53,093 nucleotides of DNA from an uncultured Myxococcales bacterium (GTDB lineage: Bacteria; Myxococcota; Myxococcia; Myxococcales; Myxococcaceae). Below, one piece after another: positions 1 through 53,093 of this stretch. A program made the position numbers and the translations under genes. The notes under the pieces were generated by a model. The model worked only from the letters and a program-made list of their open reading frames with translations, was not told the DNA's origin and searched no databases. The stretch covers positions 1-53,093 of the forward strand of contig CBIHPJ010000001.1 in the NCBI GenBank assembly GCA_966211295.1, read 5' to 3'. The stretch's first letter is position 1. Every line of letters starts with the position of its first letter.

Positions 1-11
1 GCGCAAGGAGC

Positions 12-2246
12 TCAGGCTCGGCTGAGCAGATTGCGCGGTTGTTTGGGTTTTCCAGGGGGCAGCCGCCTCACCCATTTCGGGGCCCACCAGTTCGCTTTGC
101 CGAAGAGGCGCATGGTCGCGGGCACCAACAGCACTCGCACCAACGTGGCGTCGAGCGCCACCGCGATCGCCATGCCGACGCCGACGGCCTGAATGAGCAC
201 CACCTTCGCGAGGCCGAACGCCACGAAGACCGCGACCATGATCGCCGCCGCGGAGGTGACGAGCGCGCCCGTCTTCTCGAGTCCCTCACCGACCGCGTGC
301 GCGTTGTCGCCGGTGCGATCCCACACCTCGCGCATGCGCGTGAGGATCAGCACCTCGTAGTCCATCGACAAACCAAACAAGACGCAGAACAGAAGCACCG
401 GCAGCGCAGGCTCGAGTCCACGCGGCTCACCGTGCATCAGTCCGCCGTGGCCTTCCTGGAAGAGGAACACCAGCGCGCCGAAGGATCCGCCGATGGAGAG
501 GAAGTTCATCAACACCGCCTTCAGCGGCAGCAGCACCGAGCGCAGCAAGATGAAGAGCGTGAGCAAGGTCGCGCTGATCACGAAGATCACCGCGCGCGGC
601 ATGCGGGAGAGCATGTAGTCGGTGCTGTCGACGTCGGCAGCGGCCTCACCACCGACGAGCATCACCCCATCGCCCACCACTCGATTCAGGCGCATCTCCT
701 TGATGATCTTCCGTGCCTCCGAACTGTCGGGCTTCGCCGGGGTGAGCGCCTGCAGGAAGACCACCTGATCCTTCGCGAACGTGCTCTTCACGCTCTCGAC
801 GAACTTGGCTTGCAGCTCTGGAGGATTGAGGAACAACGCCTGGTACCCCGCCCTGTCGACGCGCGTGTCGGCGAAGGGACTGTTCACCTTCGTCACTCCG
901 GGCAACTCGCTCATTCGCTTCGAGAGATCGTAGAGCGCGCCGATTCGCTCCGAGGTGAACGGGCTCCCCGAGGGGAACTTCACCACCACGTTGAAGTGCG
1001 TCGCCGCTTCGTCAGGGAAGTTCTTCGCGAGCAGGTGATAGCCGCGCGCCGCTTCGAGCTCAGCCGGGAGCACGCGCACGTCGGATGCCGCGAGCCGGAT
1101 CTGCGTGAAGGGCGAGGCGAGGAAGAGCAGCACTCCGAGCGTGGGAATGAGCACCATCAGCGGCCGCTTCATCACCGCGAGGGCGATGCCGTGCCAGAGA
1201 CCCTCCTTCACTCCGAAGCTCGGAATCGGGAGCTTGAGCGCGTTGATGCGCGGCCCGAGCACGGCGAGCAGCGCGGGCAAGGTGGTGAGCGCGAAGAGCG
1301 CCGCGAGCGCGACGACGATGGCGCCGCCCAGCCCCATGCTCATCAGGTACGAGCCGTCGAAGAAGAGCAGACCCGCGAGGCCGGAGCAGACCGCGAGGGC
1401 GGAGAAGGCCACCACTCGCCCCGCGTGATCCACCGCGCGCACCAGCGATTCGCGGTAGTCGTTTCCCGCCTCGAGCTCCTCTCGATATCGACTCACCGTG
1501 AAGAGCGAGTAGTCGATCGCCACGCCGAGACCGATCAGCGAGACGACATTCACCGTGTACTGAGAGATGTCGGTGATGTGAGAGAAGGCGAGCACGAGGC
1601 CGATGCCTCCGAGCACCGCGAGCCCGCCCACCGCCACGGGAAGAATCGCGGCCACCACGGTCCGGAACACGAGCAACAGCACCAGCAGGGCGAGCGGCAG
1701 CGAGACGAGCTCGGCGAGGCGGAGGTCCTTCTCCAGCTGATCTCCCATGTCGTCGAGGAACGCGAGCTGACCAGTCGCGGTGACCTGGAGCACCTCGCTG
1801 TGCACCATCGCGCGAATGCGCGGGTACTGGTCGAGCGCGATCTTGGTCTCGTCCTTGAAGGTCACCAGTGCGTAGGCGGTGCGCGCGTCTTCATTGATGC
1901 GCGTCACCTCGATCTCTTCCGGGAGCTCGTCTGGCACCTCGACCCGGGAGATCGCCGGGTCCTTTCGCAGCGGTTCGAGCGCGTCCTTCATCGCCTTCAC
2001 GAACTCCGGGGAGTCCGGCGTGAGCGTCGGTGATTGGAAGACGAAGATCACCGTGTCGTCGAGGTTGCGGCCGAGCACCTGCTCCACCTGTTTGCCCGCC
2101 GTCGTCGACTCGAGGCCCCGATAGAACGCGCCGGTCAGCTTTCCTCCGATCACCACGGAGACGAGAGCGGCCGCCAGGGCCAGCAAGCTCGCAATGAGCA
2201 CGAACCATCGCCTTCGAAACGCGAAGTCTCCCAGCGCACGGAACAT
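12..2246 (-). CDS. MMPL/RND-superfamily membrane transporter (744 aa)
   Basis: Full-length ORF. It has an N-terminal FRRRWFVL membrane anchor and two clusters of hydrophobic helices separated by large soluble loops, the typical MMPL-domain layout. The + strand ORF 39..2033 is its antisense shadow. Confidence 0.8.
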   Translation of the reverse strand: MFRALGDFAFRRRWFVLIASLLALAAALVSVVIGGKLTGAFYRGLESTTAGKQVEQVLGRNLDDTVIFVFQSPTLTPDSPEFVKAMKDALEPLRKDPAISRVEVPDELPEEIEVTRINEDARTAYALVTFKDETKIALDQYPRIRAMVHSEVLQVTATGQLAFLDDMGDQLEKDLRLAELVSLPLALLVLLLVFRTVVAAILPVAVGGLAVLGGIGLVLAFSHITDISQYTVNVVSLIGLGVAIDYSLFTVSRYREELEAGNDYRESLVRAVDHAGRVVAFSALAVCSGLAGLLFFDGSYLMSMGLGGAIVVALAALFALTTLPALLAVLGPRINALKLPIPSFGVKEGLWHGIALAVMKRPLMVLIPTLGVLLFLASPFTQIRLAASDVRVLPAELEAARGYHLLAKNFPDEAATHFNVVVKFPSGSPFTSERIGALYDLSKRMSELPGVTKVNSPFADTRVDRAGYQALFLNPPELQAKFVESVKSTFAKDQVVFLQALTPAKPDSSEARKIIKEMRLNRVVGDGVMLVGGEAAADVDSTDYMLSRMPRAVIFVISATLLTLFILLRSVLLPLKAVLMNFLSIGGSFGALVFLFQEGHGGLMHGEPRGLEPALPVLLFCVLFGLSMDYEVLILTRMREVWDRTGDNAHAVGEGLEKTGALVTSAAAIMVAVFVAFGLAKVVLIQAVGVGMAIAVALDATLVRVLLVPATMRLFGKANWWAPKWVRRLPPGKPKQPRNLLSRA

Positions 2247-2436
2247 GGGGAGGGCGAACGCAAGAATGGGTCCGAACGCGAGCTCGCCTCACTGGTGCAC
2301 AATCACCTCACTTTCTCTAGAAGCGCGCCGTGCGATTCCCGCTGTTCGTTCGTCCGGTGCTCCCGAAGTGTGGCTCGTTCGCGCTCGTTACGCAGGAGTG
2401 CCGCACGTGAGGACTCCGGGTGAACGCCAGCTCGCG

Positions 2437-3219
2437 GTGGTGAACGCACATCAGGACAAGCAGCGGCGCTCCGGGCTCGCCGTGGCGATCGGCGCCGCGG
2501 TGATGATCGCGATCCTGCTCTCGCGGCAGCACGAGGTCTTTGGGATTCCAGGTCCCGTGCTCGGACTGGGGTTGATCGCGGGCGGATTTCTGCTCGCGTG
2601 GCAGACCGGGCTCTTCGCGCGCGCGCACGCGATGCTGCGCCTGGGCGCCATTCGCACCGCTGGGTTGGAGGCGACCGCGAAGCTGAACGCAGGAGACTTT
2701 TCAGGAGCGCGCGAGGCGTTCGGTGAGCTGCTCTTCACCGCTCAGCCGCTGGGCGCTTTTCACGCGGTGCACGTGTTGATGTTCGGCGTGTGCCGCTACT
2801 TCGAGGGCCACACGAAGGAAGGTCTCGCGCTCGTGGTGCGCGCGATCGACTCGCAGTGGCTCAGCGTTCGTCAGACGCGCGAGGTGAAGATCGCCGCGGA
2901 GACATGGCGCGTGTTGATGCTGCTCGACCTGGGCGACGTGAAGGAAGCGCGCACCCGGGTCGATGCGAGCAAGCTGCTGGCGACCGCGGGACTCGCGGTG
3001 AGCGCGTACGAAGAGAAGTGGGACGAGGTGCTCGCAGGCGCGAAGGCGGCGCTCGGTGACTCGCAATTTCCGAAGAGCGGCCGCGCGACGGTCGCGGTGC
3101 TCGGCCGCTACGCCGCTCGGAAACGCAGCGTGAGCACGAAGGAATTCGAGCAGGTGCTCGAGGTGGACAAGCCCACCGCGCTGCTGGTGAACAACCCCGC
3201 GCTGAAGCGCTTCCTCTAG
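2437..3219 (+). CDS. Hypothetical membrane-anchored protein with helical-repeat C-terminal region
   Basis: ORF 2194..3219. The likely start is the in-frame GTG at 2437/2440, just before two predicted TM helices (AVAIGAAVMIAILL, LGLGLIAGGFLLAW). No recognisable catalytic motif. The start is uncertain. Confidence 0.45.
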   Translation: MVNAHQDKQRRSGLAVAIGAAVMIAILLSRQHEVFGIPGPVLGLGLIAGGFLLAWQTGLFARAHAMLRLGAIRTAGLEATAKLNAGDFSGAREAFGELLFTAQPLGAFHAVHVLMFGVCRYFEGHTKEGLALVVRAIDSQWLSVRQTREVKIAAETWRVLMLLDLGDVKEARTRVDASKLLATAGLAVSAYEEKWDEVLAGAKAALGDSQFPKSGRATVAVLGRYAARKRSVSTKEFEQVLEVDKPTALLVNNPALKRFL

Positions 3220-3225
3220 CCGAGC

Positions 3226-3441
3226 TCAGGAAGTGGACGCGGGCGCGACGTGCTCGGTGTAGCCGGGGTCGCGATGGTTGAAGTCGGGGTTGTGCGCGTC
3301 CCAGCAAGCGTCGGTGCAGAAGATCAGCTGCGTGCGCTTGCGGTTGCAGGTCGACACCGTGCACTTCAAGTACGTCGCCCCGAAGGCGATCGGCTTCTTA
3401 CAGACGTTGCACTTGCCCCAGCTCGAGTCGGTCGTGGTCAT
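3226..3441 (-). CDS. Small Cys-rich zinc-ribbon-like protein (71 aa)
   Basis: Contains CxxC (CNVCKK) plus C-x4-C and C-x3-C-x2-H spacing. It lies 4 nt downstream of the thioesterase stop on the same strand, so the two look like an operon. Confidence 0.55.
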   Translation of the reverse strand: MTTTDSSWGKCNVCKKPIAFGATYLKCTVSTCNRKRTQLIFCTDACWDAHNPDFNHRDPGYTEHVAPASTS

Positions 3442-3445
3442 GGGT

Positions 3446-3868
3446 TCATCCCCCCAGGGGATGCGTTGCGATCAACGCGCGGAGCTTCTCGGTCACCGGC
3501 ACGCGCACCGGGTTTCGTTGTCCGTCGATGCAAACCATTTCGATACTCGCGTCGACCAGCAAACGCCCGTCGCTCTTCCTCACTGCTTTTTGGTCGAAGA
3601 CCACGCGGTACTCGCTCTCGAGGCGCACCACCGACTGGATCTCGAGGATGTCGCCGAACACCGCGCCTTCCTTGAACTGCTGCGTGGCCTTGTAGACGAC
3701 GAAGCCGGTCTTCTCCTCGCGCCACATGCGCACCAATTCGCCGGCGCCGAGCACGTGCTCACGGGCCCGCTCGAAGTAGCGCAGATAGTTCGCGTGGTAG
3801 ACGACCCCGGAGAAGTCGGTGTCTTCGTAATAGACCTGAACTTCGAAGACGTGCGCTGAGCTGGCCAT
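3446..3868 (-). CDS. Acyl-CoA thioesterase, YbgC/4HBT hot-dog family
   Basis: The N-terminus VQVYYEDTDFSGVVYHANYLRYFERAR is the classic 4-hydroxybenzoyl-CoA thioesterase/YbgC signature. Size is 140 aa. Confidence 0.85.
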   Translation of the reverse strand: MASSAHVFEVQVYYEDTDFSGVVYHANYLRYFERAREHVLGAGELVRMWREEKTGFVVYKATQQFKEGAVFGDILEIQSVVRLESEYRVVFDQKAVRKSDGRLLVDASIEMVCIDGQRNPVRVPVTEKLRALIATHPLGG

Positions 3869-3919
3869 GTGGGCCGTCTATCGCGAAGCATCCCCTCGGG
3901 GGATTCGAAGCGTCAGCTG

Positions 3920-3935
3920 GGGCACATCACTTGCT
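3920..3935 (+). promoter_or_regulatory. Candidate sigma54 promoter GGGCAC-atcac-TTGCT
   Basis: GG-N10-GC spacing with 9/10 match to TGGCAC-N5-TTGC. It is intergenic, 12 nt upstream of ATG 3947 and about 300 nt upstream of cysH. Confidence 0.35.
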
Positions 3936-3946
3936 CAACCGGGGTG

Positions 3947-4147
3947 ATGCACTGGTTCCACGGCGTCGGTGACCTGAGGTGGCTGGCCGTCTTTTGGGTC
4001 AGCTCGTTCCTGATCATGCTGGGCGCGTGGTGGCTGTATGCGCGGGCAGGTAAGCCGAAGGACCTGACGCGGCCCCGACGCCGCACCGTGATGGGCTCTC
4101 CTCCCTACGTGAATCCGTACGAGCAGCACCCGCGTCCCTCCGCTTAA
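3947..4147 (+). CDS. Candidate small single-pass membrane protein (66 aa)
   Basis: ATG..TAA ORF with strongly G/C-biased third codon positions and one clear TM helix (LRWLAVFWVSSFLIMLGAWWLYA). It has no obvious RBS, so it may be leaderless. Confidence 0.4.
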   Translation: MHWFHGVGDLRWLAVFWVSSFLIMLGAWWLYARAGKPKDLTRPRRRTVMGSPPYVNPYEQHPRPSA

Positions 4148-4240
4148 CGCTTGAAGAAACCACAGGAGGCCACCGCCTCTTGCGCTGCGCGTCATATCCG
4201 CTATAACGGACACCCGCCCGATATCGCGGATTGCGCAGCC

Positions 4241-4960
4241 ATGAACGCCTCTCTCCCTCAGTTGGACCTGCCCTCCCCGTCCGTTTCAACGGATGAGCTG
4301 CTGAAGTGGGCTGAAACGCGGTTTGGAGCAAGCGCGGCGATCGCCTCGAGCTTCGGCCCCGAAGACGTCGTTCTCCTGCACCTGGCCTCGCAGCACGCGC
4401 CCAGCGTGAAGGTCTTCACGCTCGACACCGGCCGCCTTCCTCCCGAGACCTACGAGCTGATCGGCGTGCTGCAGCGCCGCTACGCGCTGCAGATCGAGAC
4501 CTTCTTTCCGAAGCACGACGCGGTGGAGAAGTTGGTGAGCGAGAAGGGCCACCTGTCTTTCCGCGAGAGTCTCGAAGCGCGCCGCGAGTGCTGCGGGATT
4601 CGCAAAGTCGAACCGCTCAAGCGCGCGCTCGCCGGACGTGCCGCGTGGATCACCGGACTGCGCCGCGAGCAATCGAACGAGCGCGGAGAAGTCGCCCACG
4701 CCGAGCACGACCAGGCGCACGGACTGTTGAAGCTCAACCCGCTCGCGTCGTGGAGCGCTGCCCAGATCTGGGAGTACATCCGCGAGCATCACCTTCCGTA
4801 CAACACGCTGCACGATCGCGGTTACGCGTCGATCGGCTGCGCTCCGTGCACGCGCGCGATCAAGCACCACGAGCCCGAGCGCGCGGGCCGTTGGTGGTGG
4901 GAACAGAGTGAAGTGAAGGAGTGCGGGCTGCACCTCGCCGGTGGAGCGCTCGCGCCATGA
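4241..4960 (+). CDS. cysH: Adenylylsulfate (APS) reductase, thioredoxin-dependent, Fe-S type
   Basis: PAPS/APS reductase fold. It carries the CC (RRECCGIRKV) and CxxC (GCAPCT) cluster ligands plus the C-terminal catalytic ECGLH motif. Start chosen at MNASLPQ. Confidence 0.9.
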   Translation: MNASLPQLDLPSPSVSTDELLKWAETRFGASAAIASSFGPEDVVLLHLASQHAPSVKVFTLDTGRLPPETYELIGVLQRRYALQIETFFPKHDAVEKLVSEKGHLSFRESLEARRECCGIRKVEPLKRALAGRAAWITGLRREQSNERGEVAHAEHDQAHGLLKLNPLASWSAAQIWEYIREHHLPYNTLHDRGYASIGCAPCTRAIKHHEPERAGRWWWEQSEVKECGLHLAGGALAP

Positions 4961-5511
4961 CTGACTTTCCCGTCTGCTTGCGGTTGCAGGGCCGGCGCGT
5001 CCTCATCGTGGGAGGGGGCGTGATCGCAGAGGGGAAGATTCGCGGACTGGTGGCGGCGGGCGCGGTGATTCGGGTGGTCGCTCCTGAGGTGACTCCACCC
5101 ATCGCCGAACTCGTCGCCACCGGCGCCGTCGAATGGAGCGCGCGCGCGTTCGAGCCCAGCGACGTGCAGGGACATCCATTCGTGTTCAGCGCGACGAACG
5201 ATCGCAGCGTGACCGAAGTGGTCTCGGTGGCGGCGCGTTCCGCGGGCGCGCTGCTGAACGCCGCGGATGATCCCGAGTTCTGCGACTTCACCCTGCCCTC
5301 CGTCGGCCGGCGTGGATTGATCACCGTCGCGGTCTCGACGGATGGCGCAGCGCCCGCGGTGGCAGCGCGAGTGCGTCGTCGCTTGATGGAAGAGCTGTCG
5401 GCCGGAGAACGTGCTCGCGCGCGCTTGAGCTCGGTGGTGCGCAGACATTGGAGACGCGGTCCCTGGAGAACGGTGGTGCTCCGGTGGATCGCTCGAGGGT
5501 TCGCGTCGTGA
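4957..5511 (+). CDS. Precorrin-2 dehydrogenase / sirohydrochlorin ferrochelatase (CysG N-domain, SirC/Met8-like)
   Basis: Rossmann motif RRVLIVGGGVIAEGKIRGLVAAGA. The ATGA overlap with the cysH stop places it in the siroheme branch of the operon. Confidence 0.8.
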   Translation: MTDFPVCLRLQGRRVLIVGGGVIAEGKIRGLVAAGAVIRVVAPEVTPPIAELVATGAVEWSARAFEPSDVQGHPFVFSATNDRSVTEVVSVAARSAGALLNAADDPEFCDFTLPSVGRRGLITVAVSTDGAAPAVAARVRRRLMEELSAGERARARLSSVVRRHWRRGPWRTVVLRWIARGFAS

Positions 5512-6371
5512 TTCATCGCAAGAAGCCAGGAACGGTGTTCATCGTTGGTGCGGGTCCGGGCGATCCCGGGTTGCTCACGTTGAAGGCGGCCCAGCTGCTC
5601 TCGAAGGCCGACGTGGTGGTGCACGATCGGCTCATTCATCCCGAGGTGCTCGAGCACGCGCGCAACGGTGCACGGCTGATCTACGCGGGGAAGGAAGGCG
5701 GCGGAGAGTCGACGCGTCAGGAAGACATCAACCGCGAGTTGATCGAGCACGCTCGGCTGGGGCGCTCGGTGGTGCGCCTCAAGGGAGGCGATCCCTTCGT
5801 CTTCGGGCGCGGAGGAGAAGAGGCCCTCGCGCTCTCTGCGGCGGGGATTCCGTGGGAAGTGGTGCCCGGCGTCTCGAGTGGAATTGCTGCTCCTGCTGCT
5901 GCCGGAATTCCCGTCACGCTGCGCGGCGTCTCTGCGGCGGTGACCTTTGCGACTGCGCATCTCGAGGCGAACGAGCCTGATTGGAAGCACCTCGCGACCG
6001 CTCCCACCCTCGTGCTGTTCATGGCGGGCTCGCGCCTGGAGAAGGTCTGCGCCGCGTTGGTGAATGCGGGCCGCTCTGCGTCGACACCGGCGGCGATCGT
6101 CGAAGCCGGCACGTGGAGTCATCAGAGAGTGATCGAGAGCACTCTGGGCGAGCTGAGCTCCCTCTCCCTGCGAGAGCGGGGAGAGGGTCGGGGTGAGGGG
6201 CTCAAGCAACCAAGTGAGGCCCCTCACCCGGCCTCCGGCCGACCTCTCCCCGCTCGCAGGGAGAGGTTTTCTGTGGGCTCACCTGCGCTGCTGATCGTCG
6301 GGGACGTCGTGCGAGTGCGACAGGCACTCATGCAGTCGGAGCAGCCCGAGCTCGCACGAGGTGTCTCATGA
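5508..6371 (+). CDS. cobA: Uroporphyrinogen-III C-methyltransferase (SUMT)
   Basis: [31 protein letters not shown] and the C-terminal [11 protein letters not shown] motifs are present. The GTGA overlap with the upstream gene marks the start. The ORF carries an in-frame REP-element insertion at 6160..6266. Confidence 0.85.
6160..6266. repeat. Inverted pair of REP-like palindromic elements inside cobA
   Basis: The first copy is CCCTCTCCCTGCGAGAGCGGGGAGAGGGTCGGGGTGAGGGG. After a 19-nt spacer comes CCCCTCACCCGGCC..GACCTCTCCCCGCTCGCAGGGAGAGG. The pair translates in frame as [37 protein letters not shown]. Confidence 0.85.
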
Positions 6372-7276
6372 GCCGCTCACCCGATTCACATCTCGCGCGC
6401 CTCGAAGCCGAGAGCATCTACATCCTCCGCGAAACGGCAGCGGAGTTCGCGAACCCGGTACTGCTCTACAGCATCGGCAAAGACTCACAGGTGCTGCTGC
6501 ACCTCGCGCGCAAGGCGTTCCATCCCGCGCCGGTGCCCTTCCCGCTCCTCCACGTCGACACCACGTGGAAGTTCCGCGAGATGTACGCGTTCCGCGATCG
6601 CTTCACGGCGCAGCATGGGCTCAACCTCATCGTTCATCAGAACAAGCGGGCGCTCGCCGAGGGCATCAACCCGTTCGACTTCAGCAGCCAGAAGTACACG
6701 CACGCGATGAAGACCCAGGGCTTGCTCGACGCGCTGGCCCTCCATGGCTTCGACGCGGCGCTCGGTGGCGCACGTCGTGACGAAGAGAAGTCGCGCGCGA
6801 AAGAACGAGTCTTCTCGTTTCGCGATCGCAACGGTCAATGGGAGCCACGGCGGCAGCGCCCCGAACTGTGGTCGCTCTTCAACGGACGCGTCGACCAGGG
6901 CGAGAGCATGCGCGTGTTCCCGCTCTCGAATTGGACCGAGCTCGACGTGTGGAACTACGTGCTCGAGGAGCGCATCCCCGTGGTGCCGCTCTACTTCGCT
7001 GCCGAGCGTCCGGTGATCGAGCGCAACGGGATGTTGTTGATGGTGGATGACGAGCGCATGCGCCTGCGTCCCGGCGAAGTACCGAAGCCGCGGCGCGTGC
7101 GCTTCCGCACGCTCGGTTGCTACCCGCTGAGCGGCGCCGTCGAGTCGAACGCCTCGACGCTCGAGCAGGTGATCGCCGAGATGAGCGCCGCGCGTGTGTC
7201 CGAGCGGCAGGGCCGGATGATCGACCACGACGAAGAGGGCTCGATGGAGTCGAAGAAGCGCGAGGGCTACTTCTGA
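6368..7276 (+). CDS. cysD: Sulfate adenylyltransferase subunit 2
   Basis: [11 protein letters not shown] and the PP-loop [20 protein letters not shown] are present. Size is 302 aa. There is an ATGA overlap with the cobA stop. Confidence 0.92.
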
Positions 7277-10200
7277 TGACTGCGCTTCCCTTGAAGCCGC
7301 TGCTGCGTCTCGCGGTGGTGGGCTCGGTCGACGACGGCAAGAGCACGCTCATCGGGCGGCTGCTCTACGAATGCGACGCGCTCTTCGAGGATCAGATCGC
7401 CTCGGTGCGGAAGGCCACCACGAAGAAGGGCGAGACGGAGATCGACTTCTCGCTCTTCACCGATGGGCTCCTCGCCGAGCGCGAGCAGGGCATCACCATC
7501 GACGTCGCGTATCGATATTTCTCCACTGCGCGTCGCACGTTGATCGTCGCCGATACCCCGGGACACGTTCAGTACACGCGCAACATGGCGACGGGCGCTT
7601 CGACCGCAGACGCCGCGGTGATCCTGATCGACGCGCGCCTCGGAGTGCTCCCCCAGACGCGCCGCCACGCGTACATCGCGTCGCTGCTGCGCGTGCCGTA
7701 CCTCGCCGTCGCGGTGAACAAGATGGATCTGGTCGGGTTCGATCACTCGACCTTCAAGCGCATCGGTGAAGAGCTGCTCGCGTTCACCAGCACCCTCGGG
7801 TTCAAGGAAGTGCGGCTGTTCCCCGTGAGCGCGCGTGCGGGGGACAACTTGAAGGAGTTGTCGGAGCGGACTCCGTGGCACCAGGGCGGCACGCTGCTCG
7901 GTTGGCTCGAGTCGCTGCCGCATGAGGATCGCTCGCTCGATGCCGCGCTGCGTTTTCCCGTGCAGAACGTGCTGCGTCCGCACCTCGACTACCGCGCGTT
8001 CGCGGGACAGGTGGCGAGCGGCGTCGTCAAAGTGGGAGACGAAGTTCAGGCGTTGCCTTCAGGTGCGCGCTCGCGCGTGGTGGGCATCGATACGTTCGAT
8101 GGTCCGCTCACCGAGGCGAGCGCGCCAACCTCGGTCGCGCTGAGGCTCGAGCACGAGCTCGACATCTCGCGTGGTGACGTGCTCGTGCATCCGGGGCGCC
8201 TACCGCTCTCGCTGCAGCGCTTCGAAGCGGAGCTCGTGTGGTTCGGAGAGAAGCCGCTCGAGCCGGGACGTCGTTACCTGATCAAGCACACGACGCGCAC
8301 CGTGCCGGCGCAAGTGGAGCGCGTGGTGTTCAGGAAGGAGCTCGAGGATCTCTCCGATGCTCCTGCGGAGACGCTCGCGCTGAACGACATCGGGCGCGTG
8401 GTCATCTCGAGCAAGCGGCCGTTGCTCGGTGATCGCTACGTCGATGATCGCCGCACCGGCGCGTTCATCGTCATCGACCCGCTCACCAACGACACGGTGG
8501 CGACTGGGATGATCGCGGGGCCGCATGGAGCGGACGGGGCTCATGCCGGTGGTTCTTCCATCACCGCGGAGCAGCGGCGCACCCGGCTCGGGCATCTCTC
8601 GGGCGTGCTGGTCGTTTCTGATGAATCGGAAGCAACGACGGTCGAGAAGAAGCTGTTCGAAGCGGGCGTCGTCACTGCACTCGCACGAGGTGACGGAGAG
8701 CTCGCGGTGGCTCTCGCTGAAGCAGGTCTCTGTGCGATCGCGTGGGCCAAGAGTCCGATCGCGCTTCGCTCGATCACGGATCACGCGAAGGAAGCGGGAG
8801 TTCCACTCCGTCAGCTCGTCGACTTCCTTCCTCCGGTGGCGGCTCACCCAAGCGCCACGATCCTCTACGGCTCTCAAACCGGTAATAGCCGCACCCTCGC
8901 GGAGAAGCTGCATCACCAACTCGCGGCTGCCGGAGTCGAGGCACGACTGCTACGCACCGGCGAGTACCAGGTCCGCGAGCTCGCGAAAGAGTCGCTCCTT
9001 TACGTCGTCATCAGCACGCAGGGCGATGGCGATCCGCCCGACGATGCGAAGAGCTTCTTCGACTTCATCAGCAGCAAGAGAGCTCCGCGGCTCGAGCAGC
9101 TGCAGTTCGGCGTGCTCGGACTCGGTGACACGAGCTACACGAAGTTCTGCGAGATCGGGCGTGTGCTGGATGCGCGGTTCGCGGCACTCGGCGCGAAGCG
9201 GATCGTCGATGCGGGCGAGTGTGATGTTGATTTCGAGACGGTCGGTACTCCGTGGATCGAGCGGGCGGTTGAGAAGGCTCCGCGCGGGAAGACGCATGCC
9301 CTCACCCCGACCCTCTCCCGCGGCGCGAGGGAGACACTGGGGCGTTTCAATCGAGAGACGCCCTTCGCAGCCGAAGTGCTGGTGAATCAGCGCATCGTCG
9401 CTCGCGACGCGTTGAAAGAGGTGCGCCATGTCGAGCTCTCTCTCGGTGCATCGCGTCTCACGTACGAACCCGGCGACTCGCTCGGCATCTGGCCGCGCAA
9501 CGCTCCCGAGTTGGTGAAGGCGGTGCTCTCCACGCAGAAGCTCGACGGCGACGTTCAGCTCACGCGCGATTCGCAGCGGCATCCGCTCAGCACGTGGCTC
9601 GCGTCGAAGCTCGAGCTCACCAAGTTGTCTCGTCCCTTCCTCGCAGCGCACGCGGCGTTGGCGAAGAGCGCTGAGCTTGACGCTGCGCTGAAGCCGGAAG
9701 GAGCCGAAGCGCTGCGTACGCTCCTCGACACGCACCAGGTGATCGACATCCTTCGTCGCTACCCCGCGAAGTGGGAACCCGACGCGCTCGTTCACTCATT
9801 GCGTCGCCTGGCTCCGCGCCTGTACTCGATCGCCTCGAGTCAGAAGCGCGTGGGCGCCGAGGTGCATCTCACGGTCGGCCACGTCGCGTACCAGGCGTTC
9901 GGCGAAGCGCACTTCGGAGTGGCCTCGCATCACCTCTCCACGCGCGCGTCTGAAGATCTCGTTCCCGTCTTCGTCGAGTCGAACCCGCGCTTCCGCCTTC
10001 CGTCCGACACCTCACGCGACGTGATCATGATCGGCCCGGGCACGGGCGTGGCTCCGTTCCGCGCGTTCGTGCAAGAACGAGTGGAAGTGGGAGCGAAGGG
10101 CCGCAACTGGCTCTTCTTCGGCGAGCAGCACTTCCGTTCTCAATTCCTGTACCAGGTGGAGTGGCAGGACGCGCTCAAGCGAGGTCAGCTCGCGAAGCTC

Positions 10201-10428
10201 TCGCTCGCGTTCTCTCGAGACCAGGCGCAGAAGATCTACGTGCAGCACCGCATGCGCGAGGCGGGCAAAGAGCTCTTCGCGTGGCTCGAAGGTGGAGCGC
10301 ATCTGTACGTCTGCGGTGACGCGAACCGCATGGCGCGCGACGTGGAGCAGGCGCTCATCGAGATCGCCGGCGAGGAATACGTCGCGAAGCTCCGCGAGTC
10401 CGGCCGCTACCAGCGCGACGTCTACTAA
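7276..10428 (+). CDS. cysN/cysJ: Fusion protein: sulfate adenylyltransferase subunit 1 (CysN GTPase) + vestigial APS-kinase-like segment + sulfite reductase flavoprotein (CysJ)
   Basis: One uninterrupted frame contains all three parts. CysN has the G1 motif VGSVDDGKSTL, DTPGH and NKMD. The segment ITAEQRRTRLGHLSGVLVVSDESEATT resembles the CysC N-terminus but lacks the GLSGSGKS P-loop. The flavodoxin domain (ILYGSQTGNSR, STQGDGDPP) is followed by the FNR-like domain (RLYSIASS, GPGTGVAPFRAF, YVCGD, C-terminal RYQRDVY). The ATG overlaps the cysD stop by 1 nt. Confidence 0.85.
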   Translation: MTALPLKPLLRLAVVGSVDDGKSTLIGRLLYECDALFEDQIASVRKATTKKGETEIDFSLFTDGLLAEREQGITIDVAYRYFSTARRTLIVADTPGHVQYTRNMATGASTADAAVILIDARLGVLPQTRRHAYIASLLRVPYLAVAVNKMDLVGFDHSTFKRIGEELLAFTSTLGFKEVRLFPVSARAGDNLKELSERTPWHQGGTLLGWLESLPHEDRSLDAALRFPVQNVLRPHLDYRAFAGQVASGVVKVGDEVQALPSGARSRVVGIDTFDGPLTEASAPTSVALRLEHELDISRGDVLVHPGRLPLSLQRFEAELVWFGEKPLEPGRRYLIKHTTRTVPAQVERVVFRKELEDLSDAPAETLALNDIGRVVISSKRPLLGDRYVDDRRTGAFIVIDPLTNDTVATGMIAGPHGADGAHAGGSSITAEQRRTRLGHLSGVLVVSDESEATTVEKKLFEAGVVTALARGDGELAVALAEAGLCAIAWAKSPIALRSITDHAKEAGVPLRQLVDFLPPVAAHPSATILYGSQTGNSRTLAEKLHHQLAAAGVEARLLRTGEYQVRELAKESLLYVVISTQGDGDPPDDAKSFFDFISSKRAPRLEQLQFGVLGLGDTSYTKFCEIGRVLDARFAALGAKRIVDAGECDVDFETVGTPWIERAVEKAPRGKTHALTPTLSRGARETLGRFNRETPFAAEVLVNQRIVARDALKEVRHVELSLGASRLTYEPGDSLGIWPRNAPELVKAVLSTQKLDGDVQLTRDSQRHPLSTWLASKLELTKLSRPFLAAHAALAKSAELDAALKPEGAEALRTLLDTHQVIDILRRYPAKWEPDALVHSLRRLAPRLYSIASSQKRVGAEVHLTVGHVAYQAFGEAHFGVASHHLSTRASEDLVPVFVESNPRFRLPSDTSRDVIMIGPGTGVAPFRAFVQERVEVGAKGRNWLFFGEQHFRSQFLYQVEWQDALKRGQLAKLSLAFSRDQAQKIYVQHRMREAGKELFAWLEGGAHLYVCGDANRMARDVEQALIEIAGEEYVAKLRESGRYQRDVY
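9299..9335 (+). repeat. REP-like palindromic element inside the cysN::cysJ fusion (flavodoxin-FAD linker)
   Basis: Sequence is CCCTCACCCCGACCCTCTCCCGCGGCGCGAGGGAGAC. It is read in frame as ALTPTLSRGARET. Confidence 0.8.
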
Positions 10429-10438
10429 TTGCCTCCCT

Positions 10439-12091
10439 ATGAGTGACAAGAAACTCAGTGAAGTCGAAACCGTAAAAGCAAAGAGCAACCTCTTGAGAGG
10501 AACGCTCGCCGAAAGCTTCCAGGTGCAAGACACGCTCGGCATCCCGTCGAGCGACGGCGCGCTGATGAAGTTCCACGGCAGCTACTTGCAAGACGACCGC
10601 GATCTCCGCGACGAGCGCGCGCAGCAAAAGCTCGAGCCCGCGTACTCCTTCATGCTGCGCACACGCCTCCCGGGCGGAGTCGCCACGCCGCTGCAATGGC
10701 TCGCGCTCGACGAGATCACCCAGAAGCTCGCGAACGGAACTCTTCGACTCACCACCCGCCAGGCCTTCCAGCTCCACGGAATCCTCCGCGGCGACATGAA
10801 GAGCGTGATCGGCGAGCTCCAGCGCGTCACCCTCGACAGCATCGCGGCCTGCGGAGACGTGAACCGCAACGTGATGTGCAACCCGAACCCCGTCGACTCG
10901 CGGCTGCACCAGGAAGTCCACGGCTGGGCAGTGAAGCTCTCTGAGCACCTGCTCCCGAAATCGCGCGCGTACTTCGAGCTCTTTCTCGGAGAAGAGAAAG
11001 TCGCAGGCGGCGAAGAAGAGCCGCTCTACGGACCGACGTATCTCCCGCGGAAGTTCAAGGTCGGCATCGCGGTGCCCCCGCACAACGACATCGACGTCTT
11101 CACGCAGGACCTCGGCTTCATCGCGATCGCCGACGGAAGCGGAAAGCTCGCCGGCTTCAACGTGACGGTGGGCGGCGGCATGGGCGCGACGCACGGAGAT
11201 CCCGCGACGTTCCCACGGCTCGGCGACGTGATCGGCTTCGTCACGCCCGAGCAGATTCTCGAGACCGCGGCGGGCGTGCTCACCGTGCAGCGTGACTTCG
11301 GAGATCGAACCAACCGCAAGCACGCGCGGCTCAAGTACACGATCGCGGATCGCGGCCTCGCGTGGTTCACCGAAGAACTCGGGAAGCGACTCAGCTTCTC
11401 CATCGCTCCGGCGCGCGCGTTCTCGTTCGAACACTCGGGCGACGTCTTCGGTTGGAAGGAGGGTCACAACGGTCGCTGGCACCTCACGCTCCACGTGGAG
11501 AGTGGCCGCATCGCAGGTCGTGCGCTAGAGGGACTGCGAGAGATCGCGCGCATCCATTCGGGAGATTTCCGGCTCACCTCGAATCAGAACCTGATCATCG
11601 CGTCTGTCGCGAGCGATGAACGTGCACGCATCGACGCGCTCGTGAAGCAGTTCGGACTCGATGGCTACGTGAAGGCGACTCCGCTCAAGCAGCGCGCTCT
11701 CGCGTGCGTGGCGCTGCCGACGTGCGGCCTCGCGTTCGCTGAAGCCGAACGCTACCTGCCCGCGCTCACGGAGAAGATCGAAACGCTGCTCGCGAAGCAC
11801 GCCCTCACGGAGACTCCGATCTCTCTGCGAATTACCGGATGTCCCAACGGCTGCGCTCGCCCCTACGTCGCGGAGATCGCGCTCGTCGGCAAGGCACCCG
11901 GAAAGTACGCGCTGTACCTGGGCGGAGATCTGAAAGGTCAGCGACTCAACCGCATCGTGAAAGAGAACGTCGACGAAGCCGGAGTCCTCTCCACGCTCGA
12001 TGCGCTCTTCGGTGCCTACGCGATCAGCCGGACACCCGATGAAGCGCTCGGAGATTTCTACGTGCGCTCCGGTCTAGAAGCGGCGGCGTGA
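10439..12091 (+). CDS. cysI: Sulfite reductase hemoprotein beta subunit (siroheme/4Fe-4S)
   Basis: The N-terminus SNLLRGTL..KFHGSYLQDDRDLR and the cluster ligands CVALPTCGLA and TGCPNGCARP are typical CysI motifs. It starts 11 nt after the cysN::cysJ stop. Confidence 0.9.
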   Translation: MSDKKLSEVETVKAKSNLLRGTLAESFQVQDTLGIPSSDGALMKFHGSYLQDDRDLRDERAQQKLEPAYSFMLRTRLPGGVATPLQWLALDEITQKLANGTLRLTTRQAFQLHGILRGDMKSVIGELQRVTLDSIAACGDVNRNVMCNPNPVDSRLHQEVHGWAVKLSEHLLPKSRAYFELFLGEEKVAGGEEEPLYGPTYLPRKFKVGIAVPPHNDIDVFTQDLGFIAIADGSGKLAGFNVTVGGGMGATHGDPATFPRLGDVIGFVTPEQILETAAGVLTVQRDFGDRTNRKHARLKYTIADRGLAWFTEELGKRLSFSIAPARAFSFEHSGDVFGWKEGHNGRWHLTLHVESGRIAGRALEGLREIARIHSGDFRLTSNQNLIIASVASDERARIDALVKQFGLDGYVKATPLKQRALACVALPTCGLAFAEAERYLPALTEKIETLLAKHALTETPISLRITGCPNGCARPYVAEIALVGKAPGKYALYLGGDLKGQRLNRIVKENVDEAGVLSTLDALFGAYAISRTPDEALGDFYVRSGLEAAA

Positions 12092-12501
12092 TCACGCCTG
12101 AGTTCCTTCATGGCTGGGCCCAACGACTCTCTCGGTTCACGGGCGGTAGTTGCGCCGAAGCCGCAGCCTGTCTCGGCGTGAAACTCAGTGATGAGTCCGC
12201 ACTGGTTCCCCTGCCGGGCGCCCTCAGCGCGAAGCTCGTCGACGGCCCCTCCGACAGCACCGACTTCTTCTACGTCGAGCTGCAGCTGGAGCCGCCAGGC
12301 CTCACCCTCGGGCAACTGCAGCCGGTGCTCGGTGCGGGGAAGACGCTCCCTCGCACTGGAGCGTTCGCGGCGTATCACCACGTCTTCGAGCTCGACTTCG
12401 CTGGATCTCCGAGCTTCGCGTATGTGACGGCGACCTTTCGCGCGAACCCCAAACAGGGCGCGGCAGCCACCAGCGTCTCTGTGCGTCGCGGATCTCGCTG
12501 A
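12088..12501 (+). CDS. Hypothetical protein (137 aa)
   Basis: The GTG start overlaps the cysI stop (GTGA). The frame has good GC3 bias. No recognisable motif. Confidence 0.45.
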   Translation: MITPEFLHGWAQRLSRFTGGSCAEAAACLGVKLSDESALVPLPGALSAKLVDGPSDSTDFFYVELQLEPPGLTLGQLQPVLGAGKTLPRTGAFAAYHHVFELDFAGSPSFAYVTATFRANPKQGAAATSVSVRRGSR

Positions 12502-12519
12502 ACGACATAGGCTCGGCGC

Positions 12520-13326
12520 ATGGCTCAGTCCCTTCCCATCAAGGTCGCGTTCAACGATCTCCCGCAGACGGTGCGAGAGCGGTTGATGGCGATCTTCACC
12601 GCCGAGAAGCCTGACCCCCGACTGCTCGCGTTCGAAGTGCGCACCGCGTGGAGAGGCTTCAAGTACGTCGTGCGCGTCGTCTCGCTCGTGGTCGCGGCGA
12701 TCTGTGTCTACCAGGTGCTCACGCGCGCCTTCCGCTACTCGGTGGGCTCGTCCGAGGAGTACCAAATCCTCGCGCTCTCGTTGTTCGCGTTCCTCTGGTC
12801 GCAGATCCGCATCACGATCGAGAAGCGCTGGCCTCCTCCTCCCTTCCGCGAAGGTCGCGTGGCGCTGCCTGGATACGTCGTCGAGACGCGTGGTGGGCTG
12901 TTGGAGATCACGCCGATGTCCGCGCTGGGAAAGCCGACGATCCTCACGGTGAGGAGGAATGGCCAGTACTCGTACAGCGATCTTCAGCTCGATCCGAAGC
13001 TGACGTTCTCTTACGGCTCGAACGAGAAGGTCGAGGCTGCGTGCATGCGCATCCTCGAGGCGAAGGAGAAGGTGGCCGCGCTGGTTGAGAAGCGCGACCT
13101 CGCTGAACTCGCCGAGCTCGATCCGTTCGCCGAGTGCACGCTCTCGGGCACGTGGGGCCGGCCGGGTGCGCTCTCGATTCAGGGACCGACGATCGCGATT
13201 CCGCCCAACAATGTCTTCGTGAAGTGGATCGTTCCCGTGCTGGTCGCTCTGTCACTCACGTTCGGCCTGAGCGTCTACGTGAACCGCGAATTGGCGCAGC
13301 AAGAGGCCGCGAAGAGCGCTCAATGA
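12520..13326 (+). CDS. Hypothetical membrane protein (268 aa)
   Basis: Three predicted TM helices (VVRVVSLVVAAICVY, ILALSLFAFLWSQI and the C-terminal WIVPVLVALSLTFGLSVYV). It begins 18 nt after the previous ORF. Confidence 0.5.
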   Translation: MAQSLPIKVAFNDLPQTVRERLMAIFTAEKPDPRLLAFEVRTAWRGFKYVVRVVSLVVAAICVYQVLTRAFRYSVGSSEEYQILALSLFAFLWSQIRITIEKRWPPPPFREGRVALPGYVVETRGGLLEITPMSALGKPTILTVRRNGQYSYSDLQLDPKLTFSYGSNEKVEAACMRILEAKEKVAALVEKRDLAELAELDPFAECTLSGTWGRPGALSIQGPTIAIPPNNVFVKWIVPVLVALSLTFGLSVYVNRELAQQEAAKSAQ

Positions 13327-13399
13327 ATCGCAAAGAGCTCGGAGACGTGATCGAGCTCGAAGGCGCCGCGATCGCACTCGTCGCTCTCTGAGACTTCGA

Positions 13400-13975
13400 T
13401 CAGGTGCGGGTATCCGTGGCGATCCAGTTCACTTCCCAGGTCTTTCCTCCATCTTCCGAGAAGGCTTGCTCGAAGTGGCAGGAGGTCGGCGTGATGTCGG
13501 AGATCACGAAGCGAACCAGGATGGATTTGTCGTTGAACATCTCCGTATTGAAGAACTCCCCTCGGCCATTCTTGAAGTCGCCGATGGTCGCCGGAGAGAA
13601 GCTGCCGCTGCCGAGTCCTGAGAAGTTGAGGCTCCACTGACCCGACTTCGGGTTGTAGAGCCGCATGCTCAGACCCTCGATGCGGCCTGCGGGCCCCTCG
13701 ACCACGAGCTCGACGAGATTCGCCCGTCCGTTCAAGACGCTGCGCACGACGGTGGTGCCGTCGTATTCCACCCAGGTCTTGGACCCACTGAGCGGCCGCT
13801 GCAGCCGCTTCAAGTGCGTCTTCCAGCTGCCGATCTCGAAGTCGAAGTCGCGCTGGCCGTCGCGCACGGTCGACGCTTTGCCAGCGTCTTTTGCCTGATC
13901 TTTCGCCTGAGCGAAGGTCGCTAGCGGTTGAAGCGCGAAGAGCAAGCCACAGATCGAAAGAAGGGAGCGGTTCAT
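13400..13975 (-). CDS. Secreted hypothetical protein (191 aa)
   Basis: Clear signal peptide MNRSLLSICGLLFALQPLATFAQA. The rest looks beta-rich. GC content is somewhat lower than in neighbouring genes. Confidence 0.6.
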   Translation of the reverse strand: MNRSLLSICGLLFALQPLATFAQAKDQAKDAGKASTVRDGQRDFDFEIGSWKTHLKRLQRPLSGSKTWVEYDGTTVVRSVLNGRANLVELVVEGPAGRIEGLSMRLYNPKSGQWSLNFSGLGSGSFSPATIGDFKNGRGEFFNTEMFNDKSILVRFVISDITPTSCHFEQAFSEDGGKTWEVNWIATDTRT

Positions 13976-14078
13976 CGCTTCATTCTCCCACGCATCAATG
14001 ACCGTAGCCCCGGTTCGCGCCGCGTGCGGCGGCAGCTTTGTTGAGCAAAGTGCTTCAAGCGCGGTCAGTGAGCTCTCG

Positions 14079-14118
14079 CCCCTCTTCCCTGCCCGTCTCC
14101 CCGCTTCGCAGGGAGACT
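14079..14118 (+). repeat. REP-like element (degenerate subfamily 2)
   Basis: Sequence is CCCCTCTTCCCTGCCCGTCTCCCCGCTTCGCAGGGAGAC. It is intergenic, between two minus-strand genes. Confidence 0.65.
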
Positions 14119-14125
14119 GAGAGAA

Positions 14126-15958
14126 TTAGTGACCGCCGCCAGCTGGAGCTGCGAACACGTCGGCGGACTTCTTCGCCGTCGCGCAGTTCACCAGCCAACC
14201 GTTCAGCTTCTCGAGATCGTCGCACGCGAGCACATCAGCCTTCTGCTTGGCGTCAGCCGCCATCCCGCGCGCCGACATCAGCGAGAGCAAGCTCTCCGCC
14301 GTGGTCTTGAGCTTCTCCTTCTTCTCTTTCTCCGCCGCCTCTTCCGCGGGCGTCTTGCGCGTGCGCAGCTTCTCTCCCGTCGCGGCGGCGAGCGCCTTGT
14401 ACCAACCCTCGGGATACCCGGGATGCGTCACCTTCCCGCGCTCGTCCTTCAGGTTGCCGTCGAGGAACTTGTAGAGGAGCTCCTTCGACAGATCCTTCCA
14501 CCGCGCCACCACCTCTTCACCCGCCGACACCGAGTAGCGCGTGAGGTACTCGCGCGCGAGCCGCGGTGACTGCTTGTGCAGCGCCAGCGCCGCCGAGTCC
14601 ACGTCCGCCTGCGACGCGAGGTACTTCGACTCGAGCTTCTGCTGCGCCTTCTGCACGTCGACGATCATCTCGCTGTAGCGGAGGTACGAATAATTCGAGA
14701 CCTGGTTGAAGACCCAGAACGCCGAGTCCCAGGTGACGTGGTGGAAGTCACCGGTGCCTACCGCGTACGGCTTCGCGACCTCGGTGCTGCCCGCGTACAC
14801 GGGGAAGTAGACGGTGGAGGCGGTGTCGTCGACGCCGAACCAGAGCACTCCGCCGATGGGGTTCGGCAGCCAGCCGCGCGACTGCGAGACGAACGAGAAG
14901 CCGGTCTGCTGCGTCGACACGGCGCGCTCGTTCAGGAACTCCTTACCGTCGACCTTCCAGGTGAGCGGACGCCAGCGGTACGGCAGCCCATACGGACCCG
15001 CCCCCACGTCCTTCGTCATGTCGAGCGGAGTGCCCTCGAAGTGATCGCGCATCAGGCTCATCACGTCGGCCACGCTGAGCTTGCGATCGGGCTTGAGCCA
15101 CAACGGCAGCGGCGCCGCCTTGTCATCGTTGCCTTCGATCCACGCGCTGTTCACGTTGTTCGAGGGCGCAGCGCGGTGAAACATGCACCACACGCGGCCG
15201 TCGCAGAACCGGCGCGCTCCGAAGTCGGTCGGGTTGTACGTATCGGCGAAGGAGAAGTCGGCGTCCTTACCGTTGAACCAACCCTTCGCGCGCGCGAACG
15301 AGATCACGTCGGCCGCGAACATGGTGTCGTTCGGCGAGTTCTGCGGGAACTGGCGAATGCGCGCCGCGTTCGCGTGGCCGCTGATCATCCCGTCAGGGAT
15401 CTTGCGCGCGACCCACAGCACGCCCTTCTGGCCCGGGCCCTTACCCACCATCTCGAACAGCCAGACCTCGTTGGGGTCCGCGATGGAGAACGACTCACCG
15501 CTGCTGTGGTACCCGTACTTCGCGGTGAGATCGACGATCACCTTGATCGCCTCACGCGCCGTCTTCGCGCGCTGCAACGCGAGGTACATCAAGCTGCCGT
15601 AGTCGACTTTGCCGTCTGGGTTCTCGAGCTCGGGGCGTCCGCCGAAGGTGGTCTCGCCGATCGCCAGCTGGTGCTCGTTCATGTTGCCGACGACGCCGTA
15701 CGTCTGTGGCACCTCGTCGATCTGTCCGAGCAGCTTGCCGGTGTCCCACTCGATCACGTCACGCTTCGCGCCCGGCGCGTGGATCGCTGCGGGGAAGAAG
15801 TAGAGCTCGCCGTACAGCTCGTGCGCGTCGGCGGCGTAGGTGATCATCGTCGAGCCGTCGGCGCTCGCGCCCTTCGTGATCAGGAAGTTGGTGCACGCAT
15901 CAGAGGGACGAGCGGCCACCACACAGATGGCCGTCAGCACGGCGACGAGGGTCTTCAT
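14126..15958 (-). CDS. Peptidase C69 family dipeptidase, secreted
   Basis: A signal peptide is followed directly by the N-terminal nucleophile motif ACTNFLITKGASADGS, typical of C69 (Ntn-hydrolase) dipeptidases. Size is 610 aa. Confidence 0.8.
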   Translation of the reverse strand: MKTLVAVLTAICVVAARPSDACTNFLITKGASADGSTMITYAADAHELYGELYFFPAAIHAPGAKRDVIEWDTGKLLGQIDEVPQTYGVVGNMNEHQLAIGETTFGGRPELENPDGKVDYGSLMYLALQRAKTAREAIKVIVDLTAKYGYHSSGESFSIADPNEVWLFEMVGKGPGQKGVLWVARKIPDGMISGHANAARIRQFPQNSPNDTMFAADVISFARAKGWFNGKDADFSFADTYNPTDFGARRFCDGRVWCMFHRAAPSNNVNSAWIEGNDDKAAPLPLWLKPDRKLSVADVMSLMRDHFEGTPLDMTKDVGAGPYGLPYRWRPLTWKVDGKEFLNERAVSTQQTGFSFVSQSRGWLPNPIGGVLWFGVDDTASTVYFPVYAGSTEVAKPYAVGTGDFHHVTWDSAFWVFNQVSNYSYLRYSEMIVDVQKAQQKLESKYLASQADVDSAALALHKQSPRLAREYLTRYSVSAGEEVVARWKDLSKELLYKFLDGNLKDERGKVTHPGYPEGWYKALAAATGEKLRTRKTPAEEAAEKEKKEKLKTTAESLLSLMSARGMAADAKQKADVLACDDLEKLNGWLVNCATAKKSADVFAAPAGGGH

Positions 15959-16022
15959 GAGTCCGCGAGATACTCGACCCGCGCGGTGAGCTGTTGCTGA
16001 TTTTGGCTGTATACGCCTGCCC

Positions 16023-18020
16023 GTGTTGCTCGCTGCGCTCGTCTCCTCGTTGCTCGCCGCCGCCCCCAGCCCCTCGACCGCCGAGGTGCCGCTCGGTGGC
16101 GACTACTGGAAGGGCACCGACGTCGCGAAGGGAGAGGTGTGGGGCGTGGCGGATCTTCACGCGCACTTCTTCAACTACCTCGGGTTCGGCGGGCGCGTGC
16201 TGCACGGCGCTCCAGCCGCGCCGAATGGAATGCGCGAGGCGCTCGCGGGCTGCAGCCACAATCACGGCGAGTACGCGGGCAAGAGCACCGCGATTCTCCC
16301 CGAGCCCTCGCATCGCACCGCGGGCTTCCCCACGTTCGCGGGCTGGCCTCGCTACGACACGATGATTCACCAGCAGGCGTACGTCGATTGGGTGCGGCGC
16401 GCGTGGCAGGGCGGAGTGCGGCTGGTGCAGATGGATGTGCAGAACACTCCGTTTCTGGGAGTGGCGTATCGCACCGCGAATTTCCTCAGCGTCGAGGGAG
16501 ATCGCGCTCCTGTTCCGCTCGACGACGCGACCGCGCTCGAGCTGCAGACCGCGGCGGCGCGGCTGTTCTTCGAGGGCCCCGCGGCCGACTTCGCGGCGAT
16601 CGCACGCACCTCGGACGAAGCGCGGAAGATCATCGAGTCCGGAAAGATGGCGGTGGTGCTCGGCATCGAGGTCGAGTCGCTCGACAATCTCGCCACCGAA
16701 GCGCAGCTCGGTGCTGATCCGAAGACCAGGATCGAGGAACTCGCCACCAGGCTGTGGGACTCGGGCGTGCGGCACGTGATTCCGATTCATCTGCAGCGCA
16801 ACGCCTTCGGTCACCCAAGCGTGTTCGAACCGACGCTCAACGTGATGAACAAGCTCGACACGGGATCGTTCTACGCCACGGGCGACGCGTTCGATGCGGG
16901 CGTGCGGTTCGAGCCGCACATGGATGCGCTGACCTGGTTCGTGCAGCTCGGCACGTGCAGTCCCGCCTGGGGCGAAGGCAAGGCGCTCGGAGCGACGGAG
17001 GGGCTCACTCCCGCGGGCGTGATGTTGATCGAAGCGATGCTGCGTCGCGGTTTCGTGATCGACGTCGAGCACATGTCCGAGCAGGGAGTGGATGCCACGC
17101 TCGCGCTTGCGAAGCGCGCGGACGTTCCGGTGATCAGCTCGCACGCGCCATTCAGAGATCTCTCGTTCGGCACCCAGCTCACGCACCGCGATGGTGGATA
17201 CGATGCGACGCCGCTCGCGGTTCCGTTCAGGGATGACGAGGACGCGTACGGGACTTCAGACGTACGCAAGGTGCGCAGCGATCGCAGTCGCACCCACGCG
17301 CAGCTCGAGACCATCAAGCAGCTCGGAGGCATGGTCGGGGTGCAGCTCGTCTCGCTTGGAGTCGGCGTGCAATGGGCGCCGGGTATTCCGCTCGACTGCG
17401 ATGGGAGCGCGAAGGGCTTCCTGCAATCGCTCGCCTACGCGGAGGATCAACTCGGCGGTGACGGAGCGGTCGCGATCGCCTCTGACGTGGGCGGCTTCGC
17501 GGCGATGCCCACTCCGCGGTTTGGGGTCGAAGCGTGTCCGGGTGCGCGAGGTGACGAGGTGCGCCGCGCGAATGGACGGATTCGTGCGCAGGCGCTCGCG
17601 CAGAGAAACGGAGTGAAGTACCGCGAGCCGCTCGGTCCCCTCGAGGCGTGGCACTTCGAGCGGCGAGGCAAAGGCGAAGATGCGGCGTTCACCGTCACCG
17701 AGATGGAGCGCTGGGTGGCGCTGGGCGCGAGTCCTGAGCTTCGGTCGAGCAGCGGCGTGGTCGATGCGCGCTGGGCTGCGATGAACGAAGGACCGAACGA
17801 GCCGCTCACCCGCTCCTTCGCAGGGCGGCGCCAGTTCGATGTGAATCTCGACGGTGTCGCTCACTACGGAATGATTCCTGACTTCTTCCAGGACGCGGCG
17901 AACGTCTCTCGGGCAGGAGGTGAGGCGGGTCTCGTGCCTCCGCTTTTCCGGAGCGCTGAGAGGTACCTGCAGATGTGGCTGCGCATCGAGCGTCGCTCGA
18001 TGGAGTTGCGACGTCACTGA
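16023..18020 (+). CDS. Secreted metallohydrolase resembling membrane (renal-type, M19) dipeptidases
   Basis: Signal peptide present. Candidate metal ligands are DLHAH, IPIHL, VIDVEHMSEQG, VISSHAPF and AIASDVGGF, which resembles the M19 GxGSDFDG motif. It has large insertions relative to canonical M19 enzymes. Confidence 0.55.
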   Translation: MLLAALVSSLLAAAPSPSTAEVPLGGDYWKGTDVAKGEVWGVADLHAHFFNYLGFGGRVLHGAPAAPNGMREALAGCSHNHGEYAGKSTAILPEPSHRTAGFPTFAGWPRYDTMIHQQAYVDWVRRAWQGGVRLVQMDVQNTPFLGVAYRTANFLSVEGDRAPVPLDDATALELQTAAARLFFEGPAADFAAIARTSDEARKIIESGKMAVVLGIEVESLDNLATEAQLGADPKTRIEELATRLWDSGVRHVIPIHLQRNAFGHPSVFEPTLNVMNKLDTGSFYATGDAFDAGVRFEPHMDALTWFVQLGTCSPAWGEGKALGATEGLTPAGVMLIEAMLRRGFVIDVEHMSEQGVDATLALAKRADVPVISSHAPFRDLSFGTQLTHRDGGYDATPLAVPFRDDEDAYGTSDVRKVRSDRSRTHAQLETIKQLGGMVGVQLVSLGVGVQWAPGIPLDCDGSAKGFLQSLAYAEDQLGGDGAVAIASDVGGFAAMPTPRFGVEACPGARGDEVRRANGRIRAQALAQRNGVKYREPLGPLEAWHFERRGKGEDAAFTVTEMERWVALGASPELRSSSGVVDARWAAMNEGPNEPLTRSFAGRRQFDVNLDGVAHYGMIPDFFQDAANVSRAGGEAGLVPPLFRSAERYLQMWLRIERRSMELRRH

Positions 18021-18024
18021 GTAC

Positions 18025-18069
18025 GCCCCTCTCCCCAGCCCCACTCCCCGCTGGCGCAGGGAGAGGGAG
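18025..18069 (+). repeat. REP-like element (subfamily 2) between convergent genes
   Basis: Sequence is GCCCCTCTCCCCAGCCCCACTCCCCGCTGGCGCAGGGAGAGGGAG. It nearly fills the 52-nt gap between the stops at 18020 and 18073. Confidence 0.75.
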
Positions 18070-18072
18070 ACG

Positions 18073-19398
18073 TCATTCGTCGTTCGGAGTGAAAGGACGC
18101 AGCTGGCGCACTCCGGGCGAGTCCTGCCAGACGAAGCCGCGACGCTCGAGCTCGGCCTCGTACAGGGACGTTGGGTGAAGTTGCTCGGAGACCCACGCCG
18201 CGCTCGTGCAAACCAACATCAACGGCAGGACGATCGCGTAGTCACCCGCCAGCTCGAAGCCGAGCACCGCGGCCATCAATGGTGCGTGCGTGGTCGCTGC
18301 GCAGAGGCCCGCGAGTCCCACCAGCGCGTAGGCGCTCGGTGGTGCGACGTGCCCGGGGAAGATGAAGTTCGCGGCCCCTCCGAAGAGCGCGCCCAGGCAC
18401 GCTCCGAAGAGCAGTGTCGGAGTGAAGACGCCTCCAGGGAGACCCGATGAAACGGAGAGCGTCGTCGCGAGCGGCTTGGCGATCAGCAGCGCGCCGAGCA
18501 CGAGCCAGGGGAGTTTCCCCGACAGCAACTCTCCGAGCGGCTCGTAGCCGTTGCCCACCACCTCGGGGAGCACCATCGCGAGCAGACCAACGCCCAGCGC
18601 GCCGACGGCGATGCGCTGCCACACCGGTCGCGGCGTGCGCTTCGCGGCCTGCTCCGCTCGCTCCAACATCGTCATGAAGCCTGCGCCCGCGAGTCCAGCC
18701 GCGAGGCCGAGCACGCCATAACCGAGCAGCTCCGCTGGGCTCACCAACGTGAAGGTGTGCACGCCGTAGAGAGGGCCTTCGCCGAGCACGGCACGCGTGA
18801 GCTCAGTGGCGAGGACCACCGCGATGCCGGCGGGCACGAGCACTTCGAGCGTGGCCACGCCCGCGACGATCTCCACCATGAAGAGCATCGCGGCGAACGG
18901 CGTGTTGTACGCGGCCGCGAAGCCCGCGGCGGTTCCGGCAGCGACGAGCGCGCGGTGCTTGTCGTCTCCGGTTTTCAGCCAGCGGGACAGCGAGCTGCCA
19001 AGCGCGCCGCCGAATTGGATCAGCGGACCTTCGCGGCCGATCGACGCCCCGCCTCCGATCGCGAACCAGCTCGCGAGCGCCTTGAGCGCCGTGACCGGTG
19101 CGGAGAGGCGTCCTCTGCCGGCGGCGACCGCTTCCATCACTTCGCCCACCGAGGCGCTCGAGCCGAAGCGCGTGGAGAAGGTGAGCACCAACCAGGCGAG
19201 AAACGCCGAGACGATGGGCACCAGCAGGCGCTGCCACCAGGGGAAGCGGCGGAAGACTTCGAGGAGGTTGCCGGGGCCGAAGAGCACCTCGGAGAGAGCG
19301 TGGCCTGTCCAGCGGAAGAGAATCGCGAAGGCCGCAGCTCCGAGCGCGACGAGAGCGAGTGCTCCCGCGAAGCGCAGCGTTCGGAGGCGGGACGTCAT
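18073..19398 (-). CDS. ClC family chloride channel / H+-Cl- antiporter
   Basis: GREGPLIQFGGALG, GFAAAYNTPFAAMLF and GGVFTPTLLFGA are ClC selectivity-filter-type motifs. The start is set at MTSRLRTL, because the 24 codons upstream (MTYLPLPAGEGRGEG) are a translated REP element. Confidence 0.85.
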   Translation of the reverse strand: MTSRLRTLRFAGALALVALGAAAFAILFRWTGHALSEVLFGPGNLLEVFRRFPWWQRLLVPIVSAFLAWLVLTFSTRFGSSASVGEVMEAVAAGRGRLSAPVTALKALASWFAIGGGASIGREGPLIQFGGALGSSLSRWLKTGDDKHRALVAAGTAAGFAAAYNTPFAAMLFMVEIVAGVATLEVLVPAGIAVVLATELTRAVLGEGPLYGVHTFTLVSPAELLGYGVLGLAAGLAGAGFMTMLERAEQAAKRTPRPVWQRIAVGALGVGLLAMVLPEVVGNGYEPLGELLSGKLPWLVLGALLIAKPLATTLSVSSGLPGGVFTPTLLFGACLGALFGGAANFIFPGHVAPPSAYALVGLAGLCAATTHAPLMAAVLGFELAGDYAIVLPLMLVCTSAAWVSEQLHPTSLYEAELERRGFVWQDSPGVRQLRPFTPNDE

Positions 19399-19425
19399 TG
19401 ACTGGTCGTTTACACCAAGTTCTAC

Positions 19426-19461
19426 GCCCTCACCCCGACCCTCTCCCGCTGGGAGAGGGAG
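19426..19461 (+). repeat. REP-like element (subfamily 1)
   Basis: Sequence is GCCCTCACCCCGACCCTCTCCCGCTGGGAGAGGGAG. It lies between the DUF1552 stop and the ClC start. Confidence 0.8.
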
Positions 19462-19466
19462 ATACG

Positions 19467-20777
19467 TCACACCAAACCGGGGACCACTCCACAGTTCTGG
19501 TTATCGCCGAAGCCGTTGATGTTCACCCCGCACAGCTGCGCGACCGAGGTGAGCACGCGATCGTTGTCGATGGTGCTCGGGAACTTCAGGTACCGATCCG
19601 TGCGCAGCCCGCCGCGCTCGGTGCCGAACAAGACCACCGGCAGCCGGCGAATGTCGTGGTGACCACCGAAGTGCGAGATGCCGAGCACGATGGTGTTGTC
19701 GAGCATGTTCCCATCACCCTCAGGCGTGTCGCGCAGCCGCTTCACGAACTCGCCCAGCGCCTGCCAGTCGTACCGCGCGCAGCGGATGTAGAGATCGCGT
19801 TGCGACACCGGCTGGTGGTGCACGTCGTTGTGCAGATCAGACACGTTGGTGCCGGGCAACCAGTCGTAGCTCCAGCCGAAGCCAGAGCCGCCCCACACCA
19901 TCGAGCCCACCTGCGCGCGGTTGCACGCGAAGGCGGCGAACATGGTGTCGAAGTGCGCGCGAATGCGGTGCGGAATGTTGAAGTCATTCGTCGGCCGCGG
20001 CGGCAGCGAGCACACCGCGATCGGCGGAGGCACGTTGCCCAGGTCCGTCGCCACGCTCTGCTCCGCGCGACGAATCGCGTCTTCGTGCACGTCGAGCTTC
20101 TGCTTCTCCACTCCGCTCAACTCACGACGCAGACGAGTGAGATCGCGCCCGAGCCCATCGAGCAGTGAGCGGCGCGTGGTGAGCCGGCGAATGGTCGCCT
20201 CGCGCTGCGAGTTGTCGCCCGTGGGAGGAACGAAGCCGCCGAACATGCGATCCCACGCGACGGAGGGCGGCTTGATCGCCACCTTGAAGGTGTTCGCTCC
20301 CGTGGCGAACGGACGCTCACGGATCGACTCGTCGCTGCGCCCCTCGACGGTGGTGATGTTCACCTCGAGCGCCGTGAGGTTGCGGAGCTGCGCGACGAAC
20401 TGATCGATCGACGGCCCCCCAGGCAAGCCCTCGCCGCCGTCGTCGATCACGTCCTTCGCGGTGACCACTTTCCCCGGCGCGCGCGCGTGATTCGCTCCCG
20501 CGGCGTTGAAGCCGGAGTCGCGGATCTGCACCCCGTCGATCACCACCATGTTGCTCTTCACCGGAGCGCAGTTCGCGAGGATCTCTCCCAGCTGCCAATT
20601 GTTCTCCTGTCCGTTGCTGAAGAACGCGTTCTCGTCGGGGTAACCCGCAGAGCTGACCCACACGAAGAGCCGCTTGGCCACGGGCATGCCCTGCGCCTCT
20701 GCGCGGCGGAGCGAGAGCACCGGCGAGAGCAGAGCGGCGGCTTTGAGAGAGCTGAAGAGAAACTCGCGGCGCTTCAT
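19467..20777 (-). CDS. DUF1552 domain protein, Tat/Sec-exported
   Basis: MKRREFLFSSLKAAALLSPVLSLRRAEA is a signal peptide. Overall similarity is to the DUF1552 family, which pairs with DUF1592-type proteins. There is an ATGA overlap with the upstream gene. Confidence 0.75.
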   Translation of the reverse strand: MKRREFLFSSLKAAALLSPVLSLRRAEAQGMPVAKRLFVWVSSAGYPDENAFFSNGQENNWQLGEILANCAPVKSNMVVIDGVQIRDSGFNAAGANHARAPGKVVTAKDVIDDGGEGLPGGPSIDQFVAQLRNLTALEVNITTVEGRSDESIRERPFATGANTFKVAIKPPSVAWDRMFGGFVPPTGDNSQREATIRRLTTRRSLLDGLGRDLTRLRRELSGVEKQKLDVHEDAIRRAEQSVATDLGNVPPPIAVCSLPPRPTNDFNIPHRIRAHFDTMFAAFACNRAQVGSMVWGGSGFGWSYDWLPGTNVSDLHNDVHHQPVSQRDLYIRCARYDWQALGEFVKRLRDTPEGDGNMLDNTIVLGISHFGGHHDIRRLPVVLFGTERGGLRTDRYLKFPSTIDNDRVLTSVAQLCGVNINGFGDNQNCGVVPGLV

Positions 20778-22897
20778 GGGACTCCCGAGGACCAGAGGGT
20801 GCGACCGTCAGTCGCGATGATGAACAGGGTGCCAGTGCTGTCGATGTGCAGCTGCGCGCCCGGGTTGCCGTGGGTGCCGGTGTTGAAGACCGGAACATTG
20901 TCGCGGTCGTAGACCACGAGGTTTCCGTCGCCCTGCATCGCGGTGGTGCCGAGCGAGCGGCCTCCCGTGTTGCTCGCCCACAGCGGACCCGAGGGGCCGT
21001 AGAGCACGAGGTTTCCATCGAGCTGGTAGATCAAGTTGAAGCGGCCATCCGTCGAGCGGCGGCTCGCGTCGGGAGCGAGCGAGTTGCGAGACGCGAGGAG
21101 CACCGTGGTGGTGACCGCGCTGCCTCCACCTCCACCTCCGCCTCCACCATCACCGCTCCCTCCCCCACCACCACCGCCCGTTCCTCCTCCAGCGGGAGGC
21201 AGCTGCGCGGTGAGCTCGGCGACGCGCACGTAGAGGTGAGGGCTGGCGAGCGTCTCTTCGATCAGCTTCGCCACCGTCACCGGATCCGTGCCGAGCTTCT
21301 CGGTGAGCGAATCGCTCAGCGTCTCGGTGTGCGGCGAGGCCGAATTCCCGAGCGCGTACTTGATGAAGTTCTTGCTCCAGCAGCTGGTGGTCGTCGGATT
21401 GCCCGCGAGCGAGGTGACCAACTCCTGCGCGCCGCTGAAGCTGTGCACGTCGTTCGCGTACGGCAGATCAGACACCGCGGAGTTCACGGTGCGGCCATGT
21501 TGCGTCACGCGGTACCGACCGAGGGCGTCGTACTTTCCGAACGCGAAGCCGATCGGCATGAACTGGCGGTGGCAGCCGTTGCACTCCGCGCCCTGCTGCA
21601 TCATCGCCTCGTACTGCTCGCGGGTGGTGAGGTCGGCGAAGTTGGGCGTGCTGCTCGCCGTTTGCGCAGCGGCCACCGTGTTCACGCTCGAAGGAGGACC
21701 GACCTCCTCACAGAGGATCTGGTTCTTCACCATCAAGCCGCGGAGCACGGGGCGATCGCGATCTCCATCGGTCGCGGAGCCAATCGCAGCCATGGTGCTC
21801 GCGAGGGTGAGCACTCCGCGGCGGGTCGCGGGATCGAGGCTCACCCGCGTGGGCACGTCTGAGGTCGAGGTGAGCCCGTAGAGCGGAGCGGTGTTGCGAT
21901 CGACGAAGGAGAAGGTCTCGGTGAAGAGCGCGGGAAGCGTCCCCGTGCCGTCGAAGATCACCGCGCCGATGTACGCGTCGAACTCGGCCTTGAGAGACGT
22001 GCCCACTTCGGCGGAAGGCAGCTTGGAGAAGTCAGCCGGCTGACGCGCCATGCGATCGAGCGCGGTGACTCGCAGCCACTGGCGGAAGAAGTCGGCCTGG
22101 CGCTCGCGCGTGCGAGGCGACTGCCAGAGGCGCTTGATCTGCGAGCGAAGCTTCGTCTCGTCAGAGAGCTCACCCGCCTCGGCAGCGGAGAGCAGCGCCT
22201 CGTCGGGCATGGTGCCGGTGAGCGTGTACGCGATGAGCGAGGCCTTCTCGAAGTCGTCCAGCTTGAAGCGCACGGTGCCGAGCTGGCCCGGCTGCACCGG
22301 CTGGCCGACCTCGGTGCGGTACAGGAGGTGCGGAGAGACCAGCAGGCGCGCGACGATCGACTCGACCGCGACGAGCTTTCCTCCGCCGTCGTTGGTGACC
22401 GTCTGGAAGAACGCGAGGAGCTCATCGCGCTGCTCCTGGCTCAGCGGCTTGCGGTACGCGCGGCGACCGAGGGTGGAGATGATCGAACGCACGCAGTCGT
22501 CGGCGATGTTCGCCGCGTCGAAGCACGAGAAGTCGGAGCCGAGGCGCGTGGCGACGTACTGCTGCGAGAGCGACTCCGCTTCCACCAGGAGCGCGGAGAA
22601 GAGGTTCTCGTCGACTTTCAGCGCCGCGCCGTTGTCGTAGCCGCCGGTCCAGTCGGCGTGCGTGAGCGTGGGGGAGGTGGTGAGGCCGAGGAGATCGCGC
22701 ACGGTGTTGCGGTACTCGGGCGCGCTGAGCACGCGGATCTGCGCGGGCGCAACCACGACTTCGGTCGGAGGCTTCACGCCGCCGTCGGGGAGGCGCAGGC
22801 CAGGCGGCACCTCGTCGGGACCCTTTGGCGGGCCCGAGAAGAGCTCGCCGACGCAGGCGGGAGTGAGGAGGAGGAAGAGGGGCAGGAGCCGGCGCAT
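20774..22897 (-). CDS. DUF1587/DUF1592/DUF1595/DUF1588/DUF1585-type protein with C-terminal poly-Gly linker and bulb-type (GNA-like) lectin domain
   Basis: LSAPEYRNTVRDLLGL (DUF1587-like) and ECNGCHRQFMPIGFAFGKYDALGRYR (DUF1588-like, CxxCH) are present. They are followed by the GGGTGGGGGGGSGDGGGGGGGGGS linker, then two QxDxNxVxY motifs (QLDGNLVLY, QGDGNLVVY). Start chosen at MRRLLPLFLLLTPAC. Confidence 0.8.
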   Translation of the reverse strand: MRRLLPLFLLLTPACVGELFSGPPKGPDEVPPGLRLPDGGVKPPTEVVVAPAQIRVLSAPEYRNTVRDLLGLTTSPTLTHADWTGGYDNGAALKVDENLFSALLVEAESLSQQYVATRLGSDFSCFDAANIADDCVRSIISTLGRRAYRKPLSQEQRDELLAFFQTVTNDGGGKLVAVESIVARLLVSPHLLYRTEVGQPVQPGQLGTVRFKLDDFEKASLIAYTLTGTMPDEALLSAAEAGELSDETKLRSQIKRLWQSPRTRERQADFFRQWLRVTALDRMARQPADFSKLPSAEVGTSLKAEFDAYIGAVIFDGTGTLPALFTETFSFVDRNTAPLYGLTSTSDVPTRVSLDPATRRGVLTLASTMAAIGSATDGDRDRPVLRGLMVKNQILCEEVGPPSSVNTVAAAQTASSTPNFADLTTREQYEAMMQQGAECNGCHRQFMPIGFAFGKYDALGRYRVTQHGRTVNSAVSDLPYANDVHSFSGAQELVTSLAGNPTTTSCWSKNFIKYALGNSASPHTETLSDSLTEKLGTDPVTVAKLIEETLASPHLYVRVAELTAQLPPAGGGTGGGGGGGSGDGGGGGGGGGSAVTTTVLLASRNSLAPDASRRSTDGRFNLIYQLDGNLVLYGPSGPLWASNTGGRSLGTTAMQGDGNLVVYDRDNVPVFNTGTHGNPGAQLHIDSTGTLFIIATDGRTLWSSGVP

Positions 22898-23038
22898 GGG
22901 GACCGTCCCCCAGAGCACCCGTCGTGCCATTTCCGGGCTGTAAACCCAGCGAACAAGAGCGTGGATGGGGGTCGTGATTCTTTTTGCTTACATAATGCAA
23001 ATTTCCCGACGCCTGGGGACTACGGAGTCCAGCGAGTC

Positions 23039-23066
23039 AAAACCCTGTGCACACGAGTGCTCAGGG
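23039..23066 (-). terminator. Rho-independent terminator after the SDR gene
   Basis: On the minus strand the sequence reads CCCTGAGCAC-tcgt-GTGCACAGGG followed by TTTT. It starts about 20 nt after the stop at 23086. Confidence 0.5.
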
Positions 23067-23085
23067 TGACCAGTTCGTGGACACC

Positions 23086-23853
23086 TCAGTGATGCCGTCC
23101 GTGCTGGGGCTTTGATTCGGTGGCGAGCAGCGCCTCGTTGATGGGCTCGTCAGCGTCGTTCAGGAGCGAGCCCGCGAGCACGTAGGGCTGGCCGGCGATC
23201 ATCCCTTCGAACCCGTCCTTTGCGACCTGCGCGGGAGAGTCCTTCACCCCGGTGTCGAGCATGCCCGCGCGCACGAAGAACTCGGTGTCGGTGGCGCCGG
23301 CTTGCAGCAGCGTGACCGTCACGCCGGTGTCCCCGAGCTCCTCGCGCAGCGCCTGACCGAACGAGTACAGGAACGCCTTCGTCGCGCCGTACACGGCCTG
23401 GTACGGATTCGAATCAGTGTTCACGTCGGAGCCGGTGATCAGCACGCGCCCTGACCGATTGGCCACCATGTCGCTGATCACTCGCTTCGCGAGGTGCACG
23501 GTATGGCCACAGTTGAGGGCGATCATGCTCAGCTCTTCTTCGAGCGAGGTCTCGAGGAACGCGCCACCGACTCCCACGCCCGCGTTCAGAAGCAGCGCGT
23601 CGACGTTGCGGCCGATGTCGATGATGCGCTGGTAGAGCCGCTCGACGCCCTCAGGTGTGCCGAGGTCCTCTTTCAACTCGTAGACCATCGCGCCTGAGAG
23701 CTTCAGCTTCTCAGCTGCATCGTTGATGGCGTCGTTCTCAGCGGAGATGAGGACGTCGTAACCGTTTCGTACGCATTGCTGAGCGAGCTCGAAGCCGATG
23801 CCGCTCGAAGCGCCAGTCACGACAGCGAACTTCCTGGTCGACACGGTGGCCAT
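23086..23853 (-). CDS. SDR family oxidoreductase
   Basis: Cofactor motif VVTGASSGIGFELA and active-site motif YGATKAF. Size is 255 aa. Confidence 0.85.
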   Translation of the reverse strand: MATVSTRKFAVVTGASSGIGFELAQQCVRNGYDVLISAENDAINDAAEKLKLSGAMVYELKEDLGTPEGVERLYQRIIDIGRNVDALLLNAGVGVGGAFLETSLEEELSMIALNCGHTVHLAKRVISDMVANRSGRVLITGSDVNTDSNPYQAVYGATKAFLYSFGQALREELGDTGVTVTLLQAGATDTEFFVRAGMLDTGVKDSPAQVAKDGFEGMIAGQPYVLAGSLLNDADEPINEALLATESKPQHGRHH

Positions 23854-23889
23854 CGAGCGCTCCTTGGAAGTGGGTTTGGGGCGTGGCGG

Positions 23890-23905
23890 TGCATCGCGTG
23901 CGCCA
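23890..23905 (-). promoter_or_regulatory. Candidate sigma54 promoter TGGCGC-acgcg-ATGCA
   Basis: Read on the minus strand, with exact GG-N10-GC spacing. It is about 37 nt upstream of the SDR ATG (23853), with an AAGGAG RBS in between. Confidence 0.4.
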
Positions 23906-23966
23906 GTTTCCCTCTCGCTCCGCTCAGTTCAGACGCCGGGCCGATCGGGTGGTAAGGCTTTGGGAC

Positions 23967-26066
23967 GTGAGCACCGAGCCCGAAGAAGTACGTGCAGCGC
24001 GCCAGCTGATCATGCGCGACGTGCTGCAGTGGGCGCTCCCCACCTCGGCGGTGCTCTCGTTCATCACGCTCACCACGTCCATCGTGTCGGGGATGTTTCC
24101 TCAGGTGTGGTCGCGCGGCGTGCCGAGCATGGTGTTGCTGGTGGTGAGCATCGTGTGCCTGGTGCTGATGCGGAGAGGCAAGCTCTTCGCGTCGGTGGTG
24201 TTGCTGATGAGCGGCATCTCGTTGGTGATCTTCATCACGCTCACCTTCAACGGCGGCGTGCGTGCGCCCGCGGCGATGTTGCTGTTCTTCCTGGTGGCGC
24301 TGTGCGGCTGGGTCTTTGGCCGAGTGGCGGCGTCGGTGATGGCGGGCATCTCGGCGGTGGTGGTGACGATCTATTTCGCGCTCGGCACGCTGGGCGTGCT
24401 CGCTGAGCCGCCGCTGGTGCCGCTCGTCGGCGAGTACGTGATGTTGCTGGTGATGACGGCGCTGATCTGGGGCACCTCGGCTTCTCCACCGAGCCGCATG
24501 CGCAGCGCGCTGATGAAGGGGCAGATTCGTGAGCGACAACTCCGCGAGGAGCAGGCCGCGCGCCTCGAGACCGCTCAGCGTTTTCAGGCGGTGTTCGACC
24601 AGACCCCGCACGCGGTGGGACTGCTCACGCCCGATGGCAAGTTGGAGACGGTGAACCGCGGGGGCCTCGCCTTCCTCGGCATTCGCGCGGAGGAGGTGCT
24701 GGGGAAGCCGTTTCCGCTGACGCCCTGGGTGCCGGTAGAGCAGCGCGAGCGCATGGAGCATGCGATCGCTCGAGCGCACAAGGGCGTGGTGCGGTTCGAG
24801 CTCACGCACACGGATCACAAAAAGCGGTCGCGGGTGATCGAGGTGACGCTCTCTCCCTTCCGAGCTCCGTCGGGCGCGGTGCGCTTCTTGATCATCGAGG
24901 GGCGCGATGTCACCGAGCTGAACCTCGCGCGCGAGCGGAAGCAGATCACGCAGCGGCTCGAGCTGGTGGGGAAGCTCGCAGGTGGCGTCGCGCACGACTT
25001 CAACAACGTGTTGATGGCGATTCTCGCGTCGACCGAGGTGATGCGCGTGGAGCTCGCCGCGGGGCAGCGCGACCCGAAGGAGCTCGAGGAGAACCTCGAC
25101 ACCATTCTCGAAGCGGGCCGGCGCGCGGGCGAGCTCACCCGGCGGCTGCTCACGTTCGCTCAGCGGGGCACGTTGGAGCGCAGAGCGGTCTCGGTGCACA
25201 CGCTGCTCGACTCCACCGTGAAGCTGCTGGAGCGCACGCTGCCGGTGAACATTCGGCTGGTGGTGGAGGCGAAGGCGACGCGCGATGTGGTGCAGGGAGA
25301 CGCGGCGTCGCTGGAGAGTGCGTTGATCAACCTGGCGATCAATGCGCGCGATGCGATGCCGAATGGCGGCACGGTGACCTTCTCGACGGAGTCCGTCGAG
25401 CTCGATGAAGAGTGGTGCCGCGGGAGTGGGTTCGATGTGAAGCCGGGGCCGTACTTGCGGCTCTCAGTGAAGGACACCGGAGTGGGCATCGCGCCTGAGC
25501 ACGTCACGCGGGTGTTCGAGCCGTTCTTCACGACGAAGGAAGAGGGCAAGGGGACGGGGCTCGGACTTCCTTCGGTGTTCGGCGTGGTGCGCGACCACCG
25601 CGGCACCGTGCACGTCACCTCGGAGCTCGGGCGTGGAAGTGAGTTTCTCCTCAGCCTTCCTCTGTCCGCTGCTGCGCAGGAGGCCGCGCCGGCGCCCGCT
25701 CCGCTTCTGCACTTCCCCGGCCTGCGCGCGCTGGTGGTGGACGACGAGCTGGGCATTCGGAAGATGCTCGGGCGGTTGCTGCACAGCCTGGAGATCGAGG
25801 CGACTCAGGTGGCGAGCGCAGAGGAAGCGCTCAGCGCGTTCACTGGGCAGCAGTTGCTGATCACGGATGTCGTGCTCTCAGGTCGACGCGGCAACGAGTT
25901 GGCGGCGGAATTGCTCGCGAAGAATCCCGCGCTGCGGGCGTTGTTGATCTCTGGTTTTCCGAAGGACAGCGAGCTGTCCACGTTGCCTGCGGATCGCGTG
26001 CGGATGCTGGCGAAGCCGTTCACGCTCGAGACGCTGCAGGGCGCGATCGCGGAGCTGATTCACTGA
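23967..26066 (+). CDS. Hybrid sensor histidine kinase (multi-TM sensor, PAS, HisKA, HATPase_c, receiver)
   Basis: The parts are six hydrophobic helices, a PAS-like segment, the H-box LAGGVAHDFNNVLMAI, the N/G boxes (NLAINARDAM, GTGLGL), and a C-terminal REC domain (LVVDDE..ITDVVL..KPF). The start is uncertain: GTG 23967 or ATG 24012. ORF start 23883 would overlap the divergent promoter. Confidence 0.85.
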   Translation: MSTEPEEVRAARQLIMRDVLQWALPTSAVLSFITLTTSIVSGMFPQVWSRGVPSMVLLVVSIVCLVLMRRGKLFASVVLLMSGISLVIFITLTFNGGVRAPAAMLLFFLVALCGWVFGRVAASVMAGISAVVVTIYFALGTLGVLAEPPLVPLVGEYVMLLVMTALIWGTSASPPSRMRSALMKGQIRERQLREEQAARLETAQRFQAVFDQTPHAVGLLTPDGKLETVNRGGLAFLGIRAEEVLGKPFPLTPWVPVEQRERMEHAIARAHKGVVRFELTHTDHKKRSRVIEVTLSPFRAPSGAVRFLIIEGRDVTELNLARERKQITQRLELVGKLAGGVAHDFNNVLMAILASTEVMRVELAAGQRDPKELEENLDTILEAGRRAGELTRRLLTFAQRGTLERRAVSVHTLLDSTVKLLERTLPVNIRLVVEAKATRDVVQGDAASLESALINLAINARDAMPNGGTVTFSTESVELDEEWCRGSGFDVKPGPYLRLSVKDTGVGIAPEHVTRVFEPFFTTKEEGKGTGLGLPSVFGVVRDHRGTVHVTSELGRGSEFLLSLPLSAAAQEAAPAPAPLLHFPGLRALVVDDELGIRKMLGRLLHSLEIEATQVASAEEALSAFTGQQLLITDVVLSGRRGNELAAELLAKNPALRALLISGFPKDSELSTLPADRVRMLAKPFTLETLQGAIAELIH

Positions 26067-26095
26067 GTCGAGAAGATCGCCGCTGCTACCGACCT

Positions 26096-26533
26096 TCATG
26101 CGCTGAGCTTGCCCAGTACACCGCCGAACACGAGGTGCGCGCCGAGCATCACCAACGAGCGATCAGGCCGGTCACGCGTAGGTGGCTGCATCAGGCCGAA
26201 CTTCGGAACCCAACCGAAGTAGCTCGCCGCCCACACTCCGGTGCCGAAGAGCATTCCTTCCGCGACCGGATGATTCGGCATCACCTTGCCGCGAACCGCG
26301 CGCTCGTAGAGCTTCCCGCACGCGCTGCCGTAGCTGAGGTGCGAGGCCACCGTGGACAGTTCCTCGGCCTTCTTGCTGCGCGGCAGATGCAGACGATTCA
26401 GAAGTCGCCCCATGAGCTTGCGGGGCGGCAACCGACCGGTGAGGCCCGCACGTTGAGCCGCGAGCATCAACCCGCCCATGGCGAGCGAAGCCACCACACC
26501 CGCCGTACCGCCTCCGAATTTTGGAAGTCTCAT
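26096..26533 (-). CDS. Hypothetical small membrane protein
   Basis: Size is 145 aa, with three to four hydrophobic segments. It begins 9 nt downstream of the SDR stop on the same strand, so the two look like an operon. Confidence 0.5.
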   Translation of the reverse strand: MRLPKFGGGTAGVVASLAMGGLMLAAQRAGLTGRLPPRKLMGRLLNRLHLPRSKKAEELSTVASHLSYGSACGKLYERAVRGKVMPNHPVAEGMLFGTGVWAASYFGWVPKFGLMQPPTRDRPDRSLVMLGAHLVFGGVLGKLSA

Positions 26534-26542
26534 GTTCCTCCC

Positions 26543-27382
26543 TCAGGCGGAGATGTGGCCGCCGCCGTTGACGTGAATGAGTTGCCCCGTCACGTAGCTC
26601 GCGTCCTGGCTCGCGAGGAACACGTACGCAGGCGCGACCTCGGCCGGTTGTCCCGGTCGATGCAGCAACGTGTCGTTCCCGAACTGCGCCACGCGCGCCT
26701 TCGAGAACGACGCCGGAATCAGCGGCGTCCAGATCGGCCCTGGCGCCACTGCGTTCACGCGAATCCCGCGCGGAGCGAGCGACTTCGCCAAGGAGAAGGT
26801 CAGCGCGTGAATCGCACCCTTGGTGGAGGCGTAATCGAGCAGCGTGTCAGACCCGCGCACGCCGGTGACCGAGCCCGTGTTGATGATGCATCCATCATCC
26901 GGCAGGTGCTTCAGCGCCTCGTCGATCAAATAGAAGAACGAGAAGAGATTGTTCTCGAACGTCTTGCGCACGTGGCTGGGCGTGAGGTCCTCCGCCTCCT
27001 CCACGGGGAACTGCTGCGCGTGATTGTTCACCAACACATCGAGCCCACCCCACTTCGCCACGACCCGCTCGATCGTCCTGTGACAGTTCGCGGGTGAGGC
27101 GAGATCGCTCTTGATGATCAGCGCCTCGGTGCCCTCCTGCTCGATGAGGCGCTGTGTCTCGCGCGCATCAGCGTCTTCAGACAGGTACGCGATCGCCACC
27201 TTCGCTCCCTCTCTCGCGAAGTGCACCGCCACCGAGCGGCCGATGCCACTGTCTCCTCCCGTGATGAGCGCGACCTTGCCCATCAGCTTTCCGCTCCCTC
27301 GATAGGTGGGCCGAATCGTCACAGGCTCGGGATGCATCAACGCCTGGTGACCAGGCTGTTTCTTCTGCGCCTGCGCGGGCAT
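26543..27382 (-). CDS. SDR family oxidoreductase, YghA/YdaD (general stress protein 39)-like
   Basis: The N-terminus KKQPGHQALMHPEP..YRGSGKLMGKVALITGGDSGIGRS, the A(I/V)AYL motif and the catalytic Y..K are present. Alternative in-frame starts exist at 27403 and 27421. Confidence 0.85.
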   Translation of the reverse strand: MPAQAQKKQPGHQALMHPEPVTIRPTYRGSGKLMGKVALITGGDSGIGRSVAVHFAREGAKVAIAYLSEDADARETQRLIEQEGTEALIIKSDLASPANCHRTIERVVAKWGGLDVLVNNHAQQFPVEEAEDLTPSHVRKTFENNLFSFFYLIDEALKHLPDDGCIINTGSVTGVRGSDTLLDYASTKGAIHALTFSLAKSLAPRGIRVNAVAPGPIWTPLIPASFSKARVAQFGNDTLLHRPGQPAEVAPAYVFLASQDASYVTGQLIHVNGGGHISA

Positions 27383-27460
27383 CGTTCGCTTCTTGTGGGG
27401 CATCTGCGCGCATCGCTGCATCCCGCATTCCGACCTAGCCGAGCTTCGGAGCAGCGATCG

Positions 27461-27476
27461 TGGCACGCACGATGCT
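27461..27476 (+). promoter_or_regulatory. Candidate sigma54 promoter TGGCAC-gcacg-ATGCT
   Basis: 9/10 match to TGGCAC-N5-TTGC with exact GG-N10-GC spacing. It is 78 nt upstream of the DUF4142 gene ATG. Confidence 0.45.
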
Positions 27477-27553
27477 GCCTTCAGTCCCGAGGTGGCCGCA
27501 GCAGCGTTGAGCCACTGTCAGTCACCCGACACTCGAAACCCTGGAGCACACTC

Positions 27554-28369
27554 ATGAAAGCCTCAGCAGCGTTGAAGATGATGGGCCTGGCCGGCGCGCT
27601 CGTGTCGATCGGCGTCTTCGCAGCCGACGACAGTCGCACCAAGGACATGAACAAGGGCAAGGCCGACGCTTCGTTCGTCGAGCAGGCCGCGATGGCGAAC
27701 GTCTCTGAAATCAAGATGAGCGAGCTCGCGGTGAGCCAGAGCACCAACACCGCGGTGCGTGAGCTCGCGCAGCAGATGATCGACGACCACACCAAGGCCT
27801 TCGACTCACTTAAAGAGATCGCCAAGAACAAGGGCATCATGATGCCCTTCGACTCCGTCGGCTCGAGCGGCACGACGGGGTCTTCCAACTCGAAACCGAG
27901 CACCGGCGGCACCGGCGCCTCGCGCGGCACCGGCAGCAGCGGCACCGGTTCCTCCGACACACTCGGCTCCGACAAGATGGGCTCGAGCAGTGGCATGAAC
28001 AACGACATGGCGCCTCCTCCCGAGCAGCCCTCGGTGAGCGAGCCCGCGTCGTCGGGTGAGCGCATGGGCGCCACCGATCGCATGAACACCGAGCCGAAGA
28101 ACGTCTACGGGCAGCTCAACAGCGAGTCGCAGAAGAAGTACGACGAGCTCGCGAAGCTGACGGGCGAGAAGTTCGACAAGAAGTACCTCGGCACCATCGT
28201 CGACGCGCACAAGAAGGCCATCAAGCTGTTCGAGAAGGAGTCGAAGAGCGGTGAGGATTCCGAGCTCAAGAGCTTCGCGACCAACACCCTCCCGACCCTC
28301 AAGCACCACCTCGACATGGCGCAGAACGTCGAGAACGAGGTCAAGAACGCGAAGAAGCCGAGCATGTAA
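27554..28369 (+). CDS. DUF4142 domain protein, secreted, with long Ser/Gly/Thr-rich internal linker
   Basis: Signal peptide MKASAALKMMGLAGALVSIGVFA. The FVEQAAMANVSEIKMSELA..QQMIDDHTKA and DKKYLGTIVDAHKKAIKLFE halves are DUF4142-like four-helix repeats. They are separated by a low-complexity segment of about 85 aa. Confidence 0.75.
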   Translation: MKASAALKMMGLAGALVSIGVFAADDSRTKDMNKGKADASFVEQAAMANVSEIKMSELAVSQSTNTAVRELAQQMIDDHTKAFDSLKEIAKNKGIMMPFDSVGSSGTTGSSNSKPSTGGTGASRGTGSSGTGSSDTLGSDKMGSSSGMNNDMAPPPEQPSVSEPASSGERMGATDRMNTEPKNVYGQLNSESQKKYDELAKLTGEKFDKKYLGTIVDAHKKAIKLFEKESKSGEDSELKSFATNTLPTLKHHLDMAQNVENEVKNAKKPSM

Positions 28370-28389
28370 CTGAGGCGGTTTTGTCCGGG

Positions 28390-28430
28390 GTGCGGGCCAT
28401 CGAGGCGTGATGGCCGCACCCTCTTTCTGG
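28390..28430 (+). terminator. Candidate terminator hairpin after the DUF4142 gene
   Basis: GTGCGGGCCATC-gaggcgt-GATGGCCGCAC (one bulge) is followed by CCTCTTTCTGG. The T tract is weak. Confidence 0.4.
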
Positions 28431-28446
28431 CGTGCGGGGGTGGGCC

Positions 28447-30891
28447 ATGGCGAAGCGCGCCTCGCTGAAGACGTACCGAGCCAAGCGGCACTTCGGGGTG
28501 ACGCGCGAGCCGAGTCCTTCGGCGGAAGCGACTCCCTCGAAAGAGCTGCGGTTCATGATTCACAAACACGACGCGACGCGGCTCCACTACGACCTCCGTC
28601 TCGAGAGCGAGGGCGTGCTCGGCAGCTGGGCCTGCCCCAAGGGCCCCAGCTACGACCCGAAGCAGAAGCGCCTGGCCGTCGAGACCGAAGATCATCCGCT
28701 CGCGTACGGCGACTTCGAGGGACGAATCCCCGAGGGCGAATACGGCGCCGGCGATTCACTCATCTGGGATCGCGGAACGTTCGACACGGTCCCTCCCGGC
28801 GAGTTCAAGAAGCAGAAGGAGAAGGGACATCTTCACGTGCAGCTCCACGGGCAGAAGCTCGAAGGTGGCTGGCACCTGGTGCGCACGCGGCCTCAAGGCG
28901 GCAAGGCGCAGTGGCTCTTCTTCAAGGCGAAGGATGGAACCGAGCGACCCGACTACGACGTGATCGCCGAGCGGCCGGAGTCGGTGAAGAGCGGACGCAC
29001 CATCACGCGCGGTCCGCTGCGTAAGAGCGTGGCGCAGAAGCAGCTCGCGCCGGAGAAGCTCCTCGAGAAGGTGTGGCCTCCGATGCTGGCGACGCTCGCC
29101 GACGTCACCGCCGCCCCTTCGGAGCGCTTCTCCTTCGAGGTGAAATACGACGGCTATCGCGCGATCGCCGCGCTCTCGGGTGGCGAAGTCGCGGTGCGCT
29201 CGAGGAACCAGCTCGACTTCGCTTCACGCTTTCCGTTCCTGCAGCGAGCGTTCTCGTCGATCGTGGTCGGCAGCGCTGTGCTCGATGGAGAGATCGTCGC
29301 GATCGACGACGAAGAACGCTCCAGCTTCGCGCGCATCGGAGACTCCACCGCGCCGCATCGTTTCGTGGCCTTCGATCTCCTCTGGCTCGATGGCGAAGAC
29401 CTCCGCGCACGTCCGCTCGAGCAACGCCGCGAGCTGCTCGAGTCAGTGCTCGCCAACGCGAAGCCGCCCATCTTCCTCGCCGAGCGCGTTCCGGGAACGA
29501 CCGCTGAAGCCCTCGGCATCGCGCAGCAACACGGCTGGGAAGGATTGATCGCAAAGCGAAAGGGCTCTCCCTACGTGGGCACGCGCAGCGCGGAGTGGCT
29601 GAAGCTCAAACGTGTCGGCACCGCGGAGCTCGCGATCATCGGCTGGACTCCGCACTCCGCGGGCGCGGATGCAGTGGGCGCGCTGTTGCTCGCGGTGCAC
29701 GATCACGGCCGCTTCGTCTTCGCGGGAAAAGTCGGCACCGGCTTCGACACCAGGATGCGGGCGCGCTTGCTCAAGCTGTTGAAGAGCGACGAGGTGGAGA
29801 AGACCGAGGCCGAAGGCGCCCCTCGTCTCCGCAAGGCGCACTGGGTGAAGCCGCGCCACGTCGCGCAGGTGCGCTTCTCCGAGTGGACGCGCGACGGAAA
29901 GTTGAGACACCCGTCCTTCCTCGGACTGCGTGAAGACAAGGCGCCTGAGGAAGCAGCGCCCGAAGTCTCTCTCGGCAAGGGTTTCTTCGGAGCGCAGAGC
30001 ACCGGCGGCTTCGGCGTGTGGCACTCCAAGCGCGAGCCGGTTCCGATGACGAACGGCGATCGCGTGATGTTCCCCAAATCGCGCTTCACCAAGGCCGACG
30101 TGCGCACGTACTACGAGCTCGTCGCCGAGGTGATGGTGCCCGCGCTCGAGGGACGTCCGCTCTCCTTCCAGCAATGGCCCAAGGGGATCGCCGCGCCCAG
30201 CTTCTTCCGGCACGACGCGCGCGCGCATCCGCAGTGGCTCACCACTGAAGAAGTTCCGCACGCCGAGAAGAACATTCGCCACCTGATCGTCGATCGCCCC
30301 GAGGCCGTGCTCTGGCTCGCGAATCAGAACGCGCTCACGCTCCACATGACCTCGAGTCGCATCGGATCCCTCGAGGAACCCGACTGGGTCGCGTTCGATC
30401 TCGATCCTGCTGATGGATGGGAACAGCTGGTGCCGATCGCGCAGGCGCTCCACGGCTTGCTCGATGAGCTGAAACTCACCAGCGTGCCGAAGTCCTCGGG
30501 CAAGCGCGGACTCCACGTGTTGGTGCCGCTCGCCCCGGGATACACCCACGATCAAGCGCACGACTTCGCGGTGAGCGTCACCAGCGTGCTCGCGCAGAAG
30601 TTCCCCGAGCTCGCGACGACGGCGAGACCGCTCGCTCAACGCAAAGGACGGCTGTACCTCGATGCGGAACAGAACGGCCGCTTGAAGACCATGGTCGCGC
30701 CCTACTCCGTGCGCGCCGTCGAGGCCGCGTCGGTCTCCACACCTCTTCATTGGGACGAGGTGGACGTCTCGTTCGATCCTTCACGCTTCACCATCAAGAC
30801 GTTCGAGAAGCGCCTCGCGCAGGTGGGCGATCTCTTCGCGCCCGCGCTCAGTCACCAGGGGCGGCTCCCGAACCTCAAAGCCAAGGAGTGA
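28447..30891 (+). CDS. ligD: Multidomain NHEJ DNA ligase D (phosphoesterase-ligase-polymerase order)
   Basis: The N-terminal PE domain (YRAKRHFGVTREP, FMIHKHDATRLHYDLRLE) is followed by the ligase adenylation motif FEVKYDGYR and a C-terminal primase-polymerase domain. Size is 814 aa. Confidence 0.92.
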   Translation: MAKRASLKTYRAKRHFGVTREPSPSAEATPSKELRFMIHKHDATRLHYDLRLESEGVLGSWACPKGPSYDPKQKRLAVETEDHPLAYGDFEGRIPEGEYGAGDSLIWDRGTFDTVPPGEFKKQKEKGHLHVQLHGQKLEGGWHLVRTRPQGGKAQWLFFKAKDGTERPDYDVIAERPESVKSGRTITRGPLRKSVAQKQLAPEKLLEKVWPPMLATLADVTAAPSERFSFEVKYDGYRAIAALSGGEVAVRSRNQLDFASRFPFLQRAFSSIVVGSAVLDGEIVAIDDEERSSFARIGDSTAPHRFVAFDLLWLDGEDLRARPLEQRRELLESVLANAKPPIFLAERVPGTTAEALGIAQQHGWEGLIAKRKGSPYVGTRSAEWLKLKRVGTAELAIIGWTPHSAGADAVGALLLAVHDHGRFVFAGKVGTGFDTRMRARLLKLLKSDEVEKTEAEGAPRLRKAHWVKPRHVAQVRFSEWTRDGKLRHPSFLGLREDKAPEEAAPEVSLGKGFFGAQSTGGFGVWHSKREPVPMTNGDRVMFPKSRFTKADVRTYYELVAEVMVPALEGRPLSFQQWPKGIAAPSFFRHDARAHPQWLTTEEVPHAEKNIRHLIVDRPEAVLWLANQNALTLHMTSSRIGSLEEPDWVAFDLDPADGWEQLVPIAQALHGLLDELKLTSVPKSSGKRGLHVLVPLAPGYTHDQAHDFAVSVTSVLAQKFPELATTARPLAQRKGRLYLDAEQNGRLKTMVAPYSVRAVEAASVSTPLHWDEVDVSFDPSRFTIKTFEKRLAQVGDLFAPALSHQGRLPNLKAKE

Positions 30892-30894
30892 GTC

Positions 30895-31746
30895 ATGCCC
30901 GTACGCGCCATGTGGAAGGGATCGATCGGCTTCAGCCTGGTGAACATTCCGGTGTCACTGAGCCCCGCGGTCCGAGAGCAGGACTTGCGCTTCCATCAAC
31001 TCCACGACGCCGATGGAGGCCGCATTCGCGAGAAGCGCTTCTGCGAGAAGGACGGAGAAGAGGTGCCCTACGAGCACATCATCAAGGGCTTCGAGATCGA
31101 CAAACACCACACGGTGAAGGTGACGCGGGAGGAGTTGAAGGCGCTCGAGCCGAAGTCCGACAAGATGATCGCCATCGAGAACTTCGTGAAGCTCGAGGAG
31201 GTCGACCCGCTCTATTACGAGCGCTCCTATTACGTGTTTCCCGAGAAGCAGGGCGGGAAGGCGTATGCGTTGCTCGTCAGTGCGCTCAATGAAACGGGGC
31301 GCGTGGGGATCGCTCGCGTGGTGCTGAGCACCAAGCAGCACCTGTGTCTCATTCGCGTGGTGAATGACGTGCTGGTGCTCACCACGCTCGCGTTCGAGGA
31401 CGAGGTGGTGGAGGCGCCGAAGCTCGATCACCCCGCGACGAATGACAAAGAGCTCACCATGGCGAAGGCGCTCGTCTCGCAGCTCGAGGTGCCGTTCGAG
31501 CCGAAGCACTACAAGGACGAGCATCGCGAGCGCGTGCTCACGCTGCTGCAGCAGAAGGCGAAGGGACAGCCGCTGCAGTTGCCTTCGGGTGCGCCGGAAG
31601 AGTTGGTGAGCGGGAGCTTGACCGAGATCCTGGAACGGTCGCTCGCGAAGGCGAAGGAGCCGGAGCCTGCATCCAAGAAGCGCGCTTCACCGAAGCCGCA
31701 TCGGAGAACGAGAACGAAGACTCGGCGGGCACATCACGCTCACTGA
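30895..31746 (+). CDS. ku: Ku protein (NHEJ DNA end-binding)
   Basis: RAMWKGSIGFSLVNIPVSL is the canonical bacterial Ku N-terminus. The C-terminal tail is basic. It starts 3 nt after the ligD stop. Confidence 0.92.
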   Translation: MPVRAMWKGSIGFSLVNIPVSLSPAVREQDLRFHQLHDADGGRIREKRFCEKDGEEVPYEHIIKGFEIDKHHTVKVTREELKALEPKSDKMIAIENFVKLEEVDPLYYERSYYVFPEKQGGKAYALLVSALNETGRVGIARVVLSTKQHLCLIRVVNDVLVLTTLAFEDEVVEAPKLDHPATNDKELTMAKALVSQLEVPFEPKHYKDEHRERVLTLLQQKAKGQPLQLPSGAPEELVSGSLTEILERSLAKAKEPEPASKKRASPKPHRRTRTKTRRAHHAH

Positions 31747-31756
31747 GTTGCGCTTC

Positions 31757-31800
31757 GCCCATCTCCCCTGCCCCTCTCCCCGCTGACACAGGGAGAGGGA
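31757..31800 (+). repeat. REP-like element (subfamily 2) between convergent genes
   Basis: Sequence is GCCCATCTCCCCTGCCCCTCTCCCCGCTGACACAGGGAGAGGGA. Confidence 0.75.
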
Positions 31801-31805
31801 TTTGG

Positions 31806-33371
31806 TCAGTGAGGTGCGGACGGGCGTGGTTCTTCCTCTCGCTTCTCTTCTCGCTCTCGACGCTTCGCGGGCGTCTCATTCAGATCGATCGGCGCGAGCG
31901 CCTTCACGGCGGGCCCGTCGATCACCTCGCCATCCACTCCGAAGCGCGAGCCATGACACGGGCAGTCCCACGTCTTCTCCGCGCCGTTGAAGTGAACGTG
32001 ACACCCGAGGTGCGTGCACACCGAGCTCACCGCGTGAAGCGTGTTCGCTGAGTCCCGGTAGACCGCTGCGCGCTTCCCACCGACGCGCACGATCTTGCCG
32101 TCACCCTTCTCCACTTCATCGACCGACTTCGCTTCTGCCCCCGCCACCGCGTCCTTCGCGAGGTACATGGGGAAGTCGACGTTCTCGCTGACGAAGGACT
32201 TGAAGGACGCCGCCGGCTTGAAGCGAGTGGCCTCCACGAAGTGCGCGAGCCGCGACTTTCTCCCGAGGCACTCTTCGGCGAGCAGCTTTCCCGCCATCGC
32301 TCCGTAAGTCATGCCGTTGCCGTCGAAGCCCGTAGCGACGAAGACATTCTTCGACGCGGCGTTGCGACCGATCATCGGCACTCCGTCGGCCGCGCGAACG
32401 ACCTGCGACGACCACGCCCGCCTCACGTCGACTCCAAGCGTCCGCGCGAAGTTCGAGAGGCGATCGAAGGCGGCCTCGGTGTGTTTCTCCTGCCCCGTCT
32501 TGTGATCTTCACCACCGACGATCAGCCACTGCTCACCATCGACCTCGGTGCCGCGCAGGTAGTGGTACGGATCATCGAGATCCCAATACAGCCCGTCGAG
32601 CTTCACCGAACCCGGGCCAGCGACTGCGTAGCTCTGGTAACGCGCGAGCCGCGTCTGGAAGAAGAGGAAGTTCAGCGGAGAGTGCGTGGCCTCGATCACG
32701 TGATCCGCCGTCGCCCAGCTCCCGTGCGCAAACTCGATGCGGCACGGATGACCGTCTTCGATCTTCGACACCTTGCTGTCCTCGAAGATCTGACAGTTCT
32801 CCGCTGGGAGCCCCTGCGCGAGCCCCAGCAACCACGCGCGCGGATTCATCTGCGCCTGGTTCGAAAACTCGAGCGCACTCACCGCCTCGAAGGGCACCGA
32901 TCCCGCCTCGGCCCACTTCACCGCCACACCAGCGCGCGTCGCGGCATCCAGCTCGCGCGCCAGCTCATCGGCCTGCGTGGCGTTTCTGGCGAAGAGGTAA
33001 CCGGGGAGCCGCTTGAACTGACAGTCGAGCTGCTGCTCCTGCGCGACGCGCTCGATGAACTCGATCGCTTCACGCGTGCCGAAGGCGAGCTCGCGCGCAC
33101 CCTCTTCACCGACCACCTTGATCAGCTGGTGGTAGCGCGTGTCGAGCACTTCGGTGAGGTGCGAGGTGGTGCGGCCCGTGGTGCCGCTGCCGACCTCGTG
33201 CGCCTCGAACACCGCCACCGAAACGCCCGCCCGCGCGAGGTGCCACGCGCAGCTGATTCCGGTGATCCCTGCGCCGATGATGGCCACGTCCCAGTGACGT
33301 CCTTGCCCCATGTGGCGCGCGTAGAAGTCCTTCCTGGGCACGTTCATCCAAAGCGGTTCGGTCGCGTTCAT
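31806..33371 (-). CDS. FAD-dependent oxidoreductase fused to a C-terminal Rieske [2Fe-2S] domain
   Basis: The dinucleotide motif DVAIIGAGITGISCAWHLA and the Rieske ligands CTHLGCHV..CPCHGSRF are present. The C-terminal tail is acidic/basic. Confidence 0.85.
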   Translation of the reverse strand: MNATEPLWMNVPRKDFYARHMGQGRHWDVAIIGAGITGISCAWHLARAGVSVAVFEAHEVGSGTTGRTTSHLTEVLDTRYHQLIKVVGEEGARELAFGTREAIEFIERVAQEQQLDCQFKRLPGYLFARNATQADELARELDAATRAGVAVKWAEAGSVPFEAVSALEFSNQAQMNPRAWLLGLAQGLPAENCQIFEDSKVSKIEDGHPCRIEFAHGSWATADHVIEATHSPLNFLFFQTRLARYQSYAVAGPGSVKLDGLYWDLDDPYHYLRGTEVDGEQWLIVGGEDHKTGQEKHTEAAFDRLSNFARTLGVDVRRAWSSQVVRAADGVPMIGRNAASKNVFVATGFDGNGMTYGAMAGKLLAEECLGRKSRLAHFVEATRFKPAASFKSFVSENVDFPMYLAKDAVAGAEAKSVDEVEKGDGKIVRVGGKRAAVYRDSANTLHAVSSVCTHLGCHVHFNGAEKTWDCPCHGSRFGVDGEVIDGPAVKALAPIDLNETPAKRREREEKREEEPRPSAPH

Positions 33372-33377
33372 GGCGGT

Positions 33378-33557
33378 TCAGTCCTGGGTCTGTTCCCAAT
33401 GGATGAGGCGAAGCTCGGCCTGGCGATGCGTGAGCTGGTAGCGAGTCATCAACTTCGCGATGAGTTGCTCGCGGTTGCCGTCGGCCTCGGTGCAGTCTTG
33501 ATTGGTGAGCTTGTCGAACTGCCTGATCAGCTCGCGCCAGCGTTCTTCGTTCTGCAC
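33378..33557 (-). CDS. Candidate small ORF (59 aa) upstream of the FAD/Rieske gene
   Basis: It falls just below the 60-aa cutoff of the ORF track. GTG start is preceded by GAGAGGAG at good spacing. The translation reads VQNEERWRELIRQFDKLTNQDCTEADGNREQLIAKLMTRYQLTHRQAELRLIHWEQTQD. The stop is 6 nt before the next ATG, and a sigma54-like promoter lies upstream. Confidence 0.35.
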   Translation of the reverse strand: MQNEERWRELIRQFDKLTNQDCTEADGNREQLIAKLMTRYQLTHRQAELRLIHWEQTQD

Positions 33558-33609
33558 GGGTCAGCTCCTCTCTTCGGGTGAGGTGAGAATCCCCAGCGAG
33601 AAGAACGTG

Positions 33610-33625
33610 TGCAGCGCATGTGCCA
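33610..33625 (-). promoter_or_regulatory. Candidate sigma54 promoter TGGCAC-atgcg-CTGCA
   Basis: Read on the minus strand, 9/10 to consensus with exact spacing. It is about 53 nt upstream of the GTG at 33557. Confidence 0.5.
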
Positions 33626-33656
33626 CGATCTCCGGGCTCTTCAGTCGCGTGCTGAG

Positions 33657-33672
33657 TGGCACCTCGCTTGCT
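33657..33672 (+). promoter_or_regulatory. Candidate sigma54 promoter TGGCAC-ctcgc-TTGCT (perfect consensus)
   Basis: 10/10 match to TGGCAC-N5-TTGC. It is 41 nt upstream of the yeaQ-like ATG, with a GGAGGA RBS in between. Confidence 0.6.
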
Positions 33673-33712
33673 GCCTCCCTGCTTCGGAGAACCCGTCCCA
33701 CTGGAGGATTCC

Positions 33713-33997
33713 ATGAGTCTGATTGCAATCATCGTTGTTGGATTTCTGGCCGGTCTCATCGCGCGCGCGTTGATGCCAGGTGATCAGTCGATGAGCCTGA
33801 TGCTCACGACCGTGCTTGGCATCGTCGGCTCGTTCGTCGGCGGCTTCATCGGCAACTTCATCTACAACCGCGGCGGCAACTTCATGGACTTCCACCCGAC
33901 CGGGTTGTTGTTCTCAGTGATCGGATCACTGGTCGTGCTCGGAGTAGTGATGATGACGCGAGGCCGGAGTGGTGGTGGCAGACCGCTGACCCGATGA
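33713..33997 (+). CDS. GlsB/YeaQ/YmgE family stress-response membrane protein
   Basis: IIVVGFLAGLIARALMPG..TVLGIVGSFVGGFIG is the transglycosylase-associated/YeaQ signature. Size is 94 aa. Confidence 0.85.
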   Translation: MSLIAIIVVGFLAGLIARALMPGDQSMSLMLTTVLGIVGSFVGGFIGNFIYNRGGNFMDFHPTGLLFSVIGSLVVLGVVMMTRGRSGGGRPLTR

Positions 33998-34031
33998 GGG
34001 CCAGCGGCTTCAACCGGACCCCGAGTGGGAG

Positions 34032-34529
34032 CTACTGCTTCCGCTCGGGGTTCTTGTTTCCCTCGCCAGTCGCCTTGAAGACCTTCGCGATGGAGAGCCC
34101 CAGCGCTCGAACGGTGTCGCGATCGGGGTACCCGGTGCGAGCGAACTCTTCGTCCTCCTGGAACTTCCGCAACGCGGCCGAGGTCTCCTCGTCGAGCTTG
34201 CCGGTCTTGTGATCCTTCGAGAGGTAGCCGCGCTTCGCGAGCGCTTTCTGGATCAAGTACGGACCATCGGGGAGCAGCAGCCCTTCCGGCGAAGCGGTGA
34301 GCTCAGGCCGCCCCTCTTCCGCCGGCGCGCGCGCCTCTTTCTGATCTCGCTGGTGCTTCTCCGAGCCTTCCGCGCTGCTCGCCGTCTTGGTCGGCTCCTT
34401 CGAACTCTTCTTCTGCTGCGGCTCTTCCTTCTGGTCCTTGTCTTTCCCTGTGTCGCCGCGATCGACCTTCTTGCTGTGAATGCAACCAACCGAGGCAGCC
34501 ACGAAGGCCGCGAGAATGAATCTCTTCAT
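34032..34529 (-). CDS. Lipoprotein with Lys/Glu-rich linker and C-terminal peptidoglycan-binding (PG_binding_1-like) domain
   Basis: Lipobox AASVGC. The C-terminus LIQKALAKRGYL..GKLDEETSAALRKFQEDEEFARTGYPDRDTVRALG matches the PGBD helical repeat. Confidence 0.7.
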   Translation of the reverse strand: MKRFILAAFVAASVGCIHSKKVDRGDTGKDKDQKEEPQQKKSSKEPTKTASSAEGSEKHQRDQKEARAPAEEGRPELTASPEGLLLPDGPYLIQKALAKRGYLSKDHKTGKLDEETSAALRKFQEDEEFARTGYPDRDTVRALGLSIAKVFKATGEGNKNPERKQ

Positions 34530-34531
34530 GA

Positions 34532-35680
34532 TCAGTTCCTTCCAGGCTCAGGCTTCGCCGGGGGTGACTTGTCTTTGTCGAGACCTTCGATGAGCTGCTT
34601 GATCGGCCCCTTCTTCTCTTCAGGCGGCGGGAGGCGCGAGTAGCTCTCGGACACGCCGATCACGAACGCGTTGCGCAGCACGCCGACCACCGCAGGCCAG
34701 AGCTGAATGCCGGGCTTGGTGATGTCTCCGCGCAGCGGGATCACCGTGGCCACGGCCTCGCGATTTCCCACGCGATCGCTGAACACCTTGATCGCCACGT
34801 CGGCGATCGCCGCCTTGATCGAGTTCCCGAGGCCCGGCTTCGCCTTCTCCACTTCGACGTTCTTGAGCACAGGCTTGATGCCGCCCTCGAGCTTTCCGGC
34901 GCGACAGTCGAACTCCGCGAAGAGATCGAGCGTGCCTTGAGAGGCCGTGAGGCCGGTCTCCGAGGCCATCGTCTTGCTCAGCTCCTTCAAGTCGAAGTTC
35001 TGAACGTTTGCCCGGCCCGCGAAGAAGAGCCCCTTCGCGAGCGGATCGGCGGTGAGGAACAGCGACAGCTGTCCTGACTCCTGCAGCGTGCCGGAGATCG
35101 CGATCGACGTTGGTTCGCCGCGAGCGAGGGCCGCGCGCGTGGAGAGGTTCTCGAGCGTGCCGTCGACCTCGTGAATCCAGACCTTGGGAAAATCCTCGTT
35201 GGTCTTGTCGGTGAAGAGCAGCGCCGCCTTCCGAATCTGAATGCGGTCCACCGTGAGCGGGATCGCCGCGGCCAGCTTGTCGGCGATATCGGGGATCTTC
35301 GGATCGAGCTGCTGCTCCTTCTCCTGCTTCGCTGCGATCAGGTTGAGCCTCGGGTTGTCCATCTCGATGCTCACCACCAGGTGCCCGTGGAGGAGCTCCT
35401 TGCCGTAGATGCCCGCCTCGACACGCTTGACCTCGATGTACGGCAGCTCATTGCCTCCCGCCGAAGGCCGCTTCACCTTGAGGCCCTTCATCACGTGGCG
35501 AAGTGGAATCAGCGAGAGCGAGGCGTCTTCGAAGGTCGGCTCGTAGCGCGGTGCGAACACCATCTCGAGCCGCTTCTGGGTCTGCCACTCGACGATCGGA
35601 TCGAGCGCGAACCAGCCCGCCACGAAGACCACCAGGATGATCAGCGGGGGAAGCCAATACCTCTTCTTCAGTCGGCGCAT
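34532..35680 (-). CDS. DUF748/AsmA-like membrane-anchored protein
   Basis: The N-terminal anchor YWLPPLIILVVFVAGWF is followed by repeated beta-rich segments resembling DUF748. The stop is 2 nt before the next gene. Confidence 0.55.
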   Translation of the reverse strand: MRRLKKRYWLPPLIILVVFVAGWFALDPIVEWQTQKRLEMVFAPRYEPTFEDASLSLIPLRHVMKGLKVKRPSAGGNELPYIEVKRVEAGIYGKELLHGHLVVSIEMDNPRLNLIAAKQEKEQQLDPKIPDIADKLAAAIPLTVDRIQIRKAALLFTDKTNEDFPKVWIHEVDGTLENLSTRAALARGEPTSIAISGTLQESGQLSLFLTADPLAKGLFFAGRANVQNFDLKELSKTMASETGLTASQGTLDLFAEFDCRAGKLEGGIKPVLKNVEVEKAKPGLGNSIKAAIADVAIKVFSDRVGNREAVATVIPLRGDITKPGIQLWPAVVGVLRNAFVIGVSESYSRLPPPEEKKGPIKQLIEGLDKDKSPPAKPEPGRN

Positions 35681-35717
35681 GCGCGTTCCTCCTGCAGAGG
35701 TTCAGCGACGACTCCAC

Positions 35718-35733
35718 TGCATCAACGACGCCA
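35718..35733 (-). promoter_or_regulatory. Candidate sigma54 promoter TGGCGT-cgttg-ATGCA
   Basis: Read on the minus strand with exact GG-N10-GC spacing. It is about 38 nt upstream of ATG 35680, with an AGGAGGA RBS in between. Its -24 and -12 blocks are the same as those of the 36809 site. Confidence 0.45.
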
Positions 35734-35857
35734 GTTCTGCGCGACTGGGCGAGCCGTCTCGCGGCGGCGCGAAGCGGTGCCCAGGCGTAGCGTCCCCAAA
35801 GGAAGCGCGTCACGAATGGGAGCTGCACACTCACTCACCAATCTTCGGGAACGAGCG

Positions 35858-36793
35858 ATGCACCACCTTGGCCTCATGAGACCTCTTCGAAATGCCTGGG
35901 AGGTGCTGCGGACGTCGGTCTCGGAGTTCTCACAGCAGCGCGTCGGCACGATGGCGGGCGCGCTCGCGTACTTCACCTTCTTCTCCATCGCTCCGATGGT
36001 GATCGTGGTGATCGCGGTGGCCGGTTTGGTCTTCGGGCACGAAGCCGCCTCAGGCGCGCTCAGTCACCACATGGAAGGGCTCGTCGGTCACGACAGCGCG
36101 CAAGCCATTCAGAGCCTGGTGCAAAGCGCGAGCGGCAAGAAGTCAGGCGTGCTCGCGACGATCATCGGCGTGATCACGATCATCTTCGGAGCGACGGGCG
36201 TTTTCTCCGAGCTGCAGGACTCGCTCAACAAGGTGTGGAAGGCGCCGCCGCTGAAGATCAACAAGGTGCTGGGCTTCTTCCGCACGCGCTTCCTCTCGTT
36301 CTCCGTGGTGCTCGGAGTCGGCTTCCTCTTGCTCGTGTCGCTGCTGATCAGCGTGGCGATCTCCACCGTGTGCAGCTGGATGGGGCGGTGTGACGAACTG
36401 GTGGGCAGAGTCACCGAGTGGACCGCCGGCTTCGGCATCACCACCCTGCTCTTCGCGCTGATCTTCAAGCTGCTGCCCGACGTGAAGGTGGCGTGGCGGC
36501 ACGTCTGGCAGGGCGCGCTGGTCACCGCGGTGCTGTTCACCGCCGGCAAGTGGATCCTCGGCTGGGTGATGGGCCACACCAGCATGCTCTCGACGTACGG
36601 CGCTGCCGCGTCACTCGCCGCGCTGCTGCTCTGGGTCTACTACTCGTCGATGATTCTCTTGTTCGGCGCGGAGATCTCTCACGTGATCGCGATGCGCGCG
36701 GGAGAGAAGCCCGAGGAGCACGTCGAAGCGCCCTGGGCCGAAGGCCACGAGGATCACGGTGAGCACGAGGGTCACGCTCAACCTTCGCACTGA
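35858..36793 (+). CDS. YihY/BrkB family membrane protein
   Basis: AGALAYFTFFSIAPMVIV, SELQDSLNKVW and the C-terminal LLLWVYYSSMILLFGAE are YihY/virulence-factor-BrkB hallmarks. An alternative start is at 35876. Confidence 0.85.
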   Translation: MHHLGLMRPLRNAWEVLRTSVSEFSQQRVGTMAGALAYFTFFSIAPMVIVVIAVAGLVFGHEAASGALSHHMEGLVGHDSAQAIQSLVQSASGKKSGVLATIIGVITIIFGATGVFSELQDSLNKVWKAPPLKINKVLGFFRTRFLSFSVVLGVGFLLLVSLLISVAISTVCSWMGRCDELVGRVTEWTAGFGITTLLFALIFKLLPDVKVAWRHVWQGALVTAVLFTAGKWILGWVMGHTSMLSTYGAAASLAALLLWVYYSSMILLFGAEISHVIAMRAGEKPEEHVEAPWAEGHEDHGEHEGHAQPSH

Positions 36794-36808
36794 GCCTCCC
36801 AGGAAAGA

Positions 36809-36824
36809 TGGCGTACCTGATGCA
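36809..36824 (+). promoter_or_regulatory. Candidate sigma54 promoter TGGCGT-acctg-ATGCA
   Basis: Exact GG-N10-GC spacing. It is 37 nt upstream of ATG 36861, with a GAGGGAG RBS in between. Confidence 0.45.
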
Positions 36825-36860
36825 ACTGCCTCCATCGCTGTTCAACGTGAGAGGGAGCAC

Positions 36861-37097
36861 ATGGCGCGATACGGGGCGAAGGCGAAGTCGAAGGTGAAGA
36901 GATCGATGCACGAGATGAAGCGAGGCACGCTCAAGAGCGGCCGCACCGGGCGCAAGGTGCGCAATCGCAGACAGGCGATCGCCATCGGCCTGAGCGAGGC
37001 GCGCAAAGCGGGCGGCAAGGTTCCGAAGCGCCGGAAATCCTCGCGCAAGAGCAGCACCCGCAGCCGTCGCACTTCTTCCCGCCGTTCACGTCGCTGA
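36861..37097 (+). CDS. DUF6496-like small basic protein (78 aa)
   Basis: The core is MHEMKRGTLKSGRTGRKVRNRRQAIAIGLSEARKAG, followed by a poly-basic Ser/Arg tail. Confidence 0.7.
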   Translation: MARYGAKAKSKVKRSMHEMKRGTLKSGRTGRKVRNRRQAIAIGLSEARKAGGKVPKRRKSSRKSSTRSRRTSSRRSRR

Positions 37098-37109
37098 AGG
37101 AGACACGCC

Positions 37110-37673
37110 ATGCCCGTTCGAAAGGGACTCTCTGACATCAACACGCTGCGCGAGCGCGCACGCAAACACATCGAAGAAGGGGCGGTGATCGATGAGTACC
37201 GCGCCGATCGCGAGAAGGTGATCGAGATCCTCAACGAGGCGTTGGCCACCGAGATCGTCTGCGTGCTCCGGTACAAGCGGCACTACTACACGGCCCACGG
37301 GCTCGCTTCGCTCAGCGTGGCGGAGGAGTTCCTGGAGCACGCGCAGCAGGAGCTGGATCACGCCGATCGCTTCGCGAAGCGCATCAGCGAGCTGGGCGGT
37401 GAGCCGAACTTCTCACCGCACGGGCTCGCCGAGCGCAGCCACGCGGAATACGTCGAGGGTCACACCCTCACCGAGATGATCCGCGAAGATCTGATCGCCG
37501 AGCGCATCGCGATCGAGAGCTACCGCGAGATCATCGAGTACATCGGCAACGACGATCCGACCACCAAGCGCCTGTTCGAAGAGGTGCTCGCGGTCGAGGA
37601 GGAACACGCGGAAGATCTCGTGTCCCTCACGTCGCGGCTCAATCGCGAGGAGACCTCACGAGTTCCTCACTGA
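37110..37673 (+). CDS. Ferritin-like / bacterioferritin-family protein
   Basis: Four-helix di-iron ligand pattern (EALATEIV..RYKRH, EHAQQELDHADR, ERIAIESY, VEEEHAEDL). It starts 12 nt after the previous gene. Confidence 0.8.
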   Translation: MPVRKGLSDINTLRERARKHIEEGAVIDEYRADREKVIEILNEALATEIVCVLRYKRHYYTAHGLASLSVAEEFLEHAQQELDHADRFAKRISELGGEPNFSPHGLAERSHAEYVEGHTLTEMIREDLIAERIAIESYREIIEYIGNDDPTTKRLFEEVLAVEEEHAEDLVSLTSRLNREETSRVPH

Positions 37674-38506
37674 GCCATCTGTTGCAGCTTTGACTCGAGC
37701 GCCGCGATCGCCGCGGGGTCGGAGTACTTTCCGTCCTTCTCCTTGCGGCGATCGAAGTACTTCGAAGTCTGTCCTTCGATCTCGGGCGCGATCGCCACCC
37801 AGGTGATCGCGTCGCCGCCCTGCGCGGGCGAGTCAGCGAAGAGCGCCGAGCTGAAGTTGATCATCGTGGCGGTGAAGCCCTTCGCGTTCTTGTTGAAGTC
37901 GCTCTTGATGAAGCCAGGCGCGGCGGCGTTCACGGTGACTCCGCTGCCCTGCAGGCGCTTCGCAGCAGCCCAGGTGATCATTCGCGCGGCGAGCTTGGAG
38001 GCTCCGTACGCCTTGAAGCCGTCGAACTTTCGCGTCGTGAACTCGAGATCGTTCACGTCGTAGTCGCTCGCAAAGGCAGACACGACGTTCACCACGCGGG
38101 CGGGCGCGCTGGCCTTGAGCAGCGGCGCGAGCTCTTCGGTGATCAGCCAGGGGCCGAGCACGTTGGTGGCGAAGGTGAGCTCCTTGCCTTCGGGGCTCTG
38201 CCGGCGATCCGTGTACCAGGCGCCCGCGTTGTTGATCAGCAGCTGCACCTTGGGAAACCGCGCCTTCACCTCGGCGGCGAACTTGCGGATGGAGGCGGGG
38301 CTCGAGGTGTCGACCTCCATCACGGTCGAGCTGCCGCCGAGCTCCTTCGCGACGCCCTGCCCCTTCTCGACGTTACGCACCGCGAAGATCACGTGAGCGC
38401 CATTCGCGAGGAGCCCGCGTGCGATCTCCTTTCCGATGCCCGCGGAGGCACCGGTGACGATCGCGGTCTTGCCCTTCAGGTCTACGGCAGGGAGTGGTTT
38501 GGCCAT
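37667..38506 (-). CDS. SDR family oxidoreductase
   Basis: Cofactor motif AIVTGASAGIGKEIARGL and active-site motif YGASKLA. Its stop overlaps the convergent ferritin-like stop. Confidence 0.85.
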   Translation of the reverse strand: MAKPLPAVDLKGKTAIVTGASAGIGKEIARGLLANGAHVIFAVRNVEKGQGVAKELGGSSTVMEVDTSSPASIRKFAAEVKARFPKVQLLINNAGAWYTDRRQSPEGKELTFATNVLGPWLITEELAPLLKASAPARVVNVVSAFASDYDVNDLEFTTRKFDGFKAYGASKLAARMITWAAAKRLQGSGVTVNAAAPGFIKSDFNKNAKGFTATMINFSSALFADSPAQGGDAITWVAIAPEIEGQTSKYFDRRKEKDGKYSDPAAIAALESKLQQMAQ

Positions 38507-38515
38507 GCGCAGAAG

Positions 38516-39448
38516 CTAGGCGCGCAGCTCCGGACCCCTCAATGTCCAAGACGCCCCATCTCTTGTCCGGTACTCCCCGGGGGGCGTTCCCATGCCTTTC
38601 TTGAAGGCCTTGTTGAACGCGGCCTCGGACTCGTAACCGACGTCGCTGGCGATCTCGGCGAGCGTGCGCGTGCTGGTGCGGAGCAAGCTCGCGGCCTTCT
38701 GCAGTCGCCAATCGATCACGTATTGGAGCGGCGTGCGGCCCACCACTTCCGCGAAGCGCGCGGCGAACTTCGAGCGCGACATCGCGACCTTCGAGGCGAG
38801 CTCGGGCACCGTCCACGAGGCCATGGGGTTGGAGTGAATCAGCTGGAGCGCTTGACCGATCTGCGGATCACTCAGTGCGCGCAGCCAGCTCGGCTTCGTC
38901 TGCGAGAGTCGCGCGAGGTGCGTGCGCAGCAAGTAGACGAAGAGCGTGTCGCACAGTCCCGCGGCGGCGGTGTTGCCTCCCGGCCTGCGCAGCTTCGACT
39001 CGTAGCCGATGAGCCGCATGGTCTGCTCGAGCCAGGGACCGAGCTCGTCGTCGAGCTCACGCACGTGGAGCACGCGGGGCAGCGCGGCGAAGAGCTGCTC
39101 GGTGCTGCGATCTTCGAAGCGGAACATGCCGCACACACCCTGGAGCTTCGCGCCGCGATCCACGTTGAGGCGCTTGAGCAGTGGGACATCGAAGAGCTCG
39201 GCCGGCGTGGTGGGATCGTCGCGAAGTGAGTGCGCGTTTCCGCGCGGGAGCATCAGCACGTCGCCCGCTTCCACGCGCACCATCTTCTCGTTCTCGACCT
39301 GGAACCACGCCGAGCCCTCGAGGATGAGGTGGAAGACGGAGAAGGGTCTGCGCTCGAGGCGAATGCCCCACGGCGGGCGCACGTCGAGGCGGCCGAGGAT
39401 CTGGCTCTGCAGGCGGACGGTCTGCAGCACGTCGGAAAGTACGTCCAT
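38516..39448 (-). CDS. AraC family transcriptional regulator with N-terminal cupin sensor domain
   Basis: The N-terminus MDVLSDVLQTVRL (AraC-type cupin_6 N-terminus) is combined with a C-terminal double HTH (ELASKVAMSRSKFAARF..LAEIASDVGYESEAAFNKAFKK). The upstream 246 codons of the ORF are an antisense shadow of the collagen-like gene. Confidence 0.85.
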   Translation of the reverse strand: MDVLSDVLQTVRLQSQILGRLDVRPPWGIRLERRPFSVFHLILEGSAWFQVENEKMVRVEAGDVLMLPRGNAHSLRDDPTTPAELFDVPLLKRLNVDRGAKLQGVCGMFRFEDRSTEQLFAALPRVLHVRELDDELGPWLEQTMRLIGYESKLRRPGGNTAAAGLCDTLFVYLLRTHLARLSQTKPSWLRALSDPQIGQALQLIHSNPMASWTVPELASKVAMSRSKFAARFAEVVGRTPLQYVIDWRLQKAASLLRTSTRTLAEIASDVGYESEAAFNKAFKKGMGTPPGEYRTRDGASWTLRGPELRA

Positions 39449-39450
39449 GC

Positions 39451-39470
39451 TTTGGTACCAAACACCAAAT
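39451..39470. promoter_or_regulatory. Candidate operator: 12-bp perfect palindrome TTTGGTACCAAA with adjacent ACCAAA direct repeat
   Basis: This is an AT-rich element in the 63-nt divergent AraC/collagen-like intergenic region, reading TTTGGTACCAAACACCAAAT. Confidence 0.3.
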
Positions 39471-39511
39471 CTGCACTCGCCGCCTGCCCCCGGGTGTAAC
39501 GCCAGCGAGCC

Positions 39512-41065
39512 ATGTCCAAGACGCACCTGATCCTTCTCTGCCTCGCGCTGACCGCTTGCCCCTCTTCCTCCGGCCCGCAAGGAGATCCCGGGCCTGCAGG
39601 TCCTCCTGGCGCGAAGGGAGATCCCGGCATGCCCGGAGCGAAGGGCGACAAAGGAGACAAAGGTGATCAGGGTGATCAAGGCGTGCAGGGCAGCGCCGGC
39701 ATGGAAGGCGCGCAAGGACCTCAAGGTCTGCAGGGGCCTCCGGGCACCGTGACGGTGATCGACGGCGGCGTGGTGACCGGTCCTCCGGGCTCGTCGGTGA
39801 TCGTCACTCCGATCACTCCGGGCAGCACGTGCGCCACGGGTGGCATTCGCGTCACCCAGCTCTCCGACGGCGGCATCACGAACGTGTGCAACGGCGCGCA
39901 GGGGCCGCAAGGCGATGCAGGTCCTCAGGGCCCCGCGGGACCGACGGGTGCCACTGGTGCTCCGGGAGGAAGTCCTTCCGCGACGACGCTCCCTGCGATG
40001 AGCACTCAGTGTCCGACGGGCGGCGTGCTGGTCACCATGCCCGACGGCGGCACCTTCCCCATCTGCAACGGCTCGCAGGGTCCGCAGGGTGCGCAGGGAA
40101 TTCAGGGCCTCACTGGAATGACGGGCGCGACGGGTGCACCGGGCATGACGGGCGCGCAGGGTCCACAGGGGCTTCAGGGCATTCAAGGCATGACTGGAAT
40201 GACGGGCGCGACGGGAATGACCGGTGCGACTGGAGCCACCGGAGCTGCGGGCCCGACTGGCGCAGCTGGTCCCACTGGGCCTACTGGACCGACTGGACCC
40301 GCGGGTCCTCCGGGCGCGGTGATGTACCTCGACGGCGGAGTCGTGGTGCTCTCCACCGAGCCGATCACGTTCCTCGGCTACACGTCGGCGACGTACACGG
40401 GAAATCTCGGCGGCTACACGGGAGCGAACGCGAAGTGCGCGGCTGAGTTCCCTGGATCGTTCCTCTGCACGATCCCCGACTACGACCTCTCGAACCCGAG
40501 CTCTCCTCCTGGTCCCACCGGCGCGTGGATCGACTTCGCGCGAGTGGCGTCTGGCGCACGCAACGACAACTCGTGTAACGCGAGCGGCAACTCCGCGTGG
40601 ACCTCCGCGGCCACCGGCAGCTACGGCGCGAATCTGAACGCGGTCGGCGGCTACTACACGACGGTGGGGTGCTCGAACACGAAGCCGCTCGCGTGCTGCC
40701 GTGGCTCGTATCCGATCATCTTCCGCGGCTTCACCTCGATGACGTACACGGGAGATCTCGGCGGCTACCCCGGAGCGAACGCGAAGTGCCAGGCGCAGTT
40801 TCCCGGCTCGTACTTCTGCACCATCGCGGACTTCGATCGTGCGAACTCGACGATCGCTCCGCCGACGAGTGCGGGCGCATGGATCGACTTCGCGCGAGTG
40901 GCGTCAGGGGCGCGCAATGACAATTCGTGCAACGCGAGCGGCAACTCCGCGTGGACCACGGCGGCCGCTGGCAGTTACGGCGCGAACTTGAACGCGGTGG
41001 GTGGCTCCTACACGACGGTGGCCTGCTCGAACTCGAAGCCGCTGGCGTGCTGTCAGAACCGCTGA
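39512..41065 (+). CDS. Collagen-like triple-helix-repeat lipoprotein with two tandem C-terminal Cys-containing (DUF1554/endostatin-like) domains
   Basis: Lipobox LALTAC. Three Gly-X-Y blocks are interrupted by two C-TGG-[IV]-V..DGG..CNG-QGPQG modules. These are followed by two 117-aa repeats with GNLGGYxGANAKC..C..C..C..ACC. Confidence 0.85.
   Translation: MSKTHLILLCLALTACPSSSGPQGDPGPAGPPGAKGDPGMPGAKGDKGDKGDQGDQGVQGSAGMEGAQGPQGLQGPPGTVTVIDGGVVTGPPGSSVIVTPITPGSTCATGGIRVTQLSDGGITNVCNGAQGPQGDAGPQGPAGPTGATGAPGGSPSATTLPAMSTQCPTGGVLVTMPDGGTFPICNGSQGPQGAQGIQGLTGMTGATGAPGMTGAQGPQGLQGIQGMTGMTGATGMTGATGATGAAGPTGAAGPTGPTGPTGPAGPPGAVMYLDGGVVVLSTEPITFLGYTSATYTGNLGGYTGANAKCAAEFPGSFLCTIPDYDLSNPSSPPGPTGAWIDFARVASGARNDNSCNASGNSAWTSAATGSYGANLNAVGGYYTTVGCSNTKPLACCRGSYPIIFRGFTSMTYTGDLGGYPGANAKCQAQFPGSYFCTIADFDRANSTIAPPTSAGAWIDFARVASGARNDNSCNASGNSAWTTAAAGSYGANLNAVGGSYTTVACSNSKPLACCQNR
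40361..41062 (+). repeat. Intragenic tandem duplication, 2 x 351 bp
   Basis: The units are 40361..40711 and 40712..41062. They share long near-identical stretches, for example GGCGC(G/A)TGGATCGACTTCGCGCGAGTGGCGTC...GCGAGCGGCAACTCCGCGTGGACC. Confidence 0.85.
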
Positions 41066-41070
41066 CGTGT

Positions 41071-41107
41071 CTCCCTCTCCCTTCGGGAGAGGGTCGGGGT
41101 GAGGGTG
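41071..41107 (-). repeat. REP-like element (subfamily 1, reverse orientation)
   Basis: Sequence is CTCCCTCTCCCTTCGGGAGAGGGTCGGGGTGAGGGTG. It starts 5 nt after the collagen-like stop. Confidence 0.8.
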
Positions 41108-41197
41108 CACCAATCCAGTTACCCTCCCGCCAAATTCAGTCGAACGACACCGGGGTGGCATCGCGCAGAACTGCTCGGTCCTGCCGCCAGGACGTTC

Positions 41198-41232
41198 GCC
41201 CTCACCCTGACCCTCTCCCGAAGGGAGAGGGA
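41198..41232 (+). repeat. REP-like element (subfamily 1, forward orientation)
   Basis: Sequence is GCCCTCACCCTGACCCTCTCCCGAAGGGAGAGGGA. It forms an inverted pair with 41071..41107 across a 90-nt spacer. Confidence 0.8.
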
Positions 41233-41255
41233 AATAGGTGTAGAAGCCAGCCGCG

Positions 41256-42023
41256 ATGAAGACGTTGAGTGTCACGCGCTACGTGCGCCCACTGCGAGAA
41301 GGCGGCTCACTCCCCGCGATCGTCGAGGCCTCCGACGAGGGCCTCTACGTGATGAAGTTCCGCGGCGCGGGCCAGGGCAAGAAGGCCCTCATCGCCGAGA
41401 TCATCTCAGGTGAGCTCGCCCGCGCGCTCGGACTTCCCGTGCCCGAGCTCGTCTTCCTCGACCTCGATCCCAAGTTCGGCCGCAACGAGCCCCACGACGA
41501 GATCCGCGATCTCCTCAACGCGAGCGGCGGCCTCAACGTAGGGCTCGACTACCTCCCCGGCTCCATCACCTTCGATCCCCTCGTGCCCGGTCCGCTCACG
41601 CCGGAGCTCGCGAGCGCAGTGGTCGCGTTCGACGCGCTCACTCTCAACGTCGATCGCACCGCGAAGAACCCCAACCTGCTCACCTGGCACCGCAAGCTCT
41701 GGCTCATCGATCACGGCGCTTCGCTCTACTTCCATCACGGCTGGGCGAACCCCGAGGAAGCAGCGCGCTCGACCTTCCCTCCGATTCGCCAGCACGTGCT
41801 GCTGCGCTTCGCGAGCGCGCTCAGCGAGGTCCGCTTCGAGATCACGCACGCACAGCTCGAAGCCATCGTCGCGAACGTGCCCGACGCGTGGCTCGAGAAC
41901 GAGCCGGGGTTTTCGAGCGCGGCCGCGGTGAAGACCGCCTACGTGCAGTTCCTCGAGACGCGCATCGCCAATCGCGCCCGCTTCGTAGAGGAGGCCACTC
42001 GTGCCCGCGTCCAGCCCGTTTGA
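41256..42023 (+). CDS. HipA-like (PI3/4-kinase-fold) family kinase of unknown function
   Basis: The N-terminus RPLREGGSLPAIVEASDEGLYVMKFRGAGQGKKALIAE, the catalytic-loop-like NVDRTAKNPNLL and the DxG-like LIDHGASL are present. Size is 255 aa. Confidence 0.7.
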   Translation: MKTLSVTRYVRPLREGGSLPAIVEASDEGLYVMKFRGAGQGKKALIAEIISGELARALGLPVPELVFLDLDPKFGRNEPHDEIRDLLNASGGLNVGLDYLPGSITFDPLVPGPLTPELASAVVAFDALTLNVDRTAKNPNLLTWHRKLWLIDHGASLYFHHGWANPEEAARSTFPPIRQHVLLRFASALSEVRFEITHAQLEAIVANVPDAWLENEPGFSSAAAVKTAYVQFLETRIANRARFVEEATRARVQPV

Positions 42024-42384
42024 TTACGCCATCATCCGAGTGGTGCCGCGCGTCGAGCGAGGCGAGTTCCTCAACGCCGGCGTGATCATTCACTGCCCCA
42101 CGCTCGATTACCTCGCGGCCGCAGTGTCCCTCGACACCACGAAGCTGAAGGCGTGGTGGCCCGACGTCGACGCCACCGAGCTGAACGAGCACCTCGAGGT
42201 GCTGCCCCGCATCGCCAAAGGAGAGCGCACCGCCGGACCGATCGCGTCACTCTCCCGCAGCGAACGCTTTCACTGGCTGGTCGCGCCGCGCAGCACGGTG
42301 GTCCAGGTGTCGTCGGTGCACTCGGGAATCTGCGAAGGCACCGCGCCCTTGATCGAGCAGTTGATGAACCGCTTCGTGCGCTGA
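42001..42384 (+). CDS. DUF3037 domain protein
   Basis: FDYAIIRVVPRVERGEFLNAGVII..RFHWLVAPRSTVVQ matches my recollection of DUF3037. The GTG start overlaps the kinase gene by 23 nt. Confidence 0.7.
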   Translation: MPASSPFDYAIIRVVPRVERGEFLNAGVIIHCPTLDYLAAAVSLDTTKLKAWWPDVDATELNEHLEVLPRIAKGERTAGPIASLSRSERFHWLVAPRSTVVQVSSVHSGICEGTAPLIEQLMNRFVR

Positions 42385-42385
42385 C

Positions 42386-43087
42386 TCAGTCGTGATCGTA
42401 GAGGTCGCGCAGCTTCTCCTTCGCGGCCTCGAGCGTGTCGCGCTTCCGCTTCGAGAGATTCTTGCCCGCGCGGTTGATGTAGAAATTCAGCATCGACATC
42501 GCCGAGCGGAACGGAGTGCTCTTCAGCCGCTTGCTCTTCTCGGCCGAGCGCTTCACCGACTTCGCCACCTCTCGTGGATCGCTCTGGGTGAAGACGTGCG
42601 GCTCGAGCGTCATCGCGTCGCTGTGCTCGGTCACGTTCTGCGACCAATACTTCCGCTTGCGAGTGCGGCTGGCCTTCTGAGCCGACGCGCTCCGTTCACC
42701 GGGTGAGCGACGTTGCGCCGCGCGATGCGCCTGCGATCGAAGCGCCGGACGAGAGACGGTGCGGCGCGACTCACGCTCGAGCGCGCGCTCGGTGGCGCGA
42801 GAGCGTTTCGCAGACACGGGCCGCTTCGGTTGATGACCACGCTTCGTGTCGCGCTCGGCCTGGCGCTTCACGCTCGCCGACGCGCGCTTCGGGACAGGCA
42901 GCTTCACTCCTGCACGTCGCGCCTTCGAGAGACCGATCGCGATCGCCTGCTTCGCCGAGCGCGCGCCGTGCTTCCCTTCGCGAACGTGGTGCACCTCTTC
43001 GCGCACGAACTCCCCGGCCTGGGTGCTCGGCGCCTTTCCCTGGCGCTTCGCCTTCCGTGATCTCCGCAGCGTTTCCTTCTCGGGCAT
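42386..43087 (-). CDS. DUF6496-like N-terminal module fused to a DUF3175 domain, highly basic linker
   Basis: Start set at MPEKETL, with a GAGGAG RBS. The segment HHVREGKHGARSAKQAIAIGLSKARRAG resembles the 36861 gene. The C-terminus WSQNVTEHSDAMTLEPHVF..PFRSAMSMLNFYINRAGKNL is DUF3175-like. The upstream 116 codons of the ORF are discarded. Confidence 0.7.
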   Translation of the reverse strand: MPEKETLRRSRKAKRQGKAPSTQAGEFVREEVHHVREGKHGARSAKQAIAIGLSKARRAGVKLPVPKRASASVKRQAERDTKRGHQPKRPVSAKRSRATERALERESRRTVSRPALRSQAHRAAQRRSPGERSASAQKASRTRKRKYWSQNVTEHSDAMTLEPHVFTQSDPREVAKSVKRSAEKSKRLKSTPFRSAMSMLNFYINRAGKNLSKRKRDTLEAAKEKLRDLYDHD

Positions 43088-43208
43088 GTGCGAGCTCCTC
43101 GAACGAAATCCCACTGCATGCGGCGGACCCAGAGGTGTGGCGTCACCCCGCAGGAGCTGCGATCCACGCAGAACGCGCGTGGGCATTCTTGTTGCTCCCT
43201 CTGAGTGC

Positions 43209-43721
43209 ATGCGTTCACTCTGCCTCGCGCTGATCATCGTCACGTCGGGCGTGGCCGCGGCCAAGGAAGACGAGGTCGACGAAGTCGCTCCGCTCCCTCG
43301 CAAGAACGCGCTCCTTCTCAACGTGGGCGACCTGCTCAGCGGCGCGCTCTCACTCGAATACGAGCGCGGCATGGTGCCCTGGCTGGGCATCAACGTGGGC
43401 GTGGGCGTCGCCTTCTTCCCCACGGTATGGAACACCGACGCCGCGAAGGTCGCGCTGCGCGCAGACTTCGGCTTCCGGTTTCACTTCATTCGTCACGCCC
43501 CAGGCGGGCTCTGGATCGGCCCGTACGCGTCCCTCAACACCGCCTTCGATCCGGACAGCTACCAGCGGCTCACCTGGGGACTCGGCGCAGCGCTCGGGTA
43601 CAACTTCGTGCTCGGCCGCTACTTCACCCTCCAGGTCGGAGGAGGCGGCGGCTTCACCGATTACGGCGATCACGTCGCGTGGACTCCGCGCTTGAGGATC
43701 GCCCTCGGCGCGAGCTTCTGA
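43209..43721 (+). CDS. Small outer-membrane beta-barrel-like protein
   Basis: Signal peptide MRSLCLALIIVTSGVAAA. The body shows alternating hydrophobic beta-strand patterns and a Gly-rich turn, and it ends in a terminal aromatic residue (..ALGASF). Confidence 0.55.
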   Translation: MRSLCLALIIVTSGVAAAKEDEVDEVAPLPRKNALLLNVGDLLSGALSLEYERGMVPWLGINVGVGVAFFPTVWNTDAAKVALRADFGFRFHFIRHAPGGLWIGPYASLNTAFDPDSYQRLTWGLGAALGYNFVLGRYFTLQVGGGGGFTDYGDHVAWTPRLRIALGASF

Positions 43722-43829
43722 ACACCGTCACCAACCGCACCCGTGTGGCTCCACGCTTCCTGCTGGGTCTCGGCGCCAGCTGGTGAGCGCGATTCCAACG
43801 GCACGGTTAGCGCATTCCTTGGAGGCACC

Positions 43830-44279
43830 ATGGCCACAGCACATCACCGGAAGATGTTCGTGAACCTCGCGGTGAAAGATCTCGAGCGCTCGGTCGACTT
43901 CTTCAAGAAGTTGGGATTCGGCTTCGACCCACTCTTCACCGACGCCCATGCGAGCTGCATGGTGATCGGCGACGACGCGTACGTGATGTTGCTCGACGAA
44001 GAGCGCTTCAAGGACTTCGCGCGCAAGCCGATCGCCGACGCGACGTACGACACCGAGAGCATCGTCGCGATCTCCGCCGAGAGCCGCGAAGATGTCGATG
44101 ACCTGGTCGACACCGCGCTCAGCGAGGGCGGTGAGCCCGCGACGGAGACGATGGAGCAGGCCTTCCTCTACGGCCGCAGCTTCTACGATCTCGACGGTCA
44201 CCACTGGGAAGCGGTCTACATGGAGCCGCAGGCGCTCGAGTCGAACGAGGTGATGAACCCGGGCCAGCCGGATTCATGA
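43830..44279 (+). CDS. VOC (glyoxalase/bleomycin-resistance) family protein
   Basis: FVNLAVKDLERSVDFFKKLGF and FYDLDGHHWE are present. A GGAGG RBS lies 5 nt upstream of the ATG. Confidence 0.8.
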   Translation: MATAHHRKMFVNLAVKDLERSVDFFKKLGFGFDPLFTDAHASCMVIGDDAYVMLLDEERFKDFARKPIADATYDTESIVAISAESREDVDDLVDTALSEGGEPATETMEQAFLYGRSFYDLDGHHWEAVYMEPQALESNEVMNPGQPDS

Positions 44280-44290
44280 GCACACGCCCC

Positions 44291-45325
44291 TTACGGACCC
44301 GAGTTGATCGAATCGATCGAGAAGCTCACGCGCTGATTGCCCGCTTGCGGCGGGAAGCGTCCGCTGAACTCGAGCTTCATGCCGGTGAGCGTCTCGTCGT
44401 GCGAGATCGTGTGCAGCGTCGAGAAGGTCGTCGCGCTCGCCGCGCGCCAGAGCACCTCGCCGCCTGACTCTTCGATGCGCAACCAACGCGGAGGCGTGGT
44501 GCCTGCCGGGACCACCACCTGCTCACCCACGCCACCATCAGCGAAGGACCAGGTCGCGAGCAGACCGCGCGTGTCGAACTGCCAGGCGAACGAGGGTTTC
44601 TGAGACACGGAGTTGGCGCGCAGCTCGAAGCGACCCGTGTAGCCCGGCGCCACTGAAGGCGCGGTCGCGAGCTCGATCGTCAGTCCGCAGCCGACGAGCG
44701 GGAGCGTCTCGGTGGAGGTCGCTGTCGTCTCGCTGCTCTGGCCGTTGCGGCTCGTCACCGCCACGGTCAGCGTGCCACCCGTGATGTCTGCATTCGTCAC
44801 GAGCGTCCACGAAGGGTCGACCGCGAGATTGAACTCGGTGCGCACCGCCGACCAGCACCGGCCGCAGGTGGTCGACACGCAGGTGTAGCCGAGATTGCAG
44901 GTGTTGGGTCCGCTGCAGCTCGTGGCGCAGGCAGTGGAGGTGCCGTCACACGCGTAGCCACCGCAACCATCCGCCATCGTCCCCAGCGGAGAAGCGACGC
45001 ACGTTCCCTCGGAGCCGGGCACCGCGCAGGAATCACAAGGCGCATCGCACGCCGTGAGGCAGCACACGCCGTCGACGCAGGTGAGGCTCGAGCCGCAGTC
45101 ACCAACGTCGCTACACGAGGATCCCGCGCCACCATCTTCCACCGGTGGGCCCGCGTCGTGACCCGCATCGGCCACCGCCATCGAGCGGCACTCGCCGGCG
45201 CTGCACACGTAGCCGTCCGCGCAGTCGGCGGTCGCACCGCACGAGAACCGCTCGTTCATGAAGACGGTCTTCCCGCACGCAGTGATCGCACTCACCGCCA
45301 GGACGATCAGCAACCTGGCCCTCAC
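44291..45325 (-). CDS. Cys-rich lipoprotein (N-terminal disulfide-knot repeats, C-terminal beta-sandwich-like domain)
   Basis: GTG start has a GGAGG RBS, and the lipobox is AITAC. About 30 Cys residues occur in C-x-DG-x-C / CxxxC repeats. The upstream 144 codons of the ORF are discarded. Confidence 0.65.
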   Translation of the reverse strand: MRARLLIVLAVSAITACGKTVFMNERFSCGATADCADGYVCSAGECRSMAVADAGHDAGPPVEDGGAGSSCSDVGDCGSSLTCVDGVCCLTACDAPCDSCAVPGSEGTCVASPLGTMADGCGGYACDGTSTACATSCSGPNTCNLGYTCVSTTCGRCWSAVRTEFNLAVDPSWTLVTNADITGGTLTVAVTSRNGQSSETTATSTETLPLVGCGLTIELATAPSVAPGYTGRFELRANSVSQKPSFAWQFDTRGLLATWSFADGGVGEQVVVPAGTTPPRWLRIEESGGEVLWRAASATTFSTLHTISHDETLTGMKLEFSGRFPPQAGNQRVSFSIDSINSGP

Positions 45326-46305
45326 CGCGAACCTCCTGCAATGGCGAACGTGGCGTCGAGCGGAACGGTGAGCACCGCGCCTCCCGCAGCGGGCGCCACG
45401 CGCACGCGATCGAAGATCAGCAACGTCGCACCGGCTGCCACCAACGCTCCACCCGTCACGAAGAACGCGGTCGCGGCTCCGGCGCTGGCCGCCGCCTGGC
45501 GATCGAGTTCGAAGGCCTGGCGCTGCGTCGGCGAAGTGATCAGACCATCTGCATCGCGCGTGACGTTCGCGTGAGCCCGCTCCGCCGCCTGGGAATCGAC
45601 CGCGAAGCCCACGCCAATCGCCGCGGAGATGAGTCCGACAGCTCCCGCGCCGATGCCGACGATTCCAAACATGCCGATCGGCCTGGGACCCGTTCCGCCC
45701 TCCACCGCGACCACCGCCTGAGGCTCGAGGCGGATCGGCGCATTCTCGGAATGCCACTCATGAAGCGTGGAGCCCTTCAGCCCGAGCACCCGGCCCCACA
45801 CCTCGAGGCGCTTCTCGCGCGGCCACGGAGCAGGCTGGCGATCTTCGAGTGGCACCTTCGCCGACTGCCAGCTCCCTTCCGGCTCACGCCAGCTCACTTC
45901 GAGCTCCTGGCCCAACCCGAAAGAGTCGCGGGTGATCCGCAGCACGCCACCCTCGAAGCGCACCGAGAGCACCCCGCTGCGCACAGCCTCCGCGCGAATC
46001 GATGAAACGAAAGTACGCACACGCGGCCCATACTGATCAGGCAGGACCCAGTCGGGCGCGAGCGAGAAGAGCCGCTGAAAGACTTGTTTCGCCTCGCCGT
46101 CCCGCTTCAACCCCAGCAGAGCGAGCGCGCGCGTGGAGAACCCCTCGAGGACCTCCTCTTTCCGCCAGCCTGAAATCGCGCGCTCCGCGGGCACCTTGTC
46201 GAGCGCCGCCTGGTACTGGAGGTCGTCCAACGCACGCGTAGCCTCCTGTAGCGCCTCGGGCGCCGCGGCCAGCACGCACATCCCCAACAACGTCGCCTGA
46301 AGCAC
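45322..46305 (-). CDS. Hypothetical exported/membrane protein (327 aa)
   Basis: An N-terminal hydrophobic segment, a helical-repeat region, a Gly/Ala-rich TM segment (GIVGIGAGAVGLISAAIGVGFAV) and a second hydrophobic segment near the C-terminus. There is a GTGA overlap with the downstream lipoprotein gene. Confidence 0.55.
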   Translation of the reverse strand: MLQATLLGMCVLAAAPEALQEATRALDDLQYQAALDKVPAERAISGWRKEEVLEGFSTRALALLGLKRDGEAKQVFQRLFSLAPDWVLPDQYGPRVRTFVSSIRAEAVRSGVLSVRFEGGVLRITRDSFGLGQELEVSWREPEGSWQSAKVPLEDRQPAPWPREKRLEVWGRVLGLKGSTLHEWHSENAPIRLEPQAVVAVEGGTGPRPIGMFGIVGIGAGAVGLISAAIGVGFAVDSQAAERAHANVTRDADGLITSPTQRQAFELDRQAAASAGAATAFFVTGGALVAAGATLLIFDRVRVAPAAGGAVLTVPLDATFAIAGGSR

Positions 46306-46348
46306 GGCGCGCAGCTTACTCGCGCTCGGTGGAGTAGCCTCAGATTCG

Positions 46349-47893
46349 ATGACTGCGGTGCCGTTTCAAGCCAACCAGCGCTTCGGGCAATACACGCTGG
46401 TCCGCCCGATCGCGGTCGGCGGCATGGCCGAGGTCTGGCTCGCCAAGCTCGACGGTCCGCAGGGTTTTCAAAAGAAGGTCGCGCTCAAGCGCATGACCGG
46501 CAGCATCGCGGAGCAGCCGCAGTTCGTGACGATGTTCCTCGACGAAGCGCGCCTGATGTCGGGGCTCACGCATCCGAACATCTGCCAGGTGTTCGAGCTC
46601 GGCGAGCGCGAAGACAACTTCTACGTCGCGATGGAGTTCATCGACGGCGAGACCGTGCAGCACGTGATGCGTGCGGTGACGCGCGCGCAACAGCGACTCC
46701 CCATGGAGTTGGCGATCAAGATCGCGCGCGACTGCGCCGACGCGCTCCACTACGCGCACACCAAGCAGGGCGACGACGGCAAGCCGCTCAACGTGATCCA
46801 CCGCGACGTGTCGCCGCAGAACCTGATGGTGACCTACGAGGGCGTGCCCAAGCTCCTCGACTTCGGCATCGCGAAAGCGGCCACGCGCACCAACGCGACC
46901 GAGGTGGGCCAGCTCAAGGGCAAGCTCTCGTACATGCCGCCTGAGCAGGCGCGCGGCGAGACGCTGGATCAACGCGCTGATCAATTCTCGCTGGGCGTGA
47001 TGCTGTTCGAGATGCTCACGCACACGCGGCTCTATCCCCCGCTCAAGGAGATGGATCTCTTCCGCAAGGTCGCGCTGGAAGAGACGCCGTACGAGACCGC
47101 GCGGCAGCGTGAGCCTTCGATCCCCGAGGACTTGAGCAACCTCGTGGCGCGCATGATGGAGCGCGATGCGACGAAGCGTTATCCGTCGCTCGCCGAGGTG
47201 CGCGATCAACTGACCGCGCATCTGCACGATCACACCACCAGCATTCCCTCGAACGAGGCGATGTCGAACTTCATGACGGCCTACTTCCCGCCGGAGACGC
47301 GCGGGGCCGTGGTGAAGCAGGACACGCCCGAGCCGGCGAAGGTGCACAAGGGCTTCACCACCAGCACGATGATGGGGCGCAGTGGGAAGCGCTGGCAGTT
47401 CGCCACCATCGCGCTGCTCGCGTTGCTCGGCACGGGTTCGCTCGCGATGGCGTTGTGGCCGAGCCCGAAGCCCGTGGAGGACCTGGACGCCGCCGAGGCG
47501 CCGCCCACGGTGAAGGTGATCGAGCCGCCCGCTCCGCTGCCGGAGCCCGAGGCGGAGTACGTGCCGTACATCGCGCCGCCCAAGCCTGAGATCCAGCCCG
47601 AGCCCGAGCCGGAGGAAGAGCCGGAGTCGATCCCGAAGGGCGTGAAGGCCGCGCCTCCGAAGAAGAAGGTCGCTCCGGCTCCGAAGGGGAAGGGACTGTT
47701 GTCACTGCAGACTTCGCCGTGGTCGATCGTGCGGTTCGGGAAGAAGAACCTGGGCGAGACGCCGCTGGTTGGAGTTCCCTTTCCTGTCGGGCGTCATCGG
47801 CTGGTGCTCACCAATGATGAGCGGAAACTGCGCACGACGATCGAGGTCGAGATCAAGGCGGGGCAGACCACGACACTCAAGTTGAAGCTCTAA
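46349..47893 (+). CDS. Ser/Thr protein kinase with TM segment, Pro/Glu-rich linker and PEGA-like C-terminal domain
   Basis: Hanks motifs GGMAEVWLA, VALKR, HRDVSPQNLMV, DFGIAKA and YMPPE. The C-terminus LSLQTSPWSIVRFGKKNLGETPL..RHRLVLTN is PEGA-like. Confidence 0.9.
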   Translation: MTAVPFQANQRFGQYTLVRPIAVGGMAEVWLAKLDGPQGFQKKVALKRMTGSIAEQPQFVTMFLDEARLMSGLTHPNICQVFELGEREDNFYVAMEFIDGETVQHVMRAVTRAQQRLPMELAIKIARDCADALHYAHTKQGDDGKPLNVIHRDVSPQNLMVTYEGVPKLLDFGIAKAATRTNATEVGQLKGKLSYMPPEQARGETLDQRADQFSLGVMLFEMLTHTRLYPPLKEMDLFRKVALEETPYETARQREPSIPEDLSNLVARMMERDATKRYPSLAEVRDQLTAHLHDHTTSIPSNEAMSNFMTAYFPPETRGAVVKQDTPEPAKVHKGFTTSTMMGRSGKRWQFATIALLALLGTGSLAMALWPSPKPVEDLDAAEAPPTVKVIEPPAPLPEPEAEYVPYIAPPKPEIQPEPEPEEEPESIPKGVKAAPPKKKVAPAPKGKGLLSLQTSPWSIVRFGKKNLGETPLVGVPFPVGRHRLVLTNDERKLRTTIEVEIKAGQTTTLKLKL

Positions 47894-47895
47894 TG

Positions 47896-47940
47896 CTCTC
47901 CCTCTCCCTGCGAAGCGGGGAGAGGGTCGGGGTGAGGGGC
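47896..47940 (-). repeat. REP-like element (subfamily 1, reverse orientation) between convergent genes
   Basis: Sequence is CTCTCCCTCTCCCTGCGAAGCGGGGAGAGGGTCGGGGTGAGGGGC, with a 12-bp stem including one G-U pair. Confidence 0.8.
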
Positions 47941-47944
47941 CTAC

Positions 47945-49714
47945 TCACGTTCCGAATTCGGACCAGCGAGGCGCCGCGGCGAACGCGGCGTGAATGAGCC
48001 CGACGTGCGAGTACGCCTGCGGGAAGTTCCCCCACATCACGTTGTTCGTCGGATCCAAATCTTCCGAGAGCAACCCGAGCGGTGCCTTCACGTCGCGCAC
48101 CTTGTCGAGCAGCACGCGCGCCTCGTCGGGATGACCGAGCCGCGCCATCGCCTCGACCAGCCAGAACGTGCACAAGCTGAACGCCACGCTCGGCACCCCG
48201 AGACCGTCGTCCGTGCGGTAGCGACGCAGCCACCCGTTGTGCTCGAGATCGGCGCGCACCGCCGCCACCGTGGCGTGCATGCGCGGATCTTCCGGAGTGA
48301 GCAGCCGCAACGTCACCGCCTGCAGCAGCGCGGCGTCGACCTCGGTGCCTCCGTAGTCCGCCACCAGGTTGCCGCGCGCCTTGTCGACCGCGCGCGCGAG
48401 CAGCTCTTCGCGAATCTTCGAAGCGGCGTTTCCGAACTCGGGCGCGTCGATCGGCCGGTGAATCTGCGCGATGCGATGCATGCGATCCGCCGCGGCCCAG
48501 CACATCATCGCGCTGAAGGTCTGAGGTCTCCACTCGGCGCGGATCTCCCAGATGCCGGCGTCGGGCTCGTGCACCACCTTGATCGCTCGCCGCGTGAGCC
48601 GCGTCACCAGGTCGAGCACGGGCGCGGTGACCTGCTCGCGGAAGCGCGCGTCGAGGAACATCGGCGTGAGCGCGAGCACCATCTCGCCGAAGACGTCGTT
48701 CTGCGTGTGGAGCGCCGCTCCATTTCCCACGCGCACCGGACGATCGCCCTCGTAGCCAGCCCAGTCGTTGAGGATCTTCTCGTGCAGGTCCGCCTTGCCG
48801 TCGATGCGGTAGAGCGGCGCGAGCGCGAGATCGGGCGCCGAGGACGCCACGTTGAGCAGGTAGTGAATGAACTGCTCGCGCTCTTCGAAGTGACCGAGCA
48901 GGCGGAACGCACCCAGCGTGTAGAACGCGTCGCGCAGCCAGCAGTAGCGATAGTCCCAGTTGCGGCCGGTGCCCGGCGCTTCGGGAATCGAGGTGGTGAT
49001 CGCCGCGACGATCGCGCCCGTGTCTTCGTAGCAGTGCAGCTTCAGCGCGAGCGCCGAGCGGATCACCTCTTCTTGATACGAGGGCGGGATCTCGCAGTTC
49101 TTCACCCAGTTCTGCCAGTACTTCACCGTCTCGCGCAGGAAGCGTTCGCACAGCGGCTCGAGCGGCTGCTCTACCGGCTCGCCCCAGCTGAAGACGAAGT
49201 GCCTGCGCTCGGTGAGCGCGAAGGGCTCGTCGTTCAAATACGAGAGCGGCGCGTCGGTGGTGAGCCGCACCTCGGACTCGTAGCCCTTGTACGAGATGTG
49301 GTGCGAGCCGAGCTCACGCCGCGGCTTCTGCTTGCTCCATCCCAGAATGGGATCGCAGAGCACGCGAATGCGCGGAGTGCCGGAGAGCGGCTCCACGATG
49401 CGCAGAAGCTTCGTGGGCCGGAAGCTGCGCTCGTACTGAACGAAGCGCGGCGCGAAGTCGAGCACACGGAACGCGCCGTCCACCGTGACGAAGCGCGTCT
49501 CGAGCACGTTCGTGTTCGGCAGGTAGCGCTGCGTGCCTTCGGTGGGAGTCGCGGGGCAGATGGTGAACCGTCCACCTGTGCCCTCGTCGAGCAACGCTCC
49601 GAACACCGGCTCGGAGTCGAAGCGCGGCATGCACGCCCAAACGATCGAGCCGTCGCGACGCGAGAGCGCAGCGAGCTGACAATTCCCAATGAGGCCAAGG
49701 TCCCCGAGCTTCAT
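47945..49714 (-). CDS. Glycoside hydrolase family 15 (glucoamylase/trehalase-like)
   Basis: The N-terminus LGLIGNCQLAALSRRDGSIVWACMPRFDSEPVF and the motifs NWDYRYCWLRDA and ATTSIPE are GH15 hallmarks. Size is 589 aa. Confidence 0.85.
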   Translation of the reverse strand: MKLGDLGLIGNCQLAALSRRDGSIVWACMPRFDSEPVFGALLDEGTGGRFTICPATPTEGTQRYLPNTNVLETRFVTVDGAFRVLDFAPRFVQYERSFRPTKLLRIVEPLSGTPRIRVLCDPILGWSKQKPRRELGSHHISYKGYESEVRLTTDAPLSYLNDEPFALTERRHFVFSWGEPVEQPLEPLCERFLRETVKYWQNWVKNCEIPPSYQEEVIRSALALKLHCYEDTGAIVAAITTSIPEAPGTGRNWDYRYCWLRDAFYTLGAFRLLGHFEEREQFIHYLLNVASSAPDLALAPLYRIDGKADLHEKILNDWAGYEGDRPVRVGNGAALHTQNDVFGEMVLALTPMFLDARFREQVTAPVLDLVTRLTRRAIKVVHEPDAGIWEIRAEWRPQTFSAMMCWAAADRMHRIAQIHRPIDAPEFGNAASKIREELLARAVDKARGNLVADYGGTEVDAALLQAVTLRLLTPEDPRMHATVAAVRADLEHNGWLRRYRTDDGLGVPSVAFSLCTFWLVEAMARLGHPDEARVLLDKVRDVKAPLGLLSEDLDPTNNVMWGNFPQAYSHVGLIHAAFAAAPRWSEFGT

Positions 49715-49722
49715 GTGTCGGA

Positions 49723-51921
49723 CTAACGCTCCAATGTCGTAGGCGCCGCAAACACCGTATCTGCAATTCGTTTCAGCAAGGCCCGGACCGCGGCCACTGA
49801 GTTGATTCGGTAACGCGCGACGGTTTGACCACTGCCGACGTGAACCCCCACGGCCCCCGGCGGCAACGCGGAGAATAGCGATTCGTCGGTCTGATCGGCG
49901 CCAAACGCGAGCACCGAAGAGCCCGGAGCCTTGTCGACCAACTCTGGGAGGAGCGCTCCTCGATTGATGCCGCGCGGTCTCACCTCGAACACGCGCCCAC
50001 CCTCGATCACCTCGTACTCACCTGCTTGAGGATCGGAGCGCAGCGCGAGCCGCAGCTCCTCCACGCGACGCCGCGCCAGCTGGGGCTCGGTCGCTCGATA
50101 GTGAAACGCGAGCGCGCCCGACTTCACCTCGAGCACCGCGCCGTCCGTGCGCTGCACCACGCGCTCCATGCGCCTGCGCACCGGGTCGAGCCAGAGCGGA
50201 GGCAGCGGCCGGCGACTCCTCCACTCCGCCTTGCGCTCCGAGCGGGACCAGAGGCCGTGCTCCGCGTGCAAGCCGATGTCGAGCTCCCCGAGGAACGACT
50301 CCAGCGACTCGCGGGTGCGGCCCGAGGCCACGTGCACCGAAGTGCCCGGACGTTGGGAGAGCCGGCGCAGGAGCTCGAGCAGCTCCTTGTCTGGCGTCGC
50401 GATGCGCGGGGTGGGCGAGTACTCGACCAGCGTGCCGTCGTAGTCGAGCACCAGGAGCAGGCGGGGAGCCGCAGCCACCACGTTCATCGCCTGCTCGAGC
50501 GCGATCGACGGAGTCTCGTGCACCGCGTCGGGGTTCTGCTCCTCGAGCGCCTCGATGAAGCTCTTGGCCCAGCGATCGACGTTGCCCGCGTGCACGGTCT
50601 TTCTCAGTCCGCTCATGCGCAGGCGTTGATCGAGCAGCGGCATCTCGAGCGCGCGGTTGATGGTGTTGGCAAGCCCATCGATGTCGTACGGGTTTGTCTG
50701 CAGCGCCTCGTGGAGCTCCACCGCGGCGCCCGCGAACTCCGAGAGCACCAGCACGCCGGTGTCATCCACGCGGCAGGCGGCGTACTCCTTGGCGACGAGG
50801 TTCATGCCATCGCGCAGCGGCGTGACCAGCATCACGTCGGCCGCCACGTAGAGCGCGATCAACTCGTCGAACTCCACCGCGCGATGAAGCAGGTGAAAGA
50901 GTGTGCGCGTGGGCGAGCTGTATTTGCCGTTGATGCGTCCCACGAGCTCGTTCACCTGGCTGCGGTACTCCGCGTACGCGTCGACCTGCTCGCGCGTGGG
51001 CACCGCGAGCTGGATCACGTGAATGGAGTCCTTCAGCTCGGGATGCGAGTTGAGCAGGCGCTCCAGCGCGAGGATGCGGGTGATCAGCCCCTTGGTGTAG
51101 TCGAAGCGATCGACCGACAAGATCAGCTTCTTCCCCTGCGAGTCGGCGTGCAGCGCGTTCACCCGCGCGCGCACCTCGGGAGAGGCCGCGCGATTCGCGA
51201 AGAGATCGGCGTCGATGCCGATGGGAAACGACGCGACGCGCACCGGCCTGCCGTCGTCGAACAACATGTCGCCGCTGAGCTCGAAGCCGAGCAGCTGCGA
51301 GCAAGAGTACGCGAAGCTGTAGGCGTAGCCGGCGGTGTGAAAGCCCACCACGTCGGCACCCAGCATTCCGCGGAGCACCTCGGCGCGCCGCGGGAGCGTG
51401 CGGAAGATCTCCGGTCCCGGGAACGGCACGTGAAGGAAGAAGCCGATCCGCGCGCCCGGACAACGCTGCCGCAGCAACGCCGGCACCAGGGTGAGCTGGT
51501 AGTCGTGCACCCAGATCAGATCGCCCGGTCTCCACTGCGCGGCCACCACGTCGGCGAAGCGCTCGTTGACGGCCCGGTAACTCAGCCAGTCTTCGTTCTG
51601 ATCGACGAGCACCTTCTCGAGCAGGTAGTGGCACAGCGGCCAGAGCACGCCGTTGCAGTACCCGTCGTAATAGGACTTCACCTCGGCAGCGCTGATGGGC
51701 ACGGGCACGCAGCGATGGGGCGCGAGCGCAGCGGCGACCTCTTCTTCAGGGACCGTGTTCGCCAATCCTGACCAGCCAAACCAGAGCGAGTCACCGGATC
51801 CGTGGACGATCTTGAGCGCCGTGGCGAGTCCGCCCGAGGACTGGTGAACTTCGATGCCACCCTCCCCTTTGGTCAGCGTGACGGGCAGTCGATTCGAGAC
51901 GAGGAGCACACGCGACTGCAT
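49723..51921 (-). CDS. otsA/otsB: Bifunctional trehalose-6-phosphate synthase / phosphatase (OtsA-OtsB fusion)
   Basis: The GT20 N-terminal half ([39 protein letters not shown]) is followed by a C-terminal HAD phosphatase ([10 protein letters not shown]). Size is 732 aa. Confidence 0.88.
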
Positions 51922-52023
51922 CTGCCTGCACTACCCACCTCCTTGGCCCGTCGCACTCCGGGAACACGTGGGCCGCGGGGCCATTATCTGGTGAGAGCAG
52001 TTCTCGCCGGCAGAGGCTCCTCG

Positions 52024-53093
52024 ATGGTGCGCATACCCACGGCCACGTACCGCCTGCAGTTGAGTCGGTCGTTCGGGTTCGACGACGCCGCGAAGCTGGT
52101 CCCCTATCTGGATCTGCTCGGCGTCACCGATCTGTACGTGTCACCGATCCTCACCGCGCGTCCTGGCAGCACGGATGGCGCCGACGTGATCGATCACTCG
52201 CGGCTCAATCCCGAGCTCGGCGGCGAAGAGGGCTTCGAGCGACTCAGCCAGGCGCTGAAGAAATACGAGATGGGGTTGATGGTCGACGTGGTGCCGGGCC
52301 ACATGAGCGCGTGCTCACCGCACAACGGCTGGTGGACCGACGTGCTGGAGAACGGACACGCCTCTCCGTTCGCGAGCGCGTTCGACATCGATTGGCACTC
52401 GCCCAGCCCCGGTCTCGCCAATCGCCTGCTGCTCCCGATTCTTCGCGAGCAATACGGACACGTGCTCGAGGCAGGTGAGCTGAAGGTGGAGCATCGATCG
52501 GGCTCGTTCTGGCTCCGCTACCAGGAGCACATGTTGCCCCTCGATCCACGGAGCGGCAGCGTGTTCCTCGAGCGCGCGAGCGAGATCCTCGCGGCGGGCG
52601 ATCCTCCTCACCTGAAGGAACTCCACGCCGTGGTGAAGGGCCTGCGTGCGCTTCCGACTCGCGACGAGCCTTCGGCCGAGCGCATCAGGGAGAGGCTGCA
52701 GAAGAAGCCCGTGTTGCAGGCACGGCTGATGGCGCTGCTCGATCAATGGCCTCCGCTCGGCGGGGCGATCGACGAGGCGCTCCGGGAGCTCAACGGCACT
52801 CCGGGTGAGCCGCGCAGCTTCGATGAGCTCGATGCTTTGCTCTCTGAGCAGGCGTACCGCGTGGCGCACTGGCGCGTCGCTTCAGAGGAGATCAACTACC
52901 GCCGCTTCCGCGACATCAACGAGCTCGCCGGCCTGCGCGTGGAGGAGCGGCGCGTGTTCGATGCAGTGCACGAGGTGATCTTCGATCTCGTGCGCGAGGG
53001 ACACATCACCGGCCTGCGCATCGACGCGGTCGACGGTTTGCTCGATCCCTCCAGCTACTTGCACGCGGTGCAGCACCAGTGCCGGCCGCGCGG
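52024..53093 (+). CDS. treY: Malto-oligosyltrehalose synthase, 5' partial (runs off the window)
   Basis: I translated this myself because it is not in the ORF track (no stop within the window). It reads MVRIPTATYRLQLSRSFGFDDAAKLVPYLDLLGVTDLYVSPIL..NYRRFRDINELAGLRVE..GLRIDAVDGLLDP. Confidence 0.8.
   Translation, partial: MVRIPTATYRLQLSRSFGFDDAAKLVPYLDLLGVTDLYVSPILTARPGSTDGADVIDHSRLNPELGGEEGFERLSQALKKYEMGLMVDVVPGHMSACSPHNGWWTDVLENGHASPFASAFDIDWHSPSPGLANRLLLPILREQYGHVLEAGELKVEHRSGSFWLRYQEHMLPLDPRSGSVFLERASEILAAGDPPHLKELHAVVKGLRALPTRDEPSAERIRERLQKKPVLQARLMALLDQWPPLGGAIDEALRELNGTPGEPRSFDELDALLSEQAYRVAHWRVASEEINYRRFRDINELAGLRVEERRVFDAVHEVIFDLVREGHITGLRIDAVDGLLDPSSYLHAVQHQCRPR

Follow-up and report, generated by a model that had tools for sequence, protein, structure and literature searches.

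Sigma-54 RNA polymerase forms a stable closed complex at its promoter, and DNA opening requires an AAA+ enhancer-binding protein (EBP) that hydrolyses ATP. General stress regulons are known with dedicated sigma factors, namely SigB in Bacillus, RpoS in Gammaproteobacteria and EcfG in Alphaproteobacteria. A compilation of sigma-54 promoters was reportedly made by Barrios et al. in 1999. The consensus is given as TGGCACG-N4-TTGCW (PMC9765219). The highest EBP counts reported are those of Myxococcota (PMC12316311). In Myxococcus xanthus the regulons of the EBP Nla28 (and of Nla6) make up a starvation and sporulation response, and most predicted Nla28 promoters are reported to be intragenic (PMC9765219). 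A second system in the phylum is the PexR/sigma-54 peroxide-stress system (katB-ankB, ahpCD-dps). According to its authors, it may be active in Acidobacteriota, Nitrospirota, Planctomycetota and Pseudomonadota too (PMC12754779).

The locus described here lies in a window of 53,093 nt (the whole stretch of DNA analysed) from a soil myxobacterium-like genome. It holds a cluster of two SDRs, DUF4142-LigD-Ku, orf59 with a FAD/Rieske oxidoreductase, YeaQ/GlsB, DUF748 with a peptidoglycan-binding lipoprotein, DUF6496-Dps, a secreted 170-aa protein and a DUF3175 protein. These Pfam families, among them proteins of DNA-end repair and the iron-storage protein Dps, are typical of general-stress regulons elsewhere, as an initial annotation had proposed. 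Trehalose genes lie near the cluster.

Promoter sites

Six GG-N10-GC sites had been listed in the initial annotation, and all six 16-mers were verified by coordinate and strand. Sites were scored with a position weight matrix (PWM) that only approximates the published consensus. Transcription is predicted to start about 11 nt past each 16-mer, which would leave leaders of 26-67 nt.
23890..23905, minus strand: SDR1 promoter TGGCGCACGCGATGCA, gene 23086-23853, predicted start ~23879, 11.0 bits, intergenic
27461..27476, plus strand: DUF4142 promoter TGGCACGCACGATGCT, operon 27554-31746, predicted start ~27487, 15.7 bits
33610..33625, minus strand: promoter of orf59 and the FAD/Rieske oxidoreductase TGGCACATGCGCTGCA, genes 31806-33557, predicted start ~33599, 15.6 bits
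33657..33672, plus strand: YeaQ/GlsB (Transgly_assoc) promoter TGGCACCTCGCTTGCT, gene 33713-33997, predicted start ~33683, 15.3 bits
35718..35733, minus strand: promoter of DUF748 and the PG_binding lipoprotein TGGCGTCGTTGATGCA, genes 34032-35680, predicted start ~35707, 11.1 bits
36809..36824, plus strand: promoter of DUF6496 and Dps/ferritin TGGCGTACCTGATGCA, genes 36861-37673, predicted start ~36835, 12.0 bits

The orientation and the distance of 37-78 nt to a start codon were right for 6/6 sites (37, 78, 53, 41, 38 and 37 nt with our own start calls), and the gene identities agreed with Pfam. The starts of DUF4142, orf59, YeaQ, DUF6496 and Dps match database gene calls on near-identical contigs. 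The YeaQ/GlsB and orf59-FAD/Rieske promoters stand back-to-back with 31 bp between them. Two further features belong to these units.
27554..31746, plus strand: target operon of DUF4142, LigD (phosphoesterase, ligase and primase-polymerase domains) and Ku, by Pfam
34016..34053, plus strand: GC-rich hairpin of 17 bp where the YeaQ and PG_binding genes converge, from a terminator scan

The hairpin is likely a bidirectional terminator bounding two sigma-54 units. In the operon the gene gaps are 77 and 3 nt and the gene order is identical in related loci L161, L163, L164 and L165; transcription from the DUF4142 promoter probably continues into ligD-ku. Two short public contigs identical to DUF4142-ligD (L168, L169) begin 14 and 40 nt past the predicted start and run into ligD without promoter DNA, which was counted in favour of the promoter.

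The list of six was real but incomplete, since sites at SDR2, orf67 and DUF1592 had been overlooked. Together with two of the three sites earlier called weaker, the third of which lies at 43799..43814, the additional candidates are as follows.
27417..27432, minus strand: weak promoter CGGAATGCGGGATGCA of SDR2 and a 145-aa membrane protein, genes 26096-27403, 8.0 bits in the window
43181..43196, plus strand: promoter GGGCATTCTTGTTGCT of hyp170 (the secreted 170-aa protein), gene 43209-43721, 12.5 bits
43115..43130, minus strand: weak candidate promoter GGGTCCGCCGCATGCA of a DUF3175/DUF6496 gene, 42386-43087, below 6 bits in the PWM
3920..3935, plus strand: promoter GGGCACATCACTTGCT of orf67 (small membrane ORF MHWFHG..., ATG at 3947), 13.1 bits, intergenic
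22914..22929, minus strand: possible promoter TGGCACGACGGGTGCT of the DUF1592/DUF1552 pair, genes 19467-22897, 14.2 bits

The SDR2 promoter is back-to-back with that of DUF4142 (28 bp between), and its orthologous sites outscore the window copy: TGGAATGGACCATGCA and TGGAATGGACGATGCA reach 13.8 bits (L163, L164), with 12.7 bits in L001 and 10.2 bits in L161. The window copies at SDR2 and DUF3175 are far off consensus (8 bits or less). The hyp170 site is kept in relatives and looks real, its ortholog being preceded by CGGCATTCTTGTTGCT in L162 and L163 and by CGGCACCCTTGTTGCT in L002. The DUF3175 site stays tentative at its low score, with positional counterparts identified by eye in two relatives: AGGAACCGCGGTTGCA in L162, 24 nt from the start codon versus 27 nt here, and GGGTACCGCCATTGCA in L002, about 60 nt ahead of it. 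The orf67 site, which adjoins a 4HBT thioesterase gene, has counterparts in L001 (GGGCACACCACTTGCT) and in L165 (CGGCACATCGCTTGCT, with ATGCACTGGTTCC 12 nt further on).

The predicted mRNA would be nearly leaderless at hyp170, as the ATG lies 12 nt past the 16-mer, and leaderless at orf67, where it lies 11 nt past. The DUF1592 site has its ATG only 16 nt downstream and TGGCACGCCGGGTGCT at the same place in L161; it is uncertain owing to the single close relative available for comparison and the leader of about 5 nt. Predicted leaders of 1-5 nt at these three further sites are unusual and count against reading them as promoters. Overall, the region from 22.9 to 44.3 kb has about 16 transcription units, and roughly 9-11 of them are covered by sigma-54 sites. 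Judged from sequence, at least eight promoters have good support, and the possible total rises to eleven.

Placement and spacing

Chance matches in GC-rich DNA would account for the sites without any sigma-54 involvement, and the loose pattern TGGC-N8-TGC is indeed not enriched across the window (14 found, 10.5 expected). The tests run refute this reading, to which we give practically no weight. All PWM matches of at least 11 bits (9/9) are fully intergenic, compared with 4.4% of positions (binomial p ~7e-13); the intergenic share of the window is about 5.4%, not the roughly 8% estimated earlier. In 500 shuffles of the intergenic DNA the mean was 0.28 matches and the maximum 2, against 9 observed. 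With the correct spacer 4 matches of at least 14 bits were found in the window, and none with spacers shortened or lengthened by 1 to 3 nt. At 11 bits or more, GG-N10-GC gave 40 matches in six relatives versus 6-13 at other spacings. Every PWM match faces a start codon 9-78 nt away. Chance is also opposed by the conserved orthologous positions in up to nine genomes.

Conservation

The relatives, whose genomes include GCA_030683055.1, GCA_030695565.1 and GCA_031412555.1, are MAGs labelled Archangium sp. and metagenome contigs. In up to nine syntenic relatives the sites are found again at orthologous positions, and L161-L165, L001, L002 and L081 share the cluster, with sites at matching junctions. 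The SDR1 16-mer is identical or near-identical at the orthologous place in L161, L162, L163 and L164. The DUF4142 site is kept in L161, L162, L163, L164, L001, L165 and L166, even at a protein identity as low as 38%, the orf59-FAD/Rieske site in L161, L162, L164, L001, L002, L081 and L165, and the YeaQ/GlsB site in 7 relatives at 14.4-16.6 bits. Orthologs of the DUF748 site read TGGCCCTGATTCTGCA (L162-L164), TGGCCCTGCTTCTGCA (L001), TGGCGCCGAACGTGCA (L161) and TGGCGTCGATCGTGCA (L165). Those of the DUF6496-Dps site precede DUF6496 or Dps itself in L161, L162, L163, L002 and L165.

Pairwise identity over 55 orthologous sites was 1.00 for GG and TGC, 0.73-0.98 for other consensus positions, 0.50-0.64 for the spacer and 0.33-0.42 for the flanks, figures that are partly circular, as the sites were chosen with the same PWM. 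Unanchored MAFFT alignments also gave the -24 and -12 blocks as conservation islands at DUF4142, YeaQ, DAO, SDR1 and SDR2. Among strain variants the orf59-FAD/Rieske site (L170-L178) and the DUF6496-Dps site (L179-L183) are unchanged, and the YeaQ/GlsB site differs only at positions 7 and 10. Strain-level changes fall between two back-to-back promoters and in the -10..-1 stretch, sparing consensus bases. Beyond the lineage, a sigma-54 site of at least 12 bits lies upstream of the FAD/Rieske gene in 29/153 orthologous loci of other phyla, where nearby sites precede KGG/LEA, YflT, DUF883, DUF5670 and DUF6496 genes.

These blocks might instead be bound by some other protein, for instance a repressor or another sigma factor, and match the sigma-54 consensus by coincidence. 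Some off-consensus sites (TGGAAT, TGGCCC) leave an opening for this account, but nothing speaks positively for it, and we regard it as very improbable. Conservation coincides exactly with the positions of the sigma-54 consensus, T-GG-C-A-C and T-T-GC-W at fixed spacing, the sites are asymmetric and all directed at the adjacent gene, and the start-codon distances of the six reported sites fit a 26-67 nt leader. No sigma-70 consensus promoter was found in 22.8-38 kb, and no EcfG-type motif (GGAAC-N16-17-CGTT) in these gaps; a search for Rfam elements found none. That the sites are genuine sigma-54 (RpoN) -24/-12 promoters is strongly supported by their placement, by the specificity of the spacing and by phylogenetic footprints in up to nine relatives.

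Activator and regulation

The window encodes no EBP, in agreement with the initial annotation: none of the 48 called genes matched Sigma54_activat, and translation in six frames showed no GAFTGA motif. The contig has no rpoN gene. An enhancer motif common to the upstream regions of all promoters was not found, and several divergent pairs, only 2-40 bp apart, leave no room for an enhancer between their promoters. Two candidate enhancer copies and one candidate sensor were recorded.
33577..33587, plus strand: candidate enhancer (UAS), GGTGAGGTGAG block in the orf59 leader, some 70-80 nt upstream of the -24 element of YeaQ, tentative
35830..35846, minus strand: second candidate enhancer copy GGTGAGTGAGTGTGCAG, some 100 nt upstream of the -24 element of DUF748, tentative
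23967..26066, plus strand: hybrid histidine kinase PAS-HisKA-HATPase_c-REC, divergent from SDR1, by Pfam

The GGTGAGGTGAG block is unchanged in strain variants, and GTGAGTGAGGCAG occurs in exactly two copies per locus in L162, L163 and L001, each midway between divergent sigma-54 promoters. The candidate pattern did not reach window-wide significance. The kinase stays inside the cluster in L161-L164 and adjoins the DUF4142 gene in L166, a locus that differs in other respects; it is a candidate sensor, its functional link being inferred.

The best joint explanation, which we consider quite probable, is that, in an uncultured myxobacterium-like lineage, most operons of a conserved cluster are preceded by sigma-54 promoters that depend on an ATP-driven activator. 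With such promoters before its operons, the block is probably switched on by an activator of this type. Sigma-54 RNA polymerase would sit at each site as a stable closed complex, and opening would wait for ATP hydrolysis by an AAA+ EBP. Given this requirement, the genes would stay tightly silent as long as the activator is inactive. The activator or activators would be encoded outside the 53-kb contig, and the PAS hybrid histidine kinase would be the most likely sensor, passing its signal to an NtrC-type response-regulator EBP. Family names in the gene content suggest a stress or desiccation response; from NHEJ repair, Dps, small membrane and envelope stress proteins and the nearby trehalose genes, the trigger would most likely be starvation, stationary phase or desiccation.

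A single stress regulon under one activator is plausible. Alternatively, each pair or operon could have its own EBP, the clustering of real promoters reflecting heavy sigma-54/EBP use in Myxococcota. Such an arrangement would fit upstream regions without a common motif, the division of the -24/-12 variants into sub-types (TGGCAC..TTGCT, TGGCGY..ATGCA, TGGAAT..ATGCA and TGGCCY..CTGCA), a GTGAG-repeat candidate enhancer at only two of the intergenic regions, and the highest EBP counts being those of Myxococcota (PMC12316311). We hold it to be rather unlikely in view of the extreme density, with sites at 9-11 of the roughly 16 transcription units within 21 kb, the keeping together of the whole block and its promoters in at least 7 genomes, the functional grouping of these families in stress regulons of other organisms and the one kinase kept inside the block. 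The earlier proposal of an undescribed sigma-54 stress regulon is partly supported. Promoter placement, spacing and footprinting favour the sigma-54 reading, and the downstream families are of stress type; control of all promoters by one activator would be an additional assumption.

Comparison with known systems

No description of a sigma-54 gene set of this kind was found in the literature searched. The sites resemble canonical sigma-54 promoters in the invariant GG and GC 10 nt apart, the extended consensus, the asymmetry, the 37-78 nt to start codons and the presumed requirement for a distant AAA+ activator. They differ in that the targets are of general-stress type, rather than nitrogen, flagella, psp, rtc or similar genes, several divergent pairs lie 2-40 bp apart, and two or three predicted mRNAs are leaderless or near-leaderless.

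The Nla28/Nla6 systems belong to the same phylum and likewise place sigma-54 promoters at starvation and stress genes, with an NtrC-type EBP and a partner kinase. The upstream regions here show no excess of tandem Nla28 half-sites CT(C/G)CG(C/G)AG (16 found, 15.3 expected), the sites, unlike most predicted Nla28 promoters, are all intergenic, and the gene set differs. PexR is likewise a sigma-54-dependent stress response in Myxococcota with dps among the affected loci. Its palindrome CACCG-N6-CGGTG is in none of the promoter regions; pexR adjoins its targets, whereas no EBP is present here, and the small PexR regulon has at its core catalase and peroxiredoxin, both absent from this cluster.

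With the SigB, RpoS and EcfG regulons the cluster shares Dps, YeaQ/GlsB, Ku/LigD, SDRs and small membrane proteins, and the loci of other phyla add KGG, YflT and DUF883/YtxH-type proteins to this overlap. The promoter type here is sigma-54, so activation would proceed through an ATPase activator and not through sigma-factor release or partner switching.

Probable sigma-54 sites in the window

A gene map of the window was made from codon-position GC and codon usage, giving 48 genes and a non-coding share of 5.4%. The initial annotation had named six 16-mers as sigma-54 promoters. All six were found at the coordinates and on the strands listed below, and in our own gene map they lie 37-78 nt 5' of start codons and face them. 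Pfam bore out the genes behind them: an SDR (SDR1); DUF4142, then LigD and Ku; an FAD (DAO) and Rieske oxidoreductase with a 59-aa ORF (orf59) ahead; a Transgly_assoc protein (YeaQ/GlsB); DUF748 with a PG_binding_1 protein; and DUF6496 with a Dps-type ferritin. Public gene calls on near-identical contigs agree on the starts of DUF4142 (271 aa), orf59 (59 aa), YeaQ (94 aa), DUF6496 (78 aa) and Dps (187 aa).

The scoring matrix covers 16 positions and approximates the sigma-54 consensus as published, in its extended form TGGCAC-N5-TTGCW; its scores are to be read as relative. On this scale the six sites reach 11.0-15.7 bits, and the GG and GC dinucleotides are exactly 10 nt apart in all sites. 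Nine matches of at least 11 bits were found, the six and three others. Predicted transcription starts were placed about 11 nt after each 16-mer.

Predicted sigma-54 sites in the window
23890-23905, minus strand: site before SDR1, predicted start ~23879
27461-27476, plus strand: site before DUF4142, predicted start ~27487
33610-33625, minus strand: site before orf59 and the FAD/Rieske gene, predicted start ~33599
33657-33672, plus strand: site before YeaQ/GlsB, predicted start ~33683
35718-35733, minus strand: site before DUF748, predicted start ~35707
36809-36824, plus strand: site before DUF6496 and Dps, predicted start ~36835
3920-3935, plus strand: site GGGCACATCACTTGCT, small membrane ORF (orf67) downstream, adjoins a 4HBT thioesterase gene
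22914-22929, minus strand: site TGGCACGACGGGTGCT, DUF1592 lipoprotein gene downstream, ATG after 16 nt
43181-43196, plus strand: site GGGCATTCTTGTTGCT, gene for a secreted 170-aa protein (hyp170) downstream, ranked among the weaker sites by the initial annotation
27417-27432, minus strand: weak copy CGGAATGCGGGATGCA before the second SDR gene (SDR2), 8 bits, spotted via relatives
43115-43130, minus strand: degenerate site before a DUF3175 gene, spotted via relatives

The SDR2 site scores 8 bits here against 12.7-13.8 bits in three related loci (L001, L163, L164). A weak match at 35847-35862, before BrkB, was considered doubtful; it overlaps the start codon chosen by database gene callers in relatives. 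Of the 16 transcription units in the stretch from 22.9 to 44.3 kb, some 9-11 are preceded by a site of this kind.

Predicted leaders measure 26-67 nt at the six reported sites and 1-5 nt at orf67, hyp170 and DUF1592. At orf67 (MHWFHG...; 3920-3949) and hyp170 (43181-43211) the ATG follows the 16-mer by only 11-12 nt, so that the mRNAs would be leaderless. The orf67 arrangement (12 nt, ATGCACTGGTTCC) recurs in the related locus L165 at 5996-6026; the hyp170 ortholog in L162 and L002 has a leader of 49-64 nt with a Shine-Dalgarno sequence.

Placement, spacing and chance expectation

The loose pattern TGGC-N8-TGC is not enriched window-wide (14 observed, 10.5 expected). All nine matches of at least 11 bits are fully intergenic and face a gene, with 4.4% of positions intergenic (binomial p ~7e-13). 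Shuffled intergenic segments (n = 500) gave a mean of 0.28 such matches and a maximum of 2. At a threshold of at least 14 bits the window holds four matches with the correct spacer and none with spacers 1-3 nt shorter or longer; in six related loci, at least 11 bits, the correct spacer gave 40 matches and wrong spacers 6-13. The objection that equally good matches might occur at equal density inside coding sequence was checked in the window and falls, because good matches concentrate in intergenic DNA, the top ones all lying there, and are spacer-specific.

Conservation in relatives

Syntenic loci were reached via the FAD/Rieske and DUF4142 proteins. L161, an ENA contig, has the gene order of the window and a DUF4142 protein 73% identical. 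L162, L163 and L164 are NCBI MAGs at 51-56% identity, L162 and L163 labelled Archangium sp.; L165 is 44% identical and L166, in another neighbourhood, 38%. Further syntenic loci are L001, L002 and L081. Cultured Myxococcus was absent from the close matches, and a metagenome scan added few close relatives. From the labels and nature of these syntenic relatives, the lineage is taken to be an uncultured group filed under Myxococcota.

The orthologous junction carries a sigma-54-type site in every one of these syntenic loci (L161-L166, L001, L002, L081). Versions of the DUF4142 site across loci are TGGCACGCACGATGCT, TGGCACGACCAATGCT, TGGCACGCTGAATGCT, TGGCACGCCAAATGCT, TGGCACGCGCGATGCT and TGGCACACGCGATGCT; those of the YeaQ site are TGGCACCTCGCTTGCT, ..CTGCC.., ..TCACC.., ..CCGCC.. 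and ..CGCGC... In unanchored MAFFT alignments the -24 and -12 blocks stand out as conserved islands within diverged intergenic DNA. Pairwise identity, computed for 55 orthologous sites that form 11 groups, was 1.00 at GG and TGC and 0.73-0.98 at other consensus positions; it fell to 0.50-0.64 across the spacer and to 0.33-0.42 in flanks of 25 nt. These figures are partly circular, since the sites were located with the same matrix. Among 46 distinct orthologous sites, the -24 side has T in 32/46, GG in 46/46, then C in 38/46, A in 31/46 and C in 30/46; on the -12 side T, GC and a following A or T are each present in 46/46.

In strain variants (L170-L178) of the YeaQ/orf59 gap, substitutions cluster at two places, the 31 bp separating the back-to-back promoters and positions -10..-1 of the orf59 promoter, and both 16-mers vary at non-consensus positions only. 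Judged by these alignments, the predicted -24/-12 elements are selectively conserved.

Where the window has the small membrane gene 3' of the hybrid kinase, L164 and L165 have a gene for a DOT1-like methyltransferase. A sigma-54-like site lies directly before this gene in L164 (6272-6287) and ~300 nt upstream in L165 (5996-6011 to 6316).

Promoter geometry and enhancer search

EBP binding sites are as a rule repeats or dyads located 70-150 nt upstream. K-mer counting and an EM motif finder were applied to the -200..-27 regions and gave nothing common to all promoters; sequence shared by divergent promoters inflates the top-ranking 16-mer of the window. GGTGAGKKGAG occurs 6 times window-wide against 3.9 expected, which is not significant. 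The 9-mer GTGAGGCAG has exactly two copies per locus in L162, L163 and L001, sitting within GTGAGTGAGGCAG in L162 and L163. Each copy is found halfway between two divergent sigma-54 promoters, those of DAO/YeaQ in one case and of DUF748/Dps or BrkB in the other. This GTGAG-repeat is an enhancer candidate at two intergenic regions.

Candidate enhancers (GTGAG-repeat) in the window
33577-33587: GGTGAGGTGAG, ~70-105 nt upstream of the YeaQ promoter, strain-invariant
35830-35846: GGTGAGTGAG, ~70-105 nt upstream of the DUF748 promoter

The gap between divergent promoters is 28 bp (SDR2/DUF4142) and 31 bp (orf59/YeaQ) in the window, and 2 bp (DUF748/BrkB) in L165. With promoters back to back, an enhancer would lie inside the neighbouring transcribed region, or the activator would work without specific DNA binding. 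These divergent pairs (L165 15048-15081; window 27417-27476 and 33610-33672) leave 2-31 bp between -24 elements. Two holoenzymes would hardly fit the closest of them at once, which suggests mutual exclusion or a shared activation geometry.

The DUF4142 leader and transcript-like contigs

Two short JGI contigs, L168 (Ga0150985_118402522) and L169 (Ga0150984_105899661), are identical to the DUF4142-ligD stretch. L168 begins at window position 27527 and L169 at 27501, 40 and 14 nt past the predicted DUF4142 start; positions 1-19 of L168, directly before the 27527 start, are an Illumina adapter remnant, ACGTGTGCTCTTCCGATCT. Both contain no promoter DNA and cross the 77-nt gap into ligD, and may be transcript assemblies. 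The assemblies behind them (samples Ga0150984, Ga0150985) are presumably metatranscriptomes; if so, they would directly support both transcription from the sigma-54 promoter and a joint transcript of DUF4142 and ligD. For YeaQ, DUF6496 and Dps, look-ups for similar short contigs yielded nothing but ordinary metagenome contigs.

A conserved hairpin was seen in the 5' leader of the DUF4142 mRNA (window ~27489-27533, alignment A1). Five genomes have the same stem, GAGGTGGC / G(Y)CACCCG, without change; its apical part is 10 to 30 nt long, depending on the genome, and shows 4 compensatory pairs. An invariant CACTCGAAA then follows. The hairpin may serve as a stabiliser, as a regulatory element or as an enhancer acting on the divergent SDR2 promoter.

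Activator, kinase and proposed mechanism

Sigma-54 promoters stay tightly off until an ATPase activator fires. At each site the sigma-54 holoenzyme would wait as a closed complex, and transcription would begin only once an AAA+ enhancer-binding protein (EBP) hydrolyses ATP. The initial annotation had noted that the window encodes no EBP, and this holds: none of the 48 genes has a Sigma54_activat domain, and a GAFTGA motif is missing from all six frames. The 53-kb contig also has no rpoN, and neither catalase nor AhpC was found in the window. In L001, which extends 3.4 kb past the left end of the window, the added stretch holds an epimerase and a membrane glycosyltransferase and no EBP. Across 160 DAO/Rieske loci screened, full-length EBPs were found in just two (L008, L074); these are only 40% identical over REC + AAA+, with DNA-binding domains that cannot be aligned to each other.

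A PAS-HisKA-HATPase-REC hybrid kinase (23967-26066) lies inside the cluster, as it does in L161-L164, and adjoins DUF4142 also in the otherwise unrelated locus L166. We infer that this kinase would be the sensor and that its partner would be an NtrC-type EBP encoded elsewhere. For the small gene that follows (26096-26533), an Hpt domain was considered and ruled out; it encodes a membrane protein.

Starvation, stationary phase or desiccation is a plausible trigger, judged by gene content, namely NHEJ (LigD/Ku), Dps, YeaQ, envelope proteins, and genes at 47.9-51.9 kb for making and breaking down trehalose. The trehalose genes, an OtsA-OtsB fusion (trehalose-phosphate synthase/phosphatase) and a GH15 trehalase-like gene near the cluster (47945-51921), have no good sigma-54 site; the sole nearby match (52031-52045, minus strand) is weak and overlaps the start of the next gene. 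M. xanthus has sigma-54, its deletion is reported lethal, and EBP counts are highest in Myxococcota (PMC12316311).

Other genes of the window were recorded alongside. In a sulfate-assimilation operon, a 1050-aa protein (7276-10428) combines a CysN-type, EF-Tu-like GTPase with CysJ-type domains (flavodoxin, FAD-binding, NAD-binding), a fusion conserved in relatives (L162 1-2788, L163 1-2349). A HipA-like kinase (HipA_2) gene and a DUF3037 gene overlap by 23 nt (41256-42384) and look like a two-gene module; just upstream is the gene for a 478-aa collagen-triple-helix-repeat protein (39629-41065).

Distant lineages

The distant set comprised 153 loci from many phyla encoding a FAD/Rieske ortholog. 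Within 290 nt upstream, on the coding strand, 29/153 carry a site scoring 12 bits or more; a control stretch of equal length within the gene gave 0/153, and the opposite strand 8/153, mostly divergent promoters. The version TGGCATRTCCTATGCG is common to 15 loci, ~55 nt before the FAD/Rieske start. Ten of these 15 bear an organism label, nearly all Gemmatimonadaceae/Gemmatimonadales. Sites were also found in loci labelled Thermoanaerobaculia, Pirellulales, Bdellovibrionales and Deltaproteobacteria. A contig labelled Nitrososphaeraceae archaeon (L030, CAVSLF010000011.1) has a FAD/Rieske gene with the TGGCATACCCTATGCG promoter type, as in Gemmatimonadaceae-labelled loci, and may be mis-binned.

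Strong sites precede other genes in these loci. DUF5670 stands behind one (up to 17.5 bits) in four loci, three labelled Pyrinomonadaceae, with a near-perfect site in that family; others lie before DUF6496 (Pirellulales), a DUF883/YtxH-like gene (Planctomycetota), YflT (Acidobacteriota), a two-domain glyoxalase (Gemmatimonadaceae) and an SRPBCC membrane protein (Gemmataceae). L008, from a groundwater Deltaproteobacteria MAG (JACQOU010000389.1, 48% GC), is an independent dense island of sigma-54-like sites, with at least 10 of them at 13 bits or more in a 21.5-kb locus. They precede KGG/LEA_5, CBS and other small proteins, with the FAD/Rieske gene alongside and an NtrC-type EBP (19035-20510) beside the site island.

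In the spacing control on the distant loci, matches with the correct spacer numbered 119 against ~54 outside long ORFs and 37 against ~35 inside them. Their surplus is thus confined to DNA outside long ORFs, and a single distant site is ~45% likely to be noise. The pattern of predicted sites in distant loci is a lead, not a result.

Interpretation

As DNA elements these sites are ordinary predicted sigma-54 promoters, with the defining sequence features of spacing, extended consensus, placement and selective conservation. The sigma-54 reading of the sites is well supported and we consider it probable. That they form one regulon under one activator, and that this is induced by stress, are plausible inferences. 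A cross-phylum sigma-54 stress or dormancy regulon is a possible extension of this reading. More specifically, sigma-54 with a dedicated activator might serve as a general stress/dormancy switch in Myxococcota, Gemmatimonadota, Acidobacteriota and Planctomycetota, soil phyla without a known general-stress sigma factor, and might control a recurring group of protective families, namely the FAD/Rieske oxidoreductase, DUF4142-LigD-Ku, YeaQ, Dps/DUF6496, KGG/LEA, YflT, DUF883, DUF5670 and glyoxalase-type proteins; this we put forward tentatively, as a proposal somewhat short of an even chance.

To our knowledge, no RpoS/SigB/EcfG equivalent for starvation and drying has been described in Myxococcota, Acidobacteriota, Gemmatimonadota or Planctomycetota. 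The window offers a compact conserved block with a recognisable sigma-54 promoter at nearly every operon and a conserved sensor kinase beside them. It thereby provides a defined promoter set, a motif for regulon-defining genome scans, and a kinase that is expected to pair with the missing activator. If sigma-54 control is true, protective genes such as those of NHEJ repair and Dps would be kept off during growth and then come on decisively; if the cross-phylum pattern holds, a major physiological role would be added to sigma-54.

Comparison with known regulators

Tandem CT(C/G)CG(C/G)AG upstream of promoters is the feature of Nla28 of M. xanthus (half-site consensus, PMC9765219), but it is not enriched here: half-sites with at most 1 mismatch numbered 16 against 15.3 expected in 9 x 250 nt. 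PexR of Myxococcota (PMC12754779) is marked by a repeated palindrome, an adjacent pexR and katB/ahpC targets, whereas none of these occurs here; the palindrome CACCG-N6-CGGTG, with at most 2 mismatches, is absent from every promoter-bearing intergenic region. Since these defining operator motifs were looked for and not found, the sites are placed outside the described Nla28 and PexR circuits.

Other promoter classes were searched for in the same DNA. The EcfG-type motif GGAAC-N16-17-CGTT has 2 matches in the window, both coding, against 1.45 expected, and none in gaps. E. coli-type sigma-70 consensus promoters were absent from 22.8-38 kb, and Rfam families from the window. By sequence, the sites thus fit genuine sigma-54 promoters and no other tested class. 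A full-text literature search, which is no proof of novelty, returned no paper tying sigma-54 to this gene set, and a 2025 cross-phylum survey of predicted sigma-54 regulons leaves Dps, trehalose, Acidobacteria and Gemmatimonadetes unmentioned (PMC12316311). The gene set is like those of the general-stress regulons run by SigB, RpoS and EcfG, but its promoters are of another type.

Follow-up and report, generated by a model that had tools for sequence, protein, structure and literature searches.

The window, a stretch of 53,093 nucleotides from an uncultured Myxococcales bacterium, contains two overlapping genes that a sequence-only reading had described as an uncharacterised module, formed by a HipA-like kinase and a DUF3037 protein from families with no assigned function. 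The question raised by this locus is to which system the pair belongs and what role it may have in the cell. Both window proteins gave paired matches in each of Pfam, PADLOC and PHROGs, and on its sequence the locus is a two-gene HipA_2-kinase/DUF3037 cassette (PADLOC PDC-M66, which is the same as DS-6 and "HipAD") of a clade with a short partner, referred to here as the short clade. The description of the module as uncharacterised did not hold, as relatives in PDC-M66 have been validated as anti-phage; its novelty fails at the family level because a system that includes this pair has already been characterised.

Architecture and family assignment of the gene pair

The kinase gene, a putative toxin gene of the HipA_2 family (PF20613), is located at 41256..42023 on the forward strand, starts with ATG and encodes 255 aa. 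The DUF3037 gene (PF11236), which encodes a single-domain putative neutralising partner of 127 aa, is located at 42001..42384 on the same strand and starts with GTG. In the ORF listing, the two open reading frames share positions 42001-42023, which confirms the 23-nt overlap given in the sequence-only reading. The third-position GC of both ORFs was 0.87-0.88, and the GC content of the window was 65.6%.

The window kinase matched PF20613 with an E value of 1.4e-21 and a score of 77 bits (cut-off, 27), PADLOC PDC-M66A with an E value of 4e-25 and phrog_3162 with an E value of 5e-25. In BLASTP, it shared 26% identity (E value, 6e-14) with the "HipA toxin" of phage PhiR5_1. An exact-protein look-up in public assemblies gave no record of the window kinase. 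Lys34 of the YVMK segment, which is predicted to contact ATP (codon at 41355..41357, forward strand), and Glu48, its predicted partner (codon at 41397-41399, forward strand), were invariant in 30 short-clade kinases and also in an alignment with long-clade phage and plasmid kinases; their roles are assigned from the kinase architecture of the AlphaFold2 (AF2) model. The catalytic loop NVDRTAKNPNLL (residues 131-142; 41646..41681, forward strand), recognised by its motif and invariance, and the LIDHG motif (residues 150-154; 41703..41717, forward strand) were both located, as had been pointed out earlier. The loop contains Asp133 (codon at 41652-41654, forward strand), which is predicted to be the catalytic base and has Asn138 and Asn140 close by, and LIDHG contains Asp152, which is predicted to bind Mg as the equivalent of the DFG aspartate. 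Asp133, Arg134 and Asn140, along with Ile151, Asp152 and His153 of LIDHG, were invariant in both clades, and Asp133 and Asn138 were invariant within the short clade. The predicted catalytic residues Lys34, Glu48, Asp133, Asn138/Asn140 and Asp152 are intact in the window kinase.

The AF2 model of the kinase had a pLDDT of 79 and a pTM of 0.82, with pLDDT below 50 at residues 15-17, 101-111, 140-148 and 154-160. The top Foldseek matches of this model were all protein kinases, eukaryotic-type kinases included (Fam20C, CtkA, BRI1 and TTK), with probabilities up to 1.0, yet with TM scores of only 0.3-0.48. Fam20C and CtkA were the best structural matches, indicating a protein-kinase-like fold; the model predicts a bilobal fold with the Lys/Glu/catalytic Asp/Mg-Asp set. 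A PDB sequence search with the kinase profile returned chance-level matches only.

The partner matched PF11236 with an E value of 9e-39 (133 bits; cut-off, 22.6), in agreement with its earlier description as a 127-aa DUF3037 protein. Its match to PDC-M66B (E value, 6e-10) covered only profile positions 4-128 of 281, and its match to phrog_5137 covered positions 3-129 of 279. The hhalign comparison with HipD of PhiR5_1 (probability, 92%; E value, 7.5e-7; about 19% identity) included HipD residues 5-128 only. The window protein is the counterpart of the N-terminal half of HipD, DS-6B and PDC-M66B; the second, C-terminal domain of about 150 aa is absent, and the ORF stops after the DUF3037 domain. 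Among the matches listed, the 120 closest DUF3037 homologues were 125-159 aa long. Within the short clade, 29 positions of the 127-aa partner were invariant and mostly polar, including R17, E19, R20, E22, N25, H91, W92, R97, S98, Q102, S104 and H107, and Ser104 was invariant even in the long clade.

The AF2 model of the DUF3037 protein was confident (pLDDT, 89; pTM, 0.82). No fold match for it was returned from the PDB by Foldseek (best E value, 0.56), weak HORMA/MHC matches had TM scores of at most 0.27, and a PDB sequence search with the DUF3037 profile gave chance-level matches only. A HipS-like or HipA-N-terminal-like piece and a HipB-like helix-turn-helix (HTH) protein were ruled out as identities of the partner, given that no PDB fold matched; the Pfam search likewise gave no HTH match. 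The "DUF3037" named in a paper on Arabidopsis RST1 refers to another InterPro entry and has no bearing here. In tblastn, the window DUF3037 protein had no match among GenBank phages.

A candidate coupling signal was read from the sequence at 41988..42003 on the forward strand, consisting of GAGGAGG (41988-41994) and the GTG start (42001-42003). Within the kinase ORF, GGAGG occupies 41990-41994, and the DUF3037 GTG follows 6 nt on at 42001. The Shine-Dalgarno-like GAGGAGG is formed by the conserved Glu-Glu-Ala codons of the kinase. The overlap was exactly 23 nt in 47 of 80 genome loci and in 67 of 75 metagenome loci. GGAGG was found 6-8 nt 5' of the DUF3037 start in almost all of the 80 genome loci, which represent at least 10 phyla, and was likewise near-universal among the metagenome loci. 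The overlap with its embedded GGAGG is kept across at least 10 phyla, and the recurrence of both the exact length and GGAGG across genome and metagenome loci indicates that the 23-nt overlap is not due to chance. This conserved arrangement suggests that translation of DUF3037 is coupled to that of the kinase. Scans of 40950-42650 for sigma-70 promoters and intrinsic terminators gave no match.

Pairing, distribution and genomic setting

The sequence-only reading had made its case depend on whether the two families co-occur across genomes, and they do in all loci sampled. The kinase gene was located directly upstream in 80/80 DUF3037-anchored genome loci, and the DUF3037 gene was located downstream in 67/67 of the kinase-anchored metagenome loci that had sufficient sequence. 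The kinase-first order, recognised earlier as the reverse of classical hipBA, was seen in the window and in its relatives. At one locus (L047), the DUF3037 gene was intact and only a remnant of the kinase was left; no orphan kinase was seen among the anchored genome and metagenome loci. This pattern of decay is toxin-antitoxin (TA)-like. The pairwise identities of the kinase and DUF3037 proteins co-varied (r = 0.64).

The short clade was represented in at least 592 scanned species genomes and by at least 589 metagenome matches. Its kinases were 55-60% identical across phyla, with a mean of 57% between phyla, and a Bacteroides copy was 54.5% identical to the window kinase. Identities between phyla reached 74%, which points to horizontal spread of a self-contained cassette. 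No match to the short-clade kinase profile was found among 2.9 million IMG/VR viral contigs. The plasmid matches to the short clade (44-55% identity) were on replicons of 130 kb or more, and no copies were found on small mobilisable plasmids.

Upstream of the pair in the window is a collagen-repeat gene (39512-41065). It is followed, before the kinase start, by an inverted pair of REP-like units of 37-46 nt (REPIN-like; 41065..41239, no strand assigned). The arms at 41065-41110 and 41194-41239 are 87% complementary, the region has a predicted hairpin of -116 kcal/mol (z = -8.7), and a third copy of the REP-like unit is located at 19425-19461. The REP pair is probably outside the module and marks its 5' boundary. 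Downstream, a convergent ORF carrying DUF3175 and DUF6496 ends at 42386, 1 nt past the DUF3037 stop. The REP pair, the collagen-like gene and the 1-nt spacing were thus all found as first described, and so was the isolation of the pair: no conserved third gene or neighbourhood was found across phyla.

The window neighbours are Dps, SDR, AraC, collagen-like, DUF3175/DUF6496 and glyoxalase genes, with no defence or mobility genes among them. Homology with the closest myxobacterial relatives was confined to 41244-42384 and the flanks differed, indicating that the pair behaves as a cassette. Synteny around the pair was detected only among about nine Acidobacteriaceae species. The neighbours that recurred across loci belonged to generic families (response regulators, SDRs and ABC ATPases). 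Most of the 144 genes immediately next to the 80 pairs were metabolic or regulatory, about three gave strong PADLOC matches, and defence genes were not enriched among them. Other contexts included rho/trx/rhlB in Luteimonas, FtsK/RlmL in Archangium and TsaE/TsaD in Chloroflexia.

Proposed role of the pair and its alternatives

The anti-phage, TA-like role of the HipA_2/DUF3037 family was established in 2025-26, from long-partner relatives only. The primary paper on HipAD is reportedly that of Brenes and Laub in 2025. The GenBank record of PhiR5_1 (PV340545.1) annotates a "HipA toxin" and a "HipD antitoxin". In a study of DS-6/HipAD in E. coli, mutation of a predicted catalytic residue of the DS-6A kinase led to loss of defence, and an interface between A and B was predicted by AlphaFold3 with an ipTM of 0.76-0.79 (PMC13092281). 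In the same study, DS-6B has an extra DUF1829 domain, and a DNA contact is predicted for the full-length partner. For a pair adjoining Retron-Sda1, deletion of the kinase abolished defence and deletion of the DUF3037 gene was toxic (PMC12548924).

By analogy with these relatives, it is fairly probable that the window kinase is a toxin neutralised by the DUF3037 protein and that the two are encoded in a coupled, probably defensive cassette. Both genes would be cotranscribed, and the DUF3037 start would be reached through the embedded GGAGG by ribosomes finishing the kinase ORF. Since these ribosomes would cross GGAGG and the start 23 nt before the kinase stop, DUF3037 would be made with every kinase. 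The minimal kinase of about 255 aa, when free, would be toxic because an essential host component is phosphorylated. Canonical HipA-type kinases target aminoacyl-tRNA synthetases. The homologues suggest that the DUF3037 protein would bind and neutralise the kinase, since loss of their DUF3037 gene causes toxicity and an A-B complex is predicted by AlphaFold3. The kinase would be freed under stress, phage infection being the most likely kind, and the cell would be arrested, as in abortive infection; the anti-phage activity of DS-6/HipAD and of the Sda1-linked pair points to such a trigger. The C-terminal domain of HipD/DS-6B is dispensable for pairing in the short clade. DS-6B, with its predicted DNA contact, may also act in sensing or autoregulation, and in the short clade, regulation probably depends on translational coupling and stoichiometry.

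This account is supported by the precedent in relatives, the obligate pairing, the conserved coupling, the invariant catalytic residues and the mobility of the cassette. The earlier view that a TA-like or phage-defence role is plausible accords with the phenotypes of the relatives; for the window pair, that role is assigned by homology. Several observations speak against a defensive toxin. Identity to the validated phage system of PhiR5_1 is as low as 26% for the window kinase and about 19% for its partner. The short clade is unlike typical defence cargo, with no IMG/VR copy and with housekeeping neighbours, and about nine Acidobacteriaceae species keep synteny around the pair. Both proteins are also unusually conserved for an arms-race system, at 55-60% across phyla and with the 29 invariant positions of the partner.

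An unlikely alternative is that the short-clade pair serves a conserved cellular function in signalling or regulation instead of defence or TA, with HipAD ancestry but another role. The kinase would then phosphorylate a conserved cellular target or DUF3037 itself, and DUF3037 would be a substrate, activator or specificity subunit and not an inhibitor. The very high conservation over at least 10 phyla (kinase mean, 57% between phyla; Bacteroides, 54.5%) is consistent with this role, as is the invariance of Ser104 in the long clade as well; the many invariant polar residues of DUF3037 resemble an active or ligand site more than the interface of a fast-evolving antitoxin. The housekeeping contexts in Luteimonas, Archangium and Chloroflexia also fit, together with the lack of viral contigs matching the kinase profile and of defence gene enrichment among neighbours. 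However, a pathway partner is not conserved nearby, and the location varies even between close myxobacterial relatives, while inter-phylum identities of up to 74% indicate a horizontally spread cassette. Moreover, the kinase is decayed at one locus where the partner remains intact, and homologues that have the same two domains protect against phage and function as a toxin with its antidote.

It is improbable that the short clade is functionally distinct from HipAD, as an ancient, horizontally spread pair of soil and gut bacteria with an enzymatic or ligand-sensing DUF3037 in place of a passive antitoxin, and with a function in stress or growth control instead of abortive infection. As an equally improbable elaboration, DUF3037 might reverse or redirect the phosphorylation by the kinase or be switched by phosphorylation at Ser104. 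This proposal rests on a DUF3037 fold without a solved relative and on about 29 invariant, mostly polar positions.

More improbable still is a selfish addiction or persistence-type TA cassette without an anti-phage role in its native host, which would persist because its loss kills the cell or because stress yields dormant cells, as for canonical hipBA. Such a cassette would agree with the two-gene toxin/antidote logic inferred from relatives, the autonomous movement between loci and phyla, the lack of association with defence islands and the loop motif common to HipA, whose gain-of-function alleles give persistence according to a 2021 Hip-kinase phylogeny (PMC8262856), but the only reported phenotypes of the HipA_2/DUF3037 family are anti-phage, no short-clade copy was found on small mobilisable plasmids, a common site of addiction modules, and both proteins are under strong purifying selection across phyla, unlike a purely selfish module.

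At the family level, the pair adds little, as HipA_2 and DUF3037 were already validated as anti-phage and TA-like. The useful point is that the family splits into a mobile clade with a two-domain partner, which is the tested one, and a large clade with a single-domain partner. The short clade shows that the conserved partner of the kinase is the DUF3037 domain alone. The coupling design of this clade is unusually rigid, with the 23-nt overlap and a Shine-Dalgarno sequence drawn from conserved Glu-Glu-Ala codons, and its identity stays at 55-60% across phyla in non-island contexts. The behaviour of one short-clade member would bear on neutralisation by DUF3037 alone and on the purpose of the extra domain of HipD. 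Whether such well-conserved non-island cassettes are immune systems bears on the reach of homology-based defence predictions.

Comparison with known systems

The Golgi casein kinase Fam20C and CtkA of H. pylori matched the kinase model with Foldseek probabilities of 0.99-1.0, E values of about 1e-3 and TM scores of 0.44-0.48. They share 11-13% identity with the window kinase, at TM scores below 0.5, and have no common gene context or functional link with it.

The loop motif of E. coli HipA FQWLIGATDGHAKN, F..L....D..AKN, has the same spacing as that of the window kinase. The HipA-type D-x-x-x-K-N loop with a downstream Mg-Asp is FDALTLNVDRTAKN...LIDHG in the window and FQWLIGATDGHAKN...TPFYDI in HipA, a likeness at the motif level only, and a P-loop-like segment reads GAGQGKKAL in the window and AGAQEKTAL in HipA. 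The earlier term "HipA-like" is thus justified by the Pfam HipA_2 family and the loop motif, whereas profile homology to canonical HipA was undetectable. In hhalign, the kinase profile and E. coli HipA gave a probability of 1.3%, no Pfam match to HipA_C, HipA_N or Couple_hipA was found in the window kinase at E values up to 1, no HipA or HipT chain was found in the PDB profile search at E values up to 10, and HipA was absent from the top 50 Foldseek matches of the model. Membership of the canonical HipA family was ruled out because hhalign found no homology. The window kinase, at 255 aa, is also shorter than HipA (440 aa) and HipT (about 335 aa). Its partner is encoded downstream and has no HTH and no HipB or HipS fold match, whereas HipB is an upstream HTH antitoxin. 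The HipA_2/DUF3037 family does not appear among the clades, gene organisations or section headings of the 2021 Hip-kinase phylogeny (PMC8262856). HipBA and HipBST likewise pair a small partner protein with a kinase toxin.

The closest systems are HipAD/DS-6 of E. coli and its prophages and the Sda1-linked pair. The window partner has 127 aa, in contrast to 275 aa for HipD and 270 aa for the partner on a P. syringae plasmid. Short-clade ORFs overlap by 23 nt and have an internal GGAGG, as against an overlap of 4 nt in PhiR5_1 and on the P. syringae plasmid, and the RGAGQG segment is invariant in short-clade kinases and missing from the long forms. The short clade occupies chromosomal housekeeping contexts, whereas the long forms are found in a prophage immunity region or adjacent to IS91 on a conjugative plasmid; the mobile-element or defence context that is typical of validated HipAD examples, though not a strict part of their definition, was not seen at the window locus. 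The families are nevertheless the same, with HipA_2 (PF20613, phrog_3162 and PDC-M66A) and DUF3037 (PF11236, phrog_5137 and PDC-M66B) in each pair. As in the window, the kinase gene of HipAD, DS-6 and PDC-M66 precedes the partner gene on one strand, with overlapping ORFs. In window numbering, the window pair and the HipAD long forms have in common K34, E48, D133, N140 and D152 of the kinase and Y9, R13, P16, E19, E22, N25, G27 and S104 of DUF3037.

The overlapping gene pair and its surroundings

The kinase gene (41256..42023, forward strand, ATG start, 255 aa) and the DUF3037 partner gene (42001..42384, forward strand, GTG start, 127 aa) are both present where the sequence-only reading had placed them, and their open reading frames share 23 nt. 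Third-position GC is 0.87-0.88 in both, in a window of 65.6% GC, as would be expected of real genes. Pfam places the kinase in HipA_2 (PF20613; E 1.4e-21, score 77 bits, cut-off 27) and the partner in DUF3037 (PF11236; E 9e-39), and neither protein is covered by an NCBIfam model. The kinase motifs quoted earlier were found at residues 131-142 (NVDRTAKNPNLL) and 150-154 (LIDHG).

In the window, GAGGAGG (41988-41994) precedes the partner's GTG at 42001. An overlap of exactly 23 nt was conserved at 47 of 80 genome loci and 67 of 75 metagenome loci, with GGAGG located 6-8 nt before the DUF3037 start and encoded by the conserved Glu-Glu-Ala codons of the kinase. This dual-coding layout of GGAGG and start codon is strong sequence-level evidence of translational coupling. 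The only locus at which the otherwise universal overlap is broken by an insertion is that of a Dehalococcoidia MAG (L063), where about 650 nt (9329-9983) split an intact kinase gene from the DUF3037 gene.

The flanks were also as first described, with a collagen-repeat gene (39512-41065, forward strand) and an inverted REP pair upstream and a convergent gene 1 nt past the stop of the pair. The N-terminus of the collagen-repeat protein (MSKTHLILLCLALTAC) is lipoprotein-like, and the C-terminus holds two tandem copies of a Cys-containing module of about 115 aa (…TYTG[ND]LGGY.GANAKC.A.FPGS..CTI.D.D…ACC…); Pfam detected nothing in the protein besides the Collagen repeat. The REP-like unit is 37 nt long (CTCCCTCTCCCTTCGGGAGAGGGTCGGGGTGAGGG[TC]G) and occurs three times in the window, once at 19425-19461 and twice as the REPIN-like inverted pair between the collagen-repeat gene and the kinase (arms 41065-41110 and 41194-41239; predicted hairpin -116 kcal/mol, z -8.7). 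The right arm stops about 17 nt 5' of the kinase ATG, so the REP pair may influence the transcription or mRNA stability of the kinase/DUF3037 pair.

The convergent gene (42386-43087, reverse strand) appears to be one ORF in which a C-terminal DUF3175 domain (E 3e-41) is combined with a DUF6496 region (E 1e-6), and its start is likely the MPEKETL... methionine, giving about 233 aa. Since its stop and that of the DUF3037 gene are 1 nt apart, transcription from the two sides must overlap, or else terminate inside the opposing unit. The window neighbours encode Dps/ferritin, SDR, AraC regulator, collagen-like, DUF3175/DUF6496, glyoxalase and eukaryotic-type Ser/Thr kinase proteins, and no defence or mobility genes were found among them. 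The Ser/Thr kinase gene (46349-47893, forward strand; Pkinase E 3e-38) is found 4 kb downstream of the pair, and Archangium gephyra has a similar gene about 2 kb downstream of its own pair (L169, 12832-14406). This proximity is probably coincidental, because such kinases are very abundant in myxobacteria.

Pairing, context and spread

When one genome per species was scanned with a DUF3037 alignment, at least 592 species gave a match. The best 80 matches, used for locus analysis, came from Myxococcota, Acidobacteriota, Chloroflexota, Actinomycetota, Gemmatimonadota, Gamma- and Alphaproteobacteria, Nitrospirota, Bacteroidota, Eisenbacteria and Abditibacteriaceae. A HipA_2 kinase was encoded directly upstream on the same strand at all 80; at 79 of them it was whole or interrupted by nothing but the end of a contig. 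In a kinase-anchored metagenome scan (80 loci), DUF3037 followed the kinase in 67 of the 67 loci with at least 330 nt past the kinase stop. The pairing, proposed from the window, is thus obligate from either anchor in these loci. At the remaining genome locus (L047, a Thermoanaerobaculia MAG, about 9660-10375), a diverged C-terminal kinase remnant (residues ~148-257, 36% identity) accompanies a still intact DUF3037 (E 5e-56), an 'orphan antidote' pattern as expected if the kinase is the harmful partner.

Comparison of the neighbourhoods revealed no conserved third gene across phyla. The kinase start is overlapped by 4 nt by a UDG-family (uracil-DNA glycosylase superfamily) gene in Luteimonas mephitis and related genomes (L083-L085, 9297-10004) and by an Rce1-like CAAX protease gene in Cystobacter fuscus (L082, 8802-10004), which suggests occasional three-gene operons; this extra upstream gene is not conserved across taxa. 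Neighbours elsewhere are ordinary: ArgRS/PlsB/Rce1-like in Cystobacter, rho-trx-rhlB-ftsEX-UDG in Luteimonas, FtsK/RlmL in Archangium and MFS/acyl-CoA dehydrogenases/TsaE-TsaD in a Chloroflexia genome. The 144 immediate neighbours of the 80 loci were highly heterogeneous in Pfam family, and only about three gave strong PADLOC matches (DpdF, PsyrT and PDC-M05A). A search of 2.9 million IMG/VR contigs detected no short-clade kinase, of the clade whose partner is DUF3037 alone. Two unrelated phyla have an FtsK/SpoIIIE gene no more than a few kb from the pair: in Archangium (L002, L169/L170) it is directly or closely upstream, and in about eight Acidobacteriaceae (L003-L023) it is on the opposite strand, about 2-8 kb downstream. 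It is the only neighbour family common to different phyla, which may be coincidence.

The cassette nevertheless does not keep to one site. Where the window is compared with its nearest myxobacterial relatives (kinases 76-81% identical), homology is restricted to 41244-42384 and the flanks are unrelated. For 14 of 67 kinases the nearest relative belongs to another phylum. Mean kinase identity in the short clade is 62% within and 57% between phyla (between-phyla maximum 74%), and the Bacteroides finegoldii kinase is 54.5% identical to that of the window. The picture is of a self-contained cassette, horizontally spread and under strong purifying selection.

Conserved residues and predicted folds

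Residues invariant in both kinase clades include K34 (YVMK), E48, D133-R134, N140 and I151-D152-H153, and the catalytic residues are intact in the window kinase. Short-clade kinases are additionally invariant at REGGS (14-18) and RGAGQG (36-41). The AF2 model of the kinase (pLDDT 79, pTM 0.82) matched only protein kinases (Fam20C, CtkA and eukaryotic-type; E ~1e-3, TM 0.44-0.48), so the fold is protein-kinase-like. The tie to canonical HipA is weak. The window kinase had no Pfam match to HipA_C, a PDB profile search returned no HipA chain, and hhalign against E. coli HipA gave a probability of 1.3%. Only motifs are common to the two, F..L....D..AKN with identical spacing and GAGQGKKAL in the window versus AGAQEKTAL in HipA. 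The 2021 Hip-kinase phylogeny does not include the HipA_2/DUF3037 family among its clades, gene organisations or section headings.

The DUF3037 model was confident (pLDDT 89, pTM 0.82), with a three-stranded sheet, helices and a small hairpin, and found no match in a PDB fold search (best E 0.56). Among 30 short-clade sequences, 29 of 127 positions are invariant; Y9, R13, P16, E19, E22, N25, G27, L65 and S104 are invariant also against the long clade, whose partner has an extra C-terminal domain. In BFVD a few phage proteins, all uncharacterised, have a similar fold (TM 0.41-0.61, with the query as the basis of normalisation): A0A6J5NRF1 (125 aa), A0A385ECM2 (Caulobacter phage CcrPW, 114 aa), A0A516KZK0 (287 aa) and A0A516KTX2 (261 aa). 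The two longer ones are probably HipD-like, and the two short, stand-alone proteins could be mimics of DUF3037 encoded by the phages, with a possible counter-defence role.

Relation to PDC-M66, DS-6 and HipAD

PADLOC recognised both genes as a pair, the kinase as PDC-M66A (E 4e-25) and the partner as PDC-M66B (E 6e-10). A retron study reports a strong association of DUF3037 with HipA-like proteins and gives PDC-M66 as PADLOC's name for the pair (PMC12548924). A HipA-like/DUF3037 pair neighbouring Retron-Sda1 protects E. coli from phage Bas51 independently of the retron; kinase deletion abolished defence, and deletion of the DUF3037 gene was toxic (PMC12548924). DS-6 in the DefensePredictor paper is a pair of this type as well, and it took the name HipAD after Brenes & Laub (2025) had discovered it independently. 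Its kinase, DS-6A, is related to HipA, and DS-6B combines DUF3037 with DUF1829; mutation of a predicted catalytic residue of the kinase led to loss of defence, and AlphaFold3 gave an A-B complex (ipTM 0.76-0.79) and a weaker DS-6B-DNA contact (ipTM 0.67) (PMC13092281). The earlier interpretation is supported in part, and its claim of an uncharacterised, novel module has been overtaken by this 2025-26 work (PMC12548924, PMC13092281).

In Escherichia phage PhiR5_1 (GenBank), the genes of a 'HipA toxin' (249 aa) and a 'HipD antitoxin' (275 aa) follow directly after cI. This HipA and the window kinase share 26% identity across 223 residues (E 6e-14). In hhalign, the DUF3037 profile matches residues 5-128 of HipD (probability 92%, E 7.5e-7), and both pairs fall in phrog_3162 and phrog_5137. 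In the long clade (PhiR5_1, Pseudomonas syringae plasmids), the kinase has about 247-249 aa and is only 26-30% identical to the window kinase, the partner has 270-275 aa and the overlap is 4 nt, whereas in the short clade, which includes the window, these are about 255-262 aa, about 125-135 aa and 23 nt. The window partner lacks the extra C-terminal domain and matches the PDC-M66B and phrog_5137 profiles over their N-terminal half only. A truncation artefact was rejected, because the convergent gene begins 1 nt past the stop and the 120 closest homologues listed have 125-159 aa. A whole-library profile search (E<=1e-3) gave 2447 DUF3037 clusters at 50% identity, and the roughly 120 that reach E<=1e-30 correspond to the short clade.

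On balance, we favour a HipAD-type kinase toxin. The co-translated DUF3037 protein would hold the kinase in check, and stress, probably phage infection, would free it to phosphorylate an essential target; by analogy with the relatives, the pair would share their toxicity, neutralisation and anti-phage function. The chief alternative is a conserved cellular regulatory pair, which the conservation of the short clade, its non-island contexts and the enzyme-like invariance of DUF3037 fit better than they fit an arms-race system; we regard it as possible and rather unlikely. There is a modest chance that the short clade does something other than HipAD. Pure addiction or persistence as the role of a toxin-antitoxin pair is a weaker third option and improbable.

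For the HipAD-type reading, the locus has the two domains (kinase and DUF3037), the gene order and the catalytic residues of the system. The two-domain partner of characterised members is absent, as is their mobile or defence context, in the long clade a prophage immunity region or a site adjoining IS91 on a conjugative plasmid. The locus fits best as a short-partner variant of a system already known.
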